A stretch of 64,000 nucleotides of DNA from Candidatus Multivoradales bacterium (GTDB lineage: Bacteria; Acidobacteriota; Thermoanaerobaculia; Multivoradales; J023), in assembly GCA_965248925.1 (NCBI GenBank), contig CBDFLE010000006.1, positions 928,001-992,000 of the forward strand, written 5' to 3'. This document shows positions 1 to 64,000 of this stretch, piece by piece. Under the pieces are notes generated by a model. That model did no database searches. It was not told the DNA's origin and saw nothing but the letters and a program-made list of their open reading frames with translations. The position numbers were made by a program, and so were the translations under genes. Position 1 is the stretch's first letter, and each line of letters begins with the position of its first letter.

Positions 1-3000
1 TTTCCGCTGATTGCCGCCAAGATGGTCAACCTGACCCTCCGGCACGGGAACTCGCGGGTATCTGCATTCGCCTATGGCTACCTCGGCGTCATCCTCGGTA
101 CCTTTCGGGGTGACTACCAGACCGGACGCCAGCTCGGCGATCTTTCCCTTGCCCTGGCCAAGAGGCTGGAAGAACCGAGTCTCTATTGCAAGCTCTACTG
201 GATCCTTGGTGGTCTCAATAACCACTGGGCACGCCCGATCCGCTCCAACATCCCGCTGCTGCGCAAGAGCATCGAGCACGGCCTCGAGTCGGGGGACTAC
301 GTCTTCGGCAGCTGGGCCTACTACTACCTGGTGATCAGCGCTCTGCTTTCGGGGCTCCATCTGCCGAGGATCCTCGAAGAAGCCGACGACGCTCTCGCCT
401 TCTTTCGCCAGACCAAGAACAAGACCTATGCTGATCTCGAAGAGATCGTCCGCAACGTAGTGCTCAACCTACAGGGCGCCACCGCGGATCGGGCCTCCCT
501 GAGCTGCGAGGGATTCGACGAGGACTCCTGCATTCGAGACCTGCGGGCGCGTAGCCATGGCGCCGGCGTCGCCCGGTACCACGTGCTGAAAATGATGGTG
601 TTGTGTATCCACGAGCGCTACGCGGACGCTTGCGCTCTCGGGGCGCGGTCGGAGCAGACACTGGGATTCCTGACCGCCCAACCCTTGCTGGCCGAGCATT
701 CCTTCTACTACTCCATCTGTCTTTGCCGCCAGATGGAGCAGGTGGACGCCGCCGGCCAGGAAAGTTTTCGCGCCACCATCGCAAGCCATCTGAAGCGTCT
801 GGGGGAATGGGCGCAATCCTGTCCGGAGAACTTCCGCCACAAGAAGCTCCTAGTCGAGGCCGAGCTCGCGCGTTTCGACGGCCGCCCGGGGATCGCCCTA
901 GTGCGCTATGAAGAGTCGATCGACCTGGCGCGCGAGCACGGTTTCGTGCACAACGAGGCGCTGGCGCACCTGCTGGCCGGCCAGTACAGCGCCTCGTTGC
1001 GTCTGGCGACCGCCGCCAAGGCCCATCTGCGAAGTGCGCGAGACCTCTACTCCCGCTGGGGAGCCGGCAGTCGCGTCCAGGACCTGGAGGCGACTTACCC
1101 GGAAATTCAGCTTGGCAACGACCAGGACAGAGCTGTGGCTGGTGGGAGCTCGCCGACGGTCCATCTCGACGCCATGACTCTGGTCAAAGCAACCCGCGTG
1201 ATCTCGGAGGAGCTGCACCTCGACTCCCTTTTCCAGACGATGCTCGAGATCATGGTGGAAAGCGCCGGTGCCCAGAGCGGATACCTGTTCCAGGAACAGG
1301 ACGGGCGGTTGGTTCAGCGGGCGCGGAGTTGGGCCGACGTTGGCCGGGGCACGCTGCCCGAGCCGGTACCGGAGCAGATCCTGAATTACGTCCGGCGGAC
1401 AGGCGAGAAAATAGTCTTGAGCGATGCGAGCGAGGACACCACTTTCATGGCGGACCCGTTCGTCGCGTCTCGCCGAGTCAAGTCCCTGGTCTGCATGCCG
1501 ATGCATCGACAGGACGAGATCGTCGGCTTCTTGTTGTTCGAGAATTCGCAGCTGGTGGATACCTTCACCGATGCGCGGCTCGACATCCTCGACATCCTGG
1601 CGGCTCAGGCGGCCGTGTCGCTAGAGAACGCGCGGCTCTACAGCCAGTTGAACGAGCTGAACGAAAAGCTGGAGGGCCGCGTCGAGCGGCGCACGGCGGA
1701 ACTCGCCGAAGCTGCTCAGCAAGCCCTGGAACATCGCCTTGCGGCGGAGGCGGCCAACCAGGCCAAGAGCGAGTTCCTGGCCAAGATGAGCCACGAGATC
1801 CGCACACCGATGCACGCGGTCATCGGCATGGCCGAACTGCTCCTCGGCACCGGTCTCGACGCCTACCAGATGCGCTTCGCGGAGACCGTGCGCAGCAGCG
1901 GAGAGACTCTGCTCGCCCTGATCAACGACATCCTCGACTTCTCGAAGATCGAAGCGGGTGAGCTGAACCTCGAACGGGCCCCAGTCCTCCTGCGCGAGTG
2001 CCTGGAGCAGTCGGTCGAGGTCCTGGCAGCGGCGGCGGCGGCGAAGGACATCGAGCTGGAGTTTCGGGTCGACACCGACGTACCGATCGCGATCTTTGGC
2101 GATGCCGCGCGTCTGCGTCAGATCCTGCACAACCTGATCGGCAATGCCGTCAAATTCACGGCCGCTGGCGAGGTTTTTGTCGCCATGTCGTGCACGCTCT
2201 CGGACGACCGGGCCGGGCACGTCGAAATCGAGTTCTCGGTCCGCGATCACGGTATTGGCATCGATCCCGAGGCGGTCGACAGTATTTTCGACGCGTTCTC
2301 GCAACAAGACAGCTCCACCACCCGGCGGTTCGGCGGAACCGGCCTGGGCCTCTCCATCTGTCGGCATCTGGTGCGGGCGATGGGCGGCGAGATCCGGGTG
2401 CAGAGCGAGCCGGGTGTCGGCTCCACCTTCTCGTTCACCATCGAGGCGCCGATCGCGCCGCAGCCACGCCCGCACTACCTCGATCCCGAGCGTTCGGAAC
2501 TCGCCGGGCGTCAGGTCCTGGTCTTGCACGAGCAGGCGATCTACCGTGATCTCTTGCGCTATCACCTCGATGCGTGGGCTGTGCGAGTGGAGACGGCGGT
2601 GAGCGTCGAAGAGGCCGTGGAGCGATTCGCCGCGTCGCAGGACCCCTTCGACTGCATCATCGTCGATCGTTCGAGCGTCGCACTCGGCACCGAGCTGCAG
2701 GAAGAGCCGGTATTTTCCCAGGCGGCGATGATCATCTTGAGGTCCATCGTCGATCAGCCCCAGAAGGTGGACGATGGTAAGTCGTTTCTGACCAAACCAA
2801 TCGCGCCGGCGCGCCTCCACGCGCTGCTCTCGGAGGTTCTCGGGCTGGTGAAAGAAGGGCCCCGGCGACAAGGCATCGAGGCACGGCCGGAGACCGAGCC
2901 GCTGCGGTTTCCCCGCCGGATGTGGGTCTTGCTCGCCGAAGACAACCCGGTCAACCAGCTGGTGGCCGAGGCCTCGCTCGAGCGATTGGGGATTCAGGTC

Positions 3001-3399
3001 GAGATCGTCGAGAACGGTGTCGAGGTGATCGCCGCCATGCGCCGCCGGCCCTATGACCTGATCTTGATGGATGTACAGATGCCCGAGCTGGATGGCCTGG
3101 AGACGACACGGAGGATTCGCTCTGATACCAGTGTGCCGCAGCCGTACATCATCGCGATCACGGCCAACGCCACCATCCAGGATCGCCAGCAGTGCCTGGC
3201 GACGGGAATGGACGATTACATCCGCAAGCCCTTTCGGCTGGAGGATCTTCGAGCTAGCCTGAGCCGCTTCGCCGCCACTCTGCTTGGCGGGTCGGAGGCC
3301 GCGCCGATGCCGGGCGGCGGCACTGCCAAAGAGGTGCTGCCAAAGAGGTGCTGCCAAAGAGGTGCCAAAGAGGTGCCAAACATCTCTTGGAAGAGGTGA
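1..3399 (+). CDS. Hybrid sensor histidine kinase/response regulator (C-terminal part of a kinase-AAA-GAF-HK type protein), 5'-truncated by the window edge
   Basis: GAF region (SLVCMPM), His[15 protein letters not shown], HATPase [10 protein letters not shown] and [10 protein letters not shown], receiver [10 protein letters not shown]...DVQMPELDG. The last ~25 aa and the stop are read from the repeat array. Confidence 0.92.
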
Positions 3400-3581
3400 G
3401 TCCTGCCAAAGAGGTGCTGCCAAAGAGGTGCCAAACATCTCTTGGAAGAGGTGAGTCCTGCCAAAGAGGTGCCAAACATCTCTTGGAGGAGGTGAGTCTG
3501 CTGCCAAAGAGGTGCCAAACATCTCTTGGAGGAGGTGAGTCTGCCAAAGAGGTGCCAAACATCTCTTGGAGGAGGTGAGTC
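3323..3581. repeat. Tandem array of REP-like hairpin units
   Basis: 9 copies of CCAAAGAGGTG and 5 copies of CCAAACATCTCTTGGA(A/G)GAGGTGAGT. AAGAGGTG-CCAAA-CATCTCTT folds into a stem-loop. No unique spacers. Confidence 0.85.
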
Positions 3582-3800
3582 CAGTAACCACCTGCTCTCC
3601 TGGAATCGGCTGAGCCACCCACCCCTCGGCACGATTTAGGAGGGCAAGCTGAGCCAGAATCTCTGGTTCCCGCTCCGGGAGACTCAAAATATCGCCTACC
3701 GGCACTTTCCGGGTAGCCGTTGGCACCTTCCACCCACTCAGTGATCCTCAGAAAACTTCCTGGCCTGGCGATAACCCCGGCGCCGATCAAGCCGCTTCGC

Positions 3801-4736
3801 CTATCCGGGCGCCACGGACTCCAGAGCCCGAACAAAGGGCATCGCTGGAGGAAAACTTCCGTCGGGGAAACTGGCAGAGCAATCATCTGCCCTCAAGCGC
3901 TCGGCAGCAACGCGATAGGCGGCGACGAATTCAGCATACGCGCTCTCCAGCCGCCGCCGCTGGCGCCGGCTCCAGGCGTGGAAACGCGGTGCCGGTGACC
4001 TTCTTACCTGACTCGGCCGGTGGTGGGGATGAACTCTCCGAGCACGACGGGGACCTATTGGCTCAGTGCCGCGTTCGGCGTGCATGGTCAGGGTCTGCTT
4101 TTCGATCTCCTCAATCAAGCTCCGCACTCGATCTTGCCGTGCATCTGGTGACAGATGCCGCCAACAAGGTAGCGGCTGGAGCGTGACCTCCATCTCTGTG
4201 ACGAACTCTCTTGGAGATGGAGCTTCCCTCCGTTGCCGGGCGGCGAATTCCCGACTCCGGTCGAACCAGGTGCCACGTAGAGGCTCGCCGGTCAGAAGCG
4301 TCCCGACCGAGTTCACTCCAGGCCAACAAGCTGGTGAGTAGACAACTCCCTCCTTGGCACCATGGCTCAGCAAGTAACGGAGGCGAGCGATTTGAACCAC
4401 GGCCTCATCAGCGACCACAATGGCACGGTAGCGACGGTTGAAGATCGTCCCTGGCCAGTCGTGTAGCTTGCCGATCTCTTTCGACAGGTTAGTGTTGAGG
4501 TGCTTCATGAAGCTCGCCAACCGTTCGCTATCCACTGGCGAAAGTAGAAGGTGGTAGTGGCTGGAGACCACCACGACGGCGTGAATGTCGACGGCGAACA
4601 GACCGCGAGCCTTGGCCAGGCAGCCAACGAAGATCTCGTTCAACTGCTGTCCTGGTCGCAACAAAAAGCGGCCCTGGATGGTTCGACAGGTGACTTCGAC
4701 CAGCATCCCAGAGCGGGGCAAGTAGCGTAGATTTCG
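3801..4736 (-). CDS. REP-associated (Y1/IS200-like HUH) tyrosine transposase, body; native start separated by the prophage
   Basis: RNLRYLPRSGMLVEVTCRTIQGRFLLRP; HUH motif SSHYHLL; RLRYLLSHGAKEG; WPGVNS. Lies next to the hairpin array. The first codons (ATG GGA CGA AAT CTA CGC TA) are at 42068-42049. Confidence 0.85.
   Translation of the reverse strand, partial: RNLRYLPRSGMLVEVTCRTIQGRFLLRPGQQLNEIFVGCLAKARGLFAVDIHAVVVVSSHYHLLLSPVDSERLASFMKHLNTNLSKEIGKLHDWPGTIFNRRYRAIVVADEAVVQIARLRYLLSHGAKEGVVYSPACWPGVNSVGTLLTGEPLRGTWFDRSREFAARQRREAPSPREFVTEMEVTLQPLPCWRHLSPDARQDRVRSLIEEIEKQTLTMHAERGTEPIGPRRARRVHPHHRPSQVRRSPAPRFHAWSRRQRRRLESAYAEFVAAYRVAAERLRADDCSASFPDGSFPPAMPFVRALESVAPG
4723..4736. other. Prophage att core, left junction (TAGCGTAGATTTCG)
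   Basis: Identical to 42049-42062. Confidence 0.88.
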
Positions 4737-4764
4737 GATCTGCGTTTGTTTGCCGCCACTTGCG

Positions 4765-5059
4765 TGGCACCTGTCCAATCCCTGCTCGTGGTGCTCGATC
4801 GCCCGATCGACCTCGCCCAAACGCGTGTAAGTGTTGCCCAGGTTGCCGAGGTGTCTCGCCTCGCCGCGGCGATCGCCGATCTCCCGAGAGATCTTCAGTG
4901 CAGGCTCGTAGTGCTCGATCGCCCGATCGGCCTTGCCCAAATCCCCGTAGGCTGCTCCCAGAAGACTTCGGGAAGGAGATCGCGGACTACTTGGCGCTCA
5001 GGACCGAGCCCTCCAGGCGAAGCAATGAAGATTCGATACTTGGTGATCTGCTCTGCCAC
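4765..5059 (-). pseudogene. Relic of a DUF4062/TIR-like + TPR gene (internally deleted)
   Basis: GTG at 5059 gives AEQITKYRIFIASPGGLGPERQVV (DUF4062-like start). It is joined out of frame to TPR repeats AYGDLGKADRAIEHYE...GEARHLGNLGNTYTRLGEVDRAIEHHEQGL. Confidence 0.65.
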
Positions 5060-5122
5060 GGAACAACTCTCCACGATACGCAATACGTTTGCGCAGTAGG
5101 GTACCACCCTTGTAGCCGACGC

Positions 5123-5341
5123 TTATATCCCAAGTGGCCCGTCTAGCCGTCGCTGGCGTTCGTCGACGCGCACCTCGAGAGCCGTAAGCCGGGCCAAGAA
5201 CTTGCTGTCTTTGAGCGCCTGCACCTCGTCGCTCAGATGGTCGACAGCCGACTTGAGCCGGGCAGCGAACCAGATCGCAGCGCCAAGCTCTGTGGCCAAG
5301 AACAGCGTGATGGGCACCACCCACCCTGGCAAGTCAAACAT
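5123..5341 (-). CDS. Small single-TM coiled-coil phage protein (holin/XhlA-like candidate)
   Basis: 72 aa, N-terminal hydrophobic helix then a heptad-like tail; directly follows the tape measure gene. Confidence 0.5.
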   Translation of the reverse strand: MFDLPGWVVPITLFLATELGAAIWFAARLKSAVDHLSDEVQALKDSKFLARLTALEVRVDERQRRLDGPLGI

Positions 5342-5358
5342 ATTCGGTCCCTCTCTCG

Positions 5359-8300
5359 TTAGGCGCCGGCGCCGCGTAGTGCAGCCTGGCGATCCATGAT
5401 CCGTGTTTGTGACGAGGCGTGCGTTCGCAGCCCCTCAACGCCACCTCGCACCCCGCGGGCAATGGCGTTCCCCTCTTCGGCTGCCACTCGCAACCGGCGC
5501 AGCTCTTCAGCTGCCAGTTCCTGGCCCCGCACCATTCGCGTCATCTGCCCACTCTGCTGCGGTCTCCGCGCGGTCAGGTGCTGAGCCAGCCGCTCAAGTT
5601 CGAAAGTTGCGGCGGTGTTGCTGTAGGTAGCCGGGCTGGCATGCAGCGCGCGCAGGGTGTCAGGGCTGAGGGTCGTGGTGATCGCGCCGCCGAAGATGCT
5701 GCCGGCCAGGCTGGAGAAATCGACCCCGCCAAGCCCGGCCGCGATCTGCCGAATCAACTCGAAGAGGTCGAAGTAGGACTCGGTGCCTTGGCCGTAGTTC
5801 GCCTGGCCCAGTTGCAATATTTGCGGCAGCAGCCGCAATAGCTCTTGGCGGGCCTCGGCTGCCTCCTGAGTATTCCCCTGGGCCAGCTCGCGCAACTCGG
5901 CGAGACGAGCCATCGCCTCGTCAAGTTGCAACTCATCAGTCAAGGGCGAGAGATCGCCGAATGTCAGGCTGTTGTAGAGGTCTTCGAAACCACTGCGCAT
6001 CCGCTCGAGCAGTTCCTCCAATGCTTGAGCCGCGCGGTCTGCGTCAGAGGATCCACCGCCGCCATACTGTGGCGGCGGTGGATAGAAGTCGACAGGTGGT
6101 GGAGGTGGCTCTGGCGGGCCACTAGCCGACCCCCCGCCGCCACTAGCCGACCCCCCGCCACTAGCCGACCCACCACCACTAGCCGACCCGTCGCCACTAG
6201 CCGACCCGTCGCCCACAACGATCTCGATATTGGGAGGCTCGACCGGATCTTGAAGCGCGTCAAGCGCATCCTGATGCGCTTGTGTTATCTGCCCTAGTAG
6301 CTCCTCAATGGTCAAACCGAGCTGGGAAAAAGCTCCCGCGGCCGCTAGCTCTATGGCGGTCAGCCGAGCCTGCTCGTACTGCAAATTGACCATGATCTCA
6401 GCGAGCCCCTCGGTCTCGACACCCAGAGACCGCAGTGAGTCGAGGTACTGAACCCCCAGCTGCTCGTTGTAGGCCGCTTGCAGAGAGTTGACCTCGTCGT
6501 AGCTCTCGCCCAGGAGGTCGAGCTGTTGCCTCGCAAGATCGAAATCTACGGCTGAGGAGCGCACCGCTTGCTGTAGCTGGGAGACCTGGTCGACCTCGTC
6601 GCGGTAGCTCTGTAGTAGCGCGTCGTGCTCGCCGCGAAGCTCAGTCAGGTACGCCTGCTCCAAACCAGCCCGGAACTCATCAGCGAAATCCTGCCCCATC
6701 GACAACCGGAGGATCTCGCCGATGATGTCGTCGATCTGCTGATTTCGAGCGACAGCTGCTTCTTGCAGATCGGTGATCATGCCGGTTTCGCGTTGGCGCA
6801 TGAGGGACAGCTCGCGGCGGAAATCCCGGCGCCGAGACTCCCGCTCTTGCACACCGCTACCGCTGCCGCCAATGTTGCCACCTCCGGGCCTACCGACTCC
6901 GCCACCACCGCCTCCGCCACTGAAATCAGTATCGAGCAGGTTCTGAGCCTGGTCGCGCAAGCGCTCCATGAACGCCAGCAGATTTCGATCAGTGCTCTCG
7001 AGCAGCCGCAGTTGCTCAATCAGTATCGTGATCCTGCTTAGCTCCGTGGCGAAACGGATCTTTTCGGCCCAGGCGATGGCCTCTTGGCTGCCTACCAATT
7101 GGCCCAGGCTGGCGAGCACATCACCCTCGACGGTTGCCGCGAAGGCTCGAATACCCTCCTCCAGGCGTTCCAGGTCGACCCCCGACACGGTCAGGCCAAG
7201 ACTGTCGGCCTCCTCTTCGGCGTCGGAGATTGACCGGGTCAATCCATCGACGGCCACGGCCGTGGAGTCGAGACCAGTGCCGGCTAGGTCGATGCGCGAG
7301 GTGAACCCTTCGATGTCCTCCCCGATTCTGTCGATGTCCTCGCCGAGATCTCCAGGCGGCCTGAGTGGGCTGTCGTCGATTTTTTCGCCTAGCTCGACGA
7401 ACGTCTCACCGAGAGAGGCAAAGCGCTCTTCAACCTCTTTCGCTGCCTCGAGCTGCTGGCTGGCCTGCTCACGCAGAGATTGAGCCAGCTCGAATCGAGA
7501 AGTGTCGACTCCAAACAGGGCGTCGATCTGGGCATTGAGACCTGCGGCCACATCATCGAGCTGCTGCTGGACAAGCAGGGTACCGTCCTCGACGGAGAGT
7601 CCATACTTGCGTATCGACTCAAACAGGTTTTTGGCATCGGCCTCAATAGTGACGTACTGCTGGCGATAGGGGTTTTCGCCGCCTACCCCGTCGAGTAGGC
7701 GGGCCAGCGGGATCGCCTCAGTGACCAGCTCCTCTACTGAGGTGATTCCACCGTGCAGACCATCTAGCAACAGCTGCACGTTGTGACCGATGCTGCCAAA
7801 CTCCGATTGCGAAAGTGATTCCACAATCCCGAAGTCGAGAGCATCATTGAAGCTCTCGAACGATTTCTCGACATCCCCTACTTTGGCAATATATTCTTTT
7901 CCATCTTGGCGCAGGCGTATACCAATGCCCGCGTAACTTTCAACAACGCCACCAAAGGCTCCGATTATCACTTCGATTTCGTCGATTATACCCTCCGTGA
8001 ATTCGCGCGCCCCTTCGAAACCTGCAATATGCTCATTGGGCGGCTGGCCAACAAAATGAGCTTCCCGGTCACCTTCTTGAATGTATCCAATACCTAAACT
8101 GGTATAGTTTTTAGCCGCTTGCTTCGCCCTCCAGCGGGCATCAAGCTCTTGCACGATGATCACAGTAGCTGCGGCGGCAAGCCCCGCCCAGACAGCTGGA
8201 TTGACCGTTGCTTTGCCAAACAAGCCGAGTGCATTGCCACCACTTGCAGCACCAGCGCCAGCACCGGCGCCAGTGGCTGCCGCACCCGCGCCGCTACCCG

Positions 8301-11148
8301 TAAAAAGGCCACCCAGGCCACCAAGGAGCCCTCCGCCACTGCCACCGCTGCCTAACACCGCCCCCAGCACTTGCCCCCAAACTCCCAGACCACCACCACC
8401 ACCACCCTGGCTACCTGCGACGCCACCAACGGCAGCGCCAAAGATTCCGGACCCTGCAAGCCACCGCGTCAGCGATACAGTGGCTAGCTCTGTCACAATC
8501 CGTTTGATTTGGTCGATGGCCACGTCGCCGATCGCTTCCCAGGCGCTCACCCCCTCTTCTCTCAACGCCCTCCAGGCGGCGCCGATGAGATCCTCAGACA
8601 GCTCAGCGATCTCTTCATAAGCTCGCTCTGCTTCTTCGACTTGAGCATCGAAAGCGTCCTCGGCCCGCTCTCTCGCCAATTTCTCGAAATCAGGAAGAAA
8701 CGCATCGAAATCGATTTCGGGCAAGTCGTCAGGAGAGATTGAGAAATCCAACTCTGGCAGCACGACCTCGCGCAGCTCTTGTAGATGCGCCAGATACTCT
8801 TGTAGTGCTTCCCGAGCTGCATTGGTCTCTACCGTGATACGGATCAGCTGTTGAGCTTTGACGCTCTGAGGATCGATCCCAAGCTCGGCGATCCTCCGAT
8901 AGACATCCTCCAGACCCTCAATGTCGCCCTTGTGCTCTCGATACAAATCGAGGGTTCGATTTAGAGTGTTCAATTCCTCTTGGGCGCTGATCAGCGCCCG
9001 CTGAAGCGCAAGCTGGCGAGCCACTTCATTTATGTCGGCCAGCGCTCCGCGAACTCTGCCGAGGGCCTCCGAGACCGCTACCGATTCGTCGACCCAGTTC
9101 CGCATGCGGTCGATGACCCGTCCGACTTGCTCGCCATACTCTGCGGCGCGAATTTTGGTCTCGCCAAGAGACCTCACTTCCTCATCGAGACGCTTACGGA
9201 TATCGACTGTGGACCTGGCAAACTCGCCGTTGTCGCGGACGGATCGAGCGTAGGCTCGCCGCAACGTCTCGACGCTCTGCTCGCTGGCGGCCTGGGCTGT
9301 TTGCAGCTCTTCGAGTCGGGTTCGGTAACTTGCCAGCAGATCGGAGAGTTCTTCGAGTGACCCGCTAGCGATCACCTTGTCCGCATCCTCTGAGATCGCC
9401 TTGAACATCTGACCGGCCTGGACGTCAGCAGCTATGGCCGCGTCGAGATTGGCCTTCCAATCGTTGATCCACTGGTTGAGTTTTGTGCCCACAACCAGCG
9501 CAGCAGCAATTGCAATTGAGAGAGGGCCGAACGAACCAGCGAAGGTCGCAACGGCCGCGGCAGCGATCGGAGCCTGAGTGATCACCGCGGCGAAAAACAG
9601 CCCTAACCCAGCGCCGGTCACCGCAGCTATGACGAGTTTGATCTCGTCCCAGTGATCGATAAACAGCGATAGCGCGTCCCCGGCTATGAGGATTGCCGCC
9701 CCGAGATCCTCGCCAAATGACTTGATGACCTCCTGGTTGCTGCCCAGTAGCTCGGTGAGCTTTGCTTTGACCTGGTCGAGAGCTGGCGCAAATCCGCTTC
9801 CGAGTGCTGCGCCCGCGATATCAAGCGCATTCGACAAACGCTGCGCGCGAGAGGCGCTGGTATCGAATGCAGCAGCGGCTTCGATGGTGAGAGCTGTCAC
9901 GGCGGCGGCTTCGTCGCGGGCCAAGCGCTGCTTTTCGGCAAGGCGCTCGAAGTTCACCGCCAAGGTTGGGAGTACCTTTAGCACCTCGGCACCGCCGAGC
10001 TTGAGTTCTTTGAGAACTAGACCGATCTGGTTGCTGGCATCGGGAATCTGGCCCAAACCCGAGAGGAAGAGGTTGACTGCCTCTACTGGGTTCTGGCGCC
10101 AGGCCGCGGCAAACTCGTCCGCCGAGGTGCCGGCGATCTCCGCGAAGCGGACCAGGTCGGCGCCACCTCGGGATACAGCAGAGCTGATGGTCTGGTAGGT
10201 CCGACCGATGACAGATCCGCCGAGCTGTGCCTGCACACCTTGCTCAGCCAGAGCCGCGGCGTAGGCTGAGACCTCGGTCGATCCAATCTGAAACTGGGCA
10301 GTTGACAGCGAGACCTCGGTTCCCATCTTGGCAATCTGGGATTCGCTGGCGGCCGAGTTGTTGCCGAGGCGGACAATCACCGAAGCCAGCCGCTCGATGT
10401 TTTCCGGCCCTTCTCCCTGCACGTTCATGATGCGGGTAAGGGCCGTTGCCCCCTCGTTCCCCGCTAGGTCGGAGGCCGCTTCAAGCTTGGCGATCGTCGC
10501 AATATATGACCGGATGTTCTCAACACCAGTAACACCCAGCTGGCCAGCCGCCTCGCCGATCTCGTGCAAGCCCGAGACAGCGACGGGAATATGACCGAGG
10601 GCCATGTCTTCAATCTCGCCCTGTAGGAGGGCGACCTCTTCGGCCGTCAACCCAGTGGTTTTCGCCACCCCCACCAGGCCAGTCTCGAAACGTTGGTGAG
10701 CCTGGTACGCCTCATCGAGCACCCGCTTTATCTGCCACCCCAAGTACCCAGCGCCCAACGCTTTGACCGCAGTCGATAGGCGCAGTACGCCTTTGCTGTT
10801 GGCGGCATACTGCTCTCTGGCTAGCTTGAGCAGTCGTACATGCTCTCGCTGACTGATAAACCCACGCCGGAGAGCCTGATCTAGGACCCGTTCAGCCCTA
10901 GAGAGGTTCTGCGCTTTCTTGATGGTGGGGTCGAGCTGACCGGCGAGGCGTTGGTAGGCTCGTTTCTGCCTCAGCGCAGTCTTGGTCAGCTTGTCGAAAG
11001 CACGGCCGCTCTCGGCTTGTGACAGGACGATCTTACGCCCGCTCTTCTTGGCAGCGTCGCCAAGACGCCTGAAGCTAGATTTACCCTTCCTGGCACCCTG
11101 GACGATGCCAGTTGTGTCGAGGGTGCCCTTGATCCTAAAGTCAGCCAC
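5359..11148 (-). CDS. Phage tail tape measure protein (TP901-like core)
   Basis: 1929 aa, helical and Ala-rich; FETGLVGVAKTT...AAGQLGV...LGNNSAASESQI; follows the tail chaperone genes. Confidence 0.92.
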   Translation of the reverse strand: MADFRIKGTLDTTGIVQGARKGKSSFRRLGDAAKKSGRKIVLSQAESGRAFDKLTKTALRQKRAYQRLAGQLDPTIKKAQNLSRAERVLDQALRRGFISQREHVRLLKLAREQYAANSKGVLRLSTAVKALGAGYLGWQIKRVLDEAYQAHQRFETGLVGVAKTTGLTAEEVALLQGEIEDMALGHIPVAVSGLHEIGEAAGQLGVTGVENIRSYIATIAKLEAASDLAGNEGATALTRIMNVQGEGPENIERLASVIVRLGNNSAASESQIAKMGTEVSLSTAQFQIGSTEVSAYAAALAEQGVQAQLGGSVIGRTYQTISSAVSRGGADLVRFAEIAGTSADEFAAAWRQNPVEAVNLFLSGLGQIPDASNQIGLVLKELKLGGAEVLKVLPTLAVNFERLAEKQRLARDEAAAVTALTIEAAAAFDTSASRAQRLSNALDIAGAALGSGFAPALDQVKAKLTELLGSNQEVIKSFGEDLGAAILIAGDALSLFIDHWDEIKLVIAAVTGAGLGLFFAAVITQAPIAAAAVATFAGSFGPLSIAIAAALVVGTKLNQWINDWKANLDAAIAADVQAGQMFKAISEDADKVIASGSLEELSDLLASYRTRLEELQTAQAASEQSVETLRRAYARSVRDNGEFARSTVDIRKRLDEEVRSLGETKIRAAEYGEQVGRVIDRMRNWVDESVAVSEALGRVRGALADINEVARQLALQRALISAQEELNTLNRTLDLYREHKGDIEGLEDVYRRIAELGIDPQSVKAQQLIRITVETNAAREALQEYLAHLQELREVVLPELDFSISPDDLPEIDFDAFLPDFEKLARERAEDAFDAQVEEAERAYEEIAELSEDLIGAAWRALREEGVSAWEAIGDVAIDQIKRIVTELATVSLTRWLAGSGIFGAAVGGVAGSQGGGGGGLGVWGQVLGAVLGSGGSGGGLLGGLGGLFTGSGAGAAATGAGAGAGAASGGNALGLFGKATVNPAVWAGLAAAATVIIVQELDARWRAKQAAKNYTSLGIGYIQEGDREAHFVGQPPNEHIAGFEGAREFTEGIIDEIEVIIGAFGGVVESYAGIGIRLRQDGKEYIAKVGDVEKSFESFNDALDFGIVESLSQSEFGSIGHNVQLLLDGLHGGITSVEELVTEAIPLARLLDGVGGENPYRQQYVTIEADAKNLFESIRKYGLSVEDGTLLVQQQLDDVAAGLNAQIDALFGVDTSRFELAQSLREQASQQLEAAKEVEERFASLGETFVELGEKIDDSPLRPPGDLGEDIDRIGEDIEGFTSRIDLAGTGLDSTAVAVDGLTRSISDAEEEADSLGLTVSGVDLERLEEGIRAFAATVEGDVLASLGQLVGSQEAIAWAEKIRFATELSRITILIEQLRLLESTDRNLLAFMERLRDQAQNLLDTDFSGGGGGGGVGRPGGGNIGGSGSGVQERESRRRDFRRELSLMRQRETGMITDLQEAAVARNQQIDDIIGEILRLSMGQDFADEFRAGLEQAYLTELRGEHDALLQSYRDEVDQVSQLQQAVRSSAVDFDLARQQLDLLGESYDEVNSLQAAYNEQLGVQYLDSLRSLGVETEGLAEIMVNLQYEQARLTAIELAAAGAFSQLGLTIEELLGQITQAHQDALDALQDPVEPPNIEIVVGDGSASGDGSASGGGSASGGGSASGGGGSASGPPEPPPPPVDFYPPPPQYGGGGSSDADRAAQALEELLERMRSGFEDLYNSLTFGDLSPLTDELQLDEAMARLAELRELAQGNTQEAAEARQELLRLLPQILQLGQANYGQGTESYFDLFELIRQIAAGLGGVDFSSLAGSIFGGAITTTLSPDTLRALHASPATYSNTAATFELERLAQHLTARRPQQSGQMTRMVRGQELAAEELRRLRVAAEEGNAIARGVRGGVEGLRTHASSQTRIMDRQAALRGAGA
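6119..6214 (-). repeat. Five 18-21 bp in-frame repeats encoding GSASG(G/D) in the tape measure gene
   Basis: Repeated CCACTAGCCGACCC units. Confidence 0.8.
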
Positions 11149-11584
11149 GGTTCATGCCTTCAAGTCGCTCTACGTCCAGCTCAACGAGCAAGTCGAGTTG
11201 CAAGGCAACTTCGGATTGCGAAAGCTCCATCGTCTCAAGCTCGGAACGCATCACCGTTCGCGGTAATGGGCGAAAGATCACAGTGCCGCCCATAGGCGGC
11301 ACTATCAACGGCCGTTCGCGATCCAGCGCCCACAGAGCCTGCCACGCAGGCAACCAGCGGGCAGGAAAGCTGGGCATCTCGCCAACTACCTGGAGGGTTC
11401 GATCGCGATACCACTGCTCTAGCTCTTCGCTTTTTCGGCTGCGTGTTTTACTGTCGTCGATCTTCTCGATCTGGATTTTGCGGTGCTCGTACTTTTCTTC
11501 GTCGCGCCGCCGCCACGCTTCGACTTTGCCCGCGTGCGGACCCTCGCGGGTTTGCCACCGGAGCGCGACGATGAGGCTTTTTTT
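11141..11584 (-). CDS. Tail assembly chaperone GT, -1 frameshift extension
   Basis: The -1 frame is open from the A7 run (11578-11584) through SLIVALRWQT...MPSFPARWLPAWQALWALDRERP to the stop at 11141. Confidence 0.75.
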   Translation of the reverse strand, partial: KKSLIVALRWQTREGPHAGKVEAWRRRDEEKYEHRKIQIEKIDDSKTRSRKSEELEQWYRDRTLQVVGEMPSFPARWLPAWQALWALDRERPLIVPPMGGTVIFRPLPRTVMRSELETMELSQSEVALQLDLLVELDVERLEGMNRG

Positions 11585-11994
11585 CCTTCCGCAGCCTCAC
11601 TGACGATCTGTTGCCTCATCTTGGCTATTTCAGTGAGCAGCTTTAGTCCAACATCCTCAAAGCTGAGGAGGTCGTAGCCAGTCGCGGCGTCGTAGTTCCC
11701 TTCGTCGTCAAGGTCTGGGATTTCGTTACCCTCTTCGTCGACAATCCCGCGCCACCCTACGAGGGATAGCTCGTTGAGAGCCAGTACCGAAAGCGTCAAG
11801 CCAGCCGTCGCGCTGAGTGGCGCAGTGACGGGTAGATTGTTATCAGATCTCCACTCAACGGCCAGCGCCTCGGTTCGCATAGTGAATACACGGGTATCGG
11901 GCAGGCGGAATTTTAGGTACTGCCCGTGACCCATGTCTAGTTCTCTGATCTCGCGCGCGGCACGCTGCGCCGCCAGCCTCTTGCCCAGCCTCAT
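11419..11994 (-). CDS. Tail assembly chaperone G
   Basis: Between tail tube and tape measure; LVGWRGIVDEEGNEIP motif; EGKK slippery site. Confidence 0.75.
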   Translation of the reverse strand: MRLGKRLAAQRAAREIRELDMGHGQYLKFRLPDTRVFTMRTEALAVEWRSDNNLPVTAPLSATAGLTLSVLALNELSLVGWRGIVDEEGNEIPDLDDEGNYDAATGYDLLSFEDVGLKLLTEIAKMRQQIVSEAAEGKKASSSRSGGKPARVRTRAKSKRGGGATKKSTSTAKSRSRRSTTVKHAAEKAKS

Positions 11995-11996
11995 CG

Positions 11997-13208
11997 CTAG
12001 TTCGCAAAGACGATGTCGGTTACGTGGACCAGGCCAGCACCAGAGACATGACGAGGATTGAAGGTCAAGTTGTCTACCATTGACTCGCCGTCCTTCTTGA
12101 GCCCGTCAGTGCTCTTTGCGTCCGAGATCTGGGCGGCTTCCATCCAGATGTAGCGCACGCCGGTTGGAGTGCGAATGCCAAACCCAAAGGGCTCTTCTGA
12201 GTTCGGATCCTCAGCCGCGTCTAGCAATGCTTCAATGTCGGCGCCTCCGTCTCGGAACGCTTTTAGATCAGCTTTACAAGTAAACTCGCCGTCTAAAATC
12301 ATGTCGACAGGGTCGACACCGTTGCCACCAGCGCCTGCACCGTAGGTAGCCAGCAGCGGGTTCTCCAATGAAACACCAAGCTCTTCGATTCTAAGATCGG
12401 TGAATTCATTGCCGTAGCGGAGACCGAGGTTACTTCCTGGAGTGTTGAGCGGGTCCGTGGCGTGAGCCAGGAAATCAAACGAGGTGTCTACCGGAGCTTC
12501 GGTCGAGCCATTAAGCAGCTGGGCAATCAGCCTCTTTTCCTTTCGACCACCTACGAAGCTCATGTCCTGCGTCATGATGCCATCACCGCCTTTCAGCGAC
12601 CAGGCACTGCAACCCAGGCCATTGTACTCGAATCCACGTCCTCGAGTGGCGTCCCACTGTTCGGCCGTGATGCTCAGTCGATCTTTGCCAAGCACCAGAT
12701 CTCTGGTTCGGTAAACCTTGACATTGTCTCCGGCCGCTTCGTCCACCACCAAATCGAATGCGGGGTCTAGATTCAGGTCGTCTCCATCAACACTCAGCAC
12801 ATGAGCTAGAAAGGCAGGCCCATTGACGCCAACGGCAAAGCCCTGGACCCAAACAAATCCGCCGCTGATGTTGCCCCATCCACCGGGTTTTACTAGCTTG
12901 TTGTCCACAGCAGAAGCTGAGATATCAATACCCTCGGCCGAAACGGATTCAGACCATGTGTTGCAGAATGCAGACTGCATTTCTATCAAATGCGTCTGCA
13001 AGAATGCGTCGGCTGTTGCCGACCCTGAAACCTCAATTTTCTCAGCTGGGTTACTCCGCCGCTGCCGGTCTCGGTTTGCATCGTTCGGAGTGCCTCGTTT
13101 CAGGCTACTCTGGATCGAGAAGTCCGTGTATTCGTAGAACTGCAACGCGCCCGCAGGACGCACACCGTAGGTTTCTTCAAGCGCTAAGCGCACCGACATA
13201 TTGGCCAT
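11997..13208 (-). CDS. Major tail tube protein
   Basis: N-terminal LALEETYGVRP typical of tube proteins; position before the chaperones. Confidence 0.75.
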   Translation of the reverse strand: MANMSVRLALEETYGVRPAGALQFYEYTDFSIQSSLKRGTPNDANRDRQRRSNPAEKIEVSGSATADAFLQTHLIEMQSAFCNTWSESVSAEGIDISASAVDNKLVKPGGWGNISGGFVWVQGFAVGVNGPAFLAHVLSVDGDDLNLDPAFDLVVDEAAGDNVKVYRTRDLVLGKDRLSITAEQWDATRGRGFEYNGLGCSAWSLKGGDGIMTQDMSFVGGRKEKRLIAQLLNGSTEAPVDTSFDFLAHATDPLNTPGSNLGLRYGNEFTDLRIEELGVSLENPLLATYGAGAGGNGVDPVDMILDGEFTCKADLKAFRDGGADIEALLDAAEDPNSEEPFGFGIRTPTGVRYIWMEAAQISDAKSTDGLKKDGESMVDNLTFNPRHVSGAGLVHVTDIVFAN

Positions 13209-13217
13209 CTCGATCTC

Positions 13218-13637
13218 CTAGGTAGGTCGTTGGTCGTAGCGGACAAACGTTGCGATGAAGTCTGTCCTGTGTTTGTTGATCTCCACCTCGTCGCCCATGT
13301 CGTGGGCGCGGAAGGAGCGGAACATTAGCGGTTCGAGCGTGTTAGCTAGCTCGAGTTCGAATGCCTGACGCAAGCGATCGAGCTTTGCGGTTCCCGTGCC
13401 GCGGGGCACCATGCACATCAGGGTCAGTGTGCCGAAGCTCTCAAACGTGTTGTTGCCAGCCCGGCTACCTCGCTGTTGCGTTGATCCGAAGCTAACCTCA
13501 GCTAGGGCATACCCATGGGGGCGGCTCTCATTTTCTGGGTCACCTGGGAGGTTCTGACGATCGAGCACGGGAATCTGAGCACCGAGACCAAGTGCTCGAT
13601 CGAGCGCCGATCGGCGCGCCTGCTCGTAAGTGATCAC
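13218..13637 (-). CDS. Tail terminator-like protein
   Basis: 139 aa, VPRGTGT motif, position in the neck/tail block. Confidence 0.6.
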   Translation of the reverse strand: MITYEQARRSALDRALGLGAQIPVLDRQNLPGDPENESRPHGYALAEVSFGSTQQRGSRAGNNTFESFGTLTLMCMVPRGTGTAKLDRLRQAFELELANTLEPLMFRSFRAHDMGDEVEINKHRTDFIATFVRYDQRPT

Positions 13638-14068
13638 CGGAATCTCTCCAGAGCTTCAGCGATGAACAGGTCGACCCAATTGTGAGGAATCTGAATGGAC
13701 CACTTGTGGTATGCCAGCCGGCGCCCCTGAGGGCTGTTGTTGACGATGCCAAGGTCCATTCCTGGTCTCCACCTGACCAAGATCTCGACCAAGCCCGCGC
13801 CGCCACCACCTACGCCGTAAGGAGGCTCTGGAACGCTGCCAACGAAGAATGCCCAGGACCCGGCGAAGCGACCAGGCTGGTAGCCCGCAGGGGGAGCATG
13901 GTTGCTACCCCAAGCTGCGGTGTTGCCAACAGGGGAGGCTGTCCGCGCTGCATCAATAAGCGCTTTCAGGATCTTGGCAATCTCCGTTCGGATGGCAATT
14001 CCTTGCTGGACCTCCATTGCTATCGCCAGCTTGCGGCCATCTTTGAGATCGTAAGCACCGTTGATCAT
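13634..14068 (-). CDS. HK97 gp10-like neck protein
   Basis: SPVG...GRFAGSW...IVNNSP motifs. Confidence 0.65.
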   Translation of the reverse strand: MINGAYDLKDGRKLAIAMEVQQGIAIRTEIAKILKALIDAARTASPVGNTAAWGSNHAPPAGYQPGRFAGSWAFFVGSVPEPPYGVGGGGAGLVEILVRWRPGMDLGIVNNSPQGRRLAYHKWSIQIPHNWVDLFIAEALERFR

Positions 14069-14445
14069 GCGGCCACCTCCGTCAGCTCTAGGGTGTAGCC
14101 GATGAGGGTGGTGTCGTCAGGCGCGTGGCGCTTCGGTCTAGCAGCGATCTCCCACAGCCGGCCAGCGGGCGAGCGCAGACGGTGGCCCTTTCGGGGGCTG
14201 ATATTCTCGAGCCCCTCGGGCGACACCTTGGCTCGGGTGCGGTCGGTCTCTACCCAGACCCCCTCGCGCAGCTCCCGCACCGCGGTGCCGAGGCGCACTC
14301 GTAGGCCAGACACCTCGCCGAGGCTGCGCCACTCGCTCTCACCCGGCCCAAGCTCGACCAGCTCGCGGCGGATCAGCACGAAGTCTCCGCCGAGCTGGCG
14401 ACCCAGGCTCGTCATGGCCGCCTGTAGCTGGCCTGGCAGGCTCAT
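14065..14445 (-). CDS. Head closure / head-tail joining protein
   Basis: Position and size (126 aa); translationally coupled on both sides. Confidence 0.5.
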   Translation of the reverse strand: MSLPGQLQAAMTSLGRQLGGDFVLIRRELVELGPGESEWRSLGEVSGLRVRLGTAVRELREGVWVETDRTRAKVSPEGLENISPRKGHRLRSPAGRLWEIAARPKRHAPDDTTLIGYTLELTEVAA

Positions 14446-15044
14446 CGGTATCTCCGAGCCAGTCGCTCGGCAGCGGCCGGTAGGACGCGCCCCTCATGCC
14501 CTGCGAAATAGCTAACAGACGCTTGCTCGTCTGCAACCCGTCGAACGGCAGCTTGTCGCGAGAGATCCCCTCGATACCAGCTCTCGGCCGTGAGGATGGC
14601 TGCGTCGCGGAGGTTTGCAGGAAGCTGTTGCCAATCTGGGGCGCCCTCGCCGTCGCCCCATCCATACCACCCACCAGCGTAGATCACCCGGTGGGTGTAG
14701 GGGTCGCCGCCAGCCGGTGTTCGGTGTTGGAGGTTGCGGGCGGCGGTGGGTACCGGCCACCCTTCCTGACAGTAGAGCGTCTGCCGGCGATCGCCGCGAA
14801 CCTGGTACAGGTCTGGCGAGATCTCCTCGCCGGCAACAGTCTCCACCCGCACCACGTCGGTCACCGGCCAATGGGATAGGAAGAGCTGGCCACCACCAGG
14901 AGGAGTGACCAGCTCTTCAACCTCTCGACGAAACACCGGACGGACGGTGCCGTCCGTCCCTTGCAGCACTTCGGCCGACGACCGCAGCACGGCATCTAAC
15001 GCAACGCGGTGCGCTTCGACATCGAGCCGCATCTGCGCCGCCAC
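14442..15044 (-). CDS. Head-tail connector (gp6-like)
   Basis: LFLSHWPVTDV, VIYAGGW, LPANLRDAAI motifs. The start may lie further upstream (CTG at 15107). Confidence 0.7.
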   Translation of the reverse strand: MAAQMRLDVEAHRVALDAVLRSSAEVLQGTDGTVRPVFRREVEELVTPPGGGQLFLSHWPVTDVVRVETVAGEEISPDLYQVRGDRRQTLYCQEGWPVPTAARNLQHRTPAGGDPYTHRVIYAGGWYGWGDGEGAPDWQQLPANLRDAAILTAESWYRGDLSRQAAVRRVADEQASVSYFAGHEGRVLPAAAERLARRYR

Positions 15045-15103
15045 GTCCTCCGCAGTGGCGAAAACCGGCTCGGTCAGAAGGTCGCCCGTAGGCGTAACGA
15101 GGC

Positions 15104-15376
15104 TCAGCCCGACGATCCCCTGCGGGGTTTGCGACGACGACGCGCGGCAGATTTCGAAGTGCCCGGGTTGTCAACTCCGGGCTGTTTGGGCTGCTCGCCA
15201 CTAGGTTCCACCGGCTCGGTCTCGCTGCCCTCGACTACACCTCCATCGAGAATATCGACCACTTGGAGCTTCGCCAACAGCTCCGCATCATCGGGGTATA
15301 GATATGCCTGGCCATCAACCTGAAATGTTCCAAGGTCGCCGCAATAGCGCTTGGTGAACTTGACAAGTAAATCCAT
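15104..15376 (-). CDS. Small phage head-region protein
   Basis: ATG at 15376 overlaps the upstream TAA; MDLLVKFTKRY..., basic C-terminus. Confidence 0.55.
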   Translation of the reverse strand: MDLLVKFTKRYCGDLGTFQVDGQAYLYPDDAELLAKLQVVDILDGGVVEGSETEPVEPSGEQPKQPGVDNPGTSKSAARRRRKPRRGSSG

Positions 15377-15801
15377 TACGACACCAAGTCCGGAGTGTAG
15401 AGGGTGTGAATCTCGGAAGCGGACCCCGGCTCTGGCGGCAAAGTTCGACCGCCATACCGAACAGCGTAGATGTCGCCAAGTGCCGTGTCCGCTCCGCCTC
15501 GGTCGACCACGAACCTCAACGGTCCGGATCGAGGCCGGGCACAATCCAGAACCAACAGCATGTCATCCGTAGAGGTTGCATGGCGGCTGCCAACTACCTC
15601 TTTCCATTGAGCCGACGATGGGTCCAGCTGCTCAATCCTGGCAGTGTTCGCAACATTGGCAACCGAGATCTGAACAAAGAAACTGACTCCGGCGTAGCCT
15701 GTGCAATCGACGGCGTTAGAAGTTACTTCTGTGCCGCCAGCCGCCTCGGCCCCATGGAGCAAGTCGATGCGAGCGGCGCCTGTGAGATGTACGGTATCCA
15801 T
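15376..15801 (-). CDS. Capsid decoration/cement-like protein
   Basis: 141 aa, beta-rich (TSNAVDCTGYAGVSFFVQI); directly after the major capsid gene; AGGAG RBS. Confidence 0.6.
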   Translation of the reverse strand: MDTVHLTGAARIDLLHGAEAAGGTEVTSNAVDCTGYAGVSFFVQISVANVANTARIEQLDPSSAQWKEVVGSRHATSTDDMLLVLDCARPRSGPLRFVVDRGGADTALGDIYAVRYGGRTLPPEPGSASEIHTLYTPDLVS

Positions 15802-15850
15802 GAATTCTTTCTCCTTTCAGTCGAGAGATGAATGGCCAGGCTGCAACCAC

Positions 15851-17215
15851 TCAGACATCTGCTAGCTTCACACGAGCGAAGGCATCGTCCTTCATCGGCA
15901 TTGCATCGCGCCACAGTCTGCCAACGAAACCTGTTTCGTTGGTGTCGGAGTACTTCTCATGAAGTACCTGGATCTGCAGGCCCTTCCACTCGGCGATCCA
16001 ATAGTAGAAGAAATCGCCGAAAACTAGAACATAGGAACCTGGAGCAAAGGCATTGGGAGCGAAGTCGCAAAGACGTACAGGACGCCCCATCAGCTTGTCC
16101 GGCTCACCCTCGACCACTGATTCTTTCCAGATAAAGTCCCCGTTTCCGTTCTTCTTGTTGGCGACGTGCTCAAGCACATCGGTATGGCCAACCCATGTGC
16201 CTTTCTGCCTATGCTTCTCGGGTACCCGATTCTTGGCGTGCCTGAGCGCCTCGAAGGTCAGCGCGTCGGGCGTGTTGTACAGCGAGAAATCTCGACTGAT
16301 TGAAATACCATTGGGAGACGGCACGAAGATCCCGAGCGGCTCGTCAGCGCCGTTGCCTGTCATGTATTCCTGCTCGCTAGACTCGGAGAACTCCAAGTTC
16401 AACTGCTCTCGCACGAGCTGATCTGCTGGGATGACACTCTCAGAAAGCATCACTGTTTCGATCTGCGTGCTGAGCTTGGTCATTGTCGGCTTCAGCTTTC
16501 GCACGCCGATTTCGAGGCTACCCTGTGCCCCCTTTCCCCGAGGACGCACTGGCCGCGGTGCGCCGATCCGCTTCTTGCGATAAGGGCTCCCGATCTCCTG
16601 GAGCGTCTGCATTGGCCACATACGAGAGAGCTGTCGCATGAAGATGCTGGCATCAGCCTCCGTCAGAAACTCAGCCAACATCCGTGGAGGAGGCATCAGG
16701 TAGTGTCCACCGGAATCGGTCTCTTGGTTGAGCGCCATGATTTCGCTTGGGCGGACATTCGCGACCAAGGACGAGCGAAACGCCCGGAGGTACTCATCCG
16801 AACCTAGCTGTTCGTTGTAGTTGGCGAGCGCAGCTACTACTCGCCGGCTCGTACGTCGGCGCGCCTGGCCGGTCAGACCAGAATCATCGAGCAACTCGGG
16901 GAGCCAATCGGGAGTCTGACGGCCGGACGACTGCGGGTGCTGATCGCTGTCCGGCTCGTTGCTGGGACTGGTTACACGACCCTGAAGCGCGGCAAGAATT
17001 TCGGAGCGTTCTTCGTCGCCCTCATGGGCTTGCTCAAGCGCGACAAGATCGTTGGCGGCCTGGATTGAGCGCGACAAGTTTTTGATGTCATCAAGCAGCC
17101 GGACGTGCTGCTCGTGCTCCTCTGTTGAGAGTGGTCGGTTTTCACTTTCTGCGCGAGTATGGATCGCGCGAGCTTGAGCTAGTAGTTGCGTGCGTTCTTG
17201 GTGTATTTCTGGCAA
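15851..17215 (-). CDS. HK97-family major capsid protein
   Basis: GGHYLMPP, MTGNGADEPLGI, KNGNGDFIW, LMGRPV, VFGDF. TTG start at 17215 with a GGAGG RBS 7 nt upstream. Confidence 0.92.
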   Translation of the reverse strand: MPEIHQERTQLLAQARAIHTRAESENRPLSTEEHEQHVRLLDDIKNLSRSIQAANDLVALEQAHEGDEERSEILAALQGRVTSPSNEPDSDQHPQSSGRQTPDWLPELLDDSGLTGQARRRTSRRVVAALANYNEQLGSDEYLRAFRSSLVANVRPSEIMALNQETDSGGHYLMPPPRMLAEFLTEADASIFMRQLSRMWPMQTLQEIGSPYRKKRIGAPRPVRPRGKGAQGSLEIGVRKLKPTMTKLSTQIETVMLSESVIPADQLVREQLNLEFSESSEQEYMTGNGADEPLGIFVPSPNGISISRDFSLYNTPDALTFEALRHAKNRVPEKHRQKGTWVGHTDVLEHVANKKNGNGDFIWKESVVEGEPDKLMGRPVRLCDFAPNAFAPGSYVLVFGDFFYYWIAEWKGLQIQVLHEKYSDTNETGFVGRLWRDAMPMKDDAFARVKLADV

Positions 17216-17252
17216 CGTAGTGCCTCCGGTTTGGTGGGCCGGTAGGCACAAC

Positions 17253-17306
17253 AAAAAAACGCAACTGGCTACCGACCTCGGTTTCGAGGTGGTAACAAGC
17301 TGCGTC
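17253..17306 (-). terminator. Long stem-loop followed by U7 in the capsid leader (terminator/attenuator-like)
   Basis: GACGCAGCU-U-GUUACC-ACCUCG-AAAC-CGAGGU-C-GGUAGC-C-AGUUGCGUU-UUUUU on the minus strand. Confidence 0.65.
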
Positions 17307-17427
17307 TCATCGGAGGTGGGGCCTGCTACGATCAACGCGCCGGTTTCGCCATTGGGCGTTGAGCGCGATGTTCCCAATTCAGTTTTCTATGCAGTTGGGC
17401 ATTGCCCAGCCGCCGATTCACACCATA

Positions 17428-18192
17428 TCAGATTTCTCCTGCTTCGATCGATGCTTCTAACAGATCGACTTCCGCAGCTGCCACGGTGTGATGAAAAGGC
17501 TCAGTGCAAACCGCGTTGCTTTCTGAGGTTTCAGCGTCTGGCGGTGATGACTTCGACTTCCTCGGCAGCAGATCTCTGAGAGCCTTGGGCAGCTCTCTGT
17601 ACTCCGCTGCCATCGGCTTCACCATGCTAGCTGTAATCTTCACTTTATCCTCCAGAACACTGGTGACAAATCCGCGTTCTAGGGCCTCTTCCGAGTCCAT
17701 CCAAGTGGTTTCGGCCATCAACGAGACAATCTCTTCCTCACTGAGTTTCGAGTGTCTTCTGTAGGCACGGGCGAGATTCTTTGCCATCGAGTCCATGAGG
17801 TCAGCCATCTTGCGGAGTTCTCCGGACTCCGCACCAAAGAGGTTCACCCAGGGGTTGTGGATCATCACATACCCGTTTGAGACGATCTCGATCGTGTCTC
17901 CGGCCATGCAAATTGAGGAACCTGCCGAGGCGGCAATGCCTTCGATGCGCACGTTGACTTTCGCAGGATGAAGGAGCAAGCTGTTGTAGATTGCAAACGC
18001 TTCGAAGACATCACCCCCTGGGCAGTTCACATTCAGCTGGATCGAGTCGATAGCCCCAGCGTTCTTGAGCTGGCGCCGGAAGTCCCTGGCGGTGACGCCA
18101 AAGAAACCTCCAACGTAATCATATAGATCAATCGACAAGGATCTGTTGCCGCCCTTGGCGGCGGCCTGAACAGGTTGAAACTTGATTGGCAC
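17428..18192 (-). CDS. ClpP-type head maturation protease
   Basis: VNCPGGDVFEAFAIYN, EGIAASAGS, MIHNPW, ETTWMDSEEALERGF. Confidence 0.92.
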   Translation of the reverse strand: MPIKFQPVQAAAKGGNRSLSIDLYDYVGGFFGVTARDFRRQLKNAGAIDSIQLNVNCPGGDVFEAFAIYNSLLLHPAKVNVRIEGIAASAGSSICMAGDTIEIVSNGYVMIHNPWVNLFGAESGELRKMADLMDSMAKNLARAYRRHSKLSEEEIVSLMAETTWMDSEEALERGFVTSVLEDKVKITASMVKPMAAEYRELPKALRDLLPRKSKSSPPDAETSESNAVCTEPFHHTVAAAEVDLLEASIEAGEI

Positions 18193-19946
18193 TAGTTCTC
18201 CTTCCTGACATGGGGCAGCAGTGATCTCACCACTGCCTCGAACATGGGTTCTGTTGCGATCATTGGAGGTGCCCAGGCGGCGACGGCGGCGATCACCTTC
18301 TCTCGGCTATCTACTGCGTCTCCTCCAATGAGAGACCCTACCTCACCACCTTTGGCTTTCAGGCCGAGCGGAAGATGCTCCACTAGACCGTCCACGCCAT
18401 CAACCGCGACGGGCAGAGAGAGCATTCGCGCGCTCGATCCCAAGGCCGCGCGAAGCAACGGACGGTAGATAGCCAGGGCAAACGACTGGTGCCGGCTTAC
18501 CGACTCGACCATTTCGGCTTGGAAGCCCTCTTTATTCTCAGGTAGGTAGCGGCGCGCTGCCTTAGCCACCCGGCCAGAGATCGATTTCGACACACGTTCA
18601 CCGGCAACCTCTAGCGCGGGCTCGAGGTCTTCGAAAGCGTCCATTGCGGCCTTGAGAGCGTCTTTTTTGGTCGGCGTTTTCTTTACCTTCTCTGCACCCT
18701 TCTCGTCGCCGCCCTGGCCGATGCCGAAATTCCTTCGAGGATACTGCGACGGGCTGTAGTCGTCGCCACCTTCTTCGGCAGGGATCAACGGCCAGTGTTC
18801 TGATCTGCGAACATCGTTTCTGGACATGGTGCCATTCTGCCGGTGGACGGCGTAGACGCGGGCTCGCTGCATGGGAGCCCCGCGCAACAAGGAATCGAGG
18901 TCGTGGCGAAAGTACATCTTGCGACGCTGCGGCCGAGTGAGCAACTTGCGAGTGTACTCCTCTTCTAATCTCGACACCCACGGGGGCAGCGTGATCGTAA
19001 CGAAATCGACAGCGCTGGCTTCCGCGTTTCCGTGAGTCTGGCCCTGTCGGGAGCGGAGGCGTAAGGGGTCGATGTTGAAACAACGAGCAACCTCCTCGAC
19101 CTGGAACGATCTAGTGTCGAGAAGCTGGGCGTCTTCGGGTTTGCCGCCGAGTTCGTGGAAGCTCGCGCCCTCCTCAAGAGTTCCTATTTGCCGACTATTG
19201 GCTGGGCCGATGGCTCCCGCGAACCGACTCACCAGACGCTGGTAGCTCTTATTGTTGATACCTTTGTGCAGATCGGTCAGCTGGATATATCCAGAAACCT
19301 GGCCGTTTAGGAAGAATGCCTTGCAAAACTCATCGACCGACAGCCCCATAACCACGGTGGCGTAGTGGTAGGTCAACGGCGAAACTCCCACCGATCCAGT
19401 CGGCGCCACCCAGGGAATGTGCAGCATCTCCTCCCGAAACAGCGGCTTGGTCTCTCCAGTGGTGTCCGGAGGGTCGACCATGTAGACCAGCTGACCGTCT
19501 CGGTGCCGGAGCGAGCCCGACTCACTGGCAAGGCGGCCCGGCCGGGTGCGTTCGCGCTCGACGAAGAACACGGCCCGAGGCTCACCATTGCGGGCAGGTA
19601 CAATCTCAGCGTAACCATTGCCACCCCGAGCAATAGACCGGACCAGGCAGTCGATGAAGACCGTCGCCGTGGAATCTGGGTTTGCCTCTGTGTTGAGCAG
19701 GTAGGTGGCCGGGTGGTTGAAAACCTCGGTTGATCCACCGGAGATTGTGCGCTCATACAGCCGAAGCGGAAGCGTTGAGATTGCTCCCGCGATAGAACCG
19801 ACCGCTGCCTGGTAGGCAGCAAGTGACATAGCAGAATCCTCGGTAACCTGCGGTGCCGACTGAGAGCCCATCGTGATGAACGGACCACTTGGATACTCGT
19901 CTCGGAATCCGAACCATTGAGAGATCTTACGCGCTATCCTCTTCAC
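18192..19946 (-). CDS. HK97-family portal protein with a C-terminal extension
   Basis: IAGAISTLPLRLY, GNGYAEI, GVSPL, EEVARCFNI, DSLLRG motifs. Confidence 0.92.
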   Translation of the reverse strand: MKRIARKISQWFGFRDEYPSGPFITMGSQSAPQVTEDSAMSLAAYQAAVGSIAGAISTLPLRLYERTISGGSTEVFNHPATYLLNTEANPDSTATVFIDCLVRSIARGGNGYAEIVPARNGEPRAVFFVERERTRPGRLASESGSLRHRDGQLVYMVDPPDTTGETKPLFREEMLHIPWVAPTGSVGVSPLTYHYATVVMGLSVDEFCKAFFLNGQVSGYIQLTDLHKGINNKSYQRLVSRFAGAIGPANSRQIGTLEEGASFHELGGKPEDAQLLDTRSFQVEEVARCFNIDPLRLRSRQGQTHGNAEASAVDFVTITLPPWVSRLEEEYTRKLLTRPQRRKMYFRHDLDSLLRGAPMQRARVYAVHRQNGTMSRNDVRRSEHWPLIPAEEGGDDYSPSQYPRRNFGIGQGGDEKGAEKVKKTPTKKDALKAAMDAFEDLEPALEVAGERVSKSISGRVAKAARRYLPENKEGFQAEMVESVSRHQSFALAIYRPLLRAALGSSARMLSLPVAVDGVDGLVEHLPLGLKAKGGEVGSLIGGDAVDSREKVIAAVAAWAPPMIATEPMFEAVVRSLLPHVRKEN

Positions 19947-21519
19947 TCGCTCTTCCTCCGATCGTTGCGACCAGCGGACCTCGCCGGGCGTAGACCGATT
20001 CTTTGACCTCTGGTTGCACCATCCATCGCGAGATCGCGATGATGAGAGCTACCGCTGAATCGATGTTTTCGACACTTCTGACCCTGTCCGGCATAACGTT
20101 GCCGCGCCCGTCCTCCCGGCAAATCACGTTGAGCGCGGCCCATCGCAGCATCGGGTGGCCACCGTGGGCAAGTAGCTTGCGCAGCACCATCTCTTCGAGT
20201 CGCTTGGTCGGCTCGCTCATTTCCTTGTACTGCTGCTGGACTTTGACCACCTTGACCCCTGCTGACTCCACACCTCGAGCAGCCTCCTCCCATTTGTAGG
20301 GATCGATCCCAATCTCGAGGATCTCGTACTTGTCGGCCAGCTCGATGACTTTGGCGAAAATCTGACTTCTGTCGATCGTCGCTCCTGGGCAGGTTTCGAG
20401 GTGACCTCCAGCGATCCAGGCGTCGAACGGCGTGCCGCTCTGCCGGATTCGCAGGGCCACTTCCTCCTCTGGCATCCAGTTCCAGGAAAGGGTTTGCAGA
20501 GGCGGCTCGCCTGGGCCGTCGGCCGGGAAGATAAGACACAGAGAGGAGGGGTCTCGATTTTGCGACAGATCCAAGCCGGCGAAACATGGCCGGCCCAGCA
20601 GGGCCTCTGGGTCTACTGTTAAATCTCCGGCATCCCACTGCCCAGCGCCCAGGAACCGCGCTTGAGGTTCCCCCCAGACATTGAGGTGCAGCTGGCGAAA
20701 ATTGCGTTCCCGTCGAGGGCTTGATCGAGCCTCGACTGCCAGCTCGCGCATGGCTTGGAGCGAGACGCTGTGGCCCAGCGATGGATTGGCGCGCCGCCAC
20801 ACCACCTCGTCGAAGCTGTCGTCTGTGGGTTCGGCGCCATAGAGCACTGCTAAGAACGAGTCGTCTTGGATCTGCCCCGCGGCGACCTTCTGGGCGTATT
20901 GATCGACCTCCCAGGCGATGCCGTCGCGACGGTCCCCAGCAGTCGTGAGGTACAAGTGCAGCGGCTGTTCGCGAGCCACGCCGGCACCGCGCAGCGCATT
21001 GTAGAGTCGGTCGTTTGGCTGAGCGTGCAGCTCGTCGAAAATCACCGCGCTGGCGTTGTAGCCGTGCGCCCGCTTCGCGTCGCTCGACAGCACTCGATAG
21101 ACCCCGTTGTTGCGAGGGCAGAGTATGGAGGTTGCCTGCACTTTGCAGAGCCGAGAGAGTGCGGGCGACTGCCTGATGATCTCCTGAGCGTCGCCGAAGA
21201 TGATCTTGGCCTGATCCCGACTTCCTGCAACCGAGTAGACTTCTGGCGCTGGTTCCCCATCGGCAGTCAACAGGTATAGCGCTAGCGCAGAGCCCATCAA
21301 GCTTTTGCCCTGTTTCTTCGGAATCCGCAGGTAGAGAGTCTTGTAGCGACGCCAGCCGTCCTCTCGCCGCCGCCAACCGAATAGCGGCCGGAATATCTGA
21401 GCTACTTGCCAAGGCAAGAGGTCGAACGGACGACCTGACCACGATCCCTTGACATGGGAAACGTAGTCCCGGCAGAAGCGCTCTGCCTTGCTGGCTGCTT
21501 CGTGGTCGAAGTAATGCAT
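19927..21519 (-). CDS. terL: Terminase large subunit
   Basis: Walker A IPKKQGKS, Walker B VIFDELH, LTTAG, nuclease GLDLS and ENIDSAVA. Confidence 0.95.
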   Translation of the reverse strand: MHYFDHEAASKAERFCRDYVSHVKGSWSGRPFDLLPWQVAQIFRPLFGWRRREDGWRRYKTLYLRIPKKQGKSLMGSALALYLLTADGEPAPEVYSVAGSRDQAKIIFGDAQEIIRQSPALSRLCKVQATSILCPRNNGVYRVLSSDAKRAHGYNASAVIFDELHAQPNDRLYNALRGAGVAREQPLHLYLTTAGDRRDGIAWEVDQYAQKVAAGQIQDDSFLAVLYGAEPTDDSFDEVVWRRANPSLGHSVSLQAMRELAVEARSSPRRERNFRQLHLNVWGEPQARFLGAGQWDAGDLTVDPEALLGRPCFAGLDLSQNRDPSSLCLIFPADGPGEPPLQTLSWNWMPEEEVALRIRQSGTPFDAWIAGGHLETCPGATIDRSQIFAKVIELADKYEILEIGIDPYKWEEAARGVESAGVKVVKVQQQYKEMSEPTKRLEEMVLRKLLAHGGHPMLRWAALNVICREDGRGNVMPDRVRSVENIDSAVALIIAISRWMVQPEVKESVYARRGPLVATIGGRASEEDSA

Positions 21520-21522
21520 GCA

Positions 21523-22005
21523 TTAGTTCACCGAATCCGGACGTCGCGTCGAGAACATCGCGGGGTCTCGGTCGGCAACAGACGGGGACTTTTGAGCTGG
21601 CGACAAACCAACCCGTGTGCTCGGTGACAAGCCAAGCTCTGCCCGACATTGCCGCACCCGACCCCATGCGGCGTTTCGAACCATGACCTTAGGGTTCCGT
21701 TTCGTCCCGTGCGCCCCACTAACCGTGACACCCTCCAATTTCACATCCTGCTCTAGGTCAACCGCCTCGATGTAGGCCGTGCAGAAATCAACCAAGACTG
21801 AGAAATCCACCACAGCAATGGATCCTGCTTTCACCAGCACTGGGACCACTGAATGCCAGACCGCCAGGTGATCCGCGGTGAAGAACTCGGGGGGTTCTGG
21901 GGCGCAAGACCTGCCAATGTCTGGCTCGGGAGGGATCGCCCGTTGACCGGGGTTTCCCTCGCGCTCCTTCTGCGCGGCAGACTTCGGTTTAGGCCCTCTT
22001 TTCAT
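21523..22005 (-). CDS. terS: Terminase small subunit (P27 family)
   Basis: MKRGPKPKS...EGNPGQR, KRNPKV, AELGLSPSTR. Confidence 0.9.
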   Translation of the reverse strand: MKRGPKPKSAAQKEREGNPGQRAIPPEPDIGRSCAPEPPEFFTADHLAVWHSVVPVLVKAGSIAVVDFSVLVDFCTAYIEAVDLEQDVKLEGVTVSGAHGTKRNPKVMVRNAAWGRVRQCRAELGLSPSTRVGLSPAQKSPSVADRDPAMFSTRRPDSVN

Positions 22006-22029
22006 GGTTCCTAGGCATCCTCTATCTTT

Positions 22030-22120
22030 TTTTGCTAAATTCGCAGCCGCACACAGTTGAGGGAGACGCGGTTTCCATAGCTGTTTGCCTATGGAATTCC
22101 GATGCATGCCCCCTATTGTC
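22030..22120 (-). other. Candidate cos/packaging-site region
   Basis: Non-coding gap between the HNH gene and terS, the usual cos position in HK97-like phages; GGGGG...ACCGCG...GCGAATTT on the minus strand. The exact cut site cannot be seen. Confidence 0.35.
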
Positions 22121-22239
22121 GAGGTCTCTAGAACCTGCTTTGCGCGGATATGCCCCAGGGGCGCACATGGCGTAACAGCTCTCAGACCACCAGAACAGGC
22201 TCTGGGCACTCTGCGCGCATTGGCTCGCAAGTGGCGACA

Positions 22240-23070
22240 TCACTTAGAGCCTCTGCGCTGACCGCGCTTCGCGGTGGACGATTTCGCCGCCCTTGAACTC
22301 TTCTTGCGCGTAAACCACGGCGAGCCGTCACTCATCAACCTGTCGACGTGAGGAGCGCTGAATTCATCCGCGATGAGTCTCGCGCGGCACGCCTTTGCAG
22401 ATGCGGTGATCTTTGTGGTCTTTGACAGTTCAAGACGGCCTAGCGCTGCTCCGACCTGGCCCGGTGTCTTTGCCTGGGAAATTATCCAAACCTTTGGCGC
22501 CAAGCTCGGTCGAATGACAACCGACTCGATTAACGATGACCGTGCTGCCTGCACTGCTGGCAAAAGGCTGGCGACTTGCTCGAACTTTGGCAGACCGCTG
22601 ATCGCTGCCATGATTTCCTCGTCGTCGATTACCAAGTCGCCATCTGTTAGATGGTCTAGCACGTACTCCTCGCGGCCCGATCCCGGTGGGCCGCAAACCA
22701 ACTCAACCTCGACAGTCCTCGGCTTGTCTTCGACGGCTATGGAATCCTCTGCCGTCTTGCGGCTGTGGCAGCTCTTGCAGAGAGACTGTAGGTTGCTCTC
22801 ATCGTCACTACCACCACGCGACCTGGGCAGGATGTGATCCACCTCTGTCGCCTCAGCACGCTTGCCATCTTGCTGGCACTGACGACACAGCGGCTCTGCG
22901 TCAAGCTGGCGCTTGCGGATCGCTCGCCACGCCTTCGAGGTGTACCCACGCTTCGACGCGCCGGGGCGGCTTGCATTGTGATCCGCCTGGCACTGCTTGC
23001 ACCTCGTACCCTTGCGGATAGTGCGGTGGCACGCAGGCTCTGCGCACGGTCGAGGGAGTGCTCTGCCCAC
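22240..23070 (-). CDS. HNH endonuclease (terminase-associated) fused to a P-loop-like C-terminal domain
   Basis: PLCRQC, EVDHILPRSRGG, NLQSLCKSCHSRKT; then LVCGPPGSGRE...GDLVID. Confidence 0.85.
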   Translation of the reverse strand: MGRALPRPCAEPACHRTIRKGTRCKQCQADHNASRPGASKRGYTSKAWRAIRKRQLDAEPLCRQCQQDGKRAEATEVDHILPRSRGGSDDESNLQSLCKSCHSRKTAEDSIAVEDKPRTVEVELVCGPPGSGREEYVLDHLTDGDLVIDDEEIMAAISGLPKFEQVASLLPAVQAARSSLIESVVIRPSLAPKVWIISQAKTPGQVGAALGRLELSKTTKITASAKACRARLIADEFSAPHVDRLMSDGSPWFTRKKSSRAAKSSTAKRGQRRGSK

Positions 23071-24449
23071 TACCTAGGACCTCCGCCAGTACGCTCGATG
23101 ACCTCGAGGTCCTTGGCCAGGTGAGCTGGGCTCGATGAGACCTCTAAGGGTCTGCTGTCTGGATCAGAGAGTGTGCCGTAGACCGTAGTAGCCTGCTGTG
23201 TTTCGAGCGAGCCATCTGGGTACGGCACCACGATCACCGCGCCGGTCCGGCCCTTGGACAGATCGAGACGTTGGAAGAGCGAGACGCCCTCGCGGAACGT
23301 CAGAGTTGGCAGGTGCAGCTGGAGCCTCTTCGCGAGCACGAGCGCACTACTGCCAAACTCCTGCTGGCCCTTGGTCCTGCCGCGGTCGCTCGGATCGACG
23401 ACAGAGACTAGAGGGCCAGCAGTATGGCCAGCCTTGGAGGGTGTGAAGGCCGGCGAAAGGTTTACTACCCCCACCTCGACATCGCCGCCGCGGCTGCGAC
23501 GCTGAAAGTCGATGCGCACATGGCGGGCGACAGGGGCATCGAGCGGAATGTGGTTGGCGTAAGCCTGGCCCCACATCGTTGGCGGCGGCACAGAGTCAGA
23601 CCAGAGCGGGTCGCCTGCGGAGAAAGGTACACCTATTAGCCCTGTGTCGTACTCGGTTGCGCCTGAATACGCCTCCCACCCAACTGCCGCTATAGTCAAA
23701 GACGCGCCCGACTTGCCAGAGCACTCGACGTGCAGCTCGAGGTCAGCTCCGGTCGGGTCGACTAAATCGCCTGCCGATAGATAGCCGGACACCAACAGCT
23801 TGTCCCCATCTTCGCCCTCGAACTCGCCGCGGGCTACCTCCTTTGCCGGTGGCCCTCCTGACTCGCCGACCAGCAATGCAACCTCAAGCGATGCTGCCGG
23901 GCCGCCTTGGCGCTGCACGAGCACATGGATCACCTGCAAGCCGTCGCCCCCCGTCAAGTGCGCGCCACCGAGTGGGGCAACATCGAACCGCACCACAGCG
24001 GCAGTCGAGTTGCCAGGCACGTCGACCGACCAGGCTAGAGCATCTGGGCTGTGGGGGTTATCGTCGATCTCGGCGATTCCACCGGTCATGTTTTGCTGAC
24101 TTACGATCACCGCGGGAGGCAGGAGAGCCGCGCCGCCTATCGGGAACTCTGAAGCACGGAAGCGCAGCTTGTCGTCGCCAGACAGGTTGTGCGCCACCAG
24201 ATTCATCATCCCGATCCTCAGCGACTCACCGAAGTCAAAACCAATCCAAAGATCGTCGGCACCGCCGGCCAATCGGATCGATTCACTCGGGTCTTCGCTT
24301 CGAAGGTTCTCTTGGCCGAAATCGCCGCCTGGAGTAGGTCCAGACGTGATGACGGTTTGGGGCAGTGTGCAGTAGTTCGGCGCAGCCCCAATATGTACTA
24401 GACGGTCGCCCACGATCACTGGCCTCCCTGCTGATTTGTTGTCCGCCAA
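23070..24449 (-). CDS. Putative tail-tip/distal tail protein (discoidin-like start, ARHVRIDF...VDPS)
   Basis: Beta-rich; motifs recall the proteins that follow tail-hub genes in proteobacterial siphophages. Confidence 0.5.
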   Translation of the reverse strand: MADNKSAGRPVIVGDRLVHIGAAPNYCTLPQTVITSGPTPGGDFGQENLRSEDPSESIRLAGGADDLWIGFDFGESLRIGMMNLVAHNLSGDDKLRFRASEFPIGGAALLPPAVIVSQQNMTGGIAEIDDNPHSPDALAWSVDVPGNSTAAVVRFDVAPLGGAHLTGGDGLQVIHVLVQRQGGPAASLEVALLVGESGGPPAKEVARGEFEGEDGDKLLVSGYLSAGDLVDPTGADLELHVECSGKSGASLTIAAVGWEAYSGATEYDTGLIGVPFSAGDPLWSDSVPPPTMWGQAYANHIPLDAPVARHVRIDFQRRSRGGDVEVGVVNLSPAFTPSKAGHTAGPLVSVVDPSDRGRTKGQQEFGSSALVLAKRLQLHLPTLTFREGVSLFQRLDLSKGRTGAVIVVPYPDGSLETQQATTVYGTLSDPDSRPLEVSSSPAHLAKDLEVIERTGGGPR

Positions 24450-26677
24450 AGGGTGAGGGTCCTGGCAGCACCCTCTGAAGAGTCGCGAAGGCCAGTACCC
24501 AGCACGATAAAGCGCTCACCTGCTCCCAGTCCGAGACGCTGAACCATTCCTTGTCCAGATGCATCGCGCTCTAGCAAAGCAACCTCGATGGTGTCGAATC
24601 GCCGCACGTCGTGAGCGGCGCCTGTTACCGAGATGAGTAGACCTTGCGATGGCCCGCTGAATAGCTGAAGACGACGCTCCGCCTCCGCTTCAGCGTCTGC
24701 TCGCTGGACGTAGTGAGTTTCTAGCACCTGGATAGTCGCTGCCGAGCGGTACCGACTCCTAACCTCGTCGTCTTCTGCGGTGGCCCAGCGGTACTCACGA
24801 TCGAGGAAAAGCGCGTAGGGTGTCTCGCGCACGCTGCCAGCGATGCTGCTTTGACTCATCACAGTGTGGTTACGGCGAAAACCTAAACGCCAGCGCCACG
24901 CATGAGGGTCTGGCCTGAGAACCTCAACTGATCCAATATGCTGCTGGGTGAGCCGGCGAGATGCAGCTGGTGCTGGACCCTCGAAGCGTGCCACTGTGAG
25001 CAAGTTGTCATCCCACCAAGCCGATGCGCCGACTGTTTCGAGCACCTCGCGCACCAGATCAACTAGCGATAGCTCGTTGTCAGGAGGTGCCCAGAACTCC
25101 AGATCTCCGGGGGCGGCCGCGTCGAGTTGTTGCCATGCAGGCGCATCCAGCCTCGCCAACATGAGCGGTACATAGCCGCGAGTGGTGATCGCGTGCTGAA
25201 CTATTGATGATGCAGTGCGGCCAGCTTGAGGATATCCCTCCAAGTCACACGTCACCACGCCATCTGTGCCTGACCCGAGGCGGAAGTAGGAGCCGTCCGG
25301 TCCATCAATCGCTATGTCGTAGTGGCCAGGCAATGTAGAGCCCTGCAAAAACGATCGAATATCCAAATAGGCAACGCCAAGTGTGACATCGGCGCCATTG
25401 TCATTGACTCGTGGAATGCCCTCTATACCAGCCGCTGCCACGCAATAGGTCTGACTCTGTGGGTGGACCAGGTAGGGCGTCACATTGCGTGGTACTCCCC
25501 ACGGGTCAGGTACTGTCACTCCTTGGGAGTCAGCATCACCCTCAAGGCCAGCCAAATATTCGATGGCGCCAAACTCAGACCCGTTGTTGTCGTTGCCGCT
25601 GGAATCGGCAAGATCGCCGTCTAGAGTCCAGTACGCGGCCAGGTCGGCGTCTGAAACTTGGTGGGCAGTCAATGGGCGCTTACGCCATTTACGTACTTCT
25701 CCGTCAGTCCGCGCTCGACTCCAGCAACGGACTTGCTGCAAAAAACCATCGAAGAAAACCCCGAGCGACAGTACCCCGTCGCCAACCGGTACAACTCCCG
25801 GCCGCTCGAAAGAGTACTTGATGTCGGCCCCGGTCGAGGGGGTGTGAAGGTGCATGGTTACCGTCGTGCCCAAACAGGCAACAGCTACATGGTGCCAGCG
25901 CTTCAAATCGAGGGTGTCGAGAGAGACAACCGGGCCAGACCATCCCGATCGATCAAAGTTGATCTTGGCATCGGTACCTACAAACATCGCGAACGGCCAA
26001 CTGGTTGCCTGGCTACGCCAACTCAACAGATGACCAGTGGTCGCCAGATCTCCCGGCCATAGCCACATTTCGACCGTCAGGTCATCGACTATTTGCAACT
26101 TCGGCGGCTGGGTCAGGACTACGTGAGAGCCATGCGGCAGGTCGATGCAGTCGCCGCAGCCGCGGAAGGTGCGCGCGGCCAACCGGGAGTGAAAGTCGCG
26201 TCCACGATCGAAAATCGGCACTGTGACCGTGTCTGGCTGGAGCACGGGCTGGCCCATGCGAAAAGGCGAACCGTCAACCTCTCGGTATTCGTCCAGGGTC
26301 ATCTGATGCCCTGTCGTGGGTGTATAACCGCCCTGCCGAACAACGCACTTCCGACCCATAAAGTCGAGCGGGCCGGGCGCAAATAGACTATCTAAATCAC
26401 CGGCGTTGTTGCCCAGCACTAGAGATCCACGGTTGCGCGGATCCAGGAATCCGGCCACCGTACCGATCGGCACATCGCCACCGTCGTAGGTGATCTCGCT
26501 ATCAAGCAAAGCACTCCACCTGGTGTGTGCCGGGTAGTCATTGGCGCCGGTGGCGAAGGGCCAAATCGCGTACCGCAGCACTCGCTCTTCGGCAGCCTCT
26601 CGATCCCACGCGTAGAGGTCTACCAAGGTATTGGTCCTAGCGCCTCGGTCGGCAATATGATCGTCCCAAGCTGTCAT
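24416..26677 (-). CDS. Putative tail/hub protein with an inserted LamG (concanavalin-like) domain
   Basis: LTVEMWL...RWHHVAV...FFDGFLQQVRCWSRART...AAYWTLDG (LamG); GSLVLGNNAGDLD, PWGVPRNVTP. ATG at 26677 overlaps the upstream TGA. Confidence 0.65.
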   Translation of the reverse strand: MTAWDDHIADRGARTNTLVDLYAWDREAAEERVLRYAIWPFATGANDYPAHTRWSALLDSEITYDGGDVPIGTVAGFLDPRNRGSLVLGNNAGDLDSLFAPGPLDFMGRKCVVRQGGYTPTTGHQMTLDEYREVDGSPFRMGQPVLQPDTVTVPIFDRGRDFHSRLAARTFRGCGDCIDLPHGSHVVLTQPPKLQIVDDLTVEMWLWPGDLATTGHLLSWRSQATSWPFAMFVGTDAKINFDRSGWSGPVVSLDTLDLKRWHHVAVACLGTTVTMHLHTPSTGADIKYSFERPGVVPVGDGVLSLGVFFDGFLQQVRCWSRARTDGEVRKWRKRPLTAHQVSDADLAAYWTLDGDLADSSGNDNNGSEFGAIEYLAGLEGDADSQGVTVPDPWGVPRNVTPYLVHPQSQTYCVAAAGIEGIPRVNDNGADVTLGVAYLDIRSFLQGSTLPGHYDIAIDGPDGSYFRLGSGTDGVVTCDLEGYPQAGRTASSIVQHAITTRGYVPLMLARLDAPAWQQLDAAAPGDLEFWAPPDNELSLVDLVREVLETVGASAWWDDNLLTVARFEGPAPAASRRLTQQHIGSVEVLRPDPHAWRWRLGFRRNHTVMSQSSIAGSVRETPYALFLDREYRWATAEDDEVRSRYRSAATIQVLETHYVQRADAEAEAERRLQLFSGPSQGLLISVTGAAHDVRRFDTIEVALLERDASGQGMVQRLGLGAGERFIVLGTGLRDSSEGAARTLTLWRTTNQQGGQ

Positions 26678-27162
26678 GGTTTTTCCTGCGCGACTTCTAG
26701 CGCCGCCCCATCGTCGCCACGGAACAGGGCAGCGATGAGCCGCGCCGCCATACCGCTGCGGGCTTGAGTGGGCGTAACCCGGAGCACTCGCCACCCAAAA
26801 ACGAGCGCCAAGTTGTACTTGACCATGTCGGAGCGGAACCGCTCCCTTGTGCGATGAGCGCCACCCTCGATCTCGACGGCCAGGCGCCACGCCGACCACG
26901 CGAGGTCGAAGGAGAACCGCCGACCGAGGGACTCTGCAAACTTTGACTCGAGGATTGGAGCAGGCAGCTGCTCCCGTTCCAACTGGGACAGCAGCGCAGA
27001 TAGGGTTGCATCTACCTGCGCTTTGGTACGGTGGTACCGCGCCTGATTCTCGGCTTGCTGAAGGTCGTCACTGGGCTTGCGAGCCCGCGGCGACGTACCC
27101 ACAGCTCGGTCCGCAAGACCAGCCTCAGCGACCTGGGCGGAAGTCCATCCGTAGCTGCCCAT
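26674..27162 (-). CDS. DUF559/Vsr-like PD-(D/E)xK endonuclease
   Basis: RRFSFDLAW, LAVEIEGG, DMVKYN, GWRVLRVTP. Confidence 0.8.
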   Translation of the reverse strand: MGSYGWTSAQVAEAGLADRAVGTSPRARKPSDDLQQAENQARYHRTKAQVDATLSALLSQLEREQLPAPILESKFAESLGRRFSFDLAWSAWRLAVEIEGGAHRTRERFRSDMVKYNLALVFGWRVLRVTPTQARSGMAARLIAALFRGDDGAALEVAQEKP

Positions 27163-27166
27163 CAGA

Positions 27167-27865
27167 CTAGCCGTCAAATCCGATCGGGAACCCCGTCTTT
27201 GGGTCGATGCTATCGACCCAGGGGGCCGACCACTCATCACCGTTTTTCAGGCGAACATTGGCCCGGCCAACCGGCCGAGTCTTGTGGCCAATATCGATCA
27301 CAATCTCGATCGCGTCCTGGCCAGCAGAACTCTGGCCTGCGCGCGAGACGATGGGCCAGGGGCCATCGATCGTCGCGCCACCGATGGTGCGAGGGCGGAA
27401 CCGGTAAATCTCATCTGCTCCCTCTAGCGCCTCGCGCGCCTCAGTGTCCCTAGCGATGAGACGGGCGACCAAGAGCAGTACGACTATTGCAGCGTGCTCC
27501 TTCGATAGGCGCGCCGCCTCAGCGGTCGCGAGTGCATCAACGTCGACATGACCGCTGGGGTCTGATGCAAGCCGATTGAGCGCCTGCAACTGGGCCAATC
27601 CGATTGGCGATGGTCCAGTGTCCTGTAGACCGTGAAACTCAGCCATCGAGATACCAAATTCTGGGCCCCGTTTCATCAGATCGCCCCAGTCACCACTTTC
27701 TGGATCCTCCCTGTCTCCGGGCTTTGGCGGGTCGGTCCCACCCAGAGGGTCGGTGGCGATCTCGCCATCACCCTTCAGCTCCTTGATCGCACTCCCGAGG
27801 TCGCCGATCAAGGCCAGTGCACTTTTCATCGCACTTTCAAGTAGGTCTAGAATCTTGATACTCAT
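27167..27865 (-). CDS. Hypothetical phage protein
   Basis: 232-aa ORF coupled (ATGA) to the upstream gene, with a good RBS. Confidence 0.6.
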   Translation of the reverse strand: MSIKILDLLESAMKSALALIGDLGSAIKELKGDGEIATDPLGGTDPPKPGDREDPESGDWGDLMKRGPEFGISMAEFHGLQDTGPSPIGLAQLQALNRLASDPSGHVDVDALATAEAARLSKEHAAIVVLLLVARLIARDTEAREALEGADEIYRFRPRTIGGATIDGPWPIVSRAGQSSAGQDAIEIVIDIGHKTRPVGRANVRLKNGDEWSAPWVDSIDPKTGFPIGFDG

Positions 27866-29361
27866 CTCTTCTTTTCCTTTCTAAGGCCGAAATCTCGGCC
27901 TGCTCGATCCAGGTATGCCTGGACCTGTTTCAGGTCGCGCAGCAGGATCTCAGCCTGCTGCACACTCGTTTCGACTTGCGCGACGAGGCGGCGGTATTGC
28001 CGCCTCGCGCGATTGAGCTCTGTGCCGGTCGGTGGTGGCGGCGCTGGTGCCGGGATAGGCACCTCGACAGAAGGCGGGTCACCGCCGTCAATCTGCTGCT
28101 CACCGTCGAACAGCAGATCGACGCCATCGCCCGACCAAGTCAGCGTCCAGACCGGAGGCCCAGTGCCGGGCATCTCGTAGGTAGACCTCCATCCGCTGTT
28201 GCTCCACGCCGCCACGGTCTGATCAGACCAGTGGGCAGCCGAGAATGCGGACTTTGCACCCACCCCGCGAAACGGGCTCGGCACCACCGCTCCAGCCTCG
28301 CCCTTGCGGGCGTCGAACCAGGAGTAGGCGACACCGGGCTTGTTAGCGTTTGCGGTGCCCGAGAGCGAGCTGATCCAGCTCCCGTCAGACCAGCCAGCGA
28401 GCGATCGCTGTCGCCCGGACTTCGGCCGGCCGGGATGGCGAAACGGCGCCAGCAGCTCAGCCGCTCGCCGAAGCCCGGCGCTCGGCTTGCCCTTGCGCAC
28501 CATCGGCTGGCGCAGCAGCTGCACGTCGGATGCTTGGAGGGCGCAGTACTCCTCGCCCAACTGTCGCTCGCCCCCATGGCCAGCGGAGCGCCTCAGCAGT
28601 GCTTGAGGCCACTCCCAGCGCCGGGCGTTGAGCTGCCATCCACTCGACGGCTCTTTGCCCAGGCACCACCTCAGCAGCACGCTGAGACTGCTCCTGTCGG
28701 GGATCAGATGGCGAGACGGGTCGCGACCGATCACCGACCTGTCGCCGGTTGGGTTGACCCACGCGCCGCGAAGGGTGGATCGGTGCCCCTCAATCCCACC
28801 GATCCACCCTCGCAGGGGCGTACCAGACGGCACCCGGTGAAGAGCCAGGAATCCCCACTCGGCCCGTAGCCAAATCCCGATCTGCTCGGCCAGGTCGAGC
28901 CGGCCGGCCTCGATAGCCCGCTTGCGCAGCACCATCAGAGAGGCGGTGACCCACCCCTCGTAAACCAGTGACCCGCTCTCGCGGCCACCGTGACCCCATC
29001 GGCCCTCGCCGCGGATCATCGGCAACAGCCGCTCGACGGCCAGCTGCTCGCCGCACATGGCGAGCGCAGCCTCGAGCATGATCGGCCAATTGCCTGATCC
29101 TGGCGGAGGCGAGTCGAGGTTTCCCGCCAGGCAGCCTCGGACGCTAATTCTGGACCAGTTGCATTGGCCATCGACGGCCAGCGTCAGCCCTTGCAGGCCA
29201 GCCCCGACGCAATCGGAGCGTCCGGGGAACTTCGCCGGCGCCGCATCGGCAGTCGTCGGGCATGCCGGTATCAAAAAGGCGATTGCGACCGAGACGAGAG
29301 CAAACCAGAACATTGGGTCGCGGAAACTGAAATCCGGCGAGCGATACGACCTATCCATCAC
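27862..29361 (-). CDS. Hypothetical exported/membrane-anchored protein
   Basis: 499 aa; N-terminal hydrophobic segment ending in TADA, Pro-rich linker, C-terminal coiled coil. Confidence 0.65.
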   Translation of the reverse strand: MMDRSYRSPDFSFRDPMFWFALVSVAIAFLIPACPTTADAAPAKFPGRSDCVGAGLQGLTLAVDGQCNWSRISVRGCLAGNLDSPPPGSGNWPIMLEAALAMCGEQLAVERLLPMIRGEGRWGHGGRESGSLVYEGWVTASLMVLRKRAIEAGRLDLAEQIGIWLRAEWGFLALHRVPSGTPLRGWIGGIEGHRSTLRGAWVNPTGDRSVIGRDPSRHLIPDRSSLSVLLRWCLGKEPSSGWQLNARRWEWPQALLRRSAGHGGERQLGEEYCALQASDVQLLRQPMVRKGKPSAGLRRAAELLAPFRHPGRPKSGRQRSLAGWSDGSWISSLSGTANANKPGVAYSWFDARKGEAGAVVPSPFRGVGAKSAFSAAHWSDQTVAAWSNSGWRSTYEMPGTGPPVWTLTWSGDGVDLLFDGEQQIDGGDPPSVEVPIPAPAPPPPTGTELNRARRQYRRLVAQVETSVQQAEILLRDLKQVQAYLDRAGRDFGLRKEKKR

Positions 29362-29505
29362 TGCGCCACCTTATTTTTCGGTTGTTTCTGCTGCCGCGTC
29401 GGCCGCGGCTGCTGTGGCCGTATACCGAGACGGTCTGCCAAGTCCGACACTTCGGCGACCAAAGGGTGGTGGTCGGGCAGTCCCGTCCGCGGCTTGGTCA
29501 CTTTG

Positions 29506-30675
29506 CTAACCCGTTGCGACTTTGGCATCGGATCCCTCCAGTTGTTCGAGATCCTCAAAAAATGCAGCGATTGCGAGACTCATCTCGTGGCAATCGAGCG
29601 CATTCACGCGCTCCCGGATCTCGTGGGTTGATAGCCCCCTCAGGGCTTGGAACTCTGCGACCGAATCTGGCGCGATCTCACCAGCCCGGAGAATCAGTAG
29701 ATCGAGCACCCTGTCGAGTGATTCTCGCGACCGCGACTCGTCCCGAGGCGGTACCTGCCAGTCCGGAGATTCCCTCGCGGTCACCAACCGGCTCAACGGC
29801 TTGCTGAAATAGCCGATCGCTCCGATGTCGGGCAGCCGGCCCGTCTCCTCGCCCAACAGCGCCTCGAACATGCTCACCGCGACCCCAGTCAAGTACCACT
29901 TGGCAATCAGCCGCCGCTCGTGCCGAGCGCACTCGGTGGCGATATCCAACCGCTTCGCCGTGAGCCAGGCTCGCCAGATCGCCGAGGAGTACTCGACCGG
30001 AGCCGATGAAGGGGTTTGGGGTAGGGGTTTAGATCTTGAATACCCCAAACCCCTAACCCCTCTGACCCCCCTACCCCCCACAGCGACCCGTGGCGTGTCG
30101 CTGCCGACCCGTGGCGTGTCGCTGCCGACCCGTGGCGTGTCGCTCGGCCGACCCGTGGCGTGTCGCTCGGCCGACCCGTGGCGTGTCACCGACCCGTGGC
30201 GTGTCGCTCGGCCGACCCGTGGCGTGTCGCTGAGAGGTGGGACGACGGCTCCGGCGATCGAGTGATAAATCACCTCGACCTCGGCGAGCATCGCTGATTT
30301 GAGCGCGGCGCGGTCTCGTACCAGGGCTCGTTTGCGACGGTTCCGGGCTCGATTTGACGCAGGGGACACCTTGGGGTCCTGGCCGTCTGAGTAGGTGCTG
30401 CTAGTCAGCAAACGGGCCTTCGACTGCCACTGGATCCAGTCCGCCTCCAGCAACTGCTGTAGTCCGATCTCGACCATGTCGGCTGGCATGCCTGCTGGCA
30501 GCATCAGCAGTAGTTGCTGGCCGGGATCACCTCCAGGGCAGTGGATGTGCCCAGCCGTCGACAGCAGTAGCACGAGCTGGCAGCGCAGGCACTCGCCCTC
30601 CCATCCCCAGCGCCGAAGCTCGTCGTAGAGCCAGACGCGTCGCGTGTCGCCGTAGCTGACGGTCTGGCCGGCCAC
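29506..30675 (-). CDS. Putative replication initiator containing an internal iteron array
   Basis: Early-operon position, internal DNA repeats as in lambda O; GTG at 30675 overlaps the methylase stop. Confidence 0.55.
   Translation of the reverse strand: MAGQTVSYGDTRRVWLYDELRRWGWEGECLRCQLVLLLSTAGHIHCPGGDPGQQLLLMLPAGMPADMVEIGLQQLLEADWIQWQSKARLLTSSTYSDGQDPKVSPASNRARNRRKRALVRDRAALKSAMLAEVEVIYHSIAGAVVPPLSDTPRVGRATRHGSVTRHGSAERHATGRPSDTPRVGSDTPRVGSDTPRVAVGGRGVRGVRGLGYSRSKPLPQTPSSAPVEYSSAIWRAWLTAKRLDIATECARHERRLIAKWYLTGVAVSMFEALLGEETGRLPDIGAIGYFSKPLSRLVTARESPDWQVPPRDESRSRESLDRVLDLLILRAGEIAPDSVAEFQALRGLSTHEIRERVNALDCHEMSLAIAAFFEDLEQLEGSDAKVATG
30084..30228. repeat. Seven copies of CGACCCGTGGCGTGTC (putative origin iterons)
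   Basis: Copies start at 30084, 30105, 30126, 30149, 30172, 30190 and 30213. Confidence 0.85.
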
Positions 30676-31508
30676 TAAACAGCCTCCAGGGTCATCTGAT
30701 ACCCACTCGCTGCTGCGCATCTAGGATTGATCCAGACCGCCTCAACCTTGGTGCCGTGGTCCGTCAAGGCGAGCCGAGTGCGCGAGGTCCACCCGCGCTC
30801 CTCGAAAAGACGCGCGTAGAGGCCAGAGGGATACCCGCTCAAGACCACGTAGCCCTTGAGATTGACCAAGACCTCAGCAAGCGCCTCATGATCCGACTCG
30901 CCGCAAAACTCGTGCTCGTAGCCCTTCTCTGCCCACCGCTTATTCCGCGTTTCCGCGAGGTACGGCGGGTCGACGTAGTGGAGCGTCCGCGGACTGTCGA
31001 AGCGCTGCAAAACAATCGCTGCGTCGTCTTGCTCGATCATCACTTGCCGCAGTCGCTTGACGATCGGATCGATCTTGATTGCGCCCAACCACGAGCCTAC
31101 GGCGCTCGCGCGTGACGAATCGGACCTGCAAAACCGCCAACCGGACAGCCGTTGCGGCCGAGGGCCCCCGCGAGCCTGCCAGGCTCTGACCATGTACCGC
31201 CTAGCCCGCTCTACCGGATCCTCTGCTAGCTGATAGCTGGCAATCATCTCTGCGCGCGAGTAGGGGGTCAGCTCGAGCAAGTGCTGAAGCTCGGCGGGAG
31301 AATCGCGGAGAACGCGAAAGAGGTTTACGACCTCACCATCGAGGTCATTGATGACCTCGTGCTGCGCCGGCCGCTTACGCAGCAGCACACTTGCACCGCC
31401 ACAGAATGGCTCGCAGTAGCACCCGTGCTCTGGGAAGTGGGTGATGATCCACGGAGCAATACGCCATTTGCCGCCGAAGTAGCGCATCAGTGGACGGTTG
31501 ACGGTCAC
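30675..31508 (-). CDS. D12-class N6-adenine DNA methyltransferase (Dam-like)
   Basis: MRYFGGKWRIA, EPFCGGASV, EVINDLD, YVDPPY. Confidence 0.93.
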   Translation of the reverse strand: MTVNRPLMRYFGGKWRIAPWIITHFPEHGCYCEPFCGGASVLLRKRPAQHEVINDLDGEVVNLFRVLRDSPAELQHLLELTPYSRAEMIASYQLAEDPVERARRYMVRAWQARGGPRPQRLSGWRFCRSDSSRASAVGSWLGAIKIDPIVKRLRQVMIEQDDAAIVLQRFDSPRTLHYVDPPYLAETRNKRWAEKGYEHEFCGESDHEALAEVLVNLKGYVVLSGYPSGLYARLFEERGWTSRTRLALTDHGTKVEAVWINPRCAAASGYQMTLEAV

Positions 31509-32713
31509 GCCGCAGCCCTCCGCATCGCTACAACCAGCCGCCGGCAAATCCACTCAACGACAGGGACCGCGACGGCATTGCCGAGCGCGTGGTACCGCGC
31601 CGCGTCGCTTATCTCCACCCCGTCAGCGCCCTCAGCCGTCCAGTCGTCGGGGAACCCCTGCAACCTCTCGAATTCGAGCGGGGTTAGCCGCCGGGGTGCA
31701 ATCGTTTCTTGGGCAATGCCGATTCGCTCGGGGCGGTATCCCAGGGGGCCCGGTGTGTCACCAACACATCCCAAGCCGTGATCGCGGAAGGCCACGATTG
31801 CGGACGAAGAGCCGTCTGAGTCCAGGGCACCGGGTATCTGGCCGCTGATCGGGTCCTGTAGAGCGTTGAAAGCCACAATTTCCGAAGAGGCGGCGATCGT
31901 CGGAGATTGCTGCCCGGGCACGCTGCGGTTGTCTGGGCTGGTGATCTGCGATACGTCCACCACCAGCGGTGAACCGCGGCTGGTACCGTCCTCCGAGGAG
32001 TCGGCCCGCGCTGTCAGCGGGACGACGAGTTGCCCGAGCTGACCGTCGTCGAGCCGATAGCCACTGCCTCCAGGGCTGCCAGCAGTGAGGCAGGTAGCTG
32101 GCGCCCCCGTTTCTTCGCGTGGCGGAGAATCCCCCGGCAAGCAACCGGGCTCAAAAAGTATTTCGGGGGCGGGGAAGTCTCGAGGACCTGCGACAGCGAA
32201 CAGCCTTTTGCGTCGCTGGGCCAGTCCGAAATATTGAGCGTCCAGCACGCGCCAAGCGACCCATCGGTAGGGACCAACGCAAACTCCTCCGGTTTGCCAG
32301 CGCCTGGGAGTTTCCGGGAGAACTCCGGTGAAGCCCTCCAAAGAAATCGCCCAATCCCCTCCCGAATTACTGGAGAGCAAACCAGGGACGTTCTCGAACA
32401 GAATCCACGCCCGAGGGCGCGAATCAGCAAGACGTATGAACTCGTAAAAGAGCTTGGACTTGCCGCCATCCAATCCCGCACGAGCGCCGGCCACTGAAAC
32501 GTCCTGGCAGGGAGATCCGCCGCAAATAAGGTCAACTGCTGGCAAGCTCTCAACATCACGGACATCCTCCAACCGGTCGACCGATGGCCAATGCCGAGCG
32601 AGGATCGATCTGCACTTGGTGTTGATCTCGACCTGTAGCGCAGGATCAAATCCGGCGCGATCAGCGGCCAAATCGAATCCACCGATACCGGCGAATAGAG
32701 ATGCAACGCGCAT
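31505..32713 (-). CDS. C5-cytosine DNA methyltransferase
   Basis: SLFAGIGGF, GGSPCQDVS, ENVPG, QRRKR, RRLTPLEFERLQGFP, LGNAVAVPV. Confidence 0.95.
   Translation of the reverse strand: MRVASLFAGIGGFDLAADRAGFDPALQVEINTKCRSILARHWPSVDRLEDVRDVESLPAVDLICGGSPCQDVSVAGARAGLDGGKSKLFYEFIRLADSRPRAWILFENVPGLLSSNSGGDWAISLEGFTGVLPETPRRWQTGGVCVGPYRWVAWRVLDAQYFGLAQRRKRLFAVAGPRDFPAPEILFEPGCLPGDSPPREETGAPATCLTAGSPGGSGYRLDDGQLGQLVVPLTARADSSEDGTSRGSPLVVDVSQITSPDNRSVPGQQSPTIAASSEIVAFNALQDPISGQIPGALDSDGSSSAIVAFRDHGLGCVGDTPGPLGYRPERIGIAQETIAPRRLTPLEFERLQGFPDDWTAEGADGVEISDAARYHALGNAVAVPVVEWICRRLVVAMRRAAA
32014..32706 (-). CDS. Nested alternative-frame ORF (EcoHK31I beta-polypeptide-like)
   Basis: Ends in WTLNISDWPSDAKGCSLSQVLET...KYFLSPVACRGILRHAKKRGRQLP, a motif I recall from overlapping ORFs in C5 methylase genes. 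True start is uncertain. Confidence 0.6.
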   Translation of the reverse strand: MHLYSPVSVDSIWPLIAPDLILRYRSRSTPSADRSSLGIGHRSTGWRMSVMLRACQQLTLFAADLPARTFQWPALVRDWMAASPSSFTSSYVLLIRALGRGFCSRTSLVCSPVIREGIGRFLWRASPEFSRKLPGAGKPEEFALVPTDGSLGACWTLNISDWPSDAKGCSLSQVLETSPPPKYFLSPVACRGILRHAKKRGRQLPASLLAALEAVAIGSTTVSSGNSSSR

Positions 32714-33102
32714 TAGGCGAGCCTCTCGGGGTCTAGAGCGGCAAGCTCACTATCAAGACTCAACTCCTTGCATTGGCTACATTCGGCGAGCCGAATGAGA
32801 GTGCTGGGTTCTTCCGCAGTGTCGAAGTGCGTGTCATAGCCAATCGAAACGACCGCGATACACCTGGTAGCTCTGATCGTCCAACCGAACCGATAGAAGT
32901 ACTTGGCGATCAATGGCCAGGGAACCCAGTTCTTGCCTTCGTGGGCGAAAGCGTCAGGCGGATAGGCCCGAGGGACGCCATCAACGCTAGTCGCTTTCTC
33001 GGCCATATTCCGCGTCCCATCTGTTGGCCAGGGTTGCAGGATGCGCTCGCCGTAGAGCAGCGGTGGCAGCAGGCGAGTGCCGGTCGGCACGATGATACCC
33101 AT
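32713..33102 (-). CDS. Hypothetical phage protein
   Basis: ATG at 33102 and TAA at 32713 overlap both neighbours. Confidence 0.55.
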   Translation of the reverse strand: MGIIVPTGTRLLPPLLYGERILQPWPTDGTRNMAEKATSVDGVPRAYPPDAFAHEGKNWVPWPLIAKYFYRFGWTIRATRCIAVVSIGYDTHFDTAEEPSTLIRLAECSQCKELSLDSELAALDPERLA

Positions 33103-33848
33103 CAAATCAACCTCCGGCCGCGGAACGACAGGACCGTGTTGCCGTCGTCTGCCTCGACGACCCAACGGCGCTTGCATCCCCGCATGCCCCACACCCCGCG
33201 CCGCTTGTGCGCTGGCTGCCACTCCCACCCGACAGCCTCGAAAACATTGCCCTCTTCGGGTGTCTTGAGCACGTCACCGTTGGGTAGCATCAGCCGATTG
33301 TCCTGCTGATGCCCACCGCCTGAGACTTTGATCCACCGCGTGACCAGCGCTCGCGACAGCTCGGCCGGTCCCGTCCGCACCGCCATCTGGCAGCCCCAGG
33401 TCTCAGGGGTGCAGAGGTGGATCTCGACTGCCATAGCGGGCCTGGTCAGCCATAGGCGCCAAAGCTTGCTCTCGCTGTACTTCGCCGGCTGGTCGTACCA
33501 GGGCTGGTAGACCTCCGGATCGTCGTAATCGGGCAGCCGGCCAACAGTCGAGACCGGATAGAGGCGCTGCCGATCGCTGCGCAGCAGCTCGGCCGACAGC
33601 TCTTTGACCCGCTCGTAAAGCAGGTTGGTAGCCCGCTCTGCCGGACCGGCGAATAAATCGACCTGGCCAGGCGAGTCCCGAAGCTCGCGCTTGGGGATCG
33701 CCACGATGTCGAGGTCGCCGACCAGGCGCTCGCGGCGGGCCACAGATCCAGCCAGCTCGATCCGCTCGCAGCAGTCTCGGAGACTGTCGAGCAGGTGGCC
33801 GGCGATCCGCCGCGCCTCCGGTAGCTGCTTGCGCACTCCGAGACTCAC
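33102..33848 (-). CDS. Minimal family-X DNA polymerase/nucleotidyltransferase
   Basis: IELAGSVARR...GDLDIVAIP, RTGPAELS, TPEEGNVFEAVGWEW (palm and thumb); GTGA overlap start. Confidence 0.82.
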   Translation of the reverse strand: MSLGVRKQLPEARRIAGHLLDSLRDCCERIELAGSVARRERLVGDLDIVAIPKRELRDSPGQVDLFAGPAERATNLLYERVKELSAELLRSDRQRLYPVSTVGRLPDYDDPEVYQPWYDQPAKYSESKLWRLWLTRPAMAVEIHLCTPETWGCQMAVRTGPAELSRALVTRWIKVSGGGHQQDNRLMLPNGDVLKTPEEGNVFEAVGWEWQPAHKRRGVWGMRGCKRRWVVEADDGNTVLSFRGRRLI

Positions 33849-34225
33849 GGCGGACTCCACGGACTCGAGCAATCGGGGGCGCAACCGCACTCGTGACATC
33901 GATCGCAGTGCTCACAGATCTCGCCAGCAACACACCCCATCGAGTACAGGCCACACGTATCGCAGGAGACGTCGTCCTCGCTCTCGCTCCTCCATCCCTG
34001 GCTACGATAGATGTGTCCGAAGTCCGCCCAGTCCAGCACCCCCTCCTGCTCGGTGTTGGTTATTAGGTGGTCGAGGGCTTTGTACCGCCCGGCGTTGAGG
34101 TCCAGGTAATCCTCGGCACCAAGCTCGTGGCCATAATCCCAGGCCAAAGCTCTTGCGCGACTATTGCTCGCAGCGATCACGAAGAGCGCGCAGAATCCAC
34201 CTGCATCGACCCGCCAGCACCTCAT
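33845..34225 (-). CDS. Hypothetical protein with a Cys-rich C-terminus
   Basis: CDTC...CEHCDRCHECGC; coupled ATGA start. Confidence 0.55.
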   Translation of the reverse strand: MRCWRVDAGGFCALFVIAASNSRARALAWDYGHELGAEDYLDLNAGRYKALDHLITNTEQEGVLDWADFGHIYRSQGWRSESEDDVSCDTCGLYSMGCVAGEICEHCDRCHECGCAPDCSSPWSPP

Positions 34226-34749
34226 CGGTGGTACCTCCGCCCTGGCCGCTGCTGGCGCCTCTCGGTATCGCGCAACATGTCGTTGCACCGTGCCTTCAAA
34301 CGCTCCTCGTCAGTCCGGCGGATCGCCCGTCGATCGAAGGAGGTTTGACCGCTGAAAACCGCAGGCTCGATCACTCTTGAGCCGACGTACTGATCAGCCA
34401 GCTCACAGGAGGCGCCGATGTTGGTCCACACCGCCGCGCCATGACGGTGGCGCATCGCTAGGAACGAAACCAGCCGGGCAGCTTCAGCGGCCGTGATCTG
34501 GCAATAGACATGCCCCTCGCGGGCTGGCAGCGTTGAGATTCTGATCAGCTCAAATCCGCTCTGGTGGATGACCATCACCGGGGGACTGATCCGGTGATGA
34601 TCGATCTTGATGAGGTGCCGAGAGTTGGCTTGCGCCACGAGCCGGAGCCGGCCATCGATATGGATCTCGCTACACCCCAGCTCCTCGTCAGAGTGCTCGG
34701 GGCAGCATCTCTCCAACTGCTTTAGCAGCAGATCCACCCGAACGCTCAT
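34222..34749 (-). CDS. Hypothetical phage protein
   Basis: Coupled ATGA start (MSVRVDLL). Confidence 0.55.
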   Translation of the reverse strand: MSVRVDLLLKQLERCCPEHSDEELGCSEIHIDGRLRLVAQANSRHLIKIDHHRISPPVMVIHQSGFELIRISTLPAREGHVYCQITAAEAARLVSFLAMRHRHGAAVWTNIGASCELADQYVGSRVIEPAVFSGQTSFDRRAIRRTDEERLKARCNDMLRDTERRQQRPGRRYHR

Positions 34750-35219
34750 CGGGCGTACCTCCGGGATCCCCGCAGCGGACGCTTGCCCTGTGCTGCACGC
34801 TCCGCGGCGCGGACTTTTCGCTGGTAGTGGATGTCCTCGGCGCGCTGCGCGAGGTTGAGCTCTCGACCCGAAAGAAAAATATGCTCCAAGTCGGTCTCGG
34901 CGTAGTCCTGCGTCGGCACCGACTGCCAACCTCGACGGCGGGCGACGGTGATCAGCTGGTCAGCGCCAGCCTCGGTCACCCACAGCCGCCAGGGTGTGAT
35001 TCCCCGCCCACTGCCGGTGGGCCGATGGATCCGCTCGCCGAAAACGATGATCGAGACATCGTGCATCTCGATGCCCTCGTCATCGTCGCGACACCACTCA
35101 GACACCCGGACCGGGCCGCCCTCCGGATGGACGATCCGCAGACCGTCGATCGCCAGGGCCGTGACGATGCGCGACTGGGCGCCGGCACGCCACGCTGGCA
35201 CTTCGAAGGTCAAGTGCAT
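34746..35219 (-). CDS. Hypothetical phage protein
   Basis: 157-aa ORF with a GGGGAG RBS; part of the coupled early operon. Confidence 0.55.
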   Translation of the reverse strand: MHLTFEVPAWRAGAQSRIVTALAIDGLRIVHPEGGPVRVSEWCRDDDEGIEMHDVSIIVFGERIHRPTGSGRGITPWRLWVTEAGADQLITVARRRGWQSVPTQDYAETDLEHIFLSGRELNLAQRAEDIHYQRKVRAAERAAQGKRPLRGSRRYAR

Positions 35220-35618
35220 GGCGGCGACTCCCCACGCATCCGGCGCACAGAAGGCCGCGCCGGCGGGCGACTAGCAATCGAGTTTCCGCGCCCGATATAG
35301 CGATCCGCCGGTGCGGCCACCTGGGCGCCGGATGAAAAAGCGAGGCACCGACCTGGTAGACCGGTGCCTCGAGCTGGGGAGGGTTGAGGGCAAGCGGCGA
35401 TCGCTCGCGCCTCCGGCAAAGCACCGCTGGTGCGCGATGCGCTCCCGGAGAGGCGAGTAAAAAGGGCGCCCTGGTGGCTGTACACCAGGGCGCCAACCGC
35501 AGGAGTGTCGGGGGGCGATGGGGACAGGTCTCGCCCCCCGAGCAGCGCGTTGGCCATGTCGAGTGCCGGCACCAGGCCGGCGACCAATGCGCTGCTCGTG
35601 ATGCGAGACGGGGCGCTG

Positions 35619-36039
35619 CTAAGCATCAGCGGCCCCAAAGTTGTTCGCCGGGTAGTAGATCGCGAACCTGCGGCCGCAGGAACACAGCTCTTGCAGCTGG
35701 ATGAAATCTCCCCACTGACCCACGGTCCGATCGCAAGTGACGCACCATCCGATGCGGTCCGGCGCTCGAAGCGCGACGCCAACGGGAAACCTGATCTGAG
35801 ACGGCGGGGGGTGACTACTCATCGGCTACGCTCCACGCGGCCTCGATCGCCGCATCCCAGACTGCCGCAGCCACCTCTCGCGGCGCACCATCGACCAACA
35901 AAGGCCCGAACTGGTCAAACCACCTCGCAAACTCCTCTGCGTGATACAGGCTCACTGCGTGGTCTGTCGCCCGCCCCGCCTTGACCGTGACTGGTTCAGC
36001 GGCCATCGCGACTCCGATCGCCGAACTTGCGAATGGCAA
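35619..36039 (-). CDS. Two small overlapping early ORFs (35619-35822, CxxC/CxC; 35815-36039)
   Basis: They tile the early operon; no recognisable family. Confidence 0.35.
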
Positions 36040-36382
36040 GACCCAGGAAGTAGGGCGGCGCCGCTAGCCACATGGCACCGACGACAGCGGTTGCGCTCGC
36101 GAATGCGGCAGGTAGATACCCTGCTATCAACAGCGGGCGCGCGAACCGCGACAGGCGGCCGGGCCCCTCGGTCGAGACCGCTTGGCGACGAGTCGGCGCT
36201 TTGGGTTCGCGCAGCGTCTCGATGGCTCGCAGCTCGTCAGCGGGGATGCCGGTGACGGCTCGCAGCTCGGCAGCGGGGATGCCGGTGTGGAGCTGTGCAT
36301 AGACCTGGGCAGTGCCAGCATCCGCCGCTGTGACGCGGTCGACTTCGCGGCCGTCCGCGTCGAAGATCACCCAGCGGGGCAT
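35996..36382 (-). CDS. Hypothetical protein with a C-terminal TM segment
   Basis: TAATG coupling; duplicated TGIPA(A/D)ELRA(V/I); hydrophobic C-terminus. Confidence 0.55.
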   Translation of the reverse strand: MPRWVIFDADGREVDRVTAADAGTAQVYAQLHTGIPAAELRAVTGIPADELRAIETLREPKAPTRRQAVSTEGPGRLSRFARPLLIAGYLPAAFASATAVVGAMWLAAPPYFLGLAIRKFGDRSRDGR

Positions 36383-36885
36383 TACGAACCCCCGCGGCGA
36401 AATAGATTGAGCGTCGCCTCGCCGCGCCGGCCAGACACCAGAACCACTCGGCGCCGATTACGAGGCGCTAACACGATCTCGGCGGACCCGAGCAGGTCTG
36501 GCCGACGAATCTTGCGCGAGAGGTGTTGCACCAGCTCGCTGAGACCCTTGGCCACCAGCTTGCCGCCCAAGACGGCGCGCACTGGCGCAGACTTGAGGGC
36601 GCCAGTAACCAGGTCGAGCGCTCGCTCTTTGGTCTTGCCGTCCCACTCCCAGAGGTGGACCAGGATAAGCGCTCGCTCGGCTGGTTGCGTCCACAAAGTG
36701 GTTAGATCACTGACCCTTACCTCAGAATTGCGCCGCACGCTGTGGCGCTCTGACTCCCAGGTGACATCGTCGAATCCGATTTGCTGAACGACAACGGTCA
36801 CGTACAGCTCGCCGACCCGCTCGAAGCGTAGCTGCCCGCACCGCAGCTTGATCAGGTGGAGTATGAGTTCGGGACGATCGCTCAT
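36382..36885 (-). CDS. Hypothetical phage protein
   Basis: GAGGAG RBS, ATGA-coupled start (MSDRPELIL). Confidence 0.55.
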   Translation of the reverse strand: MSDRPELILHLIKLRCGQLRFERVGELYVTVVVQQIGFDDVTWESERHSVRRNSEVRVSDLTTLWTQPAERALILVHLWEWDGKTKERALDLVTGALKSAPVRAVLGGKLVAKGLSELVQHLSRKIRRPDLLGSAEIVLAPRNRRRVVLVSGRRGEATLNLFRRGGS

Positions 36886-37217
36886 CGAGACTCCTCCTCT
36901 GCTAGGCGCGACAGCCGCTCGACGTACCCCGCGCAGCTGTGGCGGTGAGCGCCCAGGGCCAGCCTGCTCAGCAGGCGCCACGACGCGATATGGCTCAGCT
37001 GCCTCTGCTCGCGGCATCTGAGCCACGCACTAGCGTGCTGCAGTGGCTGACCGGCGGGGCGGATGTAGACGGATCGGCCGACGTGGCGATACCAAGGCCA
37101 GCCGAAGACCGTGGCCCGCGGAATCTCAGTTACCGGGTCGCGGTGCATGACGACGCGGTGGGTCGAGGCTCCGAGCAGCGGCCGGGCATCCGGCAGGATG
37201 AGCGCCGGTGCGTTCAT
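36882..37217 (-). CDS. Hypothetical phage protein
   Basis: AGGAGG RBS, ATGA-coupled. Confidence 0.55.
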   Translation of the reverse strand: MNAPALILPDARPLLGASTHRVVMHRDPVTEIPRATVFGWPWYRHVGRSVYIRPAGQPLQHASAWLRCREQRQLSHIASWRLLSRLALGAHRHSCAGYVERLSRLAEEESR

Positions 37218-37828
37218 CTCCGGTCCTCCTGGACGAGAAAATCCTCGACGCCCAGTGCGATGCCCTTGGCGAATAGGCTCTGGACGACGCCATCCGTCAG
37301 CAGTCGCCGGTCATCTTCGTTGCTGATAAACGGCAGCTCGACCAGCGCTGCCGGTGCATAGGTGAGGCGCAGGACACCGAGGCGCGGACGGTCTTTGATC
37401 CCGCGCCACTTGGGAGGTACCAGGCGCCGACCCCAGAGCAAGTCATCGTGCTCTGAGAAGCCTTGCAGGCCATCGACCAGCGAGACCTTGATTTGCTCCG
37501 CAAGGCGCGCCCCCGCCCCATCCGGGCCAAAGCGCAGGACCTCGAGCCCGTGGGCTCGAAGGTCCTGGTGAGCGTTGGTGTGGATGCTGACGAACGCCTG
37601 GGCGTCCACCAGATTGACGAGCTGGGCTCGATGGGACACCCCCGCCGTTTGCCCAAGTGCCCGCGTGAAGCGGACGCGGTGGCCGGTCCACCGAAGCAGT
37701 GTTGCCACCGCCACAGCGACTGGCCATGCAATGTCGGTCTCGCGCAGCCGTGGGCTCACATCGTGCGCTACCGCTCCAGGATCCCTACCTCCGTGACCGG
37801 GGTCGATCACCACCAGCGAGCGACTCAT
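37214..37828 (-). CDS. N-acetylmuramoyl-L-alanine amidase (Amidase_3)
   Basis: VIDPGHGGRDPGA, E, FVSIHTNA, PAALVELPFISN. Confidence 0.92.
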   Translation of the reverse strand: MSRSLVVIDPGHGGRDPGAVAHDVSPRLRETDIAWPVAVAVATLLRWTGHRVRFTRALGQTAGVSHRAQLVNLVDAQAFVSIHTNAHQDLRAHGLEVLRFGPDGAGARLAEQIKVSLVDGLQGFSEHDDLLWGRRLVPPKWRGIKDRPRLGVLRLTYAPAALVELPFISNEDDRRLLTDGVVQSLFAKGIALGVEDFLVQEDRR

Positions 37829-38169
37829 TGGACACCGTCCCGCACCACCCAAGAATCTAGCGGGCCCCGGAACTCAATCTCAGCAGGCAGGCCCCTAGAT
37901 CCGCCCTCAACGGCTGTCTCGAACTGCCCCTGGGCAGAGTCCGCCGCGAACAGGCTGTCTATCCCCGTTCGGTCGCACGCCGATAAGTGGCGGAGGTCCA
38001 CCACCAAGCGCCGAGCAGTGGCGCGGCGGGCAGCAGTAGGCTCGGCGGCGCTCACCTCATCGCCGTAGATCACCCCGCCGCCGAGGTCAGCCTCGGTATC
38101 CGCGCCGGTCCACGCCGGCTCACGCTGATGCTGCATCGCACACCTCCTCGCTAGTGGCGAGCCGGCCAC
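37825..38169 (-). CDS. Hypothetical phage protein
   Basis: Its stop overlaps the amidase ATG; likely start at MQHQREP after GAGGAGG. Confidence 0.45.
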   Translation of the reverse strand: MAGSPLARRCAMQHQREPAWTGADTEADLGGGVIYGDEVSAAEPTAARRATARRLVVDLRHLSACDRTGIDSLFAADSAQGQFETAVEGGSRGLPAEIEFRGPLDSWVVRDGVQ

Positions 38170-38337
38170 CTAAGGACCTGCCGACTCGCCCAGAACGCAA
38201 TACCAAACAGGCACGCAACAGCGCGCACCAGTCGGCCCACCCACACCGGACTCGCTCGGGAATATGGAATCCCTGCATTTTTGGAGTGGATGAGCCGGCT
38301 GCTAAGCGCCGGTGTGGTTTGGTGGTGGTGGAGCTGC

Positions 38338-38673
38338 TCATCGAGCACCTCCTCCGGTCCAGGCTGCTTTTGCAAGTGCAGGATTCGCGAAACGCCCACG
38401 CTGGCGCAGTGCCCATGAGCGAAATTCGTCGCCAGTCAAGCCCTCGGCAATGGCGCGACCGCTGTCACCAACGATGAGAGGGTGGAAATCTGGCAGCTGG
38501 TCGGCATAGCGGCGTGCAGTGGTGCGGCTCTTGATGCCGAGCATCGCCATTACCTGCTGTTTAGTGACGACATGCTGGGAACAAGCCATCTCGGCAAGGC
38601 AAAGCCGTAGTGCGACCAGCTCGGCCATTATTCTCTGGTGCCTCGCAAGCTCGCTGTCACATGTCCGCTTCAC
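38338..38673 (-). CDS. Small HTH (AlpA/Xis-like) protein
   Basis: VTKQQVMAMLGIKSRTTARRY; coupled to the cro-like gene. Confidence 0.5.
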   Translation of the reverse strand: MKRTCDSELARHQRIMAELVALRLCLAEMACSQHVVTKQQVMAMLGIKSRTTARRYADQLPDFHPLIVGDSGRAIAEGLTGDEFRSWALRQRGRFANPALAKAAWTGGGAR

Positions 38674-39203
38674 GAGCCAAGCTCCACCGCTTGAACGCCA
38701 ATCTGGATTTCAGGTTCCAGGTGGAAACTTGATTTGGAAGAACACCGAAAATCGCTACACAGACCAGGAACTTCAATTGGGGCTACCGGGCGCCCCAGAA
38801 AGGCTGACCACGACCCAGGCCAGTTGCAGGCCGGGAAAGCAGGAGCCCGGCCAGGAACAAGCGTCAAAACAGAGCCACCAACCTCGGGCGTTACGTACTT
38901 GACCTCCCCGGCAACCCTGGCGACGATGACATCGTGGCGACGTAGAGCCTCTTCGGCCGCTTCGCTCCAGCTCTGGAAACAAGTTGCTGACCAAAGCTGC
39001 CGAGGAACACCGAGGACTAGCTCAAAGAGCAGGGCCTCTCGGAGATAGACATGCTCAACTACGCCTCTTTCAAGCTTGGACAGGCGCATGGGCGAAATAT
39101 CAAGTTCAATCCCAAGACTGGAAAGAGTATGGCGAGCTGTCTTCCTGGCTCGCCTAAGCCTCTTGCCCGGTGTCTTACATGACTCTTTCTGTTTCTTATC
39201 CAT
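38670..39203 (-). CDS. Cro-like XRE HTH regulator
   Basis: GKRLRRARK...LSSLGIELDISPMRLSKLERG; ATG at 39203 just after the leftward promoter. Confidence 0.75.
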   Translation of the reverse strand: MDKKQKESCKTPGKRLRRARKTARHTLSSLGIELDISPMRLSKLERGVVEHVYLREALLFELVLGVPRQLWSATCFQSWSEAAEEALRRHDVIVARVAGEVKYVTPEVGGSVLTLVPGRAPAFPACNWPGSWSAFLGRPVAPIEVPGLCSDFRCSSKSSFHLEPEIQIGVQAVELGS

Positions 39204-39213
39204 CTCTTTCGAA

Positions 39214-39242
39214 ATCGTATACGACTCTGTATGAATCGTCAA
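39214..39242 (-). promoter_or_regulatory. Leftward (lytic) sigma70-type promoter
   Basis: TTGACG-17 bp-TACGAT; overlaps the palindrome TCGTATACGA (39215-39224). Confidence 0.7.
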
Positions 39243-39254
39243 TGGTAATTCTGA

Positions 39255-39283
39255 TTGACAGCTTCTATTGTTTTGTTTAAAGT
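39255..39283 (+). promoter_or_regulatory. Rightward (repressor) sigma70-type promoter
   Basis: TTGACA-17 bp-TAAAGT, 9 nt before the repressor ATG. Confidence 0.7.
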
Positions 39284-39292
39284 TTTATACGA

Positions 39293-39649
39293 ATGAATAA
39301 CTCGCTAATAAATGCAGCGATGGCGCTGCTCTTGAGACAATCTGGGTTCTCAAGAGCCGTGGCATCCCGGAAGATGGGGTGTACCAGCGCGTCGATGTCG
39401 AACTGGCTGAATGGCCGGACTACGCCAAGCGCGTCAAGCCTCTTTGAATTTCTGCGCGTGCTGGGCTACGATTTTCGTCATCTCCAGAGCGCGCTGGAGA
39501 GTCTCGAAAAGGAGGATGGGGCGGAACCTGTAACTGGCCTTGCCTTGGATCTGATGTCCGGGATTAGCCGCGGTGAGCTACTGAGAGTCCTCAGGGAGGA
39601 GGCTCGGAAGATGCTCACCGAAGCGGCCACTGCAACGGGAGAGGAATAG
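39293..39649 (+). CDS. CI-like XRE HTH repressor (no S24 peptidase domain)
   Basis: SRAVASRKMGCTSASMSNWLNGRTTPS; divergent from the cro-like gene. Confidence 0.8.
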   Translation: MNNSLINAAMALLLRQSGFSRAVASRKMGCTSASMSNWLNGRTTPSASSLFEFLRVLGYDFRHLQSALESLEKEDGAEPVTGLALDLMSGISRGELLRVLREEARKMLTEAATATGEE

Positions 39650-39653
39650 CATC

Positions 39654-40382
39654 ATGGGCCAGAAGTCCCAACACTCAAAGATCTTGGCGCTTGGAAAAGC
39701 GCGCTCAGAGGGTCTCTTTGAAAGTCTCTTTGAAAGTCTCTTGGATATTTGCCGAACGGCTCGCAAGTCTGGGGACGATCAGTCAGCGCTAGAAGCATTG
39801 TCGGTTGCGGCAAATTCTCCCGACAGGCTCCCGAGCACGGATTGCAGGCTCTTGCGCCAACTGGGATCGATGCGCCGAGAGCAATGTAAGCTCGACTCTG
39901 CCTGCGATGCCTTTGGACTAGCCTCCTGCATCGCAGCGGTCGCAGGAGACAGGGTTCAATGGGCTAGGGCTGAGACAGAATTTGGGCTCTGCTTGGTCGA
40001 AGCAGGGAAGAACGACCAAGCAAGGGACGTTCTGAGAACAGCCTTGGCCGGGTTGGGACGGATGGTGTCTCAACGTCGCCACCGTGCTTCTGCGCATCTG
40101 GGACTAGCAACCGTGGATGTCGAGTCGGGTCTATACGGCGCCGCAGAATCCCACTACCGGCGAGCCGAATCGTTAGCTGAGTCCCAGGAAGACAGAGCAA
40201 AAATCCTGGCCAGCCTTGGTCGCGTGCAGATCATTCGTGGTCGCCTTGACGATGGCATTGCATCGCTACGAGACGCCCTAACGATCACGCCGAAGCTCCA
40301 AGACCGAATTGCCATCGAGATTTTGATCGAGCAGTTCGCCTCCGAAACGGCAGCCGAAGGCGAACTCAGTGCCGGCGCTTAG
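39654..40382 (+). CDS. TPR-repeat protein
   Basis: Repeated helical pairs (ASAHLGLATV...AAESHYRRA; AKILASLGRV...GIASLRDAL). Confidence 0.7.
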   Translation: MGQKSQHSKILALGKARSEGLFESLFESLLDICRTARKSGDDQSALEALSVAANSPDRLPSTDCRLLRQLGSMRREQCKLDSACDAFGLASCIAAVAGDRVQWARAETEFGLCLVEAGKNDQARDVLRTALAGLGRMVSQRRHRASAHLGLATVDVESGLYGAAESHYRRAESLAESQEDRAKILASLGRVQIIRGRLDDGIASLRDALTITPKLQDRIAIEILIEQFASETAAEGELSAGA

Positions 40383-40720
40383 CCGCTCGGATCGATCAAG
40401 AATGGATTCTTCATCTGCTATTCCTCCTGATTGTTCCGGGTGGCCGCCATTGACCACTCATCGCCGTCTAACAGGCGAGTGTCTGATTTTGGATGCGTTT
40501 CGCGATGAGATCGCGAGGATATTCCCTAAATGACTGAAACTAGTGACCCCTTCTTCTGCGCTAAGCGAGTGCCCTACCCGCCTGGGCAAAATTCCGACAA
40601 GCCCCGGTCTCTTCGGTGGGGTCCATACATTGAGCCAGTGGGCCGCCGTCGAGTACTGCATCGGGGTCCTCGGGTCCAGCCTGTCGGTGTTGTCGGGGCG
40701 TAGGATCTGTTGGTAGTACA

Positions 40721-41896
40721 GTGAGGAAGCCTATCCTTGCCGAGCGGAATATCCGCCGACGCGGTAGCAGCTGGCAGCTCCGGATCTACTCGATGGGGCT
40801 TGGCCGTCAGGTCGTCGTCACCCACGGCAATCTGCCCCAGCTAGTAGCCAAGCGAGACGAGATCGAGGCCGACAACCTGTGCCGCAAAATCGGGGCATCT
40901 CCAGTACTGCGCTACCGGCCTGATCTTGGCAGCGTCCTGGAGCAGTTCCAACTCGAAATCGATCGCCGCGAGTGCTCTGGCGCGATCACTAGCGGCACTC
41001 TACGGACTTATGGCAACCACATCTCGGCATTCCAGCGATGGTCGGAAGAAACGGGGATGGATAGGTATGCCGCGGAAGACTTGCGGCGAACCCATGTGGA
41101 GCAATATTGCGCCTGGAGGGGGACCCACACGACGAGGGTTGGAACTAGCAAGGTGCGAGGCTCAAGCATGCGCACTGAACTCAGCACCCTCCGGCAGGCC
41201 CTCCGCCACGCCGAGATAACAGTCAACTGGCGCGCACCTCATTTCCTCAGCAAGGCGAGGGGTAAGAGGATCCTCTCGGCCGCAGAATTTTTCTCTTGGC
41301 TGGAGTGCATGCCCGTGGGCAGCCTGGAGCGCACCGCAGCAGAGCTAGCCTGGCGTACCGCGGCGCGTCCGAGCGACTGGATCAGGTTTCGGTGGAGCAA
41401 CGTCGACCGAGAAAGGGGGCTGCTGAAATTCGACGTCCAGAAACTCCGAGGCCAGCGCCATAGCGTCCCGCTGACTGACGAGATCCTCCATCATTTGAAC
41501 GCGTGGAGAACCAGCTCTGAGAGAGGCAACATCCTGCGAGGGCTGTGGTCACTGCATGCAGATCGACAGGCAATGCTTCGTGACACTATTTTCATCACAG
41601 GGACCACAGCGAGGCCCCGACGCCTGCGCACGAACTCACTCCGCAGGCGATGGGTCCAAGCTAGCAAGTCAGCGGGAATAGACCCGCCCATTAAAGCGGC
41701 CGGGGTTCTACGCAATCAGTTCATCGCCCTCGCCTTAGCGAGCGGCAGCAGCGCTTACGCTGTCGCTCGCCACGTTGGGCACAGCAGCCTCAATCTGTTG
41801 ATCCGGTACGCAGAGCAGGATTTGCCAACCGAACTCATCCAAGAAATGACCGGAAAAATCGACGAGCGCCGACGCGTTATCGTCCAAGAGCGCTAG
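40721..41896 (+). CDS. int: Tyrosine recombinase (prophage integrase)
   Basis: AWRTAARPSD (R), K, VLRNQF (xxxR), VGHSS (H), LIRYA (Y); sits next to the right att site. Confidence 0.85.
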   Translation: MRKPILAERNIRRRGSSWQLRIYSMGLGRQVVVTHGNLPQLVAKRDEIEADNLCRKIGASPVLRYRPDLGSVLEQFQLEIDRRECSGAITSGTLRTYGNHISAFQRWSEETGMDRYAAEDLRRTHVEQYCAWRGTHTTRVGTSKVRGSSMRTELSTLRQALRHAEITVNWRAPHFLSKARGKRILSAAEFFSWLECMPVGSLERTAAELAWRTAARPSDWIRFRWSNVDRERGLLKFDVQKLRGQRHSVPLTDEILHHLNAWRTSSERGNILRGLWSLHADRQAMLRDTIFITGTTARPRRLRTNSLRRRWVQASKSAGIDPPIKAAGVLRNQFIALALASGSSAYAVARHVGHSSLNLLIRYAEQDLPTELIQEMTGKIDERRRVIVQER

Positions 41897-42048
41897 AGAA
41901 TCTCGGCCAATCCTGTCCAACGAGGTGGCCGAATTTGGCCGAAATTTGGCAGGGCAGCATATATCCTGACTTTGTGAGAATCATCCAACTGCCTCAAAAC
42001 AATAAACTTACAGTGATTTTGTAGACAAGCAAATTCGCTGTGACTAAA

Positions 42049-42062
42049 TAGCGTAGATTTCG
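42049..42062. other. Prophage att core, right junction; on the minus strand it carries the transposase start ATG-GGA-CGA-AAT-CTA-CGC
   Basis: Identical to 4723-4736; ~150 bp downstream of the integrase. Confidence 0.88.
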
Positions 42063-42160
42063 TCCCATACCCACAGAGACGCGAAAGGTTCTTCGCTTCT
42101 TGCCTCTGACCTCGAGCGTGACTATCAACGGCTCTACACCCTGACGGCGGGAGCACGCTT

Positions 42161-42973
42161 TCAGTCCTGAGAAGCGATCTTGGCCAGTACATCAGGCCAA
42201 ATCTCGCTCCAGCAACAACTGTGATCGAAGCCGGGATAGATCACCAGCTCGGCAGCTGAGAGCTCGGCCAGACGGCGGGACGCATCGGGCGGGATTCGCT
42301 CGTCGTCCTCACCCAACAGGTGCAACTGGCGGATGCTCGCCGGCAAGGGCGGACGGCGAGACGGGTCGAGGGAACCGAGCAGCGGGGTGTAGTGGTGCAG
42401 GTCGGCCCAGGCGACCAGGTCGAGATTGGCGGCGAGGGTGACCACGGCTCGCACCTTGGGCAACCGCTCGGCTAGCAACATGGCCAGCACACCACCGCCG
42501 CTGTAACCCACCAGCACGATCTGCTCGACCGGAGGCTCGGCTAGCAAACTGAGCAGGGCCTGTTCCATTGCTGCCACCACCCGCGGCGAGTAGCGCGCCA
42601 GGGTCCACAGTAAAGGGTCGCAATCGTCGGTCTGGCGCCAGCGGTTGTAGCACGGCCGGCCCAAGTAGAGACTGGGGGCGGGATCGAGTTGCATCAGCTC
42701 GAAGGCCAGGGCGCGGCGCGGGTGCGGATCGGCGGCGACCAGCTGTTCGCCAATCCAGGGTCGGCCATCGCCTTCGAGATAGACGTGTAGCCGTCGATCG
42801 GTGCTGCTCCCGCCTTTACGGTAGGCCACGTGGTGGAAGTCGCCGCCCACCAACACCAGGCGCTGATAGCCGGCGGCGGCGGCGCGAGCCTCGAGGTGGG
42901 CGGCAGGGGTAGGCGTCGTGACACAGCCAACGACGGCCAACGAACAAAGCAGGGTGGCGGCGCGCCGGTTCAT
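42161..42973 (-). CDS. Alpha/beta hydrolase lipoprotein
   Basis: Lipobox VVGC, VYLEGDG, GYSGGG nucleophile, D, FDH. Confidence 0.88.
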   Translation of the reverse strand: MNRRAATLLCSLAVVGCVTTPTPAAHLEARAAAAGYQRLVLVGGDFHHVAYRKGGSSTDRRLHVYLEGDGRPWIGEQLVAADPHPRRALAFELMQLDPAPSLYLGRPCYNRWRQTDDCDPLLWTLARYSPRVVAAMEQALLSLLAEPPVEQIVLVGYSGGGVLAMLLAERLPKVRAVVTLAANLDLVAWADLHHYTPLLGSLDPSRRPPLPASIRQLHLLGEDDERIPPDASRRLAELSAAELVIYPGFDHSCCWSEIWPDVLAKIASQD

Positions 42974-44952
42974 CGAGCACTCGGCACGAAAAACAGCTCG
43001 CCACCTTCGTCGTCAGTCAGCCTGATCGGAGCCAGGAGCGGTCGCTGGTCGAGTTCGAATCGGCGGGCAGCATCCACCACCGGCTGCTCGATCTGGCGAA
43101 ATAGGGCCGACACCGGCAAGATCCGCTGATTGCCGCGAAGCGCGTCAAGCAAGGCGCGGGAGAAGACCGAGTTGCGCCCATCACCCCCAGCATCGAGCAC
43201 CGGACTGAGGCCACCCGAGGTGAGTGCCAGACGGGACCGGCGCTCGACCAACTGACGCACGCGGTCGGCATCGACCGGTGGATCGGCACTAGCGAGCGGC
43301 TCTGCCTCGTCACCCAAGGCACCGGAGTAGCATGAATCGGCCACCACCAGGACGTGGCGGGCAGCGATGTCGCCAATCAGAGTCGTGACATCGAATTTGA
43401 CGCTTACCCAATTCGACGTGTCCTCGGGCTCGGCGTCGATCGGCAGCCAGTAGCCCGACCCTTTCTGCAATAGCGAGCCGTGACCTGCGTAGAAGAGCAG
43501 CAGATTGTCGTTCGGCCCGACCTCGCCAATGATCTCGGTGAGGGCGGTGACGATCTCGTAACGTGTGGCGTTACGCAGGGTGCGCACATTGTAGCCGTAG
43601 CGGGTCTCCAGCACCTCGGCCAGCTCGCTGGCGTCGTTGACCGCGGTTTCCAGTCGCGGCAGCTTCTGGTATTCATCGTTGCCGATCAGCAGGGCGTAGG
43701 AAGCGCCGAAGTTGATCCCGGCATAGAGACTTGGGTCGTCCAGCTCATGTGCGCCTGCTGCTGATGACGCGGCTACCGCTGGGACGGTCTCTAGCGACCG
43801 ACCGCCGCCACCGAGCCAGCCCATCTGCCAAGCAACCAGGGCCAACAGCAGCAAGACACCAAGTCCCACCAATGGCGCGGTGCGGCGAGGGCGGGACGGC
43901 ATGCTAGCCGGCGGCTGAGCCTCGGCAGCCAGCAGCGCTCCACCACCCTCGGCGAGGGTCGGTGCCGAGGGGTTCCAGTCGCTGGGCGTGGTGCCGGCGG
44001 CGGTTGGCGCGGGCCGGGTCCGCAGGGGCCTAATGGGCTGCACCGCGGGCGGCAGCCCGGTGAAATCGTCGGCCCCGCTGTCTCCACTGCCTGAGAGGGA
44101 GCCGACCAAGGCTTCCGAAAATTCCCCGGCACTCGACCAGCGATCATCGGGACGCTTCTCAAGCGCCTTCATCACCACCCGCCGCAGCGATTCGGGAACC
44201 GCCTCGCCGAGCGTGGTCTCGTCAAAAGCCTTGGGCGGATGGAACAGGTGCCCGGCGATGATCGACACCTCGTCATCACCCTGGATCGGATACTCGCGGG
44301 TGAGCAGCTCGTAGAGCACGATGCCGAAGGAGTAGAGGTCACTCCGCGCGTCAACCGTCACCTCCCCCTTGCTGCTTTCCAGATGTTCCGGCGAAACGTA
44401 GCGCGCTTTGCCCACCACCAAGCCGGTCTGGGTCTGAAACTGCGCTCCTTCGAGGGACTTGGCCAGACCGAGGTCGATCAGCTTGACCCGCGGGCTGCCA
44501 TCGGCGACCCAACTGAGCATCAGATTGTCGGAGGCGATATCGCGGTGGAGGATTTTCTGCTCGTGCAGGAAGGCCAGCGCGGCAAGCCCCTGGCGACCGA
44601 TCTCCACCACCTGCTCCAGCGCCAGCTGCTTGTCGGTGGCCAGCAGCTGGGCGACGTTCATGCCCTCGACCAGCTCCATCACCATGTAGGCGGTGCCGTC
44701 TTCGGCAACACTGAAGTCATAGAGCTGGGCGATCCCCGGATGGCGCAGCCGGGTCGCCACCTGCGCCTCGCGCAAGAAACGGGCCTGCAGATCAGGATCC
44801 TCGCGAAATTGGGCGCGGATCATCTTGATCACCCGCAGCTCGTCGAGGAAGACATGGCGCACCTTATAGACCGCGCCCATGCCGCCCTCGCCCATCTTGG
44901 CGACGACTTCGTACTTCTGCTCGATTTCCGGACTCAGGTGCAGCTCGCTCAT
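42970..44952 (-). CDS. Ser/Thr protein kinase - TM - caspase (peptidase C14) fusion
   Basis: GEGGMGAVY, HRDI, DLG, SDLYSFG; TM helix; FYAGHG and ADSCYSG dyad. Confidence 0.92.
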   Translation of the reverse strand: MSELHLSPEIEQKYEVVAKMGEGGMGAVYKVRHVFLDELRVIKMIRAQFREDPDLQARFLREAQVATRLRHPGIAQLYDFSVAEDGTAYMVMELVEGMNVAQLLATDKQLALEQVVEIGRQGLAALAFLHEQKILHRDIASDNLMLSWVADGSPRVKLIDLGLAKSLEGAQFQTQTGLVVGKARYVSPEHLESSKGEVTVDARSDLYSFGIVLYELLTREYPIQGDDEVSIIAGHLFHPPKAFDETTLGEAVPESLRRVVMKALEKRPDDRWSSAGEFSEALVGSLSGSGDSGADDFTGLPPAVQPIRPLRTRPAPTAAGTTPSDWNPSAPTLAEGGGALLAAEAQPPASMPSRPRRTAPLVGLGVLLLLALVAWQMGWLGGGGRSLETVPAVAASSAAGAHELDDPSLYAGINFGASYALLIGNDEYQKLPRLETAVNDASELAEVLETRYGYNVRTLRNATRYEIVTALTEIIGEVGPNDNLLLFYAGHGSLLQKGSGYWLPIDAEPEDTSNWVSVKFDVTTLIGDIAARHVLVVADSCYSGALGDEAEPLASADPPVDADRVRQLVERRSRLALTSGGLSPVLDAGGDGRNSVFSRALLDALRGNQRILPVSALFRQIEQPVVDAARRFELDQRPLLAPIRLTDDEGGELFFVPSAR

Positions 44953-45130
44953 GCTGGTGGCCTCTCGATCGGTGGTCGAACTTCCCTTGTGCTTGTCGCT
45001 GGCCTCATGAGCCCAGAGCGTATTGTGCCCCGGTAGACCAAGCGTTTCGAGTCTTCTTGGCAGGCCATCGGCAAGGAATCAGGAGACCTGGTCGCGGGGG
45101 CAATCCGCAGAATCGTCGAGAGAACCCCCC

Positions 45131-45222
45131 TTGACTCCGCGGAACCGACGACTAATACTCCTCATGGAGGCTCGGCTCAGGGGCTGCTCTCGGGTGGCTC
45201 TGAAGGCATTGCCTCCTTTTTT
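45131..45222 (+). ncRNA. Putative small RNA (promoter, ~57-nt stem-loop, U6) convergent on the DUF3800 gene
   Basis: TTGACT-17-AATACT at 45131-45159; outer stem GGAGGC...GCCTCC (45166-45216); inner stem rich in G:U pairs; TTTTTT at 45217-45222. Confidence 0.6.
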
Positions 45223-46112
45223 CATTCCCCACCTCGTCTGGCCTCGTACGGGTCCGGTACAAAAACGATGCCGTAGGACTCGAAAACGACCCCGTCCCGG
45301 GCTCCCTTCCCTCGGAATTGAAGCTGAGTGAGCCATTGACCATAGTCGTCGGCGATCTCCTTTCGAGTCGGCGCATCCATCCCTCGAGGCGGCAGCCGAA
45401 AACCCCAATTCACACAGTAGATCGCCAGGTCTGCGGCCTGGACCGGGTAGGTCATGTCAGAGGAGACGAAAAACGGCGCCGGGACGATCCACGCCGACCG
45501 ATAGCGGCCCGTCTTCGTTCTCCGGAAGTATCCCTGGAGGCGGCGGACGAAGCGGCGGTCCTCAGCCTTTTCCACTTCGTCCATCACCAGCAGACCGTGC
45601 TGTTTTTCCTGCTCCAGGAGATAGAAGTAGCGCTCGAGAAGGAAGACCTGATCCTTGCGAAGGTACTCCTCCGCCTTGAATGTGTCTGGCTTGATGACGC
45701 TGCGCGGGATCGCGGCGGCAAATAATTGAGCTTTGTGTTGTCTGAGCAGCTCAAAGATCCCCGTCGCCATCTCCAGGGACGCCTGTCCGTAAGCCGTGAA
45801 CTCCACCCGCAGCGGCGGCTTCTTCTCCAGCCCCTTGGTGAGAAATCCCCGGCAATGCTTGCGGCGCTCCTCGTCAGGCATCCTCGACCCCTGGGCCGCC
45901 CACTTGTAGCGATCCTTGTCCAAGAGCTTGCAGCCCTTGAGTTCCGTCCGGAACTGATGCAGCGTGGTCCCGAAGGAGTCCAGCTCCAGACGCTGCATGT
46001 CCTGTACAAATGACCACAGCTCCGAAGCATGCAACGCCACACCGCCCCTAACCTCGTAGGGCATGGTCCGGTGGTCGTGACCGCTCTCATCCAGGAAAAG
46101 CAAATAGCTCAT
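45222..46112 (-). CDS. DUF3800 family protein
   Basis: YLLFLDESG, ELKG, LVMDE, VQAADL acidic motifs. Confidence 0.88.
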   Translation of the reverse strand: MSYLLFLDESGHDHRTMPYEVRGGVALHASELWSFVQDMQRLELDSFGTTLHQFRTELKGCKLLDKDRYKWAAQGSRMPDEERRKHCRGFLTKGLEKKPPLRVEFTAYGQASLEMATGIFELLRQHKAQLFAAAIPRSVIKPDTFKAEEYLRKDQVFLLERYFYLLEQEKQHGLLVMDEVEKAEDRRFVRRLQGYFRRTKTGRYRSAWIVPAPFFVSSDMTYPVQAADLAIYCVNWGFRLPPRGMDAPTRKEIADDYGQWLTQLQFRGKGARDGVVFESYGIVFVPDPYEARRGGE

Positions 46113-46396
46113 CCGGCGATCTCCAAGGGCTCCTCGATCTCATCCTCGGCGACGCTGAAATCATAGAGCTGGGCGATCCCCGGATAGCGTAGCCGGGTCG
46201 CCACCTGCGCCTTGCGCAAGAAACGGGCCTGCAGATCAGGATCCTCGCGAAACTGGGAGCGGATCATCTTGAGCACCCGCAGTTCATCGAGAAAGACATG
46301 GCGAACCTTATACACCGCCCCCATACCGCCCTCGCCCATCTTGGCGACGACCTCGTACTTGTGCTCGATTTCCGGGCTCAGGTGAAGCTCAGTCAA
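46109..46396 (-). pseudogene. Truncated duplicate of the kinase 5' end (first ~85 codons)
   Basis: Near-identical protein to the start of 44952-42970 with mostly synonymous DNA differences; its stop overlaps the DUF3800 ATG. Confidence 0.85.
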
Positions 46397-46813
46397 GGTG
46401 CCAAGCCCCTCGATCGGCGGTCGATACCGCCACCCGTTTCGCTCTCAGCGGTTGCACCTAATTCGGGATTCACTTGCATCCGCTTGCCGAAAGAGGATCA
46501 AGCCTCTGCAACATCAGGACGTTGTTGTGGGGAGGACGCTGCAATCGGCCGCGACTCTCAGCCAACTCTTGCTGGTCGCCATTCGGCACTGATCTCACAG
46601 ACTCCATCTTCGCCGGGCGCCGCATGGAGATCCGCCGAGTCACGACGGAACATCTCTGCAGATCACTGACGGTCTGGCGGGATGGGACTCGGTCTGGCGC
46701 ACAGCATAGATCTTCTCACGACCGAAGATCGCCTGCACGAGGAACCGATAGAGCGACAGTGATCGCCTCAAGACGGTGGCCGAGAGCGGCGCAGAGCACC
46801 CGCACAAGGCAAC

Positions 46814-46849
46814 AAAAAGCCGGCTGCACACCTGGTTGCAACCGGCTTT
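46814..46849 (-). terminator. Intrinsic terminator of the TonB receptor gene
   Basis: AAAGCCGGTTGCA-loop-TGCAGCCGGCTTTTT on the minus strand. Confidence 0.75.
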
Positions 46850-46868
46850 CGAGGCTCCAGCGAACTTC

Positions 46869-49313
46869 CTAGAACCTGAAGTTGCCCCGCAGGTACCAGG
46901 AGCCACCCTCGTAGTTGGCGGCACTGCGCCGGGGATATTGCAGGCCAACGCTCTGACGGTTGGCAAAGGGGGCATTGATCTCCTCGACGAATTCGTCGAA
47001 GACATTGATCGCCCCGACGGCAATGCCGACGTGCTGATTGACCTGGAAGCCAAGCTCAAGATCGATGTAAACGGTTGCCCCGATTTCTGCGGACGGCGAG
47101 CTGGATGCGCCGATGCGGCCGCGTTCGTCGAAGTGCTTGCCGTAGTAGTTGGCCCGAGCCAGCAGATTCCAATCTTCACCCAAACTGGTATTGGCGGTCA
47201 GCACCAGGCGCTCGTTGGGGTAGTTGTTCTCGATGTCCTCGATGATCCCTTCGCTGACCGGATTGACTCCCGAGACCAGAGACTGATCGACCACGTCGAC
47301 CTCGTTGTAGCTAAACGCCAAGACCCAGCTGGTATCAATGGTCGGTGACCAGTCGAAACCAGACGTCAGAACAATATCGAGACCTTGCGACTCGACATCC
47401 AGAGCGTTGGTGTAGAACGAAATAGTCTGACCCTCGGTGTCAGGGACTGCAATGTCGCCAGTGCGGTAAATCCGGTCGTCGACCTCGATCTTGTAGGCGT
47501 CGACGGTCAGTGTCGTTCTGTCGCTGAAGCTATTCGAGAAGCCGAAGCTGAAGTTCAGTGACGTTTCCTCGGTTAGTGCCTTGCCGCCGACCGCCGCCAC
47601 CAACGGGCTGGTGGAAGGCACCAAACCTTCTTCGACCTGCAATCCGGTCACCCCGTCAAAGGTGGTGATGGTGGTGCGCACGTTAGCCTGGCCGGGGGTC
47701 GGTGCGTGGAAACCGGTCGACACCGCGCCGCGCAAGGTCAGCGAGGAATTGACCGAATAGCGCGAAGCGATCTTCCAATTCACCGTGCTGCCAAAGTCGG
47801 AGAAGTCCTCGAATCGCAGAGCGTACTGCATCAAGAAGTCGTCGCTGATGTCGTGCTCCACATCGACATAGAGTGCGATGTTGTCGCGATCAAAGGTGCC
47901 GGCATCGTCAAGACTGATGCCTTTTAGGCCATTGGATCCGGCGCCTAGAAACGAGTTGGGCTCGCCGGCTATCGCAATGTAGGTCTCTTCCCGCCATTCG
48001 GCGCCAAAGGCCAAGTTTATCTTGTCGCTGAGCGGCTTGGAGAAGTCGGCATTCAGATTCAGCTCCTCTTGCCGATAGCCACCAGCATCGAAGTCTCGCT
48101 GCGCCGGCTGGCCGTTGCTCAGACCCAGATCTGGATTGATTGTGTTGTTGAGGGTGTAGTCGAGTTCGTTCTCGCCGTAGCTAATACTGAAGTCGAAGGT
48201 GGTGTTTCCAGCGAACACGCCGGTGAGCCCGGTGACCAAGCTCAAGTCGGTCTGCTCACCATCGAGAAAGGGGGTGTAGCCCGCTTGCAAGCCGGTGAAC
48301 CCTTGCTCGCGCAACGGCACCAAGCTCGAATGCTGGGGATTGCGATAGAAGAACCGGTAGCGGCCGTCGGTTTTGGCGTAGTTGCTCTGGAAGTAGAGGA
48401 AGGTGCTCTCGGTCGGGTTGAAGCCGGAGTTGAGAAAGAAGCGAGTGCCCTGAGTTTCCGGCCGGCCCCAAGTTTGCACCAGGGGCGTATCACCGAAGGG
48501 TGCATCGGCACCGACGCCCTGGACCCCAGCATCGATTAGAGCCTGCGCGTCAGGGCGCTGTACGCCCCGCGACAGAGCATCGTTATCGACATGCTCGATG
48601 CTGAGATTGACAAAACCGGTCTCACCGAGCGAGAAGCCGCCGTTGGCGGCAACCTTGAGCGAATTCTCACCCTCGTAGTGCTGACCAAACTGAACCTGGA
48701 CTTCAGAACCCTGGGAGGCATCCTTCATTTTGAAGTTGATCACTCCGGCGATGGCATCCGAGCCATATTGGGCGGCGGCACCATCGCGCAACACCTCTAC
48801 TCGCTCGACGGCGATACCAGGCAACATGCCAACATCGACGCCATGCGCGCCATTACCCGCCGCCGGGGCAAAGAATTGCACCAAGGCCGAGCGGTGGCGG
48901 CGCTTGCCGTTGACCAAAACCAAGGTTTGATCCGGCGCCGTGCCGCGCAGCGAGGTGGGGCGAACAAAAGCACTGCCATCACCGGTAGCAGGGGTCGCGG
49001 TGTAGGAAGGCACCAAGGCCTTAAGGTTGTCTGTGAGATCGGCCGTATTGCCCATGGCGTTGAATTCTTCTGCCGAGATGATGTCGACGGGCACCGGCGA
49101 ATCGGCTACTGAGCGGGGCTTGGTGCTGCGCGAGCCGAGCACGACGATCTCATCTGAGAAGTCCTCCTGCTCCTCGGCAACAACTTCTTCCGCCGTGTCC
49201 TCGGCCGCTGAAGCGGCCGCATCTTCCTCTGGCTGGGCGATCAAGGCCTGGGCCATCAATACCGCACCGGCAGTGGTCGCCGCCGACAAAAACTTCCAGG
49301 TTCTTCTGTTCAT
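46869..49313 (-). CDS. TonB-dependent receptor
   Basis: Signal peptide, TonB box EIVVLGSR, plug (LVLVNGKRRH, EVLRDGAAAQYGSDAIAGVIN), C-terminal F. Confidence 0.95.
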   Translation of the reverse strand: MNRRTWKFLSAATTAGAVLMAQALIAQPEEDAAASAAEDTAEEVVAEEQEDFSDEIVVLGSRSTKPRSVADSPVPVDIISAEEFNAMGNTADLTDNLKALVPSYTATPATGDGSAFVRPTSLRGTAPDQTLVLVNGKRRHRSALVQFFAPAAGNGAHGVDVGMLPGIAVERVEVLRDGAAAQYGSDAIAGVINFKMKDASQGSEVQVQFGQHYEGENSLKVAANGGFSLGETGFVNLSIEHVDNDALSRGVQRPDAQALIDAGVQGVGADAPFGDTPLVQTWGRPETQGTRFFLNSGFNPTESTFLYFQSNYAKTDGRYRFFYRNPQHSSLVPLREQGFTGLQAGYTPFLDGEQTDLSLVTGLTGVFAGNTTFDFSISYGENELDYTLNNTINPDLGLSNGQPAQRDFDAGGYRQEELNLNADFSKPLSDKINLAFGAEWREETYIAIAGEPNSFLGAGSNGLKGISLDDAGTFDRDNIALYVDVEHDISDDFLMQYALRFEDFSDFGSTVNWKIASRYSVNSSLTLRGAVSTGFHAPTPGQANVRTTITTFDGVTGLQVEEGLVPSTSPLVAAVGGKALTEETSLNFSFGFSNSFSDRTTLTVDAYKIEVDDRIYRTGDIAVPDTEGQTISFYTNALDVESQGLDIVLTSGFDWSPTIDTSWVLAFSYNEVDVVDQSLVSGVNPVSEGIIEDIENNYPNERLVLTANTSLGEDWNLLARANYYGKHFDERGRIGASSSPSAEIGATVYIDLELGFQVNQHVGIAVGAINVFDEFVEEINAPFANRQSVGLQYPRRSAANYEGGSWYLRGNFRF

Positions 49314-49434
49314 CTCTCCCTCTTCCTTTGGTCCTTCGTCGTTAACGTCGGCACGGCAGCACTACGCTGTCCTCGGGCTGTCCCCGGCTCTCGTCCGCAA
49401 GCTTGATGGAGTAACGGGGACAGTGTAGCATGCC

Positions 49435-49472
49435 GTTTCACTGACCGGAACTAGGTTTCACTAGATGAGATC
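49435..49472. promoter_or_regulatory. Putative IclR operator pair
   Basis: GTTTCACTGACCGGAAC and GTTTCACTAGATGAGATC in tandem, overlapping the IclR start. Confidence 0.45.
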
Positions 49473-50283
49473 AAATCCCAAACCGCCGCGATCTGGCAGG
49501 CCTACCGCGCAGCCCTACCGCGTCGAAGCACTAGCTCGGGGGCTCGATATCTTGTCGCAGTTTGACCGCGCCACTCCTGACCTCTCGTTGGCCGAGATCG
49601 CCATCGCCACCAGCCTCAGTAAGTCGACGGTATTTCGTCTCGTCAGAACTCTGCTAGAAGCGGGCTATCTCTCCCGCAACGCGGATACTCAGCGATACCG
49701 ACCGGGTCTCAAGGTGCTCGAGTTGGGGTTTACCGCCCTATCCAATCTTGGTATTCAGGAGGTCGCGCGTCCCTTCCTCGAGCAGCTCTCCCAGGAGGCC
49801 GACGAAACCGCCAGTCTGAGCTTGCTGGATGGCCTGGAGGTGGTCTACATCGACCGGGTGCGCAATCGATCGATCGTCGGCGTGGTGCTCGGGCTGGGGT
49901 CGCGTATTCCGGCTCACTGCGCCTCGATGGGCAAAGTGATGCTGGCCCACCTACCCGAAGACCGAATCTCTACCCTGCTGCAGGACGGTGATTTGTCTCC
50001 CTGCACCGCCCACAGTCAGATCGACGTGGCTGCCCTGGGCCGCGAGTTCGCGCAGATACGTTGCCGTGGCTACGCCCTCAACGATCAGGAGCTAGAGATT
50101 GGCCTGCGCGCGGTGGCCGCTCCCATCTGGGATCACGAGCGGCAAGTGGTGGCGGCGATCAACGCCACCGGCAATGTACGGACCATCTCCCGCCGCCGGC
50201 TGGTGAAGGAGCTGGCGCCGCAGGTGGTCAAAGCGGCACAGGGGATTTCGCAAGCGCTCGGCTATGCCCCGGAGCGAGCATGA
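49465..50283 (+). CDS. IclR-family regulator (PcaR/PcaU-like)
   Basis: VEALARGLDIL, LSKSTVFRL, PAHCASMGKVMLA, GLRAVAAPI. Confidence 0.93.
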   Translation: MRSNPKPPRSGRPTAQPYRVEALARGLDILSQFDRATPDLSLAEIAIATSLSKSTVFRLVRTLLEAGYLSRNADTQRYRPGLKVLELGFTALSNLGIQEVARPFLEQLSQEADETASLSLLDGLEVVYIDRVRNRSIVGVVLGLGSRIPAHCASMGKVMLAHLPEDRISTLLQDGDLSPCTAHSQIDVAALGREFAQIRCRGYALNDQELEIGLRAVAAPIWDHERQVVAAINATGNVRTISRRRLVKELAPQVVKAAQGISQALGYAPERA

Positions 50284-51530
50284 GCGAACCACCGGACGCG
50301 GCTGCCCAGGGAGCCCTTTCCGGTATTCGCATCCTCGACCTGTCGCGAGTCCTCGCCGGCCCCTACTGCTCCATGGTGCTGGCCGACTATGGCGCCGAGG
50401 TGATCAAGGTCGAGAAGCCTGGCAGCGGCGACGGCACCCGCCAGTGGGGGCCACCCTGGGTGGGCAGCGAGAGTGCCTATTTCTTGAGCGTCAACCGCAA
50501 CAAGAAGAGCATTACTCTGGATCTTAAACAAGCCGCCGGCCGGGACCTGGCGCGCCGCCTAGCGAAGCGCAGCGACGTGTTGATCGAAAACTTCAAGCCA
50601 CGCACCGCCGCGCGTCTAGGGCTCGGCTACCCTCGACTGTCCACCGACAATCCGGGCTTGATCTACTGCTCGATCAGCGGCTACGGCCAGAGCGGCCCCT
50701 ACAGTGATCGACCCGGCTACGACGCGATGATCCAAGCCCAAGGAGGCATCATGTCGATCACCGGTCCGCGGGATGGCGAACCGCACAAAGTCGGGGTGGC
50801 GATTGTCGACATCTCCGCCGGCCTGTTTGCCGCCACCGCGATCCTCGCCGCCCTGCACTCGCGCCAGCAAACCGGCACTGGTCAGCACATCGATGTGGCG
50901 TTGCTCGATTCGCAGGTCGCTTGGCTGGCCAACGTGGCGCAGAACTACTTGGCCACCGGCGACCCGCCCTCCCGCCACGGCAATGCTCATCCCAATATCG
51001 TGCCCTACGAGACCCTGCCCACAGCCGACGGCCAGCTGGCTTTGGCGGTCGGTAGCGACCAGCAGTACGAACGCTTCTGCCACGCCGCGGACCGCCCTGA
51101 TCTGTGGGCCGATCTGCGCTTTCGCAGCAACGACGGACGGGTCACTCACCGGCAGGAGCTAGTGCCCAAACTACGACGTCTACTCGCTTCCAAGCCAACC
51201 GCGGACTGGCTGCGACTGCTGCTGGCGGCGGACATTCCAGCCAGCGCGGTCAATGACATTCCGGCGGTGCTCGCTGACCCCCAGGTCCGAGCCCGCGGCA
51301 TGGTGCAGTCGGCCGAGCACCCCACCCTGGGCAAAATCGATCTCCTCGGCCCGGTGGCCAAGCTCTCCGCCACGCCAGCCACGGTGCGCTCCGCGCCACC
51401 GCTGTTGGGCGCCGATACCGAGGCGGTGCTCGGCGACCTCCTCGGCTGTAGCGCGGCCGAGTTGCAGGAGCTGGCAGGCCAAGGAGTCACCCAGCCACGG
51501 CAAGGCTCGGACCTGGAGGCTAAGTCGTGA
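50280..51530 (+). CDS. CaiB/BaiF class III CoA transferase
   Basis: ILDLSRVLAGP, NRNKKS, ENF, SGYGQSGP, GYD; ATGA-coupled to IclR. Confidence 0.93.
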   Translation: MSEPPDAAAQGALSGIRILDLSRVLAGPYCSMVLADYGAEVIKVEKPGSGDGTRQWGPPWVGSESAYFLSVNRNKKSITLDLKQAAGRDLARRLAKRSDVLIENFKPRTAARLGLGYPRLSTDNPGLIYCSISGYGQSGPYSDRPGYDAMIQAQGGIMSITGPRDGEPHKVGVAIVDISAGLFAATAILAALHSRQQTGTGQHIDVALLDSQVAWLANVAQNYLATGDPPSRHGNAHPNIVPYETLPTADGQLALAVGSDQQYERFCHAADRPDLWADLRFRSNDGRVTHRQELVPKLRRLLASKPTADWLRLLLAADIPASAVNDIPAVLADPQVRARGMVQSAEHPTLGKIDLLGPVAKLSATPATVRSAPPLLGADTEAVLGDLLGCSAAELQELAGQGVTQPRQGSDLEAKS

Positions 51531-52525
51531 GCGGTGCGTCCCCACCGGTTCCGCGCACTGCCGTCGACAACAGTGCCGAGCTGATCGTCCGGCGGCTGCT
51601 GGCGGTCCGCCGAGGTGAGCAAGTCGCTCTGGTCTGCGACGACGAGAGTGAGATGGCGATGGTGGAAGCCCTGGCCAGGGCGATCGACGCGGTGGCCGGC
51701 GAGTTCACCATATTGCGCCAGCCATCGCGCGACACCGCCCGCAAGAACGAACTCAGTCCGGTGATCGAGCGCGGCCTCGAAGCGGCCGACTGCCTGATCG
51801 GCCTGACCCGCTCGGGAGGCGCTCCAACTTACGCCAAATCGGTGAAACGCCTACTCGACGCCCGCCGCTTGCGCAGCATCTCGATGGTGATGCGCAGTCT
51901 CGACAACTTCACCAGCGGCGGCGCCCTCGCCGACTACGACGCTTTGCACGCCGATGGCCTGGCGCTAGCCAGCATCTGGCAGCAGGCCGAACGTATTCGT
52001 ATCACCTCACCGGCCGGCACCGACTTGCTGGCACCGATCGCTGGCGAAGAGGTGATCATCGAATGCGGCTTCGCCACTAGGCCGGGCCAGGAGGCCGCCT
52101 TCTCGGACGGCGAGGTCTCGCAGATGCCGCGCCAGAACGCCGCCCAAGGGATCGTGGTCGTCGATGGACCGATTGCCCACCTGGGACTGCCCGGCGCGCC
52201 GATCACCCTGCGCATCGAGGCCGGGCGAGTCGCCACGGTAGAGGGTAGCGACCCGGTGGCCAAGGCCTTGCGCCGGATCATCACCACTATCGACCACGCC
52301 GACAACATCGCCGAGATCGGTATCGGCCTCAACCCGGCCTGCCGCCGCAACGGCGATTTCGAAGAAGAGAAGAAGGCCCGCGGCAATGTCCACATCGCCA
52401 TTGGCGATAACGTTTTCTACGGCGGCGCGGTGGAGTGCGCCGTGCACATGGACATGGTGCTTTACCGTCCGACCGTCGTGCTTGATGATCGGGCGGTCGT
52501 GGTCGAAGGCGAATTGCTGGAGTAA
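51527..52525 (+). CDS. Aminopeptidase T (M29)/NicX-like metalloprotein
   Basis: SPAGTDL, DGEV, IAEIGIGLNP, EEEK, HIAIGDN, HMD. Confidence 0.75.
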   Translation: MSGASPPVPRTAVDNSAELIVRRLLAVRRGEQVALVCDDESEMAMVEALARAIDAVAGEFTILRQPSRDTARKNELSPVIERGLEAADCLIGLTRSGGAPTYAKSVKRLLDARRLRSISMVMRSLDNFTSGGALADYDALHADGLALASIWQQAERIRITSPAGTDLLAPIAGEEVIIECGFATRPGQEAAFSDGEVSQMPRQNAAQGIVVVDGPIAHLGLPGAPITLRIEAGRVATVEGSDPVAKALRRIITTIDHADNIAEIGIGLNPACRRNGDFEEEKKARGNVHIAIGDNVFYGGAVECAVHMDMVLYRPTVVLDDRAVVVEGELLE

Positions 52526-52549
52526 CCGCAAGGCGGCCACCCTCCGGAA

Positions 52550-52810
52550 CTCTCTGAGAAGGCTGGGGCCGAGCTCCAGAAAAAACACCTGGCGCACCCC
52601 TCCAAAGTCTGGCGCTCGGGTCATGCGCTGGTCGCCGGCCCCTTCGAGGTTCCGGAGGAGGATTCGCTGCGCGGCATCGTCCTCTACCGCGGAGATCTCG
52701 CTGAAGGCGAGGTGCGCGAGCTAGCAGAGGCCGACCCGGCGGTGCGCGCCGGCCGGCTGAAGGTAGAGATCCGCCGCTGATGGACTGGCGGCGGGGTGCT
52801 GCGTTTTCGC
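52550..52810 (+). pseudogene. YciI-family remnant (no start; TGA at a Trp position)
   Basis: LQKKHLAH...LVAGPF...LRGIVLY...EADPAVRAGRLKVEIRR*W. Confidence 0.7.
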
Positions 52811-52863
52811 AATGCGGAAGAGCTGGAGGCACTGCTCAAAGCCTGCGGCGGTGGCGACGAAAC

Positions 52864-53820
52864 CTAAGGACTCGGGGCTGGCGGCACCTTGCACTGGGCC
52901 CGGGGGGCCAGTACGGGCTGCCAAGAGCCATTCGAACACCCCGCGCTCAACACCACCACTACCGTCAAGGCGATCGCCAACAACAGCGCGCTGAGGCTTT
53001 GGTGGACGGCGTGAATCAGCGGAAAGCCAACCGGGGGAGGCCATGTTTCGCTGCTCGGCAGAGGTGCTTTGAGCATTGCCGCCATACCTAGCATCAGCTG
53101 TAGGATCGCCGCACTGAGCAATCCATAAACGCTCCACACGAGCGGCCCACGACGGCCTGAACTCGACACCCCGCCGAGCAGGAAGTTGATCCCACCCAGG
53201 ACTGCAAACGCCCCCATCACATGCAGGCCGAGGGCGATCAAATAGACCGAATCGGCCGGCGGATGGCGCACCACCGCACCCAGCAAGATCTGTAGCAGCA
53301 CCATGGCGAGCACCAGCCGCGCCCGTCGCCCTAGGCCCGCATCAGCCGGCGACCGCCAGCGAGTCGAGCTGGCGACGGCGACCAGCACAGTTCCCGAGAA
53401 GATCAGTTGCGAAAGCAGCACATGAAGAACCAACAGCAACGGCGGCAAGAAGTGCCACACCATCACACCGCCGAGGCCGATTTGCAGTAGATCTGCGACC
53501 AGCAGGGCAAAACCTAGACGGCGCAGCCAAGGCCGCGACCGGCAGCTGGCCAGGCGGCCAGCGAGCAGCAGGATCAACACCCCTGAGGATGCTGCCGCCA
53601 ACCGGTGCAGGCTGACCCAAGAAGCGTTGCCTTGCCAGGCCCACGGCAGCCAGCGACCGTAAGTCAGCGGCCAATCAGGTACCGCCAATCCGCCTCGAAA
53701 GCTGTGTACCCAGCTGCCGGCGACGATCACCGCCAGGGTCATCAAAGCTGCCGCCCAGGCCAGCAGCCCGGTCCAACCCTCCGACGGCAATGGGTTGGAG
53801 GCGCCCCCGCTGAGCGGCAT
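52864..53820 (-). CDS. COX15/CtaA (heme A synthase-like) membrane protein
   Basis: GLAVPDWP, HRLAA, QIGLGG, conserved TM His residues; GGAGG RBS. Confidence 0.8.
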   Translation of the reverse strand: MPLSGGASNPLPSEGWTGLLAWAAALMTLAVIVAGSWVHSFRGGLAVPDWPLTYGRWLPWAWQGNASWVSLHRLAAASSGVLILLLAGRLASCRSRPWLRRLGFALLVADLLQIGLGGVMVWHFLPPLLLVLHVLLSQLIFSGTVLVAVASSTRWRSPADAGLGRRARLVLAMVLLQILLGAVVRHPPADSVYLIALGLHVMGAFAVLGGINFLLGGVSSSGRRGPLVWSVYGLLSAAILQLMLGMAAMLKAPLPSSETWPPPVGFPLIHAVHQSLSALLLAIALTVVVVLSAGCSNGSWQPVLAPRAQCKVPPAPSP

Positions 53821-54092
53821 GGTGTCCTCCACAGGCGTCATTGGACGGTCTGCCGCTGAGCCGCCATGCCCCGCCAAAAGCTGCCGGCACAGCAGGTGCC
53901 AAGCCGTGGCAGAACGGCACGAGAGTTGCTGTTGCAGCCACCATGTTCTGGTTCAGACCGGCTCACTCGCCGCCGAGATCCGAAGTCTGGGGCTGATAAG
54001 CTGCAAGCTGGACTCGGCAAGACCGTCCAAGCTTCGAAGCTCGTCGCGCAACGCCCAAGGCGACGGACCATCAACATCCAAGGAGCGAAAGC

Positions 54093-54683
54093 ATGAATAT
54101 TCAACGGAGAGTTTCCACTCTGCCGATCATCCACGCCCTGACCACCCTCTGCTGTCTGACCTTGTGGGTCGCCATTCCGGCTACCGCTCAGCCTTTCGAC
54201 GATGGAGATTGGGAGGTCGCGGTCGATTTCGGCCTCACTGATTGGGACCGGAACGTCTCCAATGACGACTCCGGCACCCGCCTTGGCATCCGCGCGGGAC
54301 GCTTCATGACCGACCACTTCGAGCTCGAACTGCAGTACTTCGAGATGGAGGCGGACGAAGCCGGCGTCGACATCACGTCGAGTAACTTGTTCGTCAACGG
54401 AACGTGGAATTTCTACCCCAACCAGAGGCTGGGGCTTTACACCCTGCTTGGCCTCGGCTCCACTGACGTTGACGTCGAGTTCAGCGACCGCGGTCAGTTG
54501 TTTCGCGCCAGCGACAGCGGTTTTGCCTTTCAAGCCGCCATCGGCCTGCGTTTCTTCTTCGCCGATGAAGACCGCGGGAACTTCCGCCTGGAACTGTCGT
54601 CGTTGACCGAGGATTCTTTCAGCGCCACCTCGAGCCACCTCAGCCTGACCGCTGGCGTCGGTTGGCGTTTCGGCGGCTATTGA
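54093..54683 (+). CDS. Outer-membrane 8-stranded beta-barrel protein
   Basis: Signal peptide, amphipathic strands, AGVGWRF terminus. Confidence 0.85.
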   Translation: MNIQRRVSTLPIIHALTTLCCLTLWVAIPATAQPFDDGDWEVAVDFGLTDWDRNVSNDDSGTRLGIRAGRFMTDHFELELQYFEMEADEAGVDITSSNLFVNGTWNFYPNQRLGLYTLLGLGSTDVDVEFSDRGQLFRASDSGFAFQAAIGLRFFFADEDRGNFRLELSSLTEDSFSATSSHLSLTAGVGWRFGGY

Positions 54684-54759
54684 TCGCCGGCAGCCGACCG
54701 GCGCAGCGGAAGACCCGTAGGGCGGCTCGTCACCGCCCGGCGGCGCCCAACGCCTTCGT

Positions 54760-55497
54760 TCAATCCTCATCCTCGGCTGGGAAGAGTAGGTTCTCGACCA
54801 CCTCCTCGCCGCGCAGGCGAAGCTCGCAGGTCGGCTTGCCGAGGGGCTCCAGAGTGCGATCCGGGTGACAAAGCAGGGCACCGCCAAATGGCACCCCGTA
54901 GCCTGGGGTGTGCGGGCCCGCTCGCTGAACCCCTTCCTTGAGAGTCCGCCAGCCACTGGCCTCCTCGTGGGCACCGATCAGGTAAGGCAGGATCTTGGAG
55001 GTCTCGATCCACTCACCGGTCGGACTCCAGCCACCCAGACCTAGCTGGACCGAGCCTGCGGAAACACCGATCAACAGGGCTCCCTCGCGATGGCGACGCT
55101 CCAAGCTAGATGCCAGGCCATTGCGCTCGAAAGCCCGCCAGCCGCGCTCCACATCGCCACCGGCGAGCAAGATCAGATGAGCGTCTTCGAAGAAGTGAAA
55201 ATCCTCGGCCTCCAGCTCGCTCGGGATCATCCGCCGCTGCTCGACACCGGCCTCGTCCATCGCCGCCTCGAAGATCGAGTAGAAGGATGGATCGTCGCCA
55301 TTGGACGCGCCGACATAGGCCGCCAACGGCCGCGGGGTGGGCAGCTGTCGGCACAGCGAGCCGAGGAAGGACTCGCCGCCGCGGCGCCAGAATAGCGGCT
55401 GGCTATCAGCGAACAAATAGATCGGCTGCACATGAGCGCCAGGCTCTGCGTAGCGGATCTGGTCTAGTGCATCGGGCTCAACTGGGTTCTCGCTCAC
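54760..55497 (-). CDS. Peptidase S51 (dipeptidase E/cyanophycinase-like)
   Basis: LILLAGGDV, GVSAGS nucleophile, AHEE. Confidence 0.8.
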   Translation of the reverse strand: MSENPVEPDALDQIRYAEPGAHVQPIYLFADSQPLFWRRGGESFLGSLCRQLPTPRPLAAYVGASNGDDPSFYSIFEAAMDEAGVEQRRMIPSELEAEDFHFFEDAHLILLAGGDVERGWRAFERNGLASSLERRHREGALLIGVSAGSVQLGLGGWSPTGEWIETSKILPYLIGAHEEASGWRTLKEGVQRAGPHTPGYGVPFGGALLCHPDRTLEPLGKPTCELRLRGEEVVENLLFPAEDED

Positions 55498-55803
55498 TAA
55501 TAGACTCCATCCGAAAGAAGGCCGAATCTATCAGCCCAACAGCCACCAGCGGCCCCACGAAGAGAATCTTCCACCGCCGACGACCAGATTCGACCGCCAA
55601 CTACGCGCCCTCCATGAAGGCGCTGATCGACAACGTTGGAGCGAAACTTCTTGGGCCTGGGACTGACACAAAATGGCCGTCGCTGGCAGCGCAATCCGCA
55701 GCATCAGGGGGAGCAACCGGGCAGGCCGAACCTTCCCGCCAGCCAAAGCCCGCGGGCAGGAAGGACCAGTACATTTAGAACGAGCAGGTGGAGCGGCAGA
55801 CGC

Positions 55804-56259
55804 CTACAAGCTGCGCTTCTTGCGCCGCAGATTGCGTCGGCTGCCCTTGGGCCGGGCGATACGTGCCGCGGCACCGCCGCCGGCACCGCCGCCGCCGCCG
55901 CCGCCGCCGCGGGGGGCACCACCGCCCCAATCGGACTCGAAGAAATCGCCGCCGCCCGCTGGCGGGCCACCACCGTAACGCGGGCCACGAGGCATTCGCG
56001 GTGAACGCGGACGGCGCTCAGCCGCCTCGCTCACCCGCAGCTGGCGTCCGCCAAGCTCATGCCCATCAAGTTTCTCGACCGCCTTGACGGCTTCTTCAGA
56101 GCTGGCGAACTCGACGAAGGCAAAGCCTCGCGGTCGGCCGGTGGCGCGATCGGTGGGGATAAACAGGTCGACGACTTCACCCACGTCGCCAAACAGGGTG
56201 GCGAGCTCGTCGCGAGTGGTTTGGAAGTTCAGATTGCCGACGAAAAGCTTGGCTGCGAT
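55804..56259 (-). CDS. RRM RNA-binding protein with a Gly-rich tail (ATC start)
   Basis: RNP2 KLFVGNL and RNP1 RGFAFVEF; in-frame TGA at 56280 with no ATG/GTG/TTG before RNP2. Confidence 0.88.
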   Translation of the reverse strand: MAAKLFVGNLNFQTTRDELATLFGDVGEVVDLFIPTDRATGRPRGFAFVEFASSEEAVKAVEKLDGHELGGRQLRVSEAAERRPRSPRMPRGPRYGGGPPAGGGDFFESDWGGGAPRGGGGGGGGAGGGAAARIARPKGSRRNLRRKKRSL

Positions 56260-56431
56260 GACCTTTTCCTCTCTAATTCAGTGAACGTATACAAGGGGAT
56301 GTTAGCCGAGCAGCCGGCGACTGTCAAAACCCTATTTGCAAAGCCAATTATCTCTCCCTCCGCCGCCATCCCCCGCGCTTCGCGCGGCAGCCTATGGACG
56401 CGGAGCCAAAGAGCCCTTGGCCGCCGCCGAC

Positions 56432-58387
56432 TCAGCGCTGCAAGTAGGTGTAGCCCTCCAGGCCTTGGCAGTAGAGGTCGATCAGCTGCCGGGCCTGCGA
56501 ACGATTCATGCGGCCGGCCTCGAGGGCACCCTCGATATTGCGACGCAGCTGGCGTAGCAGCTGGCGATCATCATACTCGACATAGGCCAACACCTCGCTG
56601 ATGGTATCTCCCGGTACGACGTGCTCAATCCGGTATCCACCGTCCTGGTCGAGCGAGGCGTGCACGGCATGGGTGTCGCCGAATAGATTGTGCAGATCGC
56701 CGAGGATCTCCTGATAGGCACCCACCAGGAAAGCTCCCAGGTAGTAGGGCTGCTGGTCGAGGGAGTGCAGCTCGAGTTCAGGCTGGCCACCCGGCGGGCC
56801 AATGAAGCAGTCGACAACCCCGTCCGAATCGCAAGTTATGTCGGCCAGCACACCACGACGGCTGGGGAACTCATCCAGGCGATGGATCGGCATCAGCGGG
56901 AAAAGCTGGTCGATGGCCCAAGTATCGGGTAACGACTGGAACAAGGAGAAGTTGGTGAAGTAGATGTCCGCAAGCCGCCGGCCGAGAACCTCAAGCTCAC
57001 CGGCAGGTGCGGCGCAGGCGGCACGCTGCAACTGCCAAACCCGACGACAGAGGGCCTCGAAGATGTCTTCAGCCAGCACTCGCTCCTCAAGCGACAAGTG
57101 GCCAAGATTAAACAGGCTGAGGCATTCGTCGCGATACTGCAAGGCGTCGTGATACGCCTGGCGGCAGGTCGTCGCGTTGAGCCCATGAAAGGCCTGCAGC
57201 AGATGCACCAAGGGCGGCTCGGCGTCGGCGGGAGGTGCCGACGGGATCTCAACCCGCCGCGGCTGGCGCACGTCGAGGACTTCGAGCACTAACACCGCAT
57301 GGTGCGCCACCGTCGCTCGGCCAGCTTCGCTCACCACCACCGGATGGGGCACTCCCTCGGCATCACAGATCTCTTGAATACCGAAAATCACGCCGTTGGC
57401 GTACTCCTGCAGGGAGTAGTCGATCGACGAGCCCGCGCTCGACCGCGAGCCGTCGTAGTCGACCCCGAGACCACCGCCTACATCGAAGTAGCCCAAGGGC
57501 GCGCCGAGGCGGATCAACTGCACGTAGACCCGCGCCGCCTCACGCCAGGCTTCCTTGAGATTGCGAATCGAAGAGACTTGGCTACCGAGGTGAAAGTGCA
57601 ACAGTTCGAGCCGGTCGAGCAAACCCCGACGGCGCAGCAGCGCCACCGCCTCGACCATCTCGCGAGCGCCGAGGCCAAATTTGGAGCGCGCACCCGCAGA
57701 AGCCTGCCAATGGCCCGAACCGCGGGTCGCCAGCCGGGCGCGCAGGCCAAGCCGCGGCGCAACCCCAGTTCGCTGAGCCACCTGCAATATCAGCGGCAGC
57801 TCTGCCGGCTTCTCCAGCACCAGGATGACCCGCGGCCCAAGTCGCGACGCCAGCAGAGCCGCCTCGATGTACTGCTCATCCTTGTAGCCGTTGCAGATCA
57901 CCAAAGCCTCAGGATTGTCGAGCAGCGACATCACCGCCAGCAGCTCAGGCTTGCTGCCGGCTTCCAGGCCATAGTGAAACGGCCGGCCGGCCGCCACCAG
58001 CTCTTCGACCAGAAAGCGGTTCTGATTCACCTTGATCGGGTAGACCGGGCGATAGGCAGCCTGGTAGCCATGGGCTGCGATGGCGTTGGCGAAGGCACTT
58101 TGAATCTCCGCCAACCGTGCCTTGAGGACATCGGAGAAGCGAATCAGCAGCGGCGGATCGATGCCCCGTTCGACGATCTCATCCACCAACCGTTTGAGAT
58201 CCAGCCCGCCACTACCGACCACCTCCGGCGCCACCTCGATGTGGCCGCGGGGGTTGATCGAGAAAAATCCTCGGCCCCAACTGTCGACCCGGTAGAGCTC
58301 GCGAGAATCTTTGATCGTCCAGCAGGCCTCGGCGGGGCGCGAAGACGGTCTTGCGGCATTGGCTCGGAGTCGGCTGGACATCGGCAT
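56432..58387 (-). CDS. speA: Biosynthetic arginine decarboxylase
   Basis: VYPIKVNQ (PLP Lys), GLEAGSKPEL, HFHLGSQ, DVGGGLGVDYDG, DITCDSDG, GAYQEILGDLHNLFG. Confidence 0.96.
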   Translation of the reverse strand: MPMSSRLRANAARPSSRPAEACWTIKDSRELYRVDSWGRGFFSINPRGHIEVAPEVVGSGGLDLKRLVDEIVERGIDPPLLIRFSDVLKARLAEIQSAFANAIAAHGYQAAYRPVYPIKVNQNRFLVEELVAAGRPFHYGLEAGSKPELLAVMSLLDNPEALVICNGYKDEQYIEAALLASRLGPRVILVLEKPAELPLILQVAQRTGVAPRLGLRARLATRGSGHWQASAGARSKFGLGAREMVEAVALLRRRGLLDRLELLHFHLGSQVSSIRNLKEAWREAARVYVQLIRLGAPLGYFDVGGGLGVDYDGSRSSAGSSIDYSLQEYANGVIFGIQEICDAEGVPHPVVVSEAGRATVAHHAVLVLEVLDVRQPRRVEIPSAPPADAEPPLVHLLQAFHGLNATTCRQAYHDALQYRDECLSLFNLGHLSLEERVLAEDIFEALCRRVWQLQRAACAAPAGELEVLGRRLADIYFTNFSLFQSLPDTWAIDQLFPLMPIHRLDEFPSRRGVLADITCDSDGVVDCFIGPPGGQPELELHSLDQQPYYLGAFLVGAYQEILGDLHNLFGDTHAVHASLDQDGGYRIEHVVPGDTISEVLAYVEYDDRQLLRQLRRNIEGALEAGRMNRSQARQLIDLYCQGLEGYTYLQR

Positions 58388-58850
58388 GGCCCTCGCGGTC
58401 TGGCGCCCTCGGAATCTGACCCACCGATCCGACCCTCCAGCAGAAGGAACCATCCCAGGAAAGGAGTGGGTTCTAGCACGCGGATGAACGGCCTCGGCGA
58501 CAAGATCCGGCAGTGATCGAAGTCTGGTCTGAGGCCCACGGCCCACGACAATCTACAACTCTAGCAAGGCTGTCGACCAGCTTCTAGAAGGAAACACCGA
58601 GAACCACCGGGTGATCACCTGGAGCCTATCGGTTAGCAATCTAAGTATGCTAAAATTATAGGTTAGCTATTCAAGCTATTCAGATGTCAAGAGGAGTGCG
58701 AGGTCTTGGTGGAGGTCTCTCCCTAAGGGTTCTTGAGTGTCTGCAATCTAGTAATTTCTCTTTATCGACTAGGAAAAAAGCGTTTCTATTCGGTTCGTAG
58801 GTCTGTTTCTTTTACGGACCGCTGCCCGTGGAGCGGTTCAGTTATCCGCT

Positions 58851-60344
58851 GTGATGCCGATCGAGACTGATATTTTCATCAGTTACGCCCACCTCGACAA
58901 CGAGGTCGTCGGAGCTGAGACCGAAGGGTGGATCTCATGCTTCCACCGCTCTCTGGAAGTCCGCTTGGCCCAGCTGCTGGGTCACAAGCCACGGATCTGG
59001 CGCGATCCCAAGCTGCAGGGAAACGACTACTTCGGCGACGAGGTCAGCGAGCAGCTGCCCCGCGTGGCCACCCTGATCCCGGTCTTGACGCCACGCTATA
59101 TCCGCTCCGAATAGTGCCAGCGAGAGCTGGAGACTTTCCTGGCCGAAAGCCGCTACGCCGGCCGCGAGCGGATCGGCAACCAGGCCACGGTTTTCAAGAT
59201 CGTCAAGACACCGATCCCGATCACCGAGCAACCCACGCCGATCCAGGACCTGCTGGGCTACGACTTCTTCAAGCTCGACCCCAAAACTCTGCGAGTTCGC
59301 GAGCTCAGCCAATCACAGGAATCTGAATACCAGCGCGAATACTGGGCTCGCTTCGAAGATCTGGCACAGGACATCGGCAAGCTGCTCGAGCAGCTTGCCG
59401 ACGACGACCCACCCTCTACCCCGGCAGCCGGCCAGAGAAACCGGGGCAAGGTCTATCTGGCCGACACCACCTTCGACCTGCGCGAGTCCCGCGACGCCCT
59501 GAAGCGCGACCTGCAGCAGCACTGCTACACCGTGCTGCCCGACCGCACTTTGCCACCGATCGCTCCGGAGCTCGAAGCTACGGTTGCTGCGGGGCTGGCC
59601 GAGACGGCCCTCTCGATCCACCCGATCGGCGCCAATTACGGCTTCGTTCCTGAAGGCGCCACTTGCTCGGTGCTGGAGATCCAGAATGAGCTGGCCATCG
59701 CTCGCCATATCGAGGGCGGCATGCAGCGGTTGATCTGGATCCCCTCCGATCTGGTGATCGAGGATCCGCGTCAGCTCGCTTTCGTCGACCTACTGCGCCA
59801 GGACACGCGTGCTCAAACCGGCGCTGATCTGATGGAGACCACGCTCGAAGACTTCAAGCTGGTCATGCATCAGAAGCTCGCCCCACCACCTGAAGACGAA
59901 GCTACCGATGGCGATAGTGATGGCGATGGCGACCCGCTGCAACGCGTCTACCTGATCTGCGATCGGCGCGATTTCGAAGCCGTCGCGACCCTTGAAGACC
60001 GTCTCGTTGACCTTGGCTTCGAGGTCATCCTGCCGGCCTTCGACGGCGACGAGGCGCAGGTCCGCGAAGACCACCTGGAGAATCTCAAAATCTGTCAGGC
60101 GGTGCTGATCTTCTGGGGTCAGGCCAACGAGTTCTGGCTCCGCGCCAAGCTGCGCGACCTGCTCAAGATCGGTGGCTACGGTCGCCGCCAGCCCCTGGCT
60201 GCCAAAGCGATCTGGGTAGGCTCGCCAGCCAGCCCACGCAAGCAGCGTCTACGCACCCATGAGGCCGCAGTGATCCATGCCGAGGCCGGCTTCGACGACG
60301 CCCTCCTCGGCCCATTCCTGGAACATCTGGCAACCCCCGAGTGA
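58851..60344 (+). pseudogene. Multi-TIR-like domain protein with an in-frame TAG at 59112-59114
   Basis: DIFISYAHLDN...RYIRSE*CQREL; the frame then stays open to 60344 (KVYLADTT and RVYLICD...DHLENLKICQAVLIFWG domains). Confidence 0.8.
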
Positions 60345-61140
60345 TGAGCTGCGTTCAGCCAATCAACCTCGACAACCCGTTTCCGGGCCTGCGCGCCTTC
60401 GAACCAGAAGAGGAGCATCTGTTCTTTGGCCGCGAAGAGCAGGTCGACGAGCTGATGCGGCGACTGCGTCGCACCCGTTTCCTGACCGTCGTCGGCAGCT
60501 CGGGCAGCGGCAAATCGTCGCTGGTGCGCTCGGGATTGATCCCGGCGCTGCACAGCGGCTACATGGTGGAGGCCGGCTCGAGCTGGCGCATCACCGTCTT
60601 CAGGCCCGGCGACGATCCGATCGGCAACCTTGCCGAAGCGTTGGTCGATCCGGAGGTGATCGGTGATCCCGAGCAGCCGCCGGCGATGCTGCGCGGCATC
60701 CTCGAAGCAACCTTACGACGCGGCAACCGCGGCCTGCTCGAGGCGGTTCGCCAGGCCAAGATGGGGAAGCACGACAACCTGATGTTGGTGGTCGATCAGT
60801 TCGAGGAGATCTTCCGCTTCAAGCGTAGCGCCAACAAATCGGCGGTGGGCGATGCCGCCGCCTTTCTCAAGCTGCTGCTTGAAGCCGCCAAGCCAGACGA
60901 TCTGCGAGTCTACATAGTGCTCACCATGCGCTCCGATTTCCTCGGTAGCTGTGTCGAATTCCACCGTTTGCCAGAAGCGATCAACCAAGGCCAGTACCTC
61001 GTACCGCGGATGACCCGTGACGAACGTCGGGCGGCGATCGAAAGCCCAGTGGCGGTAGCCGGTGGCGAGATCTCTCCCCGCCTGTCGCTGCGACTGCTCA
61101 ATGATGTCGGTGACAATCCCGATCAGCTGCCGATCCTGCC
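60341..61140 (+). pseudogene. nSTAND1-like NTPase, truncated
   Basis: NPFPGLRAF, FFGRE, GSSGSGKSSLVRSG, VDQFEE, TMRSDF; breaks off after DQLPIL. Confidence 0.85.
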
Positions 61141-62587
61141 AGGGCAACGATCGCACCCTCTTTCTGATCGATGGAGTGGAGGAGAACGATCTGTGGTCGA
61201 ACATCGCCTATCTTTCGCGCCAATACCCGCTGTCCGACATCGACCGCATCGAGGTGGTCTACGGCCCGGCATCGACCATGTATGGCCCCAATGCTTTCGT
61301 CGGGGTGATCTCGATCTTGACCAAGAACGCCCGCCAACTAGTCGCCGCGGGCGAACGCATGGCGCTCCGCGCCGAGGCCGGCGGTGGTAGCTGGTCGACT
61401 TCCTGGGTCGACGCCACGGTGGCGGCGCGCAGTGACTCTGGCAGCGTCGACTTCACCCTCACCGGCCGCTTCTACAGCTCGGAGGAGTTTGACCGCTCGA
61501 GCTTTGCCGACTGGGACTACGACCCGTCCTTCTACGCTCCGGAGAACGACGCGGTGCGCGGTGGCAGCAATTACCGCGGCCTCAACACCGAGCAGACCGA
61601 GCGCGCCCGCGACGATCTCAAGCTGGTGCTCGGCGGACGCCTCGACAACAACGACGCCGGGGCCCGGGTCGGGGTGCTCGACGCCGCGGGAAATCCGCTG
61701 GTGGTGACCGGCGCTATGGCAGTGAGTTCAATCCCCGCCTGGCGGTGGTCTACAGCCCCGGTGATCTGGTCCTCAAAGCGATTTACGCAGAGGCCTTCAA
61801 GGACGCCTCGAATTTCAACCGGTACGCCACCGCCGCCGGCATTCGGGACCTGCAGAACCCGTTTCTCAAGCCTGAGAAAATGGAGAATTTTGAGCTCGCC
61901 CTGGGCTGGGAGGGGGCGGCCCGGTGGAGCACTCAAACCAGCATCTACCAGGCAACCTACAGTGGCGCGGTCGGCCAAGTGCGGGTGCCGTTTCAGGGCG
62001 GCAGCACCGTCCAAAACCAGAATGTCGGCGCTCTCAAGATCCACGGACTGACGACCTCCGCGCGGTACCGGCGCGAGGGCTTCGGACTGTTCGCCAACTA
62101 CAGCTGGACCGAGCCGAAGAACCTCCAGCCCAGGGACAGCGCGGGCGACCGCTACCTCGACCCCGACGGCCGGCCAATCGCTGAGGTGCGGCTTGGCGAC
62201 ATCGCCGAGCACCGTCTCAACCTGGGCCTCGACCTGGCATGGCGGGTGCACTTCGAGTTCGACCTGCGGCTGTCATGGGTCGGTGACCGCGACACCTTCG
62301 ATGTTTGCAGCAACTGCCTGCCAGGTGGAGGCACCAGAGACGGCGAGCCTCCAGCGATGGCGACTGTCGGCAATCCGCTGCGCGAGATCGACGCCTATCT
62401 CGATGTCAACGCCACTCTGACCTGGAAAGATCCACTGCCCGCCAGCCGCCTGCAGCTGGTGCTGCGGAATCTGCTCGACAGCGAGTACGAGCACCCCGGA
62501 GTCCGCAGCGCCGATGGCAGGGTGTTCGCCACCAGCCAGCCGCAGAACGAGCGCAGCATCTTCCTCCGCTGGGCGGTGGGATTCTGA
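61141..62587 (+). pseudogene. TonB-dependent receptor fragments (5' missing, internal deletion, frameshift at ~61712)
   Basis: Plug LFLIDGVEEN...IEVVYGPASTMYGPNA; barrel LKPEKMENFEL...RNLLD...WAVGF. Confidence 0.8.
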
Positions 62588-62612
62588 GCCGGTGGAACCA
62601 CGAAGAAATCCG

Positions 62613-63293
62613 TTGGGCAGCCGGCCAGCGACTCGCGTCGACTTCATCAAGACTTCGCCGAGCGGCAACATCACGGCGCTGGTGCTACCGCTGGTGAAGC
62701 GCTCGCGGCAGGTCGAGATCGCCCATCGCCTGCTGCGCTACGACCCGCAGCTCGAGCAGGTCGGATTCGTCGAGCCCGCAGCGGGCAAAGCTATGGCCCG
62801 ACTACAGATGATGGGCGGCGAACTGTGCGGCAACGGCGCCTGTGCGCTGGCCTGGCATCTGCGATCCCAGGTCGAACCAGTGGCCGAAGGTAGGCGCCGC
62901 CTGCGGCGGGCGATCATCAGCCCCCACAACCTGCCGTCTCTAGCCACTTTTCTCAACCACTGCGGCCATCTGGTAGAGCACTCCTACCCTCAGCTGCGGG
63001 GCTACGGCGAGCCCCGGTTGGCGGTGTGTGCGCAGCTCAGCGGCGCTGCCGATCTACACTACCGCATCGATCCAGCCTGCCTCGATCAACAGCTGGGGAG
63101 CGGCCAGGAAGGCGAAGACCATCTGCTGATCGATGGCACCAACCCGGCCGCTCTGCAGACCGCCCAGGCGCGGGGCTTCTACCCGGTGGCCCTACTGCCC
63201 TACACCGAAGACAGCGCCACTACGCACCTGCTGGGGTTACCCGCCAAGCGTCTCGCACTGCGCTATTCTGGGCCGCCCGCAAGGGTCGACTGA
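62613..63293 (+). pseudogene. DapF/CntK-like epimerase N-terminal half joined to an unrelated segment
   Basis: SPSGNITALV, QVGFVEP, RLQMMGGELCGNG; second catalytic half absent. Confidence 0.6.
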
Positions 63294-64000
63294 TGCGCTT
63301 CAGCTTCCGGCGCCAGCTTCTCGAATTATTCGAGATTCGCTCTGGCGAAGGCCTTGCGATCGGTCTGCTACTGCTCTACTCGTCGTTGTCGGGCATTGTC
63401 GTAGGGTTCTATTTCACGGTCGCCAACGCCGCTTTCCTGAGCCAGTTCGACCTCTCCCAACTGCGCCAGATCCTACCCTTCGCCTATATGGCTTCGGGGG
63501 TCGTGGCAGCGCTGGCGGCGGCTCTTTTCGCTACCGCCGAGCATCGTCTCTCGCTACCCACGCTGCTGCTTGGCAATACGGCCTGCTTATTTTTCGTCGT
63601 GGGGGGCTTCGCGGTGGGATTCGGGCGCTCCAGCGGCGACCTGCTCAGCATCGCCAGCATTGTCTTCGTCGTCCCCATCCTGACCTTGCTCGATCTCGGC
63701 TTCTGGGGGTTTGGCCGGAGGTCTGCTCGACCTCGAACAGAGCAAGCGCCTACTCGGCGTCGTCAGCTCGGGCGAGGTGCTGTTAGCAGCGCTGAGCTTC
63801 CTCGCCGTGCCGTTGCTCTTCGACGCTGGCTTCGGCGCCGTGCTGCTGCTGACTCTTGCCACCGCCGCCTTACTCGCGACCCTACTCCTACTGCCGGTGA
63901 TCTTCGCCTGCCACCGGCAACGCCTCGAGGACAGCGGCGAGACTCTCGCCGAGCGATCCGCCGATGAGCCGGACGCGGCAGTCCAGAACAGCGCGGCGCG
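63293..64000 (+). CDS. NTP/NDP-exchange (Npt/TLC-like) MFS membrane protein, frameshifted at a G run (~63705-63709), runs off the window
   Basis: EIRSGEG, ANAAFLSQF, LPFAY; after removing one G it reads FWGLAGGLLDLEQSKRLLG. Confidence 0.7.

Follow-up and report, generated by a model that had tools for sequence, protein, structure and literature searches.

A 37-kb tailed-phage genome interrupts a multi-copy IS200/RayT-like gene within the first codons of one copy

Results

In the window analysed here (the whole stretch of 64,000 nucleotides from a Candidatus Multivoradales bacterium), a multi-copy IS200/RayT-like gene is represented by a copy whose first codons are interrupted by a 37-kb tailed-phage genome, with borders resolved to the base. 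We consider it likely that a temperate tailed phage has taken codons 3–7 of a multi-copy, probably dispensable transposase gene as a landing site and does not act as a host switch. The insertion is uncontradicted by any of the results that follow, and the features of the locus are collected in Table 1.

Table 1. Features of the prophage, its borders and the neighbouring host DNA (positions in the window).
Feature	Position	Strand	Basis or remark
Hybrid kinase gene (host side)	22-3399
Tandem array	3323..3582		14-, 41- and 55-nt units, 3' of the transposase gene
Interrupted Y1/HUH (RayT-like) gene body	3801..4736	-	codons 3-313 + stop; no internal stops
Left core copy (attL)	4723..4736		minus strand encodes transposase R3-Y7
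Phage-side arm by attL, TPR-like coding fragment	4737..4982	-	82 codons; TPR_12, 8.9e-11
108-aa ORF, last phage ORF before attL	4998..5324	-	family searches: none found
Tail tape-measure protein, 1929 aa	5359..11148	-	PhageMin_Tail; phrog_13339, 5e-54
Tail tube protein	11997..13208	-	Phage_tube_2
Tail terminator-, neck- and head-tail-adaptor-like genes	13218..15044	-	phrog_179, phrog_169, phrog_442
Major capsid protein (HK97 type)	15851..17377	-	Phage_capsid, 2.7e-30
ClpP-type head maturation protease	17428..18192	-
Portal protein	18192..19946	-	Phage_portal, 1.2e-66
Terminase large subunit	19927..21519	-	TerL_ATPase + TerL_nuclease
Terminase small subunit + HNH endonuclease	21523..23070	-
Five ORFs incl. 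827-aa Laminin_G_3 protein	23070..29361	-	candidate tail-tip/fibre genes
N6-adenine (D12) + C5-cytosine DNA methyltransferases	30675..32713	-
Endolysin	37214..37852	-	Amidase_3
Divergent regulatory module	38670..40382		HTH ORF 38670-39242 (-); HTH repressor-like 39293-39649 (+); TPR protein 39654-40382 (+)
Tyrosine integrase, rare lineage	40721..41896	+	Phage_integrase (PF00589), phrog_1
Integrase-proximal attP arm	41897..42048		A+T-richer than surroundings
Right core copy (attR)	42049..42062		14-bp core
Orphaned gene 5' end	42063..42172	-	ATG GGA (42068-42063) + ~110 bp conserved upstream DNA
Hydrolase gene (host side)	42161-42973

The borders are marked by the 14-mer TAGCGTAGATTTCG, which matches the plus strand of the window twice, a count that stays at two with one mismatch allowed; none of 100 shuffles reached two matches. 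Both the repeat and the spacing of about 37.3 kb proposed in an earlier, sequence-only reading were reproduced, the two copies lying 37,326 bp apart (42049 minus 4723) with phage DNA filling the interval. On the minus strand ATG GGA precedes the right copy, the two together spanning 42068-42049, and the left copy, from 4736 downward, continues into CTTGCCC, exactly as had been quoted. The transposase gene is split after codon 2, within the core that spans codons 3–7. The start codon and upstream region, said to be cut off from the gene body, indeed lie 37 kb away at attR, where in the lysogen the orphaned ATG opens only a 24-codon stub. Since contigs from all four public runs (one sample, one study) span the left junction, attL is not an assembly join. 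No tRNA or Rfam RNA was found at the insertion site.

The 7.98-Mb genome holds three exact copies of TAGCGTAGATTTCG (the reversed pattern has none), namely those at the two prophage ends and one at C6:4208586-4208599, so that the genome has a single further instance outside the prophage ends. It marks the 5' end of an intact paralogue, L002, located 3.3 Mb away on the same contig and identical at 90% of protein and 91.5% of DNA positions, the protein identity to the interrupted body extending over 311 residues. L002 begins MGRNLRYLPRSGMLVEVTC / MGRNLRYLPRSGMLVEVTCRTIQGRFLLRP (MGRNLRY...), and a stop stands two codons before its ATG. The DNA right of attR corresponds to its 110-bp upstream region (86-87% identity), that left of attL to its gene body; in coordinates of the paralogue region, 2390-2516 aligns to the attR side at 87% and 2500-3879 to the attL side at 86%, and the two matches overlap by the core. 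The predicted 26-bp attB is present at L002, intact and identical. The empty site of this comparison is a paralogue and not an orthologous phage-free strain, the genus being represented by this genome only.

The normal-looking N-terminus foreseen for the rejoined gene is thus the one that L002 carries, MGRNLRYLPRSGMLVEVTCRTIQGRFLLRP, and a metagenome homologue (P0005) reads ...VDMGRNLRY. The expectation that intact homologues share this kind of start also held: of 13 further family loci inspected in this genome, 11 have the start M-x-R-x-(L/P)-R-(Y/H). In an alignment of 43 homologues, conservation reaches at least 90% at M1 and R3, and R6, within the core-encoded peptide, is invariant.

The call of a prophage is borne out by the genes between the cores, where packaging and virion hallmarks (TerS, TerL, portal, protease, capsid, tube and tape measure) form one block, and the integrase and endolysin are further phage hallmarks. 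At the ends stand identical 14-mers, the right one just past the integrase as described, 152 bp beyond the end of that gene. The large terminase subunit is at most 42% identical to those of deposited phages. The five ORFs at 23070..29361 are candidates for tail-tip or fibre genes, and searches returned no further families for them, an atlas search yielding no more than leads; no Dit/Tal-like gene was recognised among the phage ORFs and no excisionase in the phage gene set.

The integrase scores 47.6 bits against PF00589 (gathering cut-off 27.1), and R331, H354 and Y363, which we take to be catalytic residues, are invariant in 14 clade members. At E ≤ 1e-3 it matches 89 proteins among 1.84 billion cluster representatives, the nearest 35% identical, and none among 50,697 deposited phages. 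Its relatives adjoin a transposase gene of this kind at none of five loci, the outcome of the proposed check on whether close homologues also sit in RAYT 5' ends. The tandem TTGGCCGAA-type repeat at about 41927-41950 in the attP arm may represent arm-type sites.

The interrupted gene is that of a divergent Y1/HUH (IS200-like, COG1943) transposase. The window ORF scores 19.4 bits and the paralogue 20.9 bits against Pfam PF01797 (Y1_Tnp), below the gathering score of 23, and 42 of the 43 aligned homologues match the same family at E ≤ 0.01 (best 1.2e-9). Residues H62, H64 and Y123 are invariant across the 43 sequences; we take them to be the HUH motif histidines and the single catalytic tyrosine in the C-terminal helix. 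With these residues aligned, the best match of the family profile among solved structures is ISDra2 TnpA (PDB 2xm3; 8.3e-07), and the HUH identity given in the sequence-only reading holds despite the sub-cut-off Pfam score. Relative to ISDra2 TnpA, the protein is twice as long, and unlike in IS200/IS605 neither a TnpB partner nor defined element ends are seen here. There are 22 family matches in the genome, including three copies with 99-100% identical DNA, and besides the interrupted copy 11 are near full length. Neither a stop nor a frameshift breaks the interrupted body, and its dN/dS relative to the paralogue is 0.21, which is compatible with a recent insertion and also with a copy retained for re-use.

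The gene had also been called REP-associated, a label that we find unsupported given sub-cut-off scores (32.4 bits against the equivalog cut-off of 80 for NCBIfam REP_Tyr_transpos, NF047646, and the Pfam value of 20.9 against 23), the multi-copy gene with its 22 matches, and repeats that are local and show no folding beyond that of shuffles. "RayT" names on homologues are automatic IMG labels. Units related to the tandem array 3' of the gene also occur downstream of the intact paralogue, the flanking repeats being 88% identical, and every one of their 14-mers (at most 10 genome copies) lies at the two paralogues; the repeats fold no better than shuffles (z +1.53), and as local tandem arrays they do not form a dispersed palindromic REP population. 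Of 33 genomic instances of the motif TGGCACCTNTTT, 14 fall no further than 1 kb from a family match (reversed control, 1 instance), a weak positive for RAYT-type repeats.

In Bertels and Rainey (2011, PMC3116915), the criteria for RAYTs are repetitive, extragenic and palindromic 16-mers beside the gene, and a gene that is single-copy or has distinctive copies. The present locus resembles that system in its distant IS200-like HUH/Tyr protein and in short repeats clustered by the gene, with TGGCACCTNTTT enriched near family copies. It differs in that the gene is multi-copy and below the NCBIfam RAYT cut-off, the protein has an extra C-terminal region of about 170 aa, and the flanking repeats are local and tandem, neither palindromic nor dispersed.

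Discussion

The locus is best read as an ordinary lysogen that disrupts a gene, its integrase being of a rare lineage and its target itself a mobile or selfish gene. A temperate tailed phage, equipped with a long tape measure and a head module of HK97 type, would have integrated via its own tyrosine integrase, which presumably made both junctions by recombination at the 14-bp core in codons 3–7 of one divergent Y1/HUH (IS200/RayT-like, COG1943) paralogue. On this reading the core falls within the most conserved N-terminal motif of a multi-copy, probably dispensable gene that the phage uses for landing. The promoter region, ATG and codon 2 now lie at attR and codons 3-313, intact, at attL; as the phage supplies no replacement 5' end, this gene copy is uncoupled from its own expression signals and is probably silent. 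The disruption would cost the host little, because elsewhere the genome retains the intact paralogue, 90% identical, and ten more relatives of nearly full length.

It has next to no probability that the 14-bp repeat arose by chance and the real borders lie elsewhere. By our own estimate a few per cent of cases would show a 14-mer common to a 300-bp integrase-side stretch and the 64-kb window, but elsewhere in the genome TAGCGTAGATTTCG recurs only at the paralogue, and the alignment to the paralogue, which fixes the two break points at the core with single-base precision, refutes this reading. A defective, fixed prophage that has lost excision and particle formation and disrupts the gene permanently is unlikely: the recognisable genes are all full length, the two cores match exactly, the integrase reading frame is unbroken and candidate fibre genes are present, against which stand the absence of distal-tail or baseplate genes after the tape measure (the 108-aa ORF alone precedes attL), the excisionase that was not found and many ORFs without a family.

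[quoted passage not shown] As far as sequence geometry goes, the phage disrupts the gene without replacing its 5' end, the gene body is intact with a low dN/dS, and the rejoined site would equal the 26-mer of the intact paralogue; the concept is established for other genes (PMC10111431). The function is nevertheless available from the intact paralogue, with its identical 26-bp site and similar flanking repeats, and from other copies, there are no dispersed repeats to mobilise, no excisionase is recognised, and at none of five loci does a relative of the integrase adjoin such a gene. Neither an excised form nor loose ends at the core appear in the contigs of the four runs of one sample, though contigs drop rare forms. 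We thus find no support for the prophage as a genetic switch restoring REP mobilisation and regard this reading as very improbable. Re-wiring seems extremely improbable, whether through a substitute 5' end in the phage arm (a 68-codon TPR-like leader starting with the TTG at 4940) or through expression of the truncated gene by read-through from the late operon; if true, it would couple transposase expression to prophage induction. The frame across attL is open for 82 codons, the tape-measure operon and the transposase gene share a strand, and no terminator-like site was found between 5359 and 4737. The extension, however, contains no ATG or GTG, its sole start being the TTG, and an open frame of that length has an in-phase chance of about 1 in 3. 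The TPR piece (best host match 45% identical) is fragment-like, being preceded immediately by a stop and comprising only about two repeats, and an internal start at M13 would drop the invariant R6. Distinctly unlikely, too, is a rare integrase lineage specialised on the invariant N-terminal M-x-R-x-L-R-Y motif of the COG1943/RayT-like family, with the promoterless body immediately 3' of the late operon and induction or excision coupling the transposase to the phage life cycle. If true, a multi-copy selfish or domesticated transposase would be a chromosomal landing pad, and the phage would hold a switch on another mobile element.

Prophages known to disrupt genes include skin in sigK, SPbeta in spsM and the Listeria comK phage. 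The lysogen described here shares with regulated-integrity prophages a site-specific integrase that puts the element in a protein-coding gene and an attP without replacement sequence, such that precise excision would rebuild the ORF. In contrast to the three examples, the target is one of many paralogues with a near-identical intact copy remaining, the break falls at codons 3–7 and not mid-gene, and the prophage has no known tie to regulated excision or to a host process. On present evidence, the locus does not add a new regulatory switch.

Integration into the genes of other mobile elements is described in PMC10111431 for HE-PICIs, which lie in prophage late genes, and for the PICI EcCIDi14, which sits in an IS110 transposase gene. 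Our case is like these in that attB belongs to a gene of a different mobile or selfish element. It differs in being a full-size phage and not a satellite, in targeting a Y1/HUH (IS200/RayT-like) gene instead of a DDE-type IS110 or phage late gene, and in an integrase that is without a match among the deposited phages. In the literature searched we found no earlier case of a Y1/HUH (RayT-like) gene as a phage attachment site, and such a gene here joins the short list of mobile-element genes serving in that role. The locus also provides a base-resolved attL/attR pair for an integrase with almost no relatives, and the same genome retains an unoccupied site identical over 26 bases to the predicted attB; such att pairs are raw material for integrase tool-finding and for mapping prophage borders.

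Three points weigh against a purely passive reading: the interrupted body is free of stops and frameshifts at a dN/dS of 0.21, the ORF at attL continues in frame into 82 phage-derived codons, and the late operon is directed into the transposase gene.

Integration Site and Reconstruction of the Empty Site

The block from 4737 to 42048 is a prophage, and it separates a transposase gene of the Y1/HUH (RayT-like) kind from its first two codons. The 14-mer direct repeat TAGCGTAGATTTCG noticed in the sequence-only reading is confirmed as the core, with one copy at each border (attL and attR, 37,326 bp apart), and the minus-strand readings given for the two copies are correct. No third match to the core is present in the window at up to one mismatch, and two matches were seen in 0 of 100 dinucleotide-preserving shuffles. 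In the 7.98-Mb assembly, where the window is C6:928001-992000, the core has three exact occurrences (the reversed-pattern control has none), the third of which, at C6:4208586-4208599 on the same contig, lies in another copy of the family, where the earlier reading had proposed to look. Contigs from all four public runs (one sample, one study) span the left junction, which is therefore not an assembly artefact. No tRNA and no Rfam match were found, and none of the 146 CRISPR spacers matches the window (the best agrees over 19 of 34 nt).

Because the genomes compared include no other member of the genus, the copy carrying the third core (L002, an intact paralogue locus) was used as the empty site. 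It is the best of 22 tblastn matches of the split protein to the genome, lies 3.3 Mb away and is uninterrupted, with 90% protein identity and 91.5% DNA identity to the split gene. Its 5' end reads ATG GGA followed by the 14-bp core, so that the protein reads MGRNLRYLPRSGMLVEVTCRTIQGRFLLRP, and a stop codon stands two codons before the ATG. When L002 is compared with the genome by BLAST, it divides into two parts: 2390-2516, which holds the upstream region, the ATG and the core, aligns at 87% with window DNA at attR, and 2500-3879, which runs from the core through the gene into the downstream repeats, aligns at 86% with window DNA at attL. The overlap of the two matches is the core, and in a three-way alignment the homology stops exactly at the core on both sides, which establishes the insertion and the rebuilt N-terminus proposed earlier.

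It is also important to consider the N-termini of intact homologues, which the earlier reading had expected to resemble the rebuilt one. The refuting condition set there, a different start in intact homologues, does not hold. Thirteen further family loci were examined, and 11 have a start of the form M-x-R-x-(L/P)-R-(Y/H), the remaining two being a pseudogene without an ATG and a locus without the first 59 residues; a metagenome homologue (P0005) reads ...VDMGRNLRY. Across 43 aligned homologues R6 is invariant and M1 and R3 are conserved in at least 90%, which makes the core the coding sequence of the family's best-conserved N-terminal residues. A search with up to 3 mismatches for the predicted 26-bp empty site around the core covered 400 other genomes of the class and found it in one, at two places with 3 mismatches each; the contig encoding P0005 was not recovered by the metagenome scan.

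Prophage Content and Rarity of the Integrase

The gene content is collected in the table. Past the tape measure there is a 108-aa ORF and a TPR-like fragment and nothing else; neither distal-tail genes beyond it nor an excisionase could be recognised. Nothing deposited comes close to this phage: its TerL is at most 42% identical to the TerL of 50,697 phage records, its head module gives just two short matches at 69% to deposited phages, and no relative of its portal protein was found among IMG/VR viral contigs. From the protein atlas came only leads below 0.9 or unnamed clusters.

Features at and around the prophage (window coordinates unless a contig or locus is named)
Feature	Position	Strand	Remarks
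Hybrid histidine-kinase ORF	22-3399		long ORF
Tandem array	3323-3582		starts inside 3' end of kinase ORF
Split transposase ORF	3801-4736	-	body of a 313-aa protein, minus first two codons only
Core, attL	4723-4736
Phage arm at attL	4737-4982	-	about two TPR repeats (TPR_12, 8.9e-11); stop just upstream
Adaptor and neck genes, tail tube, tape measure		-	right to left; tape measure 1929 aa
HNH, TerS, TerL, portal, ClpP-type protease, HK97-type capsid		-	right to left
Amidase_3 endolysin, Dam- and Dcm-type methylases, Laminin_G_3 protein		-	in this order, right to left
HTH gene			divergent from repressor-like gene
HTH repressor-like gene and TPR protein	39293-40382	+	same strand as integrase
Tyrosine integrase	40721-41896	+	Phage_integrase 47.6 bits
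Core, attR	42049-42062
Predicted stem-loop	42075-42110; L002:1455-1490	- (window)	just upstream of start codon, both copies
Ser/Thr protein kinase-caspase (Peptidase_C14) fusion	42970-44952	-	660 aa; just outside attR
DUF3800 protein	45222-46112	-	just outside attR
Second integrase of the rare clade (L026)	C6:2916205-2917260	-	331.8 bits to clade profile

Just upstream of the integrase, a 118-aa HTH_31/HTH_3 repressor-like ORF is followed after 4 nt, in a different frame, by a 242-aa TPR ORF; the pair may represent an HTH-TPR regulator that is split or built of two parts.

The integrase itself is rare. No relative was found in 23 other genomes of the family (E≤1e-20), as a single-protein query it had no match in the collections of genome contigs and IMG/VR viral contigs, there was none among the 50,697 deposited phage records, and a word-indexed search returned only itself. 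A search of 1.84 billion representatives finds just 89 proteins at E≤1e-3, the best at 35% identity. When 400 other genomes of the phylum were searched with a profile, distant relatives turned up in four, and the present genome yielded a second copy. This second integrase is 28% identical to that of the prophage, and its two flanking ORFs belong to no known family; 4 kb away, a 166-nt stretch is 70% identical to early DNA of the prophage (window 38150-38309). The region may be a second, distantly related element, at which an att site was not found.

Identity of the Disrupted Gene

A profile of the 43 homologues matches the ISDra2 IS200/IS605 transposase (2xm3) at 8.3e-07, with the family's two invariant histidines and its invariant tyrosine aligned, and matches the E. 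coli REP-associated enzyme 4er8 only weakly (0.021). In the comparison with Y1_Tnp suggested by the sequence-only reading, the Pfam model matches 42 of the 43 homologues at E≤0.01. The transposase itself falls below both cut-offs, with 20.9 bits for Y1_Tnp (cut-off 23) and 32.4 bits for the NCBIfam model REP_Tyr_transpos (cut-off 80); the "RayT" names of the homologues are automatic IMG labels.

The RAYT-defining features considered here are those of Bertels and Rainey, 2011 (PMC3116915). Among them is a single gene copy, in contrast to the 22 matches of this genome, which include one subfamily of three copies with 99–100% identical DNA. The repeats flanking the split copy are tandem arrays with units of 14, 41 and 55 nt; none of their 14-mers exceeds 10 genome copies, every copy being at the split gene or at L002, and the repeats fold no better than shuffles. 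A weak positive for a RAYT-like association with repeats comes from the motif TGGCACCTNTTT: it has 33 genome copies, where the reversed control has one, and 14 of these copies are no more than 1 kb from a family match. The protein is thus a member of the Y1/HUH superfamily, and in this genome its family has some association with short repeats, but it falls outside the strict definition of a REP-associated tyrosine transposase. The earlier label is justified only loosely.

An element of about 20 nt, ATAATGTGCCTGGCACCT..., with a short internal palindrome and containing TGGCACCTNTTT, occurs at 39 places (e.g., C6:1089097-1089314), with some copies in arrays of 5–7 and single copies directly downstream of several genes of another subfamily of the transposase family. 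In another genome of the same order (G727), two family genes start MGRKLRYLP, and at L046 and L047, and short tandem repeats of the gctccaacaagtgc type lie upstream of the one at L046, a further hint that local repeats accompany genes of this family. Since the tandem array beside the split gene begins within the 3' end of the hybrid histidine-kinase ORF, the last codons of that ORF may be repeat-derived.

Consequences of Integration and the Proposed Switch

What remains at attR is the ATG with its conserved 110-bp upstream region, which together now open a 24-codon stub that enters phage DNA. At attL the gene body is intact and stop-free, with a dN/dS of 0.21 against the L002 paralogue, and is preceded in frame by 82 phage-derived codons that form a TPR-like fragment without ATG or GTG; the phage thus brings no obvious replacement for the 5' end. 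The nearest host sequence to this arm is just 45% identical, so the arm was not recently captured from the host. A hypothetical internal start at M13 would drop the invariant R6. The late operon and the gene lie on one strand with no terminator-like site between them, and this arrangement would make read-through of late transcription into the gene body geometrically possible. Scans with a sigma-70-type model, which may not fit this organism, gave no promoter sites at either junction, and in both copies the 124 nt upstream of the start show no folding advantage over shuffles (z of −0.40 and −0.22).

The earlier reading went further and proposed an excision-controlled switch, in which lysogeny silences the transposase and excision restores it. 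"Regulated gene integrity" is known to rest on elements that insert into protein genes and bring no replacement sequence (PMC10111431). We consider a regulated switch very improbable here, and the proposal is unsupported on several counts. L002 keeps the same 26-bp site unoccupied together with a near-identical enzyme and related (88% identical) flanking repeats, so silencing one copy removes little, and the genome offers no dispersed repeat population for such a switch to set in motion. The contigs of the four runs show only the integrated form, with no loose end at the core, although rare excision would escape such a comparison. The integrase is without close relatives for a comparison of sites, and the suggested check of whether its homologues also sit at such genes found no RayT-like fragment within 1.5 kb at any of the five loci available (the four distant relatives and the second copy in this genome). 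A wider coupling of transposase activity to the phage life cycle, through induction or excision, also seems unlikely.

The locus is instead a lysogen that disrupts a gene and whose borders are cleanly mapped. Other mobile elements have been described before as targets of integrative elements, one case being a PICI in an IS110 transposase gene (PMC10111431). What is unusual about the present case is the family of its target and how rare its integrase is. The literature search found no prophage in a RAYT or IS200-like gene, a "RAYT" hit in a pneumococcal review being the name of an author in the reference list, although the survey of Mageeney et al. (2020) may list Y1_Tnp targets.

Other Observations in the Genome

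On a second contig, a large CRISPR locus (C5:1995256-2009691) has a 32-nt repeat in 150 copies arranged in three blocks, and one of its 146 spacers matches the organism's own chromosome over 33 of 33 positions (C5:1725512-1725544). The 14-mer ACAGTTTTGGGTCC has 83 occurrences spread over about 28 loci. Each locus carries it three times, with fixed spacings of 102 and about 555 nt, a pattern that looks like an insertion element in roughly 28 copies.
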